Assembly (NCBI RefSeq): GCF_009914755.1 | Contig: NC_060930.1 | Direction: 5' to 3' (one strand) | Source: the human T2T-CHM13v2.0 reference genome, Homo sapiens | DNA: 64,000 nt | In this document: positions 1 to 64,000 of the stretch, piece by piece | How the letters are laid out: each line of letters opens with the position of its first letter | Position numbering within the stretch: position 1 is the stretch's first letter | Notes under the pieces: generated by a model | What the model was told of the DNA's origin: nothing | Database searches by the model: none | Seen by the model: the letters and a program-made list of their open reading frames with translations, nothing else | Position numbers and translations under genes: made by a program

Positions 1-920
1 AGAACTTAAACAAATTTACAAGAAAAAAACAACCCCATCAAAAAATAGGTGAAGGATATGAACAGACACTTCAAGAAAGTTATGCAACCAACAAACATAT
101 GAAAAAATGCTCATCATCACTGGTCATTAGAGAAATGCAAATCAAAACCACAATGAGATACCACCTCATGTCGGTTAGAATGGCGATCATTAAAAAGTCA
201 GGAAACAACAGATGCTGGAGAGGATGTGGAGAAATAGGAATGCTTTTATATTGTTGCTGGGAGTGTAAATTAGTTCAACCATTGTGGAAGACAGTGTGGC
301 AATTCCTCAATGATCTAGAACTAGAAATACCATTTGACCCAGCAATCACATTACTGGGTATATATCCAAAGGATTATAAATCATGCTACTATAAAGACAC
401 ATGCACACTTATGTTTAATGTAGAAATATTCACAATAGCAAAGACGTGGAACCAACCCAAATGCCCATCAATGTACTGGATAAAGAAAACGTGGCATATA
501 TACACCATGGAATACTAAGCAGCCATAAAAAAGAATAAGTTCATGTTTTTTACAGGAACATGGATGGAGCTGGAAACCATCATTCTCAGCAAGCTAACAC
601 AGGAATAGAAAATGAAACACCACTTGTTCTCACTCATAAGTGGGAGTTGAACAATGAGAACACATGTGCACAAGGAGGGGAACATCTCACACTGAGGCCT
701 GTCAGGGGATGGCAGGCAAGGGGAGGGATAGCATTAGGAGAAATACCTAATGTAGATGATGGGTTGATGGTTGCAGCAAAGCACTGTGGCACATGTATAC
801 ATGTGTAACAAAACTGAACATTCTGCACATGTACCCCAGAACTTAAGGTATATAAAAAAAGAAAAAAGGTATAATAAAGAAATAATATACTTTATAATAA
901 AGTATAATAAAAAAGAAAAA
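1..920 (+). mobile_element. LINE-1 3' end (L1PA7/8-like): ORF2 C-terminus, 3'UTR and A-rich tail; 5' part lies outside the window
   Basis: ORF 99-518 is the L1 ORF2p cysteine-rich C-terminus ([10 protein letters not shown]...CPS). The 3'UTR has gcattaggagaaatacctaatgtagatga and ends gtaccccagaacttaa plus A-rich tail. Confidence 0.93.
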
Positions 921-2175
921 AATATTGTACATCACATTAACAGAACAGAATGAAGGTCAAAAAATATAATCTATAAAATATAATAGATGCAGCAAAAGCA
1001 TTTGAAAAAATTCAACACCCTTTCATGGTAACTTTTAACAAAAAACTTTTAACAAGTTTAGAAGGAATGCACATCAACACAATAAAGACCACATTTGACA
1101 AGCCCATTGCAAACATTATACTCATTGGTGAAAAGTTGAAAGCTTTTCCTTTAAGATCAGGAACAAGAAAAGGATGCCTCTCATCATCTCTTTTCAACAT
1201 ACTATTGAACTTCTAGCCAGAGAAATTAGACAAGAGAAAGAAATAAAAGCATTCAAATTGGAAAAAAAGAAGGTAAATTGGATCTGTTTGCCAGTGAGAT
1301 GATCTTATATATAGAGAACCCTAAGAATTCCCTTAAAAACTAATTAATTAGAATAAATTCAGTAAAGTTGCAGAATAGAAAAATCAACATACAAAGAATC
1401 AGTAGCATTTCTATACATTAGGAATGATCAATCCAAAAAAAAGGAAAAAGAAAAAAATCCTATTTGTGGTAGCTACCAAGAATAAAATACATAGAAATAA
1501 ATTTACCCAAGGAGGTGACAGACATGTATACTGAAAACTCTAAAATACTGGTGAAATAAATTGATGAATACATAAATAAATGAAAAGATATCCCACATTC
1601 ATGGAATTGAAGAATATTGTTAAAACATTCATACTATCCAAAGTGACCTACAGAGTCAATGCAATTTCTATCACAATTCCAATAACATTTTTCACAGAAA
1701 TAGAAATAAATCCTAAAATTTATATGAAACCAGAAAAGACTCCTAATAATCAAAGTAATGTTGAGCAAAAAGAACAAAGCTTGACGTATTGTACTGTACT
1801 ATCTGACTTAAGACTATACCACAAAGCCACAGTAATCAAAACAACATGGCACTGGCATAAAAACAGATACATAGACCAATGGAACACAACAGCAAGCAGA
1901 GAAATATAACTACACATTTACAGTCAATGGATTTTTAATAAAGGTGCCAAGAAGAAACAATGGGGAAACATAATATTTTCAATGAATGGTCTTAGAAAAA
2001 CTGTATTTCCACATGCAGAAATATTTACAGTCAATGGATTTTTAATAAAGGTGCCAAGAAGAAACAATGGGGAAACATAATATTTTCAATGAATGGTCTT
2101 AGAAAAACTGTATTTCCACATGCAGAATAATTAAATTAGAAAAAAATATTACAGGCCCTATCTCATACCATATAT
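921..2175 (+). mobile_element. Old LINE-1 ORF2 fragment (L1MA-like), left part of an element interrupted at ~2175
   Basis: ORFs 1025-1216 (DKPIANIILIGEKLKAFPLRSGTRKGC) and 1580-1909 (YHKATVIKTTWHWHKNRYIDQWN) are degenerate ORF2p. Confidence 0.88.
1916..2127. repeat. Perfect tandem duplication, 2 x 105 bp with 2-bp spacer
   Basis: 1916-2020 and 2023-2127 are identical (atttacagtcaatgg...ccacatgcagaa). Confidence 0.97.
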
Positions 2176-2525
2176 GTTTTCCTCCAAGATGAGAGATGAG
2201 GCTTTTAGTGAGCCTCAACCACTTGGAAATAACAAGGTAGTGCATAAAGAACAACTCTGTGAAAAATAACTGCATTTTTGGTAAGTAAAATGGGAATCCA
2301 CTGGAATTGTGAAGAACACTACAGACCCAGGGGAGGAGAATGTGGGCAAACAGCTCCTGTGATGGTGTCCAGCTGATAAAAGTGAGTAAATTTCCATTAA
2401 GTGAGAGAGAAAGAGTGCCTCTCTCTGTGACTCACCCTTCCACTGAGAATCCAAGCAACCCAGAGGCTTGGAAGAGCTGAGAGGGAAAGACTTGGAAAAG
2501 CTGCAGGCATTTCTTGTATCTGTGA

Positions 2526-2886
<361 letters not shown>

Positions 2887-3229
2887 CAAGATGACATTTT
2901 TAATCTGAGTACACACAAAGTTAACCATTCTTTGGCAACCTGGCAGCATGGCCATGCAGGCATTATAGTCTCAGGCCAAAGACTGAGGTGCTTGTTCTGG
3001 AGCCAGGTAGGTGCCTCCACAGCCAGAAATGTGGAAAGCATCTCAGCAGAGGGTGCTGGAATTGTGTTCTCCCTGGTCACAGTCCTGGGATGGGAGGACA
3101 GCTGCTATGGGTAGTTTCTCCCGGGTGATGAGACTTGCAGCTATAGCCAGCATGGAGATTGAAACTGGTCGTGTATGTCATTGCTGGGTGCCCAGCCTGC
3201 TTCCCTGAGATCGTGGTGCAGTGGGACCC

Positions 3230-5555
3230 TGTATTAGTCTGTTCTTACACTGCTATAAAGAAATACTTTATAAAATACCCAGCCAACTTGGTAACTCATG
3301 AAGAAAAGAGGTTTAATTGGCTCACAGTTCTGCAAGCTGTACAGAAAACATGGCTGGGAAGGCCTCAGAAAACTTACAATCATAGCAGAAGGCAAAGAGG
3401 AAGCAGGTCTGTATTACATGACTGGAGCAGGAGGAAGGAAGGGAGGGGAGGAGCTACACAGTTTTAAGCAACCAGATCTCATGATAACTTACTATCATGA
3501 GTACAGCACCAAAGGGGAAATATGTTCTCATGATCCAATCACCTCCCATCAGGTGCCTACTCCAATGCTGGTATTATAATTTGACATGCGATTTGGGTGG
3601 AGACACAGAACCAAACCATATTATTCCATCCCTAGTCCCTCCAATATCCCATGTCCTTCTCACATTTCAAAATACAATAATGCCTTCCAAACGCTACCCC
3701 AAAGCCTTAACTCATTCCAGCATTAACTCAAAAGTCCAAAGTCCAAAGCCTCATCTAACACAAGGCTAGTCCCTTCCACCTATGAGCCTGTAAAATCAAA
3801 AACAAATTAGTTACTTCATGGATACAATGGGGGTACAGGCATTGGGTAAATACTCCCTTTCCAGACAGGAGAAACTGGGGAGTAGAAAGGGCTACAGGCC
3901 CTATGCAAATCTGAAACCCAGCAGGGCAGTTATTAAATCTTAAAGCTCCAAAATAATCTCTTTTGACTCTATGTCTCACACTCAGGGCACACTGGTGCGA
4001 AGGGTAGGCTCCCAAGGCCTTGGGCAGCTCCACCCGAGGCTCTACAGGGTACAGTCCCTGAGGCTGCTTTCAGGGGTGGCATTTAGTGCCTGTGTCTTTT
4101 CCAGGTGCAGGGTACAAGCTGTCAGTGTGTCTAGCCCTCTTCTCACAGGTCCAGTAGGCAGTGTCCCATTGGGGACTCTGTGTGGAGGCTTCTGCTTGGT
4201 GTTCCAGGCTTTTCCATACATCTTCTGAAATCTAGGCAGAGGCTCCCAAGCCTCAACTTTTACACTCTGTGCAGCTGCAGGCTTAACACCACATAGAAGC
4301 TGCTAAGGTTTGTGGCTTGAAACCTCAGAAGAAGCAGCCTGAGATATACCTAGGATCCTTTGAGCCACAGCTGGAACTGGAGCAGCCAGGATGCAGGGAG
4401 CAGTGTTTTGAGGCTGCACAGGAAAGCAGGGCCCTGTGTCTGGCCCATGAAACCATTCTTCCTTCTTAGGCTTTGGGGCCTGTGATTGGAGGGGCTGCTG
4501 TGAGGTCTCTGATGTGTTTTCAAGGGCTTTTTTTCCCTATTGTCTTGGCTACTAGTTCTTGCCTTCCTTTTAGTTATGCAAATTTCTTCAGCTGGCTTGA
4601 ATTTCTTCCCAGAAAATGGGTTTTTCTTTTCTACTGCATGGCCAGGCTGCAAGGTTTTCAAACGTTTATGATCTGCTTCCCTTTTACATATAAGTTCCAG
4701 TTTCAGGTCATTTCTCTGCTCATGCATATGAGCATAGGCTTTTAGAAGCAGCCAGGATTTAGCAGTTCAGGTTTACCTTGAACACTTTGCTGCTTAGAAA
4801 TGTCTTCCACCAGGTACTCTAAATCATCTCTCTCAAGTTCAAAATTCTACAGATCCCTAGAGCTGGGGCACAATGCCACCAATCTCTGCTAAAGCATATC
4901 AAGAGTGATCTTTACTCCAGTTCCCAATAAGTTTCTCATTTCCATCTGAGACCTCCTCAACCTAGTCTTCACCATCCATATCACTATCTGCATTTTGGTC
5001 ACAACCATTCAGCAAGTCTCTAGGAATTCCAAACTTTCCCTCATCTTCCTGTCTTCTTCTGAGCCCTTTGAACTCTTCAAACTTCTGCCCATTACCCAGT
5101 TCCAAAGCCATTTCCACCACATTTTCAGATATCTTTACAGCAATGCCCCATTCCTGGTACCAATTTTCTATATTACTCTGTTCTTGCATTGCCATAAAGA
5201 AATACCTGAGACTGGGTAATTTACAAAGTAAAGAGGTTTAATTGATTCACACTTCTGCAGGCTGTAGAGGAAACATTGCTGGGAAGGCCTCGGTAAACTT
5301 ACAATCATAGTGGAAGGTGAAGGGGAGGCAGGCATGTTTTACATGGCTGAAACAGGAGGAAGAGAGAGAGAGGGGAGGTGTCGCACACTTTTAAACAACC
5401 AAATCTCGAGACAACTCACTCACTGTCATGAGAAGAGCACCAAATGGGAAATATACCTCCAAAATTTAATTACCTCCCACTGAGCTCCAACTCCAATATT
5501 GGGTATTACCGTATGACTTGAGATTTGGGTGGGAACACAGACCCAAACCATATTA
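3230..5555 (-). mobile_element. Complete MaLR element MSTA (5' LTR 5169-5555, internal 3624-5168, 3' LTR 3230-3623)
   Basis: Two similar LTRs (tgtattagtctgttc...caaaccatatta) flank MST/THE1-type internal sequence. ggtaccaattttc lies next to the 5' LTR and the PPT complement ttccatccctagtccc at 3624. 5-bp TSD gaccc/gaacc. Confidence 0.92.
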
Positions 5556-7082
5556 GAACCTGGTATGCTCCACCCCCAGGTAAATCTCCAGACATTTGAA
5601 GTACTCCTTCACCCGGATCAGCAGGTGGATCTTCTTGTGTGTAGATCATGGTGCAGTAGGGCCCTCTCTACTCCACACCTAGACATTTTGGACATTATCC
5701 AAATCACCAGGCATTTGAAGCACTTGCTCAAATGAACTAGCAGTTTCAGCCATGCTGTCTTTCCTGTGCAAAGATCCTGGTGCAGGGGAGGCCTTTGTGC
5801 TTCATACTGAGGCAGATCTTCAGGCATTTGGAGAACCTGCTCAACTGGGTGGCAACCCAAGTCACCCCATCCACTCTGTGCAGAGATGAATAAAACTGGA
5901 CTCCTATCTCTCACTATATACAAAAATTAACCCAAGAAGGATTAAATATTTAAATGTAAGGCCTCAAAGTATAAGGACCCTAGCAGAAAATCTAGGAATA
6001 CCATTTTAGACATGAGCCTTGGGATAGAATTAGTGACTAAGTCCTCAAAAGCAATTCCAACAAAACCAAAAATTGATAAGTTGAACCTAATTAAACTAAA
6101 AGGCTTCTGAATAGCAAAAGAAAACACTTAACAGTAAATAGACAACCTACAGAATGAAAGAAACTATTTGCAAACTATGCATATGACAAAGTTCTAATAT
6201 CCAGAATCCATAGAGAACTTAAACTATTGAAAGAGCAACAAGAGCAAAACTCCATCTCAAAAAAATATGTAGGCAAAAGACATGGACACTTCTCAAAAGA
6301 AGACATACAAGTGGCCAGCAGACATATGAAAAAATGCTCATCACTAAACATCAGAGAGAAATGCAAATTGAAACCATGATGAGATATTATTTCACACCAG
6401 TTAGAATGGCTATTATTAAAAAGTGAAAAAACAACAGATTCTGGGCAAGGCTATGGAGAAAATAAAATGTTTATACATTGTTGGTGGAAATATAAATTAA
6501 TTCAGCCACTGTAGAAAGCAGTTTGGACATTTCTCAAAGAACTAAAAACAACTACCATTCCACCCAGGTTTATATCCAAAAGAAAATAAATCATTCTACC
6601 AAAAAGACACACATACTCTTATGTTCATGGAATCAACCTAGATGCCCATCCACAGTGGATTGGACAAAAAAAAAAAAAAATGTCGTACATATATACCATG
6701 GAATACCATGCAGCCATAAAAAATGAAATCATGTTCTTTGCAGCAATGTGGATGCAGCTGGAGGCCATTATCCTAAGTGAATTAACACAGGAACAGAAAA
6801 CCAAATACCACATGTTGTCACTTATAAATGGGAGCTAAACACTTGGTAATTATGGATATAAAGATGGCAACAATAGACATGGGGGATTTCTAGTGGAGAG
6901 ATGGAAGGAGTGGTCAAGGGCTGAAAAACTATCTATTGGGTACTATGCTCAGTACCTGGGTGAAAAGATCATTCATACCCCAAACCTCAGCATCACACAA
7001 TATACCCAGGTAACAAACCTGCACATATACCCCCTGAATCTAAAATAAAATATAAAATTATTTAAAAAAAATATAGCTCAGG

Positions 7083-8340
7083 AAAAAATCAACTCAAAAC
7101 AGATTAAGGAATTGAATGTAAAACCAGAAATTATAAAACTACAAGAAGAAATCATAGGCAAAATCTTCATGACATTGGTCTTGGTGATTTTTTTTTTTAC
7201 AGACTGCAAAGGCACAGGTAACAAAAGCACAGTTAGACAAATGGCATTACATCAAACTAAAAGGCATCTGCACAGCCAAGGAAATATTCAACATGTGAAG
7301 AGACTACCTAGCAAATGAAAGAAAATGTTTGACACATGAGAAGGGGTTAATATCCAAAATATATAAGTAACTCCAACAATTCAATAGCAGGAAAACAATA
7401 TGATTTTAAAATGGGCAAAGGACTTGAACAGACATTTCTCAAAAGACCACATACAGTCAATAGGTACATGAAAAAATGCTGAACATTACTAATCAATTAT
7501 AAAATGCAAATTAAAACCACAATGATTACCTTACACATATTAGAGTAGGTATTATTAAAAAGAAAAAAGATAAATGTTGGCAAAAATGCAGATTAAGGGG
7601 AATTCTTGTACACCTGGTGGGAATGTAAATTAGTTAGAGTCATTATGAAAAACAGCATGGTGGTTCCTCAAAAACAATATACATATGTAACTACCAGATG
7701 ATCCAGCTATCCCACTACTGGATACATATTCAGAGGACATGAAATCAGTATGCTGAAGAGATCAGCACTCTTATATTCATTGCACCATTATTCACAATAG
7801 CTAAGATATGGAATCAACCTAAGTGTTCATTAATGGATGAATGGATTAAAAAAATCATATATATACACAATGGAATACTATTCAGTCATAAAAAAGAAGG
7901 AAATTCTGTCATTCGTGGAAACATTAATGGAACTGGAGGTCATTATATTAAATTAAATAAGCCAGGCATAAAAAGACAAATACTGCATGACCTCACTTAC
8001 ATGTGGAATCTAAAAAAGTTGAACTCATAGAAACAGAGAGCAGAATGGTGGTTACCAGGGGCTGGGGTGGAGGAAGTTAAGGAGATGTTGGTCAGAGGAT
8101 ACAAAATTTCAGTGAAGAGGAGTAAATTCAGGAGAATTACCTGGTGTACAACCTGGTGACTACAGTTAATATGAACACATTCTATTCTCAAAAATCACTG
8201 AGATTTTAAATGTTCCCACCACAAAAAAGGATATGTGAGGTAATGCATATGTATATTTATTTACCCTATGAGATATACACATTTCAGAACCTCACATTGA
8301 ACACACAATATATGCAATATTTTTGTCAATTAAAAAAGCA
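7083..8340 (+). mobile_element. L1MA3/4-like ORF2 end and 3'UTR; continuation of the 921-2175 element
   Basis: Resumes at aaaatcaactcaaaa, where the left part stopped. 3'UTR motifs gaatctaaaaaagttgaactcatagaa and ggatacaaaatttcagt are present. Confidence 0.85.
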
Positions 8341-9159
8341 AATGGTTGCGGGGGAGGGGGGTGGGCAAAACAGTCCCCAAACTGTTACATTGCTCTTTAA
8401 ATGTAAATAAGGAAATTAAATGTTATAAAAAATTTGACATTTACCATCATCTGTTAAAAATATCAATATATATTGGAGTTCTTTAAATAGCTGAAAAAAT
8501 CTCCATTGTTACCTTTTCTTCTTGAAATCATATTTTTATTTCATTTTCCCTCAGAATTTTATTCCAATGTATTATTTTATGTTTAAATATATTATATATC
8601 ATTCTACAAAGTTCTCTGCAATAAAAATATGTATATGAATGAAAATAATATTTTCTCAAAGACTGCATGTTTTAGTGTAAGTTATATTAGGTTATTAATA
8701 TGAATGTTATTGATAATTATCAAACCTAGAAATTGAAATTTTATGACAAGACATTGCCTTGTCAGATAGTTTTCTTTTTGTCTACTTAAATAATGTATCC
8801 ATGGATAAATAGGACTTACTGATAGAATGAGACAGGATTCAGCATTAACTATATTCTTTTTTATATAGTAAATGAGAAATATTTATTTACATAGTAAATA
8901 AAGAATATAATTTTTTATAACATCACTCAATTCTTAGAAATTCTTCCAAGTCATACTTTCAAATTCATAGTGATATGTTATCAAAAATTATATTTAAAAA
9001 TCTAGCTATTGACCACTGTTATACCTCCCTTTAATTTTGTTGAAGACAAAAAAACAGAAAAGTGCTGACTTAAAAGCATTCTTTAACCTGGCCCTTAGAA
9101 TAACTTTCTCACTTACTGGGAAATACATCAAGAAGGCTTTATCAAGACTTATCAATGCC

Positions 9160-9269
9160 TTTTTTTTTTTTTTTTTTTGAGATAGGGTTGCTCAGGCTGG
9201 AATGCAGTGGTGGGATCATGGCTCACGGCAAACTTGACCTCCCAGGTTTAAGCAATCCTCTCTCCTGAG
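9160..9269 (-). mobile_element. Truncated Alu (AluJ/FRAM-like fragment)
   Basis: Poly-T followed by gagatagggt...caggctggaatgcagtgg...aagcaatcctc. Confidence 0.85.
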
Positions 9270-9364
9270 ATGAAAGTCCCCTTATACCAACTATGCTTTC
9301 ATTTAGAGGAAACTTGTTTATGGAGCTAACACTAGATGGCAATTGAGTAAAACCACCGCCTGCC

Positions 9365-9422
9365 AAAAAAAAAAAAAAAAAAAAAAACAAAAAAACAAAA
9401 AAAAAACACAACAACAAAGAAA
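9365..9422. repeat. Poly(A)/(CAAAA)n tract
   Basis: Directly visible. Confidence 0.9.
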
Positions 9423-10579
9423 CCCTGGAAATTGTGCATTTTAGGACTTTTCCCATTGACTGTGAATCCAGACCTACATATTCATCTAAATTACAATTTT
9501 CCAGGTAATCTCAAAGTACCTTGGAAAGATGTGAGGTTAGAAAGAGTCACATTCTTGAGTATTTTTATACATAGATAGATTGGTAGTTTCATTTTATAGT
9601 TTAAGACAACTGCTCACACATTTGAAAGAATTGAACAGCATATCTGCTTTGGAGAGGGAGAAAAAACACTAATAGAGTGAGTTTTCTAAACTTCAAGACA
9701 TTATATCCTAGATTGCTCTGGAAACATTTTATCCTATTTCCATACACAAGGAAATGTTTTGCTTTAAAGGTACATTTTAACTGCTTTGTGGAAATTTATA
9801 GCAAGAAACAAATGAAAGACAAAAAAAAAAAAAAAAAAAGAGGTATTGGGCCACCAGTAAATGTAGAACTTACAAGAAGTGAATTGACAATTTTTAACTA
9901 TGTATAATAAAATCAATAACATATTTCTATTAAGTCAACCTAAATCTAATAAACACACAATAGAAATGAATGAGCAGAGAAGGGAGTGACAAGAGGCAGC
10001 AAACAGGAGGTTTCAAATTGCTTAAATATTTTAGTAATGAGTTAATAAAATTGTTTCTTTTACATGTCTGAATAAATGTTTAATATAAAATGCTAACTTA
10101 CCTTCAATATGTGTTCCTTTTATTTGAAGCTGTAACACTGGTTGACTGAGGAGACTTTTCACCTCATCCTTGAAATCATGAACACATACACCTGTGCCCT
10201 AGATGAAGCAGCAGCTGAATTGAGTTCTTCTCAAGCTCTTTTCATTAAAAAAAAAAAAAATGCAGAGGGTTGAACCTCATACTCGACTGGATTTTCCGAA
10301 ATGCCTACCGCATATCTCAAATAGTCTATTCTCGGGCAGATAGAAGGGTACTCCACAAAGCCTTGCCTTGAGTTTGTTGCTTGGGTAAAATAAGGCACTG
10401 AAGCTTCCACGTTTTTCCTGTATTCTCTCTCATTGCTTTGCTCTCATAGCATTCTCCTTAACGTGATGTGTTCCTTGGTAGTAGTCCAGAGATGGAAGAG
10501 GGGAAGTTGGCAAATGAAATCATCCTCATTTCTTCTGCCCCATCCTACAAAATATCTGAATTCAGAACATCTTAACTCT

Positions 10580-11030
10580 CTTTTCCTGGGTTCTCCCATA
10601 GCAGAGCCTAAAACAAATGCTTGCATACAGGGAGGAGTGACACAGGTGAGTGAAGGAGGAAGCAGGAGAGCCAATAAAGGAAGCTTTATTCAGCTGGCTA
10701 CTATTATAAGAGATTGGCTGCTGGATAACAGTGGATCATCAGAGAATCCTAATGAAATGTGTCTCAGGATTGTCTCTTGGTGAACAGAGGGGGAAGCCTT
10801 TATCTACCTCCTGCCATGGTTCAAGGATTACTCTACAGAGTTACTTCCCACACAGCTGGGTTGCATTTGTGTGAGTTCCCACTGGTATCCATATCAGAGA
10901 AACTGAAGCCAGAAGCTTCTAGGTTGTACCTGCATGAAGCTGGTCAAGGCCTTTGAAGAACTGGACATGGGAATAAGAGGTGAGATGAAAAGGAGTGAAA
11001 GCTGTCACAAAAGGAGATGGATACAGAACA
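10580..11030 (-). mobile_element. Degenerate ERVL-class LTR (family uncertain)
   Basis: Motifs cagagcct..aacaa and gagagccaataaagg recalled from old ERVL LTRs. Confidence 0.45.
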
Positions 11031-11559
11031 TAGGCTTCTAGAGCCAGGCTGTGCCCTTAACAGAAATGTGTAAGGGAAAAACGTAGGCTCATCATATGTT
11101 TTTGGTGCCTTAATCAATTCAAAAGGACTTTGCTCAAGGCTAAAATCTTGATGTGTTTCTTTGACCCATTGGAAGTTTTTATATTCTAAGGAAATTTATC
11201 TGATTACCATTAGGGATAGATGAGGAGAATGCCTTTCTTTTGTGAAGGGGAAAGATGGTGACTGCTAATGGAGAAGTGAGAAAGGAGAATTTTTTCAGTG
11301 CCTGAACCCAAAGTGTGCAGGTCAGTTTTAGGAGGGTTCATATGGAATTTTAGGATATGGAAATTGATCCCCTTAAGACTTTTCTTGACAGCAGATCAAT
11401 ATTCTACATGGGTTTACACATTCACTTTTGAAGTTATTTAAAGCTCAGGTGGAGAAATTAGCCTTCAGGATGAGGAGGCATTTCTCAATCATTTTTAGTA
11501 CAAGAGAGGGCAGAGGTTTTGTGCTGTGATTCTAGCACTCAGGCTTAATGTCATGAAGC

Positions 11560-12750
<1,191 letters not shown>

Positions 12751-12837
12751 GTAAACATAATTGAATCTCATTAATGCCACACTGTGTTGAGGGACTGTTT
12801 ATCTGGTTATCCTCAATTTTGGGGGGAATGGAGTCTT

Positions 12838-13460
12838 TTTTTTAATTATGAAATATTTCAAGCACATAGGAAAGCAAAGAGAAATACTGAGAAATACCAC
12901 CAAGTTTTGTCAAATCTTAAAACCTTGACATATTCCTGCAGATATATGTTCTTTTCAAGAAATAAGTCACTGCAGATACAGTTGAAGCCCCTCATTACCT
13001 CTTTCCCTTCCTATTGTGTCTCCCACTGAAAACAGTGGGGTGAGGAAGTCACTCTACTGAAATTGGTGTTTATCATTTTATACTCTTACTATGTTTCTTA
13101 TATATCCACAAGTTATATATGGTATTGTGTTACACATTTTAAGTTTATGTATATGGTATGGTATATATCCTGCAACTTGTTCAGATGCTCAATCAATGCT
13201 TTTGAGATTTATCCAGGCTCTAATTCTGAAGTACCAGTTAATATTCTACTGTATGAATCTACCATAAGGCATTCATCCATTTTCCCATTGATGGATATTT
13301 AGATTGTTTCCAATTTTCCTCTATTATGAATAATGCTGCAGTGAACATTTTGTGTGTATCTCTTCTGTGCATATGTGAGAGGATTTTCTTAGGTTACATA
13401 CCTAGGATGAAATTGCTAGTAGAAGGACATGCACAAATTAAACTTTAGTACTTATATTTC
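12838..13460 (-). mobile_element. Old L1M (L1ME-like) 3' fragment
   Basis: ttgatggatatttagattgtttcc...tattatgaataatgctgcagtgaacatt. Confidence 0.7.
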
Positions 13461-13589
13461 TCCAAAAGTTCTTACAGAAAAATTTTAGTATAAATTTTTC
13501 TCCAAAGGCAGTAGAATCTGGACCCTACTAGTCAGGTAAAGTTTGAGTATGAATCTAGTCCAAATATTTAACTCTACTTAAGAAGATGT

Positions 13590-13720
13590 TTTTTTTTCTA
13601 TACCTTCTTTTGTGCTACAATGGCAGAGCTGAGTAGTTGAACAGAGATCATATGGAACAGATATCAAAAAGCTTAAACTATTTACTATCTTGTGTTCACT
13701 ATAGAAAATGTTTGCCAACT
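13590..13720 (+). mobile_element. MER58A-like hAT-Charlie fragment
   Basis: ctacaatggcagagctgagtagttgaacagaga...aaaatgtttgccaac; similar to the copy at 62046. Confidence 0.7.
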
Positions 13721-13954
13721 AAGAAGAGGTTCTTAAATTAGCAACTTTGTGAAGTTTATAAGAGGGCCTTATAGTGATTGAGTCTATATTTGTTTATGAG
13801 AATTTCAGTGCATACTATGTGTCTGTGCATGTTTGAGTACATGTGCGTGTGTTTTGTTTATATAAGCAAGAAAGGAATGATGCGTGTTTGACATCAGTCT
13901 CTAGCTTCTTCTTTCTGAACTGGCTTTCTTCTGAGTGTTCAGGTGCTCAGAGCC

Positions 13955-14314
13955 TTTTCTTTTCTTTTTTTTTTTTTCTTTTCTTTTCTTTTCCTTCTTT
14001 CTTTCTTTCTTTTTTTTTTTTTTTTTTTTTTTTTGAGACAGAGTCTCACTCTATTGCTCAGCCTGGAGTGCAGTGTCATGATCTCTGCTCACTGCAACCT
14101 CTGCCTCCTGGGTTCAACAATCCTCCTGCCTCAGCCTCCCGAGTAGCTGGGATTACAGGCATGCACCACCACGCCCGGCTAATTTTGTATTTTTAGTAGA
14201 GATGGGGTTTCGTCATGTTGGTCATGCTGGTCTTGAAGTCCTCACCTCAGGTGTTCCGCCCACCTCAGCCTCCCAAAGTGCTGGGATTACGGGTGTGAGC
14301 CACCACAGCTGGCC
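13955..14314 (-). mobile_element. AluS (Sx-like)
   Basis: Dimeric Alu with a (TTTC)n/poly-T tail. Confidence 0.95.
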
Positions 14315-14324
14315 TCCATTTCTT

Positions 14325-15765
14325 TTCATTCATGCAGTCAGTCAATAAATATTTATTGGGTGCCTATTGTATAACTGGCAATATTGTAGGTGCTGGGGGT
14401 ACACCAGTGAACACAGCAGATAATGTTCTGACCCTCAAGAACTTATATTCTGATGGAGGTAGACAGACAAATAAATATACACATATATCATGTGGCAATT
14501 GTGCAATTTAGAAAAAGCAGGGAAAGGGGAATAGAAAATGTTCGAGTCAGGGGGGAGAGTTGCTGTTTTATAAAAAGTGCTCCTTGAAGACATTATTACA
14601 AAGGTGTATTTTAAATATAAATAAAGTCAGGAAGGGAACCATGTGATTCCATGAGGTAAGACCTTTTGAAGCAGAGGAAATAGTAAGTGCAAAGGTCCTG
14701 AAGTGGGGGAGTGCTTGGCACTTTTGAGGACTAGCAATGAGGTCAACATGGCTGAGGCAGAGCCAGCAGAGAGTAGGCAAATATGATAGCAGGTGAGGTC
14801 AGGATAGTGCTGGGAGGGAACTGTTGATTTTACTCTGACTCAGGTAGGAAGTCATTGGACAGATCTGAGCAGAGGAATGCCGTGATCTGATTTACATTTT
14901 TGAACAATCATTCTGATAACAGGAATAGATAGAAGCAGGGAGGCCCATTGTGGAGGCTATTACAATATTCCCAATGAGAGATGATTGCCCCATGGACTAG
15001 GATTTTTGCAATAGAAATTCTGAGAAAGGGTCAGATTCTGGATGTATTTTGGAAGAAGAGTCAATAAGATTTGGTGCTGAGGTTGAATATGGGATGTGAG
15101 TGAAAAAGAAGACTCATGGGTGACCAAGATTTCTGACATGAATAATAAAAAATGGAGATGCTATTACTTAGGTGGGGAAGATCTAAGTAATGGCAACCTG
15201 TAGGAACAGGTTGAGGAGGGAGTAAAGAGTTTCTTTTGAGATATGTTAAGGCTGAGATTTCTGTGAGACTTACAAGTAGAATTCTTTAGTAGGCAGTGAG
15301 ATATATGGACTTGAAATTCATGGTTGAGATCCAGACCAGAGGCTTGAATTTTGGAGTCATCAACATGCAGACACTTTTCAAAAGTATGAGACTGGGTGAG
15401 ATCTCTTAGGAAGTTAATTTGAATAGATTAAAGAAGAAAGAGGACTGAGGGCCTTGTCCTGAGGCCCTCCAACATTTAGAGTGCAAAGAAATGAGGGAGA
15501 AACTGCAAAGGAGACCTAAGGAGTGGTCTTAGAGATTGGAAGAGAAGCAAGAGACTGTGCTGTCCCAGAAGCCAAAGGAAGAAAGTATTTCCAAAAAGAG
15601 TATGTAGTATATTCTATTAAATGTTGCCAGTAGATGAAATTGTAAGGATTGAAAATCAATTTTGAATTCAGCAACAAAATGGTTATTGGTGTCCTTGGCA
15701 TAATGTATTTTAGTGAAGCAGTAGCATCATATGACTGTTTGGAGAAGGTTCAAGAGAAAATATGA
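14325..15765 (-). mobile_element. L2a LINE; host of L1 element E1, resumes at ~21923-21990
   Basis: L2 3' end cattcatgcagtcagtcaataaatatttattgggtgcctattgt; purine-rich body continues as gagaggaattggaga after E1. Confidence 0.85.
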
Positions 15766-16770
15766 GGGTGGAGCCAAGATGGCCAAGGAGGAAGAGCTCC
15801 AGTCTACGGCTCCCAGCATGAGCAATGCAGAAGAGGAATGATATCTGCATTTCCAACTGAGGTACCGGGTGCATCTCACTGGGAATTGTCAGACCGGGGT
15901 GCAGTGCACCGAGCCTGAGCCAAAGCAGGGCAAGGCATCACCTCACCAGGGAAGTGCAAGGGGTCAGGGAATTCTCTTTCCTAGCCAAGGAAAGGGGTGA
16001 CGGACGGCACCTGAAAAATCGGGTCACTCCCACCCTAATACTGCACTTTTCCAACAGTCTTAGCAAACGGCACACCAGGAGATTATATTGTGTGCCTGGC
16101 TCAGAGGGTCCTATGCCCACTGAGCCTTGCTCATTGCCAGCACAGTAGTCTGAGATCAAACTGCTAGGCAGCAGCAAGGCTGGAGGAGGGGTGCCCGCCA
16201 TTCCTCAGGCTTGAGTAAGTAAACAAAGCAGCTGGGAAGCTCGAACTGGGTGGAGCCCACTGCAGCTCAAGGAGGCCTGCCTGCCTCTATAGACTCCACC
16301 TATGGGGACAGGGCATAGCCAAACAAAAGACAGCAGAAACCTCTGCAGACTTCAATGTCCCTGTCTGACAGCTTTGAAGAGAGTAGTGGTTCTCCCAGCA
16401 CGCAGATGGAGATCTGAGAACAGACAGACTGCCTCCTCAAGTGGGTCCCTGACCCCCAAGTAGCGTAACTGGGAGGCACCCCCCAGTAGGGGCAGACTGA
16501 CACCTCACATGGCTGGGTACTCCTCTGAGACAAAATGTCCAGAGGAATGATCAGGCAGCAACATTTTCTGTTCAGCAATATCTGCTGTTCTGCAGCCTCC
16601 ACTGCTGATACCCAGGCAACTGGTCTGTAGTGGACCTCCAGCAAACTCCAACAGACCTGCAGCTGAGGGTCCTGACTGTTAGAAGGAAAACTAACAAACA
16701 GGACATCCACACCAAAACTCCATCTGTAGGTCACCATCATCAAAGACCAAAGTTAGATAAAACCACAAAG
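15766..16770 (+). promoter_or_regulatory. E1 5'UTR internal sense/antisense promoter; YY1 motif intact; retains the ~129-bp ZNF93-bound segment (~16524-16649)
   Basis: aagatggcc at ~15776; segment tctgagacaaa...cagcaaactcc is present. Functional assignments are established L1 knowledge. Confidence 0.8.
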
Positions 16771-17787
16771 ATGGGGAGAAAAACAGAGCAGAAAAACTGA
16801 AAAATCTAAAAATCAGAGCACCTCTCCTCCTCCAAAGGAACACAGCTCCTCACCAACAATGGAACAAAGCTGGACGGAGAATGACTTTGATGAGTTGAGA
16901 GAAGAAGGCTACAGATGATCAAACTACTCCGAGCTAAAGGAGGAAGTTTGAACCCATGGCAAAGAAGTTAAAAACCTTGAAAAAAGATTATACAAATGGC
17001 TAACTAGAATAACCAATGCAGAGAAGTCCTTATAGGGCCTGATGGAGCTGAAAACCATGGCATGAGAACTACGTGATGAATGCACAAGCCTCAGTAGCCT
17101 ATTCAATCAACTGGAAGAAAGGGTATCAGTGATGGAAGATCAAATGAATGAAATGAAGCAAGAAGAGAGTTTAGATAAAAAAGAATAAAAAGAAACGAAC
17201 AAAGCCTCCAAGAAATATGGGACTATGTGAAAAGACCAAATTTATATCTGATTGGTGCACCTGAAAGTGACGTGGAGAATGGAACCAAGTTGGAAAACAC
17301 TCTGCAGGATATTATCCAGGAGAACTTCCCCAATCTAGCAAGGAAGGCCAACATTCAAATTCAGGAAATACAGAGAACACCAGAAAGATATTCCTTGAGA
17401 AGAGCAACTCCAAGACACATAATTGTCAGATTCACCAAAGTTGAAATGAAGGAAAAAATGTTAAGGGCAGCCAGAGAGAAAGGTCAGGTTACCCACAAAG
17501 GGAAGCCCATGAGACTACAAGCTGGTCTCTCGGCAGAAACTCTACAAGCCAGAAGAGAGTGGGGGCCAATATTCAACATTCTTAAAGAAAAGAATTTTCA
17601 ACCCAGAATTTCATATCCAGCCAAACTAAGCCTCATAAGTGAAGGAGAAATAAAATTCTTTACAGACAAGCAAATGCTGAGAGATTTTGTCACCACCAGG
17701 CCTGCCCTAAAAGAGCTCCTGAAGGAAGCACTAGACATGGAAAGGAACAACAAGTACCAGCCACTGCAAAAACATGCCAAATTGTAA
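16771..17787 (+). pseudogene. L1 ORF1p, disrupted
   Basis: ATG at 16771; frameshift/stops in the N-terminal half; C-terminal 186 aa open (RPNL...TPRHIIVRF...HAKL). Confidence 0.93.
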
Positions 17788-17850
17788 AGACCATCCAGGC
17801 AAGGAAGAAAGTGCATCAACTAACGAGCAAAATAACCAGCTAACATCATA

Positions 17851-21667
<3,817 letters not shown>

Positions 21668-22049
21668 ACAATGAAAACACATGGACACAGAAAGGGGAAC
21701 ATCACACACTGGGGCCTGTTGTGGGGTCGGGGGAGGGGGAGGGATAGCATTAGGAGATATACCTAATATTAAATGACGTGTTATTGGGTGCAGCACACCA
21801 ACATGGCACATGTATATATATGTAACAAACCTGCACATTGTGCACATGTACCCTAAAACTTAAAGTATAATTAAAAAAAAAACAAAAAACAAATTCTAGG
21901 GGTTACACACTTAAAAAAAAAAAGAAAATGTGAAGAGAGGAATTGGAGAAAAAGGAAATAGTTCCTTGGCAATAGTGGTTCTGGATATTCACTCCAATTA
22001 TAATACTTCATTCTTAGGGCCAGGTCGGTATGTCCTTTCCTGACCTTTC

Positions 22050-22315
22050 TGCATAGTGAATTCATATTCACACTTCAAACCCATGCTTACCATATCTGCA
22101 TGTGTGGATTCTTTTTGGTCTTTCAGATAGAACAAATCATTTTCTGCTTTATATGTGTTTTTAGCATAAACAGATTGTAGTACATAATTTCTTCTCCACC
22201 AGGCAGTAACTTCATGACAGCAAGTGTTGTGATTTTCTAGAATTCTCAGTGCTAAGTATAGTGTCTGCCTATCATTTAGTAATGTTCAGTTAATGTTTGT
22301 TGATCTAAACTGAAT
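22050..22315 (+). mobile_element. L2 3' end fragment
   Basis: tctcagtgctaagtatagtgtctgcc...gttcagttaatgtttgttga. Confidence 0.6.
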
Positions 22316-24077
22316 TATCTTAAAGAAATGTAGGGTCCATGTTTTCCCTTCCATTTCCAAAGGCATAATTGTGTGCCCTGCACCATGCCTTCTCCCTCAC
22401 CTCCCACTCTCCTGTCCACCCACCGGGAGCCTCAAACAGGATTCCTGTGGGAAGTTTGGCAAAGCCCTTGTTTTCATTTTTACTTTTATTATCATAAGTT
22501 CTTCCAGTTGAAGTCAGAGGGGCCCTCGCTGATGCATACAGCCAAGGAGTCTGCTTGGTGTCTTTGATGTGTTCCATCATATTGATTTGTGGTGGCATGA
22601 AATGGGTGACCCCATAATGTTCCTTTTTTCCATATATCATTAGGCCCAGCTAAGGGCTTTGTGAGTTTTCTACTCAGGCAACTGTGTTTTCCTAATATGC
22701 CTTCACCAAATGCTGACATCATTTCATCTCCAGAATCATATCAGTTATATTAGAAACAGTCTTTTATTGCACTTTGGAAGCATTTTGAGATGACATATTA
22801 TTTATTTCTATATTCAATCGGCTGTTCTTTTCTTTCTCTGGCTCTTCAATTACAGCTGTTGAACCACAGCTGTAATTTGGAGTCTTAGCTCAAAGTGACT
22901 GCTCTGTGTTTTTCTCAAGGGTCAGAAAATCGAATCTGTATTCTGCTAGTCAGGCACACTGTAAAGAGTGCCACCTTCACCTGGGTTGTTTGGAAGGCCC
23001 ATAGGTCTTGGTAACTTGGTGGATTTTGATGCACAGCCATGAGTTCCACAGGGCATTAATTCTGCTCCATTGCCTGTCCATTTGAACTAAAAAGTGCCAG
23101 TGAATACATTATACTTGAGGACCTCCAAATCCCACTTTAGTTCTTGAGGTCACTGATGTTTGCTATCTTTCGGTATCCAGAGCACATTTGAAGTGTGTTG
23201 CTATTGTGTCCTTTTTCATTTATCTTTGACAAATGCATCAGCTCTTGCTCTTGAGGAAATTAACATTTCCTTTGGTTCACAAAGCAAGATTATTTGGAAA
23301 GGTCAATGTATGTGGCACAGCACTCTGTTATGTTTCTACAGAGACACGTGTCTGGTATATTTCAGTGATGCCTCAGCTTAAAGGCTAGCTTATTTATACT
23401 GAATAGCCACATAGAAATGATCGCTATAAATTCATTTGTTATTTGAAAGAAACTGCTTTCATGTAGATTTTATGAGGGAATCCATTAAAAGAAATATTAT
23501 CAAACCTGAGCTTAAGGAGCCATTTCTGTTCTCTTTAAATCAGATTCTAAGTAACAGATGTATTTCTCCATTCTAACATGACACTGATTCAGAATGTGTC
23601 ATAGAGTGGATTAAGAAAGAGAAACCCATAAAAGATTGACCATAGAGACTTCAGGAGTTTGTCAATCCTGCAGAGAAAAAGCCTATAGGAAAAAAAAGCA
23701 AACGTTGAACACAGAAAGGAGCAGTCAGGATGGCAACACAGAGATAAAAGAAGCTACCTTTTCTCTCCTTTCAAGACATGGAACCATGCACAAGATTGAC
23801 TTGCCTCTGGGCTATGGAAGATCTGAAATGCTGCCCTAAGGAGGTGCCAGAGGATTTCCTCAGCCCAGTGGGTAAAGTAAAAATCTTCAATTTGATTTTG
23901 ATGGCAGGGAGTGGAGATTTATTCACTTTATATTCTTTTTATGGCTTTCACTGTTCATTATATTTCTTTTAAATTAACTGGTAGAAAACATGCCTGACCT
24001 CTGTGTCAGATACTTTCAGGAGGGCCAGTTGGAGATTGGAAATGGGGTAGGGATTTGAAGGGTGAGATTAGACAGCC

Positions 24078-24230
24078 AGTTTCAACCCTACCTGAATATT
24101 AGAATTTCCAGAGGAGCCCAGACTCCACTCATTGTGATGTCTTCATTAATTGCCTTGGAGTGGAAACTGAATAATCTATTTTTTTAAAGTTCCTCAGTTA
24201 TAATGTGTAGCCAGGCTGGGAACCCTTGAG
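24078..24230. mobile_element. MER5-like hAT fragment
   Basis: atctatttttttaaagttcctcag...aatgtgtagccaggctgggaacc. Confidence 0.55.
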
Positions 24231-24780
24231 TTACAGTATATGACAACACAGCAATAGTCCATGAAAGTAATTCCCAGCAGGAATCTAGTGTTAAGCCTAC
24301 ATAGCTTTACTTAAAGGTCTGTAGTTCATTACCTTGGTTATTTAGGTGCAGCTGTGCTGCCGATATTCTCTCAACTTTTGTTGATATGAACAAGATTTTA
24401 GTTTTCTTTTATTCTTAGAGGATAGTTTCTTTGGATATAATCTAGGTTGATAAGTTTTCTATTTCATCACCTTAAAAATATCATCCCATTGTCTTCTGGT
24501 CTTCTTGGTTTTGGTATAGGAATCAGCTGTTATTATCTTTGTTCTTTTATAATTAATATGGGTTTTTTTTCCTTCTAGCCTCATTTAAGATTTTCCCTTT
24601 ATTACTTATTTTCAGCAATTTGATTTTGATGTACCTTGGCTTTGTTTTGTTTGTGTGTTCCTGGAATTCGTTGAGCACCTCGGATCTGTTGTTTTATAAT
24701 TTTCATCACATTTTTGGTCACTATTTCTTCAAATATTTTTATTTCCTGTCTGCTTCTTCTATAGGACTCTAATTATATGT

Positions 24781-25609
<829 letters not shown>

Positions 25610-25851
25610 TAAGATTGTGTCTTTAATCTCTGTAAATTCCATTTGAGCTTTTAAAGATATCTTCCATTTTCTCTTCTCAGTCTGTTCTTGTATTTCTTTA
25701 CCTCCTTAAGCGTATTCATACAATTTATCTTAGCAGTTTAAAGTCCTAGTCTTCTTTTTAAATCATTTTTGCTATTTCTCAGTCTAGTTTTATTGACTAC
25801 ATTTTCTGCTGGTTATGGATCATGTTTTTCTGCTTTTCATGCCTGATAATT

Positions 25852-27655
25852 TTATTTTTTGTATTTTAAAAATTTATATCTGTTATTTTTTATGAGTTTT
25901 ATTTAAATTCAGGGATACATGTGCAAGATGTGCAGGTTTGTTACATAGGTAAATGTATATCAAGGGGCTTTGTTTTATATTCATCAGCCAGGTATTAAGC
26001 CCAGTATCCATTAGCTATTTTTCCTGACACTCTTCCTCCTCCAAACTTCTGCCCTCTGGTAGGCCCCAATGTGCATTGTTCCTCTTTATGTGTCCATGTG
26101 TTCTCATCATTTATAAGTCAGAACGTGTGGTATTTGGTTTTCTCTTCCTAGGTTAGTTTGCTAAGGATGATGGCCTCCAGCTCCACCATGTCCCTGCAAA
26201 AGACATGATCTTTTTCCTTTTTAAGGCTGCATAGTATCCCATGGTATATATGTACCACATTTTCTTTAACCAGTCTATCATTGATGGACATTTAGGTTGA
26301 TTCCATGTCTTTGCTACTGTGAATAGTGCTACAGTGAACATATGTATGCATTTATCTTTATAATAGAAGAATTTATAGTCCTTTGGGATACCCATTGATG
26401 GGTTGAATGGTATTTCTGTCTCTAGGTCTCTGAGGAATCACCACACTGTCTTCCACAATGGTTGAACTAATTTACACTCCCAAAAGCAGTGTAAAAGTGT
26501 TTCTTTTTCTCTACAACCTCACCAACATCTTTTATTTTTTGACTCTTTAATAACAGCCTTTCTGACTGGTGTGAGATGGTATCTCATTGTGGTTTTGATT
26601 TGTATTTCTCTAAAGATCAGTGATATTGAGATTTTGAAAATATGATTGCTGGCCATGTGTATATCTTCTTTAGAAACGTGTCTGTTCATGTCCTTTGCCC
26701 ACTTTTTAATGGAGTTGTCTCTTTCTTGTAAATTTGTTTAAATTCCTTATTAAATCCTGGATATTAGGCCTTTGTCAGAGGCATAGTTTGCAAACATTTT
26801 CTCCCATTCTGTAGATTGTCTGTTTACTCTGTTGATAGTTTCTTTTGCTGTGCAGAAGCTCTGTAATTAGATCCCATTTGTCAATTTTTGCTTTTGTTGC
26901 AATTGCTTTTGGCATCTTTGTCATGAACTCTTTGCCCATTCTTATGTTCAAGATAGTACTGTCTAGGTTGTCTTCCAGGGTTTTTATAGTGTTATTCTTT
27001 ACATTTAAATCTTTACTCTATCTTGAGTTGATTTATGTTTATGGTGTAGGGAAGGGGTCCAGTTTCAATACTCTGTATATGGCTAGCCAGTTCTCCCAGC
27101 ATTTATTAAATAGGGAACCCTTTCCCCATTGCTTGTTTTTGTTGGCTTTGTTGAAGATCAGATGGTTGTAGGTGTGTGGTCTTATTTCTGGGTTCTCTAT
27201 TCTGTTCCATTGGTTTATGTGTCTATTCTTGTACCAGTACCATGCTGTTTTGGTTAGGTTACTGTAGCCCTGTAGTATAGTTTGAAGTCAGGTAACATGA
27301 TGCCTCCAGATTTGTTCTTTTTGTTTAGGATTGCCTTGGCTTTTGGGCTCTTTTTTTGGTTCCATATGAATTTTAAAATAGTTTTATTCTAGTTCTGTGA
27401 AGAATGTCAATGGTAGTTTAGCGTCAATAGCATTAAATCTATAAATTGCTTTTGGCATTATGGTCATTTTAACAATACTGATTCTTCCTATCCATGAGCA
27501 TAGAATGTTTTTCTATTTGTTTGTGTCATCTCTGATTTATTTGAGCAGTGTTTTGTAATTTTCCTGTAGAGATCCTCCACTTCTCTTGTTAGTGATATTC
27601 CTAGGTATTTTATGCTTTTTGGGGCAATTGTGAATGGGGGTTCATTCATGATTTG
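25852..27655 (-). mobile_element. 5'-truncated L1PA11-13-like element
   Basis: ORF 26153-26395 is ORF2p C-terminus. TSD catgcctgataatt (25838-25851) / catgcctaataatt (27656-27669). Confidence 0.9.
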
Positions 27656-28090
27656 CATGCCTAATAATTCTAAAATTATGTCTGACATTGTGAGTTTTAC
27701 GTTTTGCTGAAATTATTTGTATTCCTTTAAAGAGTGTTGGGTTTTATTCTGGTGTGTAGTTTCATAACTTGCAGGTAAATTGGAAACTTTTAAGACTTAA
27801 TTTTAAGCTTTGTTAGGTGTTCCCAGAGAAGCCTTTATCCTGGGATTAATTTAGCTCCAATTTTAAGGCAGGACCCTTCTGTGGACTGTATGCAATGACC
27901 CATGTTAGGAGGTCTCTTCATTCTGGCTTGTGGAAACATAAGCTATTTTCACTTCTGTGTGAGCCCTGAGAAGCTGTTTTATAGCTTTCCTAAGTCTTTG
28001 GTTGTTTCTTATCATTCATGAGTAGGTCAGTATTCAGCCAAAGACTCAAGAAGATCCCTATGCAGAACTCCAGAGCTCTCTGTGAAGTTA

Positions 28091-28440
28091 TGTTATGCAA
28101 TGAACTGTATACCATAAAATTTATGTATTGAAGCCCTAATCCCTAATGTAATGGTATTTGGAGATGGGACCTTTGGGAGACAATTGGTCTAGATGAGGTC
28201 ATGGGGTGGTGTTCTCAAGTGTGACTCCCTCACCCTCTCCTTCTCCTTCCCCCACTCCTCTCTCTGCCATGTTAGGGTACAGCAAGAAGCCAGTGATCTG
28301 CCAACCAGGAAGAGAGTCCTCATCAGAACCTGGCATCCTGATCTCAGACTTCCAGCCTCTAGAACTTTCAGAAAATAAACCCCTGCTTTCTAAGCCACCA
28401 GCCATGGTATTTCGTTATGACAGCCTGAGCTGAGTCAAGT
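28091..28440 (+). mobile_element. MLT1A-like MaLR solo LTR
   Basis: gaagccctaatccctaatgtaatggtatttggagatggg...gacttccagcctctagaac...aataaa...gcctgagctga. Confidence 0.85.
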
Positions 28441-28944
28441 TGTCTCCTCTTTGTTTTTAAATCTGCAAGTTATAGGAGTCTCCACCTTCCCAAACTTTAA
28501 TCCCTATTCCTTAATTTGGAGCCCCCTCCTTGACTGTGATCGAAAACTGTTTGAAGGCATTAACTTAGAGTTCACTGATAATCTTGTTTCCCTTTTCTCA
28601 GGGATCACATTCTGTTGCCCAGAATCTGAAAAACTTTGTTTTATATACTTTATCTGGTTTTCTTGGCTATGGTGAAGTGGCAATTCCTATGGCAGGCTAA
28701 CCCTCATAGGCAGAAACCTGTGTCTTTTTAATACAATCTCATTTTATTTTATTGCTTCTGGATGTTGAATGATAGTTTGAAACATTCCTCCCTCTCCCAG
28801 GTAATAGAGGAATTTACCCATGTCTTAGTCTAATAGTTCTGTATTTTCTTTTTAACAAATTTAGTATATTTAACAAATTAGTATATGATGAATATTTTTA
28901 TCTCTAAAAATTATTTTTGTTTAAAGTGGAAGTTATTAATCCTC

Positions 28945-29092
28945 ATTCTGTATCATAAGTACTCAGGGAACTTTTAGAAACATCCATGCCCAGGCCTCAC
29001 TTTTAGAGGTTAATCGGTGGGGGTAAGACATTGGTAACTTAAAAACATTTTCCAAAATTATTATAATGTGTAAACAGGTCTGAGAATGATTA
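28945..29092. mobile_element. MER5A-like fragment
   Basis: catgcccaggcctcac...ataatgtgtaaacaggtctgagaa. Confidence 0.5.
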
Positions 29093-29099
29093 AAGTCTT

Positions 29100-29790
29100 C
29101 TTTTTTCTTTCTGATATTAATCCAGCACCTTTGACCAGCCATGAAACCTTCTTTCCAATATTAATTATACTGGATTTCATTTGATTAGTTTTTTCTTAGT
29201 AGTTTTTCTATGCTTTAACTTTCTAACTTTTTTTGTTCTTTATATTTTAAACTCGTCTTTTTGTTTATTTGTCTTTTATAAGTAGCATAAACCTGGATTT
29301 TAAACAAATTCTCTAATTTGAAACATTTATCTCTTTGCTGGTATGTTTAGTCCATTTACTTTTATTGTTATTTCTAATATTTTGGATTTACTTATACTAG
29401 TTTACTTAGCATTTTCTCTGTGTACTGCTTTTCCTATATCCCCTTTTTCTTCCTTTCTGATTTTCTATCTTCTGAATTTATTACAGTCAAAAACTTTCAC
29501 CCCCCGCCCCCGCTGCCAACATCTGGTTTGGAAGTCACACACTCTACTTCCATTCTTTTTGTGATTACTTTTGAAATTATTATGGAATATACCTAAAGCC
29601 TAAAGTTAATAAATATCTTAACCTCCTTCTGAACTTTGGAAAGACCTTAGAACACTTGAATTCTAATTATATGTTTGTATCGTATATCTAATTTTTGCCC
29701 AATATTTTTAAGTCTATCATATTTTAAACACCACAAATTAGATATTATTATTTTATATGGATATATTTTAGATTTATTATCATGTTTACC
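29100..29790 (-). mobile_element. Old L1M fragment
   Basis: tttagtccatttacttttattgttatt (antisense of ORF2 start region). Confidence 0.55.
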
Positions 29791-29819
29791 AAGAAGACAC
29801 GGAAAGACAGAAATAAGTA

Positions 29820-30370
29820 CTGAGAGTTAATATGTAGAAAAGTGGCAAATGAATTTGAATACCAAAATAGAATTATAAAATAGATACACACCTTCTCTGT
29901 ATGAAAGCAAAAATTTGTGGTTGCAAACTAAAGACAAAGAATTGTTATAGAATGTTTTCTGATGACATCAGATCAACCTAAGGCTAAAATTTAAAATAGT
30001 TGGCATTTTTATCAAGGAAATGAAAATCCAAACAATATATTCTATAATGTTATTATAGTATTTTCATCTGAAATCTGGAAGAGTGTAGTCAATTCTAATG
30101 CATCTCAAGAGAGATATGGTAGATCAATGACCAAAGATGTGTTTCTGGCTTTGGTAATAATAGCCATCATATAAAGGACAATTGGGAAACTTCAATCTAG
30201 GAGGTTAAGGCTAAAGAAAGACATGACTAAAATTTATAAATTAAGCAGTGTATAAGGTAATACATGATCTTCATCAAACTCTGAAGGAACAGTGTGTCAT
30301 TCTTTAAAACTTGTTCCTGCATTTAAGCAAATGAAGGACATAATTTTGGAAGATGTGTGGAGCTTAATAA
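29820..30370 (+). mobile_element. CR1/L3-type LINE ORF2 3' fragment
   Basis: Degenerate CR1 motifs ctggaagagtgtagtcaattct, catctcaagagagatat, aggctaaagaaagacatgactaaaatttataaa. Confidence 0.55.
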
Positions 30371-30475
30371 ACGGGGGCAGTTATAAATGAATTCATGGTC
30401 ATTTGCGTGAATTTAGGAATGGCAAAGCTACAAGGAGATAGAAAAAGAAGCTGGAATATAAATGTGAATATATTA

Positions 30476-30527
30476 TGTGCACATGCATGTGTGTGCACAC
30501 GCACGTACACACGTGCCCACACACACA
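30476..30527. repeat. Alternating purine-pyrimidine (TG/CA/CG) tract
   Basis: tgtgcacatgcatgtgtgtgcacacgcacgtacacacgtg...cacacacaca. Confidence 0.85.
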
Positions 30528-30914
30528 ACCACATCATGTCACTTGGAACCATTTGGTACAGCAGAATACTAGATTGTATTGTCCAGTTTGACAATTTCCA
30601 CATTTTGATATTGCAGTGAGAGAATGAAAATGTATTTTGGAGCAGATATCAAGAAAAGTCATACTGTATTGGTGGAACTTGAGCTAATAAATCATTGAGA
30701 GAAGGCTAGAGAGTGAAGAGGATAAGATGTTTCAAGATACCTGCCAGACAGTGGGGGGTGAGAGGGAAAAGCAGGGAGACTGAATTTAGCCAGTTTGAAT
30801 AATAGATCCTTGTTATCACATGAGCACTGAATTGAAAGCTTCCTGAGAGTTGGAATAGTGTAAGATAGGAGGATAGACTCTAGGCCAGTGGAGCCCAACA
30901 GAGCTATTACTTGT

Positions 30915-31610
30915 GCTAGTTATTAAAAAGACAAAAAATAACAGATGCTGACAAGGCTGTGGAGAAAAGAGTATGCTTATAAACAGTGGGAATGTAAATT
31001 AGTTCAGCCACTGTGGAAAGCAGTTTGGAGATGTCTCAATGAACTTAAAACAGAACTACCATTTGACTTAGCAATCTCATCACTGGGTATATACCCTAAG
31101 GAAAAGAAATCATTTTACAAAAAAAAAAAGACACATGCACTCGTATGTTCATCACAGCACCATTAACAATAGCAAAGTCACGGAATCAATCTAGGTGCCC
31201 ATCAGCAGTGGATTGGGTAAAGAAACTGGTACATATACACCACAGAATACTATGGAGCCACAAAAATAATGAAATCATGTTCTTTGCAGCAACATGGATG
31301 CAGCTGGAGGCCATCATCTTAAGCAAATTAATGCAGGAACAGAAAACCAAATACTGCATGTTCTCACTTATAGGTGGAAGTTAAACTTTGGGTACATATG
31401 ACATAAAGATAAGAACAATAGTCACTGGGCACTACTAGAGGGAGGATGAAGGGAGTGGGGAAAGGGCTGAAAAACTATTGGGTACTATGCTCAGGACCTG
31501 GGTGATGGGTTCAGTCATACCCCAAACCTCAGCATCATGCAATATACCCATGTAACAAACCTGCACATGTACTTCTTGAATCTAAAACAAAAGTTGAAAT
31601 TATTAAAAAA
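30915..31610 (+). mobile_element. 5'-truncated L1PA15/16-like 3' end
   Basis: ORFs 30945-31384 are ORF2p C-terminus; 3' end of the same type as 6950-7070. Confidence 0.88.
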
Positions 31611-31873
31611 GGTAGTTCCTATGCAGTAAAAAAGAAATATAATGTGAGGCATATCTGTACTTTTAAATTTTCTTATGCAAAAGAAATAGATGATACTGTA
31701 CTGATATGTTTTTATTGAACCCAATATATCTAAAATATTTCCATATGTAGTCAATATAAAAAATTACCAATGAGATAATTTACAGTCTTGTTTTTAATAC
31801 CAAGTCTTCAAAGTCTAATTTTACACTTATACCATATATTAGTTTGGAAGCTAAATTTTCATCAGAAATACTT

Positions 31874-32389
31874 TTTTTAATTTTATTTGTTTTTATTTTT
31901 AACAGATATTTATTTCTTAGACTGTTGAATCACCTTCTATTCCATAGAACAGTTACATTTCAGGACACATTAATGTCCTCCACTTGAAAATAATAATAGT
32001 GATCATGTTCAAATGAAGGGTTTCTCAAAGTGAAGTCTGCATACCCCCTGAGGACTTGATTCCAGATGTTCATTCCAAATGCAGATTCCAGGGCTCTCTG
32101 TCGAGAGTTTTATTTAACCTGCCTAGAGGAGGTCCAGATATCTTCATTCTATTGAGTTCCTATAGAGATTTCTGAAACATGCTAATTAGATTTAGAAATA
32201 TTTCATAATTTGTAAATTTATTTATATATGAAGCTTGAAAAACAGTAGAAAAATGAAATCTAAGTTGTATATAATGAAATGCTTCTGTGGAGTGAGGTGA
32301 TGAGGAACACAGGGTAAATAAAGTCTAACAATAAATAAAAGCATATCACGGAAAACCAAACCTCCCTATTATCCTATCTTCCAGTCTTC
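31874..32389 (-). other. 3'-transduced non-L1 sequence carried by E2 (own AATAAA and A-rich tail; contains a MER5-like fragment)
   Basis: Lies between the L1 tail and the distal copy of the 17-bp TSD. tttatt at 31909-31914; T-rich tract 31872-31900. Confidence 0.88.
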
Positions 32390-32392
32390 TTT

Positions 32393-32435
<43 letters not shown>

Positions 32436-32437
32436 TT
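32390..32437. repeat. (TTTA)n microsatellite derived from the E2 poly(A) tail
   Basis: Directly visible. Confidence 0.95.
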
Positions 32438-32642
32438 ATTATACTTTAAGTTTTAGGGTACATGTGAACATTGTGCAGGTTAGTTAAATATGTATACATG
32501 TGCCATGCTGGTGCGCTGCACCCACTAACTCGTCATCTAGCATTAGGTATATCTCCCAATGCTATCCCTCCCCCCTCCTCCCACCCCACAACAGATCCCA
32601 GAGTGTGATGTTCCCCTTCCTGTGTCCATGTGATCTCATTGT

Positions 32643-36471
<3,829 letters not shown>

Positions 36472-36534
36472 TATGATGTTAGCTGGTTATTTTGCTCGTT
36501 AATTAATGCAGTGTCTTCCTAGTCTCAATGGTCT

Positions 36535-37543
36535 TTACATTTTGGCATGATTTTGCAGCAGCTGGTACCTGTTGTTCCTTTCCATGTTTAGTGCTTCCTT
36601 CAGGAGCTCTTTTAGGGCAGGCCTGGTGGTGACAAAATCTCTCAGCATTTGCTTGTCTGTAAAGTATTTTATTTCTCCTTCCGTTATGAAGCTTAGTTTG
36701 ATTGGATATGAAATTCTGGGTTGAAAATTCTTTTCTTTAAGAATGTTGAATATTGGCCCCCAGTCTCTTCTGGCTTGTAGGGTTTATGCCAAGAGATCCA
36801 CTTTTAGTCTGATGGGCTTCTCTTTGTGGGTAACCCGACCTTTCTCTCTGGCTGCCCTTAACATTTTTTCCTTCATTTCAACTTTGGTGAATCTGACAAT
36901 TATGTGTCTTGGAGTTGCCCTTTTCAAGGAGTGTCTTTGTGGCATTCTCTATATTTCCTGAATCTGAATGTTGGCCTGCCTTGCTAGATTGGGGAAGTTC
37001 TCCTGGATAATATCCTGTAGAGTGTTTTCCAACTTGGTTCCATTCTCTCCATCACTTTCAGGTACACCAGTGAGATGTGGATTTGGTCTTTTCACATAGT
37101 CCCATATTTCTTGGAGGCTTTGCTCGTTTCTTTTTATTCTTTTTTCTCTAAACTTCCCTTCTCACTTCATTTCATCTTCCATTGCTGATACCCTTTCTTC
37201 CAGTTGATCGCATCGGCTCCTGAGGCTTCTACATTCTTCACGTAGTTCTCGAGCCTTGGTGTTCAGCTCCATCAACTCCTTTAAGCACTTCTCTGTATTG
37301 GTTATTCTAGTTATACATTCTTCTAAATTTTTTTTCAAAGCTTTCAACTTCTTTGCCTTTGGTTTGAATGTCCTCCCGTAGCTCAGTGTAATGTGATCGT
37401 CTGAAGCCTTCTTCTCTCAGTTCGTCAAAGTCATTCTCCATCCGGCTTTGTTCCGTTGCTGGTGAGGAACTCCGTTCCTTTGGAGGAGGAGAGGCGCTCT
37501 GCTTTTTAGAGTTTCCAGTTTTTCTGTTCTGTTTTTTCCCCAT
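36535..37543 (-). pseudogene. L1 ORF1p, frameshifted
   Basis: MGKKQNRKTGNSK start; frameshift near 37330. Confidence 0.93.
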
Positions 37544-38450
37544 CTTTGTGGTTTTATCTACTTTTGGTCTCTGATGATGGTGATGTACAGATGGGTTTTT
37601 GGTGTGGATGTCCTTTCTGTTTGTTAGTTTTCCTTCTAACAGACAGGACCCTCAGCTGCAGGTCTGTTGGAGTACCCTGCCATGTGAGGTGTCAGTGTGC
37701 CCCTGCTGGGGGTTGCCTCCCAGTTAGGCTGCTCGGGGGTCAGGGGTCAGGGACCCACTTGAGGAGGCAGTCTGCCCGTTCTCAGATCTCCAGCTGCATG
37801 CTGGGAGAACCACTGCTCTCTTCAAAGCTGTCAGACAGGGACATTTAAGTCTGCAGAGGTTACTGCTGTCTTTTTATTTGTCTGTGCCATGCCCCCAGAG
37901 ATGGAGCCTACAGAGGCAGGCAGGCCTCCTTGAGCTGTGGTGGGCTCCACCCAGTTCGAGCTTCCTGGCTGCTTTTTTTACCTAAGCAAGCCTGGGCAAT
38001 GGTTGGCGCCCCTCCCCCAGCCTCACTGCCACCTTGCAGTTTGATCTCAGACTGCTGCGCTAGCAATCAGTGAGACTCCGTGGGCGTAGGACCCTCCGAG
38101 CCAGGTGCGGGATATAATCTCATGGTGTGCCATTTTTTAAGCCCGTCGGAAAAGCGCAGTATTTGGGTGGGAGTGACCCAATTTTCCAGGTGCCATCCGT
38201 CACCCCTTTCTTTGACTAGGAAAGGGAACTCCCTGACCCCTTGCACTTCCCGCGTGAGACCATGCCTCGCCCTGCTTCGGCTCATGCATGGTGCATGCAC
38301 CCACTGACCTGTGCCCACTGTCTGGCACTCCCTAGTGAGATGAACCGGGTACCTCAGATGGAAATGCAGAAATCACCCGCCTTCTGTGTCGCTCACGCTG
38401 GGAGCTGTAGACCGGAGCTGTTCCTATTCAGCCATCTTGGCTCTTCCCTC
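37544..38450 (-). promoter_or_regulatory. E2 5'UTR promoter; antisense promoter points rightwards; 129-bp ZNF93 segment absent (junction ~37670)
   Basis: ggtctgttggagtaccctgcc is contiguous; more CpGs retained than in E1/E3. Confidence 0.8.
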
Positions 38451-38664
38451 TTTCATCAGAAATACTTGATCTGTATTTAGATTTCATAAATATCATAAAT
38501 TTATGGTTGAAAAGTATATTCACATACTCAATAACCAACTTAACTATTGGTTTTTAAAATTAAATTTAAATTAATTTAATGAAGTTAAAAAATTTTCCCA
38601 GTTGCATTAGCTATATTTTAAATGCTCATTAGCTGTATGTGGCTATTGGACAGTGAAGCTCTAG

Positions 38665-38865
38665 TGCCTGATTTTTCAAAACCTGTCTGCAAGTTAACTA
38701 CTTCCTAGTTATTTGAACATGTTTCTTAACCTTTCTAAATCTTGGTTTCCTTACTTGTCAAGTGAACTAATAATATTATCTGGTTCATAGGAATATTTTG
38801 AAGGTTAAATCAGATAACCCATGTAATGCACATAGCACAATGCATTGCACATACCAAGTGCTGAT
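38665..38865 (+). mobile_element. MIR SINE
   Basis: cttaacctttctaaatcttggtttccttacttgtcaagtg...aggttaaatcagataac. Confidence 0.7.
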
Positions 38866-39133
38866 TTTGGGTTATTATTTTGACAATTAGAAACCTAGGG
38901 ATGAGAACCAGGCTGGACTTAGGAAGAATGAAAAATGTGTCTTGAGCATCCTGACTTTGAGGTGAAGATGGTGAATCTAACTGAAGAAGAAGATTAGAAT
39001 TTAGGTGAAGGGGTTATGCCCAGAGAAAGCACAGGAGAATAGAACCTCATGGATGTTCTTATGACTGGCTATAGCAGGGATCATCCACTTTTCTTTCTTT
39101 CCCACTAGACTGTAAAGCATTTGATGTTTCCTA

Positions 39134-39475
<342 letters not shown>

Positions 39476-40735
39476 TTAAGTGCCTGGAATTGATCCTGCA
39501 CAGAGTAGTCATTTAAGAAATACCTATTAAATGAACAAGTTGGAACAACCAAGGGACTAAATATCACAAGGGAATAGAAAATTGAATACTAAAAGTAAAT
39601 GTTTTATAGGGCTTTGGCTGACTACTACCTGATCATATGCTTCTAAAGTAATGACTGTTCAAATGAACATTTTAGGCATACTCTCAGATATACCTTTTGA
39701 TATGGATGAAAAGCATCAATTTTAGCTAAAAGTTTAGTGTGTAAGAGTGACTCTGAGATATTAAAAATAAAATTCTTCATTTTCAAAAGGACACTGTTAT
39801 AATTCAAATTAATATAGTCTTTGTTGTTGTTGTTGTTTCTTCTCATTATTTGCATTTTAAGCCCATCTCTATGTTTTGAGATTTTGAAGACTGTGAAAGT
39901 CACATGAAAGGTATAAAAAAGATTACCCGGTATTCCTCCCTCCTAGCAAATCTTTCTCTCTCAACAGTTATGCGTCAGAGAATTCTATTAGTGGACAATG
40001 AAGAGGCAATCTAGTTCGTGTGATGTCGCTTCCCCGTTTGGTGACACTTTTCTATAGCATTCTTCAGGCTATTTCATTTGACACTTTGGAACAGCTGCCA
40101 AGTCCTTTCCTGCTCCCTGTAAACAAGGCTGTCATTCACAGAGCTTTCCCTTACCTTGCATAGGGAATGGAGGTTAAAGACTTCGGAAATCGAAAACAGA
40201 ACAGCCATCAAAAGGACTTTTAATACCAGGAGAATTATAGGAGAATAATTGAATCAAATAAAATAAGAATATAAATAGACCGTGTTACAAACTGCATTTG
40301 TTAAAAGGTTTCATATGAGTTGAAGTTTTGTGTTACCTGGGAAGAGTAATAAAAAGAAATGAAATAGATTGAAAATGGTTACCCTTGAGAAGTTATTTCT
40401 GACTTTTTGGCAGGATTCCCCTGTGGCTGCGGATGCCCATATAGTGTGTCTCATCCCTACTTTCTTTCAACTTCAATTCTGCTTTACAAGTAAGATTTCT
40501 GATAGTTTTTTTTTTCCCCTTAGAGTGTATTTGATTTATCATTTAGTTTAGTGGTTAAAGAAATGAGACAGGCGTTTGTATCTGGGGAAATACTGACACT
40601 TTTAGGCTTCTGATAGGTGGCCTTTTAAGGTCAACTACTCTAAGAGGAATCAAGAGCATTTTTTTTTTTTTTTGGACAGATCCTGTTCAATCTGTATCTG
40701 AAGATACTAGAAACAGGAATGAGAAGAGTAGAGAA

Positions 40736-41144
40736 GGATATTGTTTGGATGTTTGTCTCCTCCAAATCCTATATTTAAATGCAATTCCCAATGTTGGAGG
40801 TGTTTGAATCATGGAGGGTGATCTCTTATGAATGGCTTAGGGCCATCGCCTTGGTGATAAGTGAATTCTCACTCTGACTTCACGTGATATCTGCTTGTTT
40901 CAAAGAGTGTAGCCCCTCCCTTTCTTTCTCTCTTTTGCTCCTGCTCTCATCGTGTGACATGCTGGCTCTCTGTCAACTTCCACCATTATTGAAAACTTCC
41001 TGAAGCCTCACCAGAAGCCAAACAGATGTCGGTGCCATGCTTTCTGTACAGCCTGCAGAACCCAGAGCCAATTAAACCTCTTTTCTTTGTAAGTTACACA
41101 ATTTCAGGTATTCCTTTAGAGCAACACAAAAATGGTCTAATACA
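40736..41144 (+). mobile_element. MSTB-like MaLR solo LTR
   Basis: gatattgtttggatgtttgtc...gagccaattaaacctcttttc...ggtctaataca. Confidence 0.88.
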
Positions 41145-41389
41145 AGGACTTTTAAGAAAGAAATACAATCTCATACATACACATATACAAATACGCAGCT
41201 GATGGAGAAGGAAATGGAGAGATTTTGCATCACAGTGTTTAATAAGCTTCTTAAATGCAAGGCACATTGATAACATATGGACATTTTACAAAAGACTGGC
41301 TGGTTAACTTATAAAGGTCTTTTGATTTTGTAGGTCTCAAACTGAATATTCTTTGATTCCATGAGTCTCATATGGCATTATCATTATTA

Positions 41390-43150
41390 TTAATTCAACA
41401 AATAGTAATAAGAGCTTACTATATTCAGAGTATTGTTCTAGACACTGGATTTAGAATAAAAAATGAAGAAGACATGGTAATTTGCTTGCAGAGTTTGTAT
41501 CTCTAGTAAGGGTAGAGATGCACTAGACAAATTTACAATTAAAAAGTGTAAAAAATGTATTTAAAAAAGGAGGAAGACGAAATTTGGTTAAGAAATTAGG
41601 TAATATTTAATCTCAAACAGGAGGGATAATAAGAAACTACTCTGGCAAAGAACATGGTAGATGGAACAGGGGTGCCATCTTACTTTAGGCAGATTGAAAT
41701 TGGGGAAATTTTTAATGCAGCAACAGATAACTAATATACTATTACATTCTTTCCACTCTACAAGCTGCCTATTTTCTGAGAGCTATTAAATATTTACAAT
41801 TTACAATGGTAATTATGAAGGTCCAAGGTAGGAAATACCTTAATTTGCTCTAGTAAAGGAAAAGTCCATGTGATTATAGTTTATAAGTGGGGGAATGACA
41901 CTGGATGAGGTTGAGGATGTAGTCAGGGAGTTGTGAGCTTGTTATTGAGCTTAAGAGTCATTTTTTTAGTTGATTTTTCTGGCTACTGTGTGAAGAATGG
42001 ATTAGTGGGAGACAAAACTGAAAAAGGGAGCTATTAAGTATTATAGATGAAAGATGGTAGGTTGGCAGCATTGAACATAGAGGTAAGTGCATGAATTCAA
42101 GACACATTTTGGAGGTAGACTATAGAGAACTTTTTATTGGGTTGAATATGGAGAGAGTTCATGGGAGTAGAAGAAATCAAGGATAACACCCCAGTTAGTT
42201 TCAGGCTTGAGTATCTATGTGGATGGAGAAGCCAGGGACAGTAATGTTTTGGGAATGAAGAGTTCTGTTGTAGACATGTTAAGTTTAACATGCATGTGTG
42301 ACAACTGGAGACCTCAACTTAACTGCTGGATATATGAATCAAGAGGCATAAATGTGGGATTCTTTGACATTTATATAGATTTTCATGTGTTGGAAGTAGA
42401 TGAGCAATTTGGAGTAGAGGAAAAAGATGGCATTGGACTGAGTCCTGAGAAATAGTAACATTTATAAAACAGGCAGAAGAGGAAGAGTCAGAAAAGGAGA
42501 CTGAGCAGAAGTCACCAGAGTGGTAGGAGGAAGACTGAGATGGTGTGGTGTCCTAGGAACCAAGGGAGGAGAGTATGTTCATAGGATGGAATGACTACCT
42601 GATTGGATGTGGGATTAAGATAAAGATAAGTAAGCTTCCACTGTAAATGGTGAAAGATGATAATTAATACTGATAAATGTAATATCAGTATAATAATGGG
42701 ACCAAAACCCAACTAGAATGAATAAAGGCAAAAATGAAAGATGGTAAAACAGAGAAATCAAAAATAAGCATCTGCCTTGGAGGTTTTGCCCAGGAAGATC
42801 AGATAAATGGGGTTAAGGAAGAGCGTTTTTAGAATAGCGGCATGAAGGCATATTGATACGTTTCTGAAATTAATATAAAGAGAGGGATGAATTGGTGATG
42901 CAAGAAAGAGTAGAAACTATTGGAAGTAAAATTCTTTAGTAGTTGAGAGGGCATGGGGTATTAAGGTATTGGCCATAGAGAGAAGCATGGATGGGACTTT
43001 GTGGATACAGATGCAGATTGATTGGTGGGTTTGGTGGGAAGATAGTGAGAATGTCTTTGATTGCTTCAATTTTCATAGTGAGGTCACTGATAATAATGAC
43101 ATGAATAAAGGGAAGAAGGAGACTTAAAGCCAGTGGCTGGAGTCTTTAAG
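41390..43150 (-). mobile_element. Degenerate L2 LINE fragments
   Basis: L2 3' end attcaacaaata...ttgttctagacactgg; body motifs gaaatcaaggataacaccc, gactgagtcctgag. Confidence 0.7.
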
Positions 43151-43775
43151 GCCAGAAGAACGTGAATGTCAGTAATAATAAACTTTTCCATGAATATATC
43201 TCTCCTCTTGGATGTTTTGTTTCCACAGTGTAAAGGATAAAATATGCTAATTTTTTCTTCTCTATGATTTCCCTCCTGTCTGGCTTCCTGTCTGGCTCTT
43301 TGTTTTTTAGTAACATTAAAAGACTCTTGGAAAGTTTGACCAGAGCATATGGAGAAACATGAGTAGGTTCATTTACAGTTAGCATAACCAGAGAGTTGAA
43401 AGTAGTGTCTACAGTATCCCTCTGCTTCAATGAACCTTTGGAGCCTCCACCAGAAGGAAAATGATATGACTGAATTTAATTGCCTTGTGGCAAAAGCAGT
43501 AAAAATTTACCTGAGAAGTTATCTTACGTTAAAATGCTATATCTTGCTCTTATGATGTTGCAAAACAAACAGAAACTCCTAGAGTTAGGAGAAAAAAATT
43601 GACAAAAATATATAATATTTAATTTTTTTCTTCTTAAATGGAGAAATGTAAATCAAAGTCATACCCACACAGAGTGATTAATGCTTGAATTTTAGCCAAT
43701 GCATCCTAGAAAACAATTGTAAATATAACAGTAGTTATATAAGAGGCAGGTTTTAGAGTGTAAAGAGCAAAAATA

Positions 43776-44190
43776 TGTACTAGTTATCCATAATGGCATA
43801 ACAGATTTCCCCAAACCCATAGCTTAAAATAATTTATTATTTCATTATTGATGTGGGTCAGGAATTAAGGAGTGGCTTAGCTGGATGATTCTGGGTCTTG
43901 GTCTCTTACGAGGTTTAATCAGCCTGAGGTTGTTAGCTGGGGCTGCAGTCTCATCTGAAAGCTCAAGCAAGGGAGGATATGCTTCCAAGCTTACTCATGG
44001 AGTTGATAGCAGACCTCAGTCCCTGGGCACATAGGCCTCTTCATAATCTTCATGAATGTCATATGGCTTTCAGCTAGTTTCCTTAGAGTGAGTGATGGGA
44101 GAGGGAGGGAAGGGAGGAGGGGCCTACATAAAGATGTGAATACCAAGAGGTGAGAATCATTGCAGATGATTGTGGAGGCTGGCTATCACA
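43776..44190 (-). mobile_element. MLT1G/H-like MaLR solo LTR
   Basis: tgtgggtcaggaatt...ggcttagctgg...ggaggctggctatcaca. Confidence 0.75.
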
Positions 44191-45957
44191 GTGGTTTTCA
44201 AATATACAATATCCTCACCATTTGTCTGTGTAATTTTGGAGAATCAGTTAACATTTTTGAGATGCAATTTTCTCATTTGGTAGATCTCTAGCAACTTTTC
44301 TTGCTCTAAAAAAACTAGCCTATTCCCTAAACATTGTTTATACAGGTGGCTAAAAAGTGAAATTGCAGTTTTCATCTACCTTCTTAACTATACATTTTTC
44401 AGTGTTGATGGATAACTTTGGCAAGATTACAGAAAATTTATAAGGGAATGAATACTCGTCAATCAACCATAGAGAAGAGTTTCCAAATTCTGTGAAGATA
44501 TTTTAAAGCAGAAGATTCAAAATGATATTTGAGAATAGTTAAACCACTGAATATCGTTCATATTTAGGCTACCATTATCTTTTTTAAATAACAGATTTAT
44601 TGAGATATATTTACATACTATATAATTTACCCACTTACAGTGTACAATTTAATGGTTTTTAATACATTCACAGGAGTGTGCAATCTTCCTCACAGTCAAT
44701 TTTAAAACGTTTTCATCCTCCAAAAAGAAACTCTATACCCATTAGCAGTTGTTTCTCATCACAACTATCGTCTGCCACCATTAATATACTTTCATCTCTG
44801 TAGATTTGCCTACTCTGGACTTTTCTTATAACTTGAATATTATAATAGGCACTCTTTTGTGTCTAGCTTCTTTAAGTTAGCAAGTTTTCAAGATTCACCC
44901 ATGTTGTAGTACATGTTGGTACTACATTATCTTTATTGCTGAATAATACTCCATTGCAGGATACACCACATTTTACTTGTTCATTCAACAACGGATAAAT
45001 GCATTGATGAATATGTGATTTGATTCCACTTTTTGGCTATTATGAATAATGTTGCTATGAACATTAGTATATAAGTTTTTGTGTGAACATGCATTTTCAT
45101 TTCTCCAGCATATATATTTAGGAGTGGAATTGCTGGTTCATATGGTAATTCTGTGTTTAATATTTTGAGGAACTGTCAAACTGTTTTCCAAAGCAGTTGC
45201 ACCATGTTACATTCCTCCCAGCAATGTATGAGACTCCAATTTCTGCACATCAATGCCAACTGTTTTTGTCTGTCTTTTTTATTACAGTCATCCTAGTGGA
45301 TGTGAAGTGGTATTTCCTTGCATTTCCCTAATGGCTAATAATGTTGAGCATCCTTTTATGTGCTTGTGGGCCATTTGTTATCTTCTTTGGATATATGTCT
45401 TTTGAAATCCTTTACCCATCTTCTTTTTATTTGGTTTAGTATATCTCTGTGTTTTCATTATTGATTTTTTAAAATAAATTTTGTTGTATATATTTAGGGT
45501 ATACAACATGATGTTATGGGATACACAGAGTAAAAAGGTTACTATAATGAAGGAAATTAACATATCCATTATTTCACAGAGTTATCCATTTTTTGTGTGT
45601 GTGGTGAGAGCAGGTAAAATCTATTCATTTAGCATGAATCCCATATACAGCACAATTTTATTACCTATAGTCTGCACATGATACATTAAATCTCTAGACT
45701 TATTCATCCTACATATCTTCTACTTCATATTTTCTTTCTTTTTTTTATTATTATTATCCTTTAAGTTTTAGGGTACATGTGCACAACGTGCAGGTTTGTT
45801 ATATATTTATACATGTGCTATGTTGGTGTGCTGCACCCATTAACTCATCACTTAGCATTAGGTATATCACCTAATGCTATCCCTCCCACCTCCCCCGACC
45901 CCACAACTGTCCCTGGTGTGTGATGTTCCCCTTCCTGTGTCCATGTGTTCTCACTGG

Positions 45958-49776
<3,819 letters not shown>

Positions 49777-49839
49777 TATGATGTTAGCTGGTTATTTTGC
49801 TCGTTAGTTGATGCACTTTCTTCCTAGCCTGGATGGTCT

Positions 49840-50855
49840 TTACAATTTGGCATGTTTTTGCAGTGGCTGGTACTGGTTGTTCCTTTCCATGTTTAGTGCT
49901 TCCTTCAGGAGCTCTTTTAGGGCAGACCTGGTGGTGACAAAATCTCTCAGCATTTGCTTGTCTGTAAAGGATTTTATTTCTCCTTCACTTATGAAGCTTA
50001 GTTTGGCTGGATATGAAATTCTGGGTTGAAAATTCTTGTTTTTAAGAATGTCGAATATTGGCCCCCAGTCTCTTCGGGCTTGGAGAGTTTCTGCCAAGAG
50101 ATCCACTGTTAGTCTGATGGGCTTCCCTTTGTGGGTAACCAGACCTTTCTCTCTGGCTGCCCTTAACATTTTTTCCTTCATTTTAACTTTGGTGAATCTG
50201 ACAATTATGTGTCTTGGAGTTGCTCTTCTCGAGGAATATCTTTGTGGCATTCTCTGTGTTTCCTGAATTTGAATGTTGGCCTTCCTTGCTAGATTGGGGA
50301 AGTTCTCCTGGATAATATCCTGCAGAGTGTTTTCCAACTTGGTTCCATTCTCCCCATAACTTTGAGGTACACCAGTTAGATGTAGATTTGGTCTTTTCAC
50401 ATAATCCCATATTTCTTGGAGGCTTTGTTCATTTCTTTTTGTTCTTTTTTCTTTAAACTTCTCTTCACACTTCACTTCATTCATTTTGTCTTCCATTGCT
50501 GATACCCTTTCTTCCAGTTGATCGCATCAGTTACTGAGGCTTGTGCATTCGTCACGTACTTCTCATGCCATGGTTTTCAGTTCCTTCAGGTCCTTTAAGG
50601 ACTTCTCTGCATTGGTTATTCTAGTTATCCATTCGTCTAATTATTTTTCAAAGTTTTTAACTTCTTGCCATTGGTTCAAACTTCCTCCTTTAGCTCAGAG
50701 TAGTTTCATCTTCTGAAGCCTTCCTCTCTCAACTTGTCAAAGTCGTTCTCCATCCAGCTTTGTTCTGTTGCTGGTGAGGAGCTGCAGTCCTTTGGAGGAG
50801 GAGAGGCACTCTGATTTTTAGTGTTTCCAGTTTTTCTGCTCTGTTTTTTCCCCAT
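49840..50855 (-). pseudogene. L1 ORF1p, disrupted (C-terminal 218 aa open)
   Basis: ORF 49840-50496 (EIWDYVKRPNL...HAKL); ATG at 50855. Confidence 0.93.
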
Positions 50856-53563
50856 CTTTGTGGTTTTATCTACCTTTGGTCTTTGATGATGGTGACGTAC
50901 AGATGGGTGTTTGGTGTGGATGTCCTTTCTGTTTGTTAGTTTTCCTTCTAACAGTCAGGACCCTCAGCTGCATGTCTGTTGGAGTTTACTGGAGGTCTGC
51001 TGCAGACCCTGTTTGCCTGAGTATCAGCAGTGGTGGCTGCAGAACAGCAGATATTGGTGAACTGCAAATGCTGCTGCCTGATCATTCCTCTGGAAATTTT
51101 GTCTCAGAGGAGTACCCGGACTTGTGAGGTGTCAGTCCACCCCTACTGGGGGCTGCCTCCCTGTTAGGCTACTTGGGGTTCAGGGACCCACTTGAGGAAG
51201 CAGTCTGTCCATTCTCAGATCTCAAGCTGCATGCTGGGAGAACTAGTACTCTCTTCAAAGCTGTCAGACAGGGACATTGAAGTCTGCGGGGGTTATTGCT
51301 GTCTTTTGTTTGTGCCCTGCCCCCAGAGGTGGAGCCTACAGAGGCAGGCAGGCCTCCTTGAGCCATGGTGGGCTCCACCCATTTTGAGCTTCCCTGCAGC
51401 TTTGTTTACCTACTCAAGCCTGAGCAATGGCAGGCGGCCCTCCCCCACTCTCACTGCCACCTTGCAGTTTGATCTCAGCCTGCTGTGCTAGCAATGAGCG
51501 AGGCTCCATGGGTGTAGGCCCCTCCAAGCCATGTGCGGGATGTAATCTCCTGGTGTGCCATTTGATAAGCCCATTGGAAAAGTGCAGTATTAGGGTGGAA
51601 GTGACCCGACTTTCCAGGTGCCGTCTGTCACCCCTTTCTTTGACTAGGAAAGGGAGTTCCCTGACCCCTTGCACTTCCCAGGTGAGGCGATGCCTTGCCC
51701 TGCTTCAGCTCATGCATGGTGTGCTGCACCCACTGTCTGGTACTCCCCAGTGAGATGAACCCGGTACCTCAGTTGGAAATGCAGAAATCACCCATCTTCT
51801 GCGTCACTCACTCTGGCAGCTGTAGACTGGAGCTGTTACTATTCGGCCATCTTGGCTCCACCCCCCTACTCTGTATTTTCTGACCTACATCTCCCATTTC
51901 CTTACTCAAAACATGTCCTTGGCAAACACTGTTTCATTTTCTATTTCTGTATATTTGAATTTTTAAAAAATATTTCAGATCTACATGAGATCATGCAATT
52001 ATTTTTCTTCCTGTGTTTGGTTTATTTCACTAAGCATAATTCTTCTAAGCTCATCCATGTTGTGATGAATGACAATATATCATTCTTTTTTTAGGGCTGA
52101 ATAATATTCCATTCTATATATGTACTACAGTTTAAACATTTGTCCACTGATGATCATTTAGATTGTTTCCATATCTTGGCTGTTATGAATAATGCTGCAG
52201 TAAATATGGGAGTGCAGACATCTTTATGAAGTGGTGATTTCATTTCCTTTGGGTATATTCCCATAAGGGGGATTGATGGTAGTTCTAATTTTAATTCCTT
52301 TAGTTGCCTCCATATTGTTTCTCATAATGGCTGTGCCAAGCTACATTCCTACTGACAGTGTGTAAGAATTCCCTTTTCTCTTTACCTCACCAACATTTGT
52401 TATCTTTTGACTTTTTGACAATAACCATCATAACAGGTGTAATGTGGTATCTTATAGTGATTTTGATTTGCATTCCCAATGATTAGTGATGTTAAGCACC
52501 TTTTCATATACCTCTTGGTCATTTTTATGTCTTCTCTGGGGAAATGTCTATTCAGATCCTTTGCCCATTTTAAAATCAGCTTATTTGTTTTTTTCAGTAT
52601 TGAATTTATGAGTTCTTTATAAATCTTGATTATTAATTCCTTATCAAATTTATGGTTTGCAAATATATTTTCCAATCCTTAAGCTGCCATTTCATTTTGT
52701 TGGTTGTTTCTTTTATTATGTAGAAGCTCATACAAGTCTGGTGGAACATACACGTATCAGTCAATGTGATACATCACATTTACAGAATGAAAGGTAAAAA
52801 CCACATGATCACCTCAACTGACACTGAAAAAGCTTTTGACAAAGTCCAACATTCTTTCTTGATAAAAACTCTCAACAGTGTTAAAAATAATAAATTCAGT
52901 AAAGATACAAAATGCAAGATGCAAAATGAATATAGCAAAATCAGTAGCATTTTTATATATGAATAATGATCTAACTGAAAAAGACATCAAGAAAGCAATT
53001 CCACTTATGATAGCATAAAAAATCCTAGGAATAAATCTAAGCAAGGAATTAGGATATCTATACATAGAAAACTCTAAAGCACTGAAAGAAATTGATGAAG
53101 ACACAAATAAATAGAAATATGTCCTGTGCTCATGGAGCAGAAGAATTAATATGATTAAAATGACCATATTACCCAAAGTAATCTACAGATTTAATGCAAG
53201 CCCTATCCAAACCTAATGGCATTCTTCACAGAAATAGAAAAAACAATCACAAATTTTATATGGAAACGTAAAAGACCCTGAATGGCCAAAACAATTTTGA
53301 GAAAGAAAACACTGGAGGCACCACACTTCCTGATTTAAAATATATTACAAAGCTAAAGCTCATCACAACAGTATGGTACTGACATAAAAACAGACCCATA
53401 GACCAGTGGAACAGAATAGAGAGCCCAGAAGTAAACCCAAATACATGTGGTCAACTAATTTTTGACAAAGACACCAAAAAAGAACAATGGGGAAAATGAC
53501 AATCTCTTCCAATAAATGGTGCTGGGAACGTTGAATTTCCACATGCAAAATAATAAAATTGGG

Positions 53564-53845
53564 GGCTGGGCATGGTTACTCACACCTGTAATCCCAGACT
53601 TTGGGAGGTTGAGGTGGGAGAATTGCTTGAGCCCAGGGACTTAAGAACAGACTAGGTGACATAGTGAGACACTATCTATTAAAAAAAAAATAGCTGGGCG
53701 TTGTAGCACGTTCCTTAGTTCCAGCTACTTGGCAGGCTGAGACCAAAGAATCGCTTGAGCCCAGAAATTCAAGGCTGTAGTGAGTTGTGATTGCACCACT
53801 GCACTGCACTGCACTCCAGCTTGGGTGACAGAGTGAGACCCTGTG

Positions 53846-53878
<33 letters not shown>

Positions 53879-53895
53879 AAAAGAAAAGAAAAAAA
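53564..53895 (+). mobile_element. AluJ-like element inside the inverted L1MA segment
   Basis: gcttgagcccag in both arms (J-type); extra cactg units in gcaccactgcactgcactgcactccagc; long A tail. Confidence 0.9.
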
Positions 53896-54253
53896 TGGAA
53901 TCCTCATCTTACACCATATGCAAAAATCAACTCAAAATGGATAAAAGACCTAAATATAAAAATTGATATTTGAGACTAGTCAAACCACTGAACATCAGTC
54001 ATATTTAGGCTATTTATTACATTTGAAACTATGAAACTCCTAGAAGAGACAGACTATAGGAGAAAAGCTCCTAGACATTGGCCTTGGCTGTGATGTTTTA
54101 GATTTTATACCAAACGCTCAGGCCATAAAAGTAAAAATAAATAAGTGGGACTACATCAAGCCTTTATCTGTTTTAAATTTGAATTATACGTAGTTTTATT
54201 GTTGAATTGTAAGTCTTTTTTATAGATTCAGGATACATATGCCTAACAAGATT

Positions 54254-54755
54254 TGGTGGCATAATATGTAAAATTAAGGTTCAATATTATGTGCTGACTT
54301 CACATTTGGAAAAATCGCAAGGGCCTCGAATGGCCTAACTGTAGGTTCTCCTCCCCATTCTGCTGCCATAGATAAGGTCGCCTAGAAATAGCCCTGCTTA
54401 TGAAATGGACCAGATGTGGTTCCTGCTTATTCGTGAGTGGCAGGTTTCAATTTCCTGCCATTCCATGGGATTTTTCCAATAAGCCAATCACATCCTCTCA
54501 TTGGAACCAGGGGACGTTGCATCCTCTTGATACTACAAAGTCAGCTTCCCAAAGCCCTTGTCATTCACTCTGTTCCTGAGTAAACCTCTATGTGGTCCTG
54601 TGTGGTGTGGTGTCCTCCTCCCCTGAGGTATGAGTGCATGTGACTAACAAACTGCTGTCAATCTCCTCTTTCTGGTGGCGGAAGTTGGGCCATCCCCATA
54701 ACTCTAGGGTGGGAATCCCTTTCACCAATGAGCTGAACAAGAGGCAATCAAAACA
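54254..54755 (+). mobile_element. ERV1-class solo LTR (MER67-like; family tentative)
   Basis: TG...CA ends, 4-bp flanks gatt/aatt, and it interrupts the L1MB cleanly; motif gggcctcgaatggcctaac. Confidence 0.65.
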
Positions 54756-55169
54756 AATTTGCAAATATTTTTTTCCCATTTTGTGTGTGGTCTTTCACTT
54801 CCTTGATAGTCTCATTTGAAGCATAAAAGTCTTAAATTTTGATGAAGTCCTATTTATCTTTTTGTTTTGTTTTGTTGGTGGTTGCTTGTGCTTTTGGTCC
54901 CATATCTAAGAAGGCTTTACTTAACCCCAAATCACATAGATGCACTCCTATGTTTTCTTCTAAGAGTTTATAGTTTTAGCTCTTACATTTGGTTTATGAT
55001 CCATTTGGAGTTAATTTTAGTGTGTGGTATAAGGAATGGCTTCAACCTTATTCTTTTACACGTGGATATCCGGTTATTCAATACCATTTGTTGAAGAGTA
55101 TTTTCCCCCACTGAATTATTTTGGCACCTCTGCCAAAAGTTGTCCATTACCTTTTGAATAGTTTTTCTA

Positions 55170-55591
55170 TATTTTGAGAAGTTTCCATTTTTGAGTCCCA
55201 CATTTGTGCTGTAGAGTCAAAACTTAAGTTTATAGCTTTTCTTGGAGCTAAATATGAGCATGTGTCTGAGGATTCTGCTATCAGATAAGCCCATGAAAGA
55301 CTCTGATACATAGGAGAGCAATATGAGCAAACAGGCTCTAGGTGGAACCACCTACCTGCTGATGAAGTGGTGGCAATGGCTACAGGGGTCCCTAGTCTTT
55401 GATGGGGCCATGGAAGTGGTGTTTGTTTCTTTAACAAGTCAGCTGTATCTTGTTTTTTTTTTGCATTATATCCAAGCTAATGCTTGGGCCTTGTTCTCCA
55501 ACACTTCTATGGATTATCATATGTTTTTTCTTTTTGATTAATCAGCCAATGTCAGCTTCTGTTGTTCACAACCAACAGCCTGGGTGATACG
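55170..55591 (+). mobile_element. LTR33-like ERVL LTR
   Basis: Ends cttctgttgttcacaaccaacagcctgggtgatac; gagcatgtgtctgaggattctgctatcagat. Confidence 0.55.
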
Positions 55592-58500
55592 CACTTAATG
55601 GAAAAAGAAAATAGAATTTAAGGTAATAAATTGCACTTTAACTTTGCATAGAACATGAATTTGACAATTTCTACTGGCCTTTGTGATGGGGGTTTAGGGG
55701 ACTTAGAAAACAGTATCTCTTTCAAGCCAGTCAGATGCAATTGTCTGCTGCCAAATTAAAGACAAGCAGTGGACTCTGCAATTAAATTTGCATAGATGCT
55801 TTATATTTTCATCTCTGACCAGCTTTGCTTCAGTTCTTTTCCTGTTTTAGAACTTTAGCTCTATACCACAGTTAGGCCCGTATGACATTCTCAGACCTGG
55901 TTGTACAAGTAGGCTCCCTGCTTTGACTCATTTGACTTACGTCTCTTCCTTAAAGAATGGGATGTGACAGACCTCTCCGGTCCTTCACATCTAAATAATC
56001 AGCCTGTTCATCAATCCCTTAAGACCCAATCCTTGGCTCCATGTAGCTTAGCCTGTTAAAGATTGGACCTGCCTAGCCAAATTCAATCCGTTTTGCTCTA
56101 GTTCTCTGGATTCAAGGGCATGCCAATTGCTATGTGGGGTAGAGAAAAGTTGTATGTCATGAAAAATGTCCCATGGAGGAAATAAAACACTGACATTTGA
56201 TGGGAGAGAACAGCTATAATGAGTCAATTGAAGGGGTGAGAGAGCAGTAAGCCACCTGGTACTTTCTGACCTCTCCATGACAGAGACCACCAGTTCTAAT
56301 CCCTCTCCTTTCTCCTGCAAAAACTTTTTGATAAACTAGACAAATGGCTTCACTTCTTCATGGAGATTCAAATCCTTAAGAAACAGAGCCCATCATTTGT
56401 TAATGAATTCAAAGATTTGGTCTTTTTTATGTTCTATCTGTAAAGTGATTAAACTAAATATGTTACCGGAATCCTCTCTTCTCTGGAAATTACATATTCT
56501 GTATTTCCTATTTCTCCTCATCACTAAATTCACACTTCAGGGCTTGGAGCTACTTATATTGGCAACCTCAGTAGCTACAAATAATGATCTTGGCATAAGT
56601 TGTGGGGTGGATGGAGGAGATTTCTTTAGAGATCTTGTGAAGATGTCAAGATTGTCTCCTTTAGATGTCGTAGTGGTTGCTGGGTAATGCAATACTGATG
56701 GTTCCTAGTATGAAGATGTATATTGCATGTTCTCCATCTTGGAGAATTGAAATCTACTGTCATTTTATTTTTGCCTCTTAGACAATGAGCTTAAATCTTT
56801 GCCTACATCATTAAAAACTAGAATTAGTCTGAACAGTGTCATTGGGGAAAGTTAGATATTTTTGAGAGCATGAACCAAGAAAAATAGACAGGTAAAAGTA
56901 ATGTGAAATGGTCTCTGTCAAAGTCATTATGTTTGATAGGTTTTTCTAAGGCATTAACCTCAGAGGTGTCTTCAAGAGATGCTTTCAAGATACAGCACTC
57001 TTATAAAATAAGACATCAGTCAGTGGGCTAAAAAATAGGCTAGGACCTAGATGGACTCTATTTGAAATTCCATTTCAGTACTGAATTTCTGAGGCACAGT
57101 GGCAAAGTCATTTAGTTCAACATGGCTTCAGTTTTGCTACCTGTAAATGGGATAGCTTCTTATGTAGTTTAATAGTTTATACTTTCTTCAGATTACAGAA
57201 GCATTATACATGTATTCATGAAAAAATGCATTTAGACAAAAAGAATATCAAATACATCTTCAATCTTCCTCCAACCCAGAGGAAATAATTACGTTGGTGC
57301 ATATCCTTCAAGATTTGCAGATTATCTTTGCATCCTCAGTTTCAAGAACCATCATTAATTAAATGACTGATGAACAACGAAAATTTAGTCAAATTTTAAA
57401 TTTCACTCTATTACCTTTCTCTATCTGAGGTAAAATAAGTGCAATCGTAACAAAAGGTCAATAAAATTGGCATGAGCAATAGACTTTATGTTATATCACA
57501 AAATTGTAATTTTGTACCACCTGAAGCAGATACAATTTTAAGCATGGATATATATGCCTTAGGCAGCCATAGTGGCAAACGGCTCTTGCGGAATTTTGTA
57601 GAATATCTTGTAAATGGTTCTCAATCAACAGTGTATGGGAGAAAAATAGTTGCCAATTCGATGACACAGGGTGGGGTACGGCAAGCCCCTTTGCTGATGG
57701 AAAAACACTCCTAAGGTAGGAGCCACAGTTCAAGAAATAGGAAAGCCCCTCACCTCTGTGTGATGCTATGTAAGCCAGCCAGTGATGACCAGGGTGACCG
57801 AGACTACACAGGGGCTGGTTAGTTCCTTTAAACCTTTGCTGTCTTCATGGAATGGTATGTTTTCCTAACATGCTTAGGGACTCAGGCTAGCTCTAGGGCT
57901 CCTCACCCAGAGGGCCTCTCTGGACTGCTCTGTTTGTAAGGGTTTTTGTGGTGAGGTAAGTGGAGTTCCTTCCAGTATTATTGTCTCAGCGGGGGGAGAA
58001 AGAGACTGAGGTCTAGATCTTTTGAGATGGCACCTCTCCAAAGCATTGATTGCTCATGAACAGGAAACTAGCTGCCTGTGGAAGAGAGATGGAAGGGAAA
58101 TTTTACAGAGTATATAACTTCATGTACATTTGAGTTTTATACCATGTACAAATACTATCGATTCTAAAAACAAATATAAATTAACATTTAAAATATTTAA
58201 AAATAGAAACAACAAAAATCAGGTATTTTCAGTGGAGGTTAAATTGCTTTGTGGAATTTTAAAACTCTATATATGGTTTGATTCTCTTGGATGCTTTAAG
58301 GGAATATGATGAAATATTTACATGCAGAAAATACTACTTCCTTTACCATCCTGGATTAATTTTAAAAAGGTATAAGTGATGTTGCATTTATAGCAGACTG
58401 TATTCCAATATGAGTGCTATGGCTACAGGAGTCAAATTGCTCTAACTAAACCCACCAGGGAATATAAAAGGATATCCCCTAACTCACCTGTGAAGTAAGT

Positions 58501-59499
58501 ATAGCATACTAGTGTCTTCGCCCACTGAGTAAACCTTGTCTTCTCCACAACAGTAGAGCTTTTCAAATCCTAACTGTGTTTTGCATTTTTCACTTTATAA
58601 TGAGGTTTTGGGTTAATGAGCACTTTTTAGACTCTCCGAGAGACAGTTTTTGTCTTTTGGTTTATTAGGCCATGCACAGTAGCATTGGAATGTCATTTAC
58701 TGCACAAATAGGTAATTTATGTAATCCGTTCATATGATTTGAATACATGCAAATAGTGGTACTAGACTGGAATTTGTTATCCTTCCACATGGTAGATTAC
58801 ACAGTTACTGAATAAGCCATTAATGTGACTACACATTAAATAGTCTGCATTCATCCTATGACCTTGTATTTATTTTCCTAATATTTTATATTTTAAATTT
58901 AATTTGAGCAAGGAATGAGCTTGACTGCTAGGAAACATACTTAACATAGACTGTATTCTGTTAATCTTTGTTTAGAAATTTCTTTTAGAGTTTTAGGCAA
59001 GTAGACATTTTGAATTTTCTACTTATTCATTTTATTGTGCTATTAAGATTATTAAGAAGTTAATAACTAAAAACATATCAAGTGAAATTGTCTTCATGTT
59101 AATAACCCAAGCACAGATGTAAGCATACATTTATTGTGTGCCCTCATTGTATCTAGCCACCTTTGCAATACTAAAAATAACTTGGTTTTGTGCATTTCTG
59201 ATCTCTTTTTTTCAATCTCTTCCTTCTCATTATCATTGGGCCTTCTTGCTCAAGTTCTCCATCTCTTTCTCTGCCTACTTGCCTTTCCTTCTATTCCCCT
59301 CTGGGCCAACCAGATCAACTGGAGGCTTGTAAACTGATAACCCTGGTTATAACTCAGTACAATCAGAGGAAAAGGGTTCTTAACATTCTTGATTTCTGCC
59401 TTTCTCTCTAAACTGTGAGTCTGATTAAATTATGCACTTGATGTTGATGTTCTTAAAAGCACATTTAATGGGATGCAGCAATCAAGTAAAATTTCCTTG

Positions 59500-60882
59500 T
59501 TTTATTTTTTCTGAGTTCTTTTTATAGTGAAAAATAGCAAACACATAGCAAAATTGGATAAAACATAAATGTGCCACTTAATAAATATTTTAAGGCCAAA
59601 GAGTATTTAACCATCACCCAGGTAAATAGGTTGCCAGCACCTAAGAATTTCCTTGCATTTCCTTCCCTTTATCCCCACCAATTAACCACTATCCAGACTT
59701 TTATGGTAATTATTTCCTTTTCTCTATAATTTCACCACCTATGTATGCATTCTCTCAAACAGTAGTTTAGTTTTGTGTATATTTTTAAACTTCATATAAG
59801 TTTAGCTTATAAGTGTTTGGGTCTGGTTTTGTATGGGTCAGGAAACAAGTAGCATATTTAAAAGGAGGATTTAAAAGTTTCACAAAGAGACTATATACAA
59901 GTTGTGTGCTAGGTTAAAGGAAATCAATAAAGGATGATGTAATACTCCAGGGCTGGCAATGGCTGTGGAGTGGGGAATGTTTACTACCCCTGGACCCAAA
60001 GGGCTCAGGCAAGGTGCAAGCAGTTACAGGAACCCTGTGCTTGCCACTGCTGTAGGGGAGAGCAGCTCAACAGCCAGCATGGGCTTTGGTTAGAGGAATG
60101 CAGCCCAACAATCTACGCACTGGCAGGGAGAGTACTAAGGAACAAATATCCTGGCCTCTTGCCCTCTGCTCTGTCTCTTGTTGGTTGTATCTGACTAAAA
60201 GTCAGAGTGCAAGTGGCTTCTTTGAAGTCCATACTGGTGAGGCCCTCAGGCACAGAGAAGGGTAGAGAGTGTACCTGGAGGGTCAAATAGACCATGTCCT
60301 GAACAGGCTTCTTTTGCTTGCCCTTATTTCACATTGTTGTAAATGGCTGTATTTTGTTATTTTCACCGCTGTATAGTGCTTTATTATGGAAACATTATTA
60401 TTTATAGATTTTATTGTTGATGAACATTTGGGTTGTATCTTGTTTTTGGCTATTAATGCATGTCTATTGAGACACATGGGGATGTTTTCTCTTGGGTGTA
60501 TATCAAGGAGCAGAATTACTAGAAAATGTGGTGTGTGTATATGCAGTTTTGGTAAATAATGTCAAAGTATTTTCCAGAGTCCTTGTTTTACACTGCCACC
60601 TGCAGTCATTGAGATTTCTGTTTTTCCACAGCCTTTCAAATCTTACGTTGTCAATCTTTTTACTTTTACCCATATTGGTGTGTGGTATAATGTTATTCAG
60701 TTTGCATTTTCTTTGTCAGTAACAGGTCCACACATTGTTCATTTTCATTAGCTATTTGGATAATCTGTATATTCAACACTCTTGTTCATTTTCTATTGCA
60801 TGTTCTCCCTTTTCCTTATTTATATGTAGGAAGATTTAAAAATATATTCCTAATTACTAGTTCTTTTTTGGATATAGAGGCA

Positions 60883-60918
<36 letters not shown>

Positions 60919-61850
60919 ACTTCCTACTTTATAGTCTTTGTTTCCTGTCTTAATCATGTATTTTGATGGATAGCTTTTTAATTTATTATTACCTAATTTA
61001 CCAATCATTTCTCTTATAGTTAGTGCTTTTGTGTTCTATATAAAAACTAACTCCCTCTCCATTAATTTAGATTCTTTCCAATTTCTCTTAATAATATTTT
61101 ATAGTTTTATGTATAAAAGCTTTACATATCTTTTATTGCTTTTATTCCTATTTTATATTTTTTACAGTATTACAAATAGTACCTTTTAAAACTGAATTTT
61201 CTAATTCTTTATGCTCTTGCAGAGAAATAAAATTTTATATAGCAATTTATTTTCCAAGTAGGAAACTAAAGACTATTCTAGGCATTTTATACAGAGGGAG
61301 TTTAATATAGGGGATTTATAACATAGGTGGTAGAGGAACTGAGAATCGAAAGAGGGTAAATAATGGAGCAACCAAGAAGTTATAAAAGGGGGGTAAGCTG
61401 CTTGCACTTCTAGACCAAAGGGACAAAGAAATGAGGCAATACTACTGAAGCCCAGAGCCCAGCATCACTCAGCAGAAGTGGAACCGTGAGGATCCTGTGT
61501 AGCAGGAACTAGAATCAGTAGTTACCTGAGATGCTACAGAAGACAGAGGGAGAGAGGAAAATGCCTTTTTCCCTCTGCCTACTAATATTCATAAGTACCT
61601 TCCATTGGCTGAATATATGTAGAAGCCAGAGGCAAAGGAGGCTGAAATTCAGGGGAAAACATGGGAAAATGGAGTGTAGATCTGATATGAATAGGTAGCT
61701 GATTGACCTATTACTTATTCTGATGATTTATTGCTCCTACCCATCTATCTTTTTATTTGTATTTGAATACATGCAACGATATCTTCTACCAATAATGACA
61801 TTTTTATTATTTCCCTTTCAATCCTTATAACTTGTTCATTTTTGTACTGG
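59500..61850 (-). mobile_element. Old L1ME-like fragments with two nested MLT1-like LTRs (~59830-60300, ~61250-61700)
   Basis: ttgttgatgaacatttgggttg...ttggctatt; LTR-like gggtcaggaaaca and ttccattggctgaa...agaagccagaggcaaagg. Confidence 0.55.
60881..60918. repeat. (CA)n microsatellite
   Basis: Directly visible. Confidence 0.97.
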
Positions 61851-61989
61851 CTAGATGTGAGCAGATTTATAGGCTCCAGAGGCTACCAGAGTATTCTGAG
61901 TTGCCCTGAAGTCTTCCTGGATCCATCTAAGGATCTTCTTGGATACTTCAAGCCCACTTGACAGGTCTCACTGCATCTAGCTTATTATT

Positions 61990-62400
61990 AGAATTACAGA
62001 CTCATGGAATTTTTGAGCTGGAAGGGATCTAAGAGGTCACCTATCCAAGGGTTGATAAACTATGGATCTTGGGCCAAATCTGGCTGCTACCTGTTTTCGT
62101 AAATAAAGTTTTCTTGGAACATAGCACATTTCTTTGTTTACATAATATCTTTGCGTGCTTGCTTTTAAGCTATAATGGCAGAGTTGTTTAGTTGAATAAA
62201 GACTATATGGCCCTCAAAGCCCAAAATATTTATTATCTGGCTCTTGACAGATAAGCTTGCTGACTCCCGATCTAGTTTATCCTCTTCATTTGAGAGATGA
62301 GGAGATTGGTCACCACCCATGGTCACACAGCTGTTACAGGCAGAATGTAGATTGAATCAGAATTCTAGATTTATAAACTAGTGTTTCATCACTGCACTAT
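61990..62400 (-). mobile_element. MIR interrupted by MER58A (62046-62269)
   Basis: gagctggaagggatctaagaggtca...gatgaggagattgg...ggtcacacagct; MER58A ggccaaatctggc...gtaaataaagtttt.ttggaacatagc. Confidence 0.8.
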
Positions 62401-64000
62401 ATGATTAAAATCCTCTCCCTGATCCGACATGAAAGTCTGCATCCTAGGATGAGGCTTATCCTGGTAGGATGGAGCTCCTAAAGTTGAGATGGTCAGGGAC
62501 CCCACAGCCAGATGGGAAACCAGCTCAGACTCACCGGGTGCAACCTGTCAAAGCCTTTATTCCTATCATAGATAAGACCCTGACAATAATAGTGTACTTT
62601 AGCCCTTGAGCAATAAAGAAAGGAAAAAATATCAGCAATAAGCTCCTTCTCTTTTTTGTCTATAGCTCTCTCCTCCACATGCAGTAACAACATGATGGTA
62701 GATAATGTTTAGTAAAAGTACTAGAAAAATTTAAATTTGTTAATTTCAACTTGGAAATATTCTGTTACTGTTTGCTTGAAAGTTAAAAATCCCAAAGGAC
62801 CTTGAATTATTATTTACTGTCCTTGTTGCCATTATTCACAGCTTCTTAGGCATACAAACATTCAATTAAATTTTCAAGCCATGCTATTTGGATGGATGCA
62901 GGGAGAATTTCTGTTGAAAAAGAGATGACCTCAAATCTTTGTTTTTCAATATTGAGGTCTAGGCTTTCTTCTATTTGAAAAGGCATAAGCAATTATTAAA
63001 AAACATGTTTATATTATTTTACATTTTTTCTTTCTCATACTCTTTATCTCCTACTTTCTCACTATCTCTAACACAACTCTGGAGTCTGCAGATGGAAAGA
63101 ATGTGAGCTTTAAGCTTGTCCTTGTCCTCTTGTTTACTGCTGCATTGTTTCTGGGTGTGAAGTGCCAATTACTATAAAAAAGCTTTTACTTAACTAGATA
63201 TTTCTACAAATGAGGACTTTTCAGTAAGAGCAATAAGGAAATTAATTTGGTTTTTTATCAACCCAAACTTGTCATTCGTCTTTTACTACATTGTAGGGTA
63301 ATTTTCTTTTTAAAAAGTTCACTTCAAGTGCTCTCTGCTTTGACTTTCTTTGCAAAGCTATGACTTCAGCAGGACTACTTTAGAACCAAAATATCAGATT
63401 TAATTTTTTTGTTTTTATTTATTTAAGTATTTAAGACAATGGTTGTGCTTTCTCTCCATGAGTACTTTCTTTTGGCTCTGACCCAGCATCTCTCTGTCTT
63501 TTCCCCTAGATAACCCATGGACAAGTGTCTTAGTAGCATGGAGGTAGTTGCAGAGGGGATACCTGCATCATTTCACAGAACTCCCAATACATGACTCTGC
63601 CATTCTCTGAACCATTTCCTTCTTCTTGAGGAAGAGACAATGTGAAAAGAGACGATCTGGGTTGCTTGCCTTGTTTTTATTTCCTGTACTGGGGAACTAG
63701 CAGCTCTATATTATGTAAGACTTTTCATTATGCCATAGTTCCAAAATCAGGCTAGATACTTGCATTAAAAGTAGAGAGTGGAGGAATGGGTAATATTAAG
63801 TTGAGCATGAAATCTAGTGTCTTATCTTTTCCTTTTTTTGACATAAGTCCCCTAGAGCCAACAATCTGAACATTTAATTCCCTATTGACTATGTAATGGG
63901 AAAAGCTCAGGTTTTTCCCACCTATTCCTAAACAAGGCCACAGTCACAGTAATAACCAAATCTCAGTCCCTTAAGGTTCTACTTCCTTGACCAAAGACAA

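What the first reader, a model, noticed from the sequence alone, without database searches (positions are those of the whole stretch)
15766..51866. Three independently inserted full-length L1s share private mutations in a non-tree-like mosaic: probable local gene-conversion network
Seen: E1, E2 and E3 have different hosts (L2, Charlie5/MER33, L1MA), different TSDs and different subfamily diagnostics, yet share variants in all pairings. All three: DKFQQH (19671/34637/47945; recalled consensus DKIQQ), PKSIEY (consensus KSTEY), ELQQIY (consensus ELKQ). E1+E2 only: [12 protein letters not shown]...RQSTKW (20879-20975 / 33345-33440), ARALRQ, 1-bp deletion atgtctttgtaggg (21561/32740). E2+E3 only: caagaacacccttc frameshift (35405/48710), MPFFTE, ARRDWG. 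E1+E3: many (separate finding). Inference: incompatible sharing patterns cannot all arise by descent from source elements, so repeated ectopic conversion among neighbours is the simplest explanation. It continued after the younger E2 inserted.
Basis: partly seen in the sequence, partly recalled or inferred. Interest (0 to 1): 0.8.

Follow-up and report, generated by a model that had tools for sequence, protein, structure and literature searches.

The report
Neighbouring L1 repeats exchanged sequence patches
Three old, broken LINE-1 copies lying within 36 kb next to the chromosome 6 centromere have copied short stretches of sequence into one another, a known kind of repair event (ectopic gene conversion) that is unusually well documented here because older duplicate copies of the same region on chromosome 3 and on the other arm of chromosome 6 show what the elements looked like before.

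Summary
Their "private" status holds only in part. The ELQQIY word occurs 707 times in the genome and PKSIEY 185 times. The MPFFTE base is in 5 of 38 dispersed copies.

Three shared haplotypes are truly local:
- The E1/E2 32-mer occurs only in E1 and E2.
- The E2/E3 25-mer occurs only in E2 and E3.
- The DKFQQH T 31-mer has 4 exact copies genome-wide, 3 of them here.

The region is a pericentromeric segmental duplication, with paralogous blocks on chr3 (about 91.5 Mb) and chr6p (about 57.5 Mb). E2 inserted after the chr3 copy split off: chr3 has an empty site, and E2 has a 15-bp target duplication and a 3' transduction from chr10.

Against its two paralogs, E1 gained ten consecutive E2 alleles at 20881-20979, inside 146 bp of perfect E1/E2 identity. 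The control paralogs gained none. On chr3, the E1 and E3 paralogs exchanged patches independently.

Verdict: local ectopic gene conversion is real. It is a new example of a known process, and most E1+E3 sharing is older and unresolved.

The parts
15766..21923 (+). E1: full-length, decayed L1PA-type element of the older sequence type, acceptor of the main conversion tract. It predates the segmental duplication; paralogs lie at C3:91508596-91514799 and C6:~57539276-57545469.
32381..38451 (-). E2: full-length L1PA-type element of the younger sequence type. Its best dispersed relative is 96% identical. It is the donor of the main tract.
31872..32380 (-). 3' transduced sequence carried in with E2, plus a second poly(A). 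Window 31894-32385 matches C10:52564141-52564632 at 96%.
31857..31871 (.). 15-bp target-site duplication of the E2 insertion, 3' copy. The other copy is at 38452-38466. On chr3 the two flanks abut, giving an empty site.
38452..38466 (.). 15-bp target-site duplication of the E2 insertion, 5' copy.
45721..51866 (-). E3: full-length, decayed L1PA-type element of the older sequence type. It predates the chr3 duplication; its paralog lies at C3:~91485165-91491324.
20866..21011 (+). Conversion tract in E1 (acceptor): 146 bp identical to E2. The minimal tract 20881-20979 holds ten consecutive alleles that equal E2 and differ from both E1 paralogs.
33307..33452 (-). The same tract in E2 (donor). It keeps the young-type alleles of E2's relatives and carries five changes seen together nowhere else.
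19656..19686 (+). 31-mer around the T at 19671 (DKFQQH) in E1. The same 31-mer is in E2 (34633-34663) and E3 (47941-47971). It has only 4 exact copies genome-wide, and the paralogs of E1 and E3 carry A.
34633..34663 (-). T-allele 31-mer in E2.
47941..47971 (-). T-allele 31-mer in E3.
35400..35424 (-). 25-mer with the AAGAACA form of the A-run in E2, shared only with E3 in the whole genome.
48705..48729 (-). The same 25-mer in E3. It is absent from the chr3 paralog of E3.
19883..19883 (+). C (ARALRQ) carried by E1, its chr6p paralog and E2 (E2 position 34435) and by 0 of 38 panel copies. Candidate single-site E1-to-E2 transfer.

Best explanation
Three separate L1 insertions lie in a pericentromeric duplicon, and they have repeatedly served as repair templates for one another (non-allelic, or ectopic, gene conversion). 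E1 and E3 are old and in inverted orientation. E2 is younger and lies between them.

A break in one copy is repaired by copying tens to a few hundred bases from a neighbouring copy that is about 92% identical. The acceptor then carries a short patch of the donor's private and subfamily alleles, while the rest of the element keeps its own lineage.

Shown:
- One E2-to-E1 tract of 99-146 bp.
- An E2/E3 patch unique in the genome.
- One base (T at 19671) now present in all three copies but in none of their paralogs.
- Independent, two-way patchy exchange between the E1 and E3 paralogs in the chr3 copy of the block.

Inferred:
- The direction of the E2/E3 patch (E2 to E3).
- Single-site E1-to-E2 transfers (19883, 18247).
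- That the scattered single shared sites are micro-tracts.
- That the main tract is fairly recent, because it has no difference in 146 bp.

Most E1+E3 similarity is older than the duplication, and its origin is not resolved.
For: Independence of the insertions:
- E2 has its own 15-bp target duplication, a ~490-nt 3' transduction matching chr10 at 96%, and an empty site in the chr3 paralogous block.
- The flanks of E1 and E3 do not align beyond chance: local scores are 20 and 20, against shuffled maxima of 28 and 32.
- No global homogenisation. All three pairs differ by 8.0-8.5%. E2 is 96% identical to a chr2 copy.

Main tract:
- E1 and E2 are 100% identical over the 90-nt query. The best of the other 38 scored places is 96% (1743 candidates, 40 scored).
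- The 32-mer with four of the five changes has 2 exact matches in the genome.
- In the same stretch E1 carries young-type alleles at 20951, 20968, 20969, 20973 and 20979, where E3 and both E1 paralogs carry the old type (E3 has a 1-base gap at 20968).
- Among 134 alleles that E1 acquired since it split from its paralogs, ten consecutive ones (20881-20979) equal E2 only.
- 17 consecutive E1=E2 sites; 0 of 20000 shuffles reach this.

Control by paralogs, counting non-CpG lineage-specific changes to a panel-rare state that equal E2:
- E1: 11 of 102, of which 9 equal E2 only.
- chr6p paralog: 0 of 68.
- chr3 paralog: 0 of 73.
- Fisher p = 5e-5.

Other local sharing:
- T at 19671 is in E1, E2 and E3. 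L058, L044 and L059 have A. The 31-mer has 4 exact genome-wide copies, against 416 within one mismatch.
- The E2/E3 25-mer has 2 exact matches. Of 420 matches within two mismatches, none lies at the chr3 E3 paralog.

Replicate on chr3: in 681 nt, 10 of the 18 states in which the E3 paralog departs from E3 and from the panel majority are shared with its inverted neighbour L044. Eight of these have 0-2 panel carriers. None is shared with E2.
Against:
- From the three sequences alone, E1-E3 and E2-E3 show no significant run: 1672 and 2974 of 20000 shuffles reach the observed runs.
- Outside the main tract, the E1=E2 rare sites are singletons (17519, 17752, 18890, 19955, the 1-bp deletion). About one same-site, same-base coincidence is expected by chance (my estimate from the counts). 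The 1-bp deletion lies in a CC run.
- The test of E2 as acceptor is weak: 20 of 112 private non-CpG states equal E1 or E3, against 24 of 261 in six relatives, p = 0.02.
- E1-only sharing of rare states with E3 (5 sites) is no higher than that of the control paralogs (4 and 5). At 19203/19217 a clustered change in the paralogs' ancestor is an equally good reading.
- The chr6p paralog alone shares four to five states with the E3 lineage, although no E3 flank was found on chr6p. This is unexplained.
- The panel is small: 38 copies picked by likeness to one 161-nt piece of E1, plus one relative of E2.
- The genome search scores only its best candidates and missed the chr6p paralog.
- Only 681 nt of the E3 paralog and 4221 nt of the chr6p E1 paralog could be read.
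- One assembly only; read-level support was not checked.
Confidence: 0.85

Rival explanations
1. Descent only. All shared variants are diagnostics of L1PA subfamilies or rare source lineages, plus parallel CpG decay. The three copies never exchanged sequence.
For: - ELQQIY (707 exact copies), PKSIEY (185) and MPFFTE (5 of 38 panel copies) are dispersed variants.
- Most E1+E3 rare variants, including a 10-bp deletion, are also in E1's chr3 paralog, so they are old.
- Single variants of the E1/E2 haplotype, and one-change relatives of the E2/E3 form, exist in dispersed copies.
Against: - The full E1/E2 32-mer and the E2/E3 25-mer each occur only in the two neighbours.
- E1's two paralogs and E2's closest relatives all lack the E1/E2 changes. 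E1 also switches to young-type alleles only inside the tract.
- T at 19671 is missing from the paralogs of both E1 and E3.
- The controls show 0 of 141.
Confidence: 0.05
2. Assembly or polishing artefact. Reads from one L1 copy were used to correct another, creating false shared patches.
For: Nothing was seen that points this way. Only one assembly was examined and no reads were available.
Against: - The copies differ by about 8%, so long reads place uniquely.
- The patches are bounded by lineage-specific sites on both sides.
- The same kind of patchy exchange is seen between the paralogous pair on chr3, with post-exchange private changes inside the patches.
Confidence: 0.03
3. E1 and E3 are two copies of a single insertion made by an old inverted duplication, so their sharing is simple common ancestry. 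Only E2 is a separate element.
For: - E1 and E3 share many old-type and rare alleles (92 of 171 diagnostic sites show the pattern old/young/old).
- Their target-site repeats look alike: AGAAAATATGA occurs at E1's 5' edge and E3's 3' edge.
Against: - The flanks do not align beyond chance on either side.
- This reading would not explain the E2-E1 tract, the E2/E3 patch, or T at 19671 being absent from the paralogs.
Confidence: 0.04
4. Parallel mutation at hotspots. The same bases changed independently in neighbouring copies.
For: - About one same-site, same-base coincidence is expected between E1's and E2's private changes (my estimate).
- The shared 1-bp deletion is in a CC run.
- CpG sites recur.
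Against: - Ten consecutive sites include a two-base codon change.
- Non-CpG transversions are shared.
- There are no such matches in 141 control changes.
Confidence: 0.03

Closest known systems
Non-allelic gene conversion between neighbouring Alu elements (Aleshin and Zhi 2010, as cited in PMC6598467 and PMC8230782; I read passages of both)
   Same: - Short patches are copied between nearby, similar retrotransposon copies.
- The effect is strongest within about 10 kb and depends on identity.
- Both directions between older and younger copies are reported.
- The result is a tree that conflicts with the insertion history.
   Different: - Here the partners are 6-kb L1 elements, 10-30 kb apart and about 92% identical. 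Two of the three pairs are inverted.
- The evidence comes from paralogous segmental duplicates, not from orthologous species or genome-wide statistics.
- PMC8230782 states that most such studies concern Alu.
[quoted passage not shown]
   Same: LINE copies act as templates for break repair and leave short converted tracts. The citing paper mentions tracts as small as 13 bp.
   Different: That is an induced break in cultured cells with dispersed donors. This is a germline, evolutionary record between neighbours. I did not read the primary paper.
Concerted evolution of duplicated genes and segmental duplications by interlocus gene conversion (Teshima and Innan 2004; Mansai et al. 2011; seen as cited in PMC6598467)
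   Same: The rate depends on distance and identity, and the gene tree conflicts with the true history.
   Different: There is no overall homogenisation here, only scattered patches. The three copies remain about 8% apart.

Membership tests
Non-allelic (ectopic) gene conversion | Donor and acceptor are separate, non-allelic homologous loci | tested here: met
   E2 has its own target duplication, a 3' transduction and an empty site on chr3. The flanks of E1 and E3 are unrelated.
Non-allelic (ectopic) gene conversion | A contiguous tract in the acceptor carries the donor's alleles and is flanked by the acceptor's own lineage alleles | tested here: met
   E1 20881-20979 holds ten consecutive E2 alleles. 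Old-type or E1-private sites lie on both sides, at 20865 and 21066-21073. 0 of 20000 shuffles reach the run.
Non-allelic (ectopic) gene conversion | The pre-conversion state of the acceptor is known from an independent copy | tested here: met
   Both paralogs of E1 (L058 on chr6p, L044 on chr3) carry the unconverted alleles. For E3 this is known only over 681 nt and from pattern searches.
Non-allelic (ectopic) gene conversion | Non-reciprocal: the donor is unchanged | tested here: inconclusive
   In the tract, E2 keeps the young-type alleles of its relatives. Its five extra changes have no outside reference. The chr10 source element could not be read.
Non-allelic (ectopic) gene conversion | Timing shown by orthologous loci or population data | not testable with these tools
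   No other primate or human assemblies are held.
Full-length primate L1 (L1PA-type) insertion | 5'UTR, ORF1, ORF2, 3'UTR, poly(A) and target-site duplication | tested here: met
   About 6.1-kb colinear copies with decayed ORF1 and ORF2 frames, and poly(A) and target repeats. Subfamily names (L1PA3-7) were not assigned. No repeat library was available, and any such name would be recalled.
Segmental duplication (pericentromeric duplicon) | More than 1 kb of non-repeat flank at 90% identity or more elsewhere in the genome, colinear across the block | tested here: met
   - chr3 block: window 8001-15765 at 95%, 38460-45720 at 95%, 51873-56663 at 96%.
- chr6p block: window 8001-15765 at 96%, 21964-24085 at 98%.

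L1 3' transduction | Non-L1 sequence lies between the element's own poly(A) and a second poly(A) plus target duplication, and matches a unique locus elsewhere | tested here: met
   Window 31894-32385 matches C10:52564141-52564632 at 96%, followed by a second A-run and the 15-bp repeat. Whether an L1 sits next to the chr10 match was not tested.

The most novel reading that the evidence does not exclude
The roughly 100-bp ORF2 segment at E1 20875-20979 may be a recurrent break-and-repair hotspot whose repair is mutagenic.
- In this one homologous stretch, E2 carries five lineage-specific changes in 65 bp.
- E3 carries about eight changes that its chr3 paralog lacks.
- E1 was overwritten from E2.

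More broadly, inverted L1 pairs in pericentromeric duplicons may exchange micro-patches in both directions at a rate high enough to bias L1 subfamily assignment and divergence-based dating. The independent exchange in the chr3 copy of the same block points that way.
Probability: 0.15. Interest if true: 0.6.

Novelty: new member of a known kind. Interest (0 to 1): 0.42.

Why it matters
Ages and family trees of L1 and Alu copies are computed as if each copy mutated on its own after insertion. This locus shows, base by base and with internal controls, that neighbouring L1 copies overwrite one another in patches of about 100 bp or less.

About a quarter of the changes on E1's own branch that could be classified equal E2 and/or E3 only: 45 of 134, of which 25 equal E2 only. 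These 45 include CpG sites and changes to common alleles.

Exchange on that scale blurs subfamily diagnostics and can carry frameshifts or amino-acid changes between copies. The three-copy duplicon gives a natural replicate for measuring tract length, direction and rate of ectopic conversion between LINEs. That has been studied far less than for Alu (PMC8230782, passages read). The process itself is known, so the value is as a clean case, not a new principle.

Tried and rejected
1. Old L1 fragments in the window as donors of E3's dense private cluster (46647-46750). The fragment at 26061-27655 matches 2 of 31 E3-private sites and the one at 2-867 matches 0 of 20. A genome search with E3 46640-46760 gives at best 93%, including its own chr3 paralog. 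No donor was found.
2. E1 and E3 as an inverted duplicate of one insertion: the flanks align no better than shuffles.
3. Run tests on the three sequences for E1-E3 and E2-E3 were not significant.
4. E2 as acceptor of old-type alleles gave only a weak excess, p = 0.02, with a high background in one control (10 of 56 in L017).
5. L011 was dropped from all counts after because it contains extra sequence and misaligns.
6. 'All three' C at 18906 was rejected as an alignment artefact of an A-run indel.
As a result the direction of the E2/E3 patch, and of most E3 changes, rests on pattern searches only.
9. Literature: four searches found reviews on Alu and TE gene conversion but no paper on this locus or on neighbour-to-neighbour L1 conversion in the human genome. 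This does not show that none exists, since subscription journals are not covered. Supplements were not consulted.

Full report
**What is there.**
The window holds three colinear, roughly 6.1-kb L1 copies.
- E1 is at 15766-~21923, sense on the + strand.
- The E2 L1 body is at 32381-38451, sense on the - strand.
- E3 is at 45721-51866, sense on the - strand.

All have broken reading frames. In a three-way alignment of 6269 columns the pairs differ by 8.5% (E1-E2, 516 of 6042), 8.0% (E1-E3, 493 of 6141) and 8.2% (E2-E3, 495 of 6015). This is close to a star, with no global homogenisation.

So are the shared 1-bp deletion and the E2/E3 A-run variant.

**A panel of dispersed copies.**
The window's genome can be searched.
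- I fetched 38 dispersed copies found with a 161-nt piece of E1.
- I added the best genome-wide hit of E1 (L044, chr3, 94%) and of E2 (L045, chr2, 96%).
- All were projected onto the three-way alignment.
- One copy (L011) misaligned and was dropped from all later counts.

At most two-against-one sites the pair simply carries the panel's common base. The counts are 194 of 217 classified E1=E2 sites, 203 of 226 E2=E3 sites and 142 of 241 E1=E3 sites. These are private changes of the third element and carry no signal. A minority are shared states that are rare or absent in the panel.

With CpG transitions removed, I counted exclusive sharing against the rate in dispersed pairs.

| Pair | Exclusive shared substitutions | Dispersed pairs reaching that rate |
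|---|---|---|
| E1-E2 | 7 | 2 of 686 |
| E1-E3 | 5 | 7 of 686 |
| E2-E3 | 3 | 22 of 686 |

**Which 'private' variants are private.**
Exact pattern counts over the 3.1-Gb genome settle this.

| Variant | Word searched | Exact genome-wide matches |
|---|---|---|
| ELQQIY | 28-mer | 707 |
| PKSIEY | 23-mer | 185 |
| E1/E2 haplotype across [12 protein letters not shown] | 32-mer | 2 (E1, E2) |
| E2/E3 A-run form | 25-mer | 2 (E2, E3) |
| DKFQQH T allele | 31-mer | 4 (E1, E2, E3, and chr3:90.45 Mb) |

- The MPFFTE base is in 5 of 38 panel copies. ELQQIY, PKSIEY and MPFFTE are therefore ordinary dispersed variants.
- For the E2/E3 25-mer there are 420 matches within two mismatches, and five dispersed copies carry one of its two changes.
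- For the DKFQQH 31-mer there are 416 31-mers within one mismatch. Of the 100 rows listed, 93 carry A, 6 carry T and 1 carries G at that place.
- The best dispersed hits to the E1/E2 stretch carry at most one or two of the five changes, in the 8 top hits read out of 38.

**The region is a segmental duplication.**
L044 carries E1's 3' flank as well as the L1. Flank searches then showed two paralogous blocks.

The chr3 block is colinear and in inverted orientation.

| Window interval | Match on chr3 | Identity |
|---|---|---|
| 8001-15765 | C3:91514800-91522486 | 95% |
| 38460-45720 | C3:91491325-91498606 | 95% |
| 51873-56663 | C3:91480379-91485164 | 96% |

The chr6p block matches as follows.

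| Window interval | Match on chr6p | Identity |
|---|---|---|
| 8001-15765 | C6:57531586-57539275 | 96% |
| 21964-24085 | C6:57545470-57547591 | 98% |

The chr3 block therefore contains paralogs of both E1 and E3, and the chr6p block contains at least a paralog of E1.

On chr3, window 31873 and window 38460 abut at C3:91498599-91498606. The 6.6 kb in between, which is E2 plus about 490 nt on its 3' side, is therefore an insertion specific to chr6q. It is bounded by a 15-bp direct repeat. Its 3' extra sequence matches C10:52564141-52564632 at 96%, which marks it as a 3' transduction. E2 thus inserted after the chr6q and chr3 blocks separated.

**The paralogs as 'before' pictures.**
I could read 4221 nt of the chr6p E1 paralog (L058) and 681 nt of the chr3 E3 paralog (L059).

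Over the 4.2 kb, the distances are L058-L044 3.8%, E1-L058 5.5% and E1-L044 6.1%. The two paralogs are therefore sisters and E1 is the outgroup.

I counted non-CpG changes specific to one of the three copies that lead to a panel-rare state.

| Copy | Rare-state changes | Equal E2 | Equal E3 only |
|---|---|---|---|
| E1 | 102 | 11 (9 E2 only, 2 also E3) | 5 |
| L058 (chr6p) | 68 | 0 | 4 |
| L044 (chr3) | 73 | 0 | 5 |

The E2 comparison gives Fisher p = 5e-5. E1-only sharing with E3 is not above the controls.

Among the 134 alleles that E1 acquired, 25 equal E2 only, 9 equal E3 only, 11 equal both and 89 equal neither. Ten consecutive acquired alleles, at 20881-20979, equal E2 only.
- Five of them are the changes seen together only in E1 and E2.
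- The other five (20951, 20968, 20969, 20973, 20979) are young-type alleles shared with E2's relatives, where E3 and both E1 paralogs keep the old type (E3 has a 1-base gap at 20968).

E1 and E2 are identical over 146 bp (E1 20866-21011 = E2 33307-33452). This is the longest identical stretch of any pair. The run of 17 E1=E2 sites is reached by 0 of 20000 shuffles. This is a gene-conversion tract with E2 as donor and E1 as acceptor.

**The other pairings.**
- **T at 19671.** It is carried by E1, E2 and E3. Both E1 paralogs and the E3 paralog have A. It therefore spread on chr6q after the duplication. One of E2's close relatives (L033) also has T, so E2 may have brought it. That is an inference.
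- **E3 switching to young type.** In the 681 nt, E3 has switched from the old-type to the young-type allele at 19310 and 19574, where its paralog keeps the old type. This fits E2-to-E3 transfer.
- **The E2/E3 25-mer.** It is missing from the chr3 E3 paralog: no match within two mismatches lies in that interval, and all chr3 rows were listed. E3 therefore acquired it, or exchanged it with E2, on chr6q.
- **C at 19883 (ARALRQ).** It is in E1, the chr6p paralog and E2, but in none of 38 panel copies. T at 18247 is in E1, both paralogs and E2. These are candidate single-site E1-to-E2 transfers. About 0.3 such coincidences are expected by chance (my estimate).

**An independent replicate on chr3.**
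In the 681 nt, 18 states of the E3 paralog L059 depart from E3 and from the panel's common base. Ten of them are shared with L044, its inverted neighbour on chr3.
- Eight of the ten have 0-2 panel carriers: 19388, 19680, 19681, 19758, 19761, 19762, 19813 and 19814.
- None of the 18 is shared with E2.

In the other direction, L044 alone among the E1 lineage carries E3-lineage states at 19298, 19541, 19722 and 19925. It has also lost E1-lineage states at 19883 and 19897. The inverted L1 pair thus exchanged patches in both directions in the chr3 block too, without E2.

**What remains open.**
- Most E1+E3 sharing is also in E1's paralogs. This covers 92 of 171 diagnostic sites, a 10-bp deletion and a 2-bp insertion. 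It is therefore older than the duplication. Common source lineage and early conversion cannot be told apart here.
- Outside the main tract, the E1=E2 rare sites are isolated (17519, 17752, 18890, 19955, the 1-bp deletion). There are a few more than the roughly one expected by chance, but none is individually secure.
- The chr6p paralog alone shares four to five states with the E3 lineage, although no E3 flank was found on chr6p.
- E2's five changes in 65 bp and E3's roughly eight private changes in the same stretch are denser than each element's average and have no donor that I could find. E3's changes are not shared by its chr3 paralog, which is 93% identical over 121 nt.
- The genome search scores only a few dozen candidates and missed the chr6p paralog. 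Its 'best hit' lists are therefore lower bounds. The exact pattern counts do not have this weakness.

**Comparison with what is known.**
- Non-allelic gene conversion between transposable-element copies is established, mainly for Alu. The effect is strongest between copies within about 10 kb, and both young-to-old and old-to-young directions are reported (PMC6598467 and PMC8230782, passages read).
- Break repair between LINE copies has been shown in mouse cells (Tremblay et al. 2000, seen only as cited in PMC1920257).
- A 2026 preprint lists gene conversion among the processes that blur old L1 history (PMC13192797, one passage).
- My four literature searches found no description of this locus.

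The finding is therefore a new, well-controlled example of a known process, not a new kind of thing.

**Verdict.**
All motifs are present, but only about half are truly local. Confidence that local ectopic gene conversion shaped these three elements is 0.85. Interest is 0.42.

Noticed in passing
window 8001-24085, 31450-31873, 38460-45720 and 51873-56663: The window is part of a pericentromeric segmental duplication. One paralogous block is on chr3 (C3:91480379-91522486, 95-96%). A shorter one is across the centromere on chr6p (C6:57531586-57547591, 96-98%). The chr6p downstream flank (98%) is closer than its upstream flank (96%).
   Followed up: partly
window 31872-32380: E2 carries a roughly 490-nt 3' transduction whose best match is C10:52564141-52564632 (96%). 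This points to the source locus, or a sibling, of this L1 insertion. Whether an L1 lies next to it on chr10 was not checked.
   Followed up: partly
window 46647-46750 (E3): There is a dense cluster of about eight E3-private changes in roughly 100 bp, in the same homologous stretch as the E2-to-E1 tract. They are not shared by the chr3 paralog of E3 (93% over 121 nt), and no donor was found in the genome.
   Followed up: partly
window 26061-27655 versus E1: An older L1 fragment (79% to E1, opposite orientation, 4-6 kb away) matches 6 of 25 E1-private sites that it covers. It matches only 1 of 25 for E2 and 2 of 31 for E3. This is a possible trace of exchange with a much more diverged copy, or chance.
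   Followed up: no
C3:90452143-90452173 (own genome): This is the only other exact copy of the T-allele 31-mer (DKFQQH). It lies in the chr3 pericentromere, about 1 Mb from the paralogous block. None of the flank searches hit there, and its nature is unknown.
   Followed up: no
L058 (C6:57540990-57545210), E1 coordinates 18180, 18509, 19284, 19610, 19909: The chr6p paralog of E1 alone shares several rare states with the E3 lineage, although no paralog of E3's flanks was found on chr6p. That block may once have held an E3 copy.
   Followed up: partly
E1 coordinates 19201-19217 in L058 and L044: The common ancestor of the two E1 paralogs acquired four changes within 17 bp. This looks like a clustered mutation or a micro-conversion from an unknown donor.
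   Followed up: no
window 15755-15765 and 45721-45745: The 11-mer AGAAAATATGA occurs both at E1's 5' target repeat and in E3's 3' target repeat. Beyond it the flanks do not align better than shuffled sequence, so it may only reflect the A-rich target preference of L1 insertion.
   Followed up: yes
The whole-genome DNA search did not list the chr6p paralog of E1 when E1 itself was the query (35 of 41706 candidates scored). That paralog is about 94.5% identical to E1 over the 4.2 kb later read. Best-hit lists for abundant repeats are therefore incomplete.
   Followed up: yes
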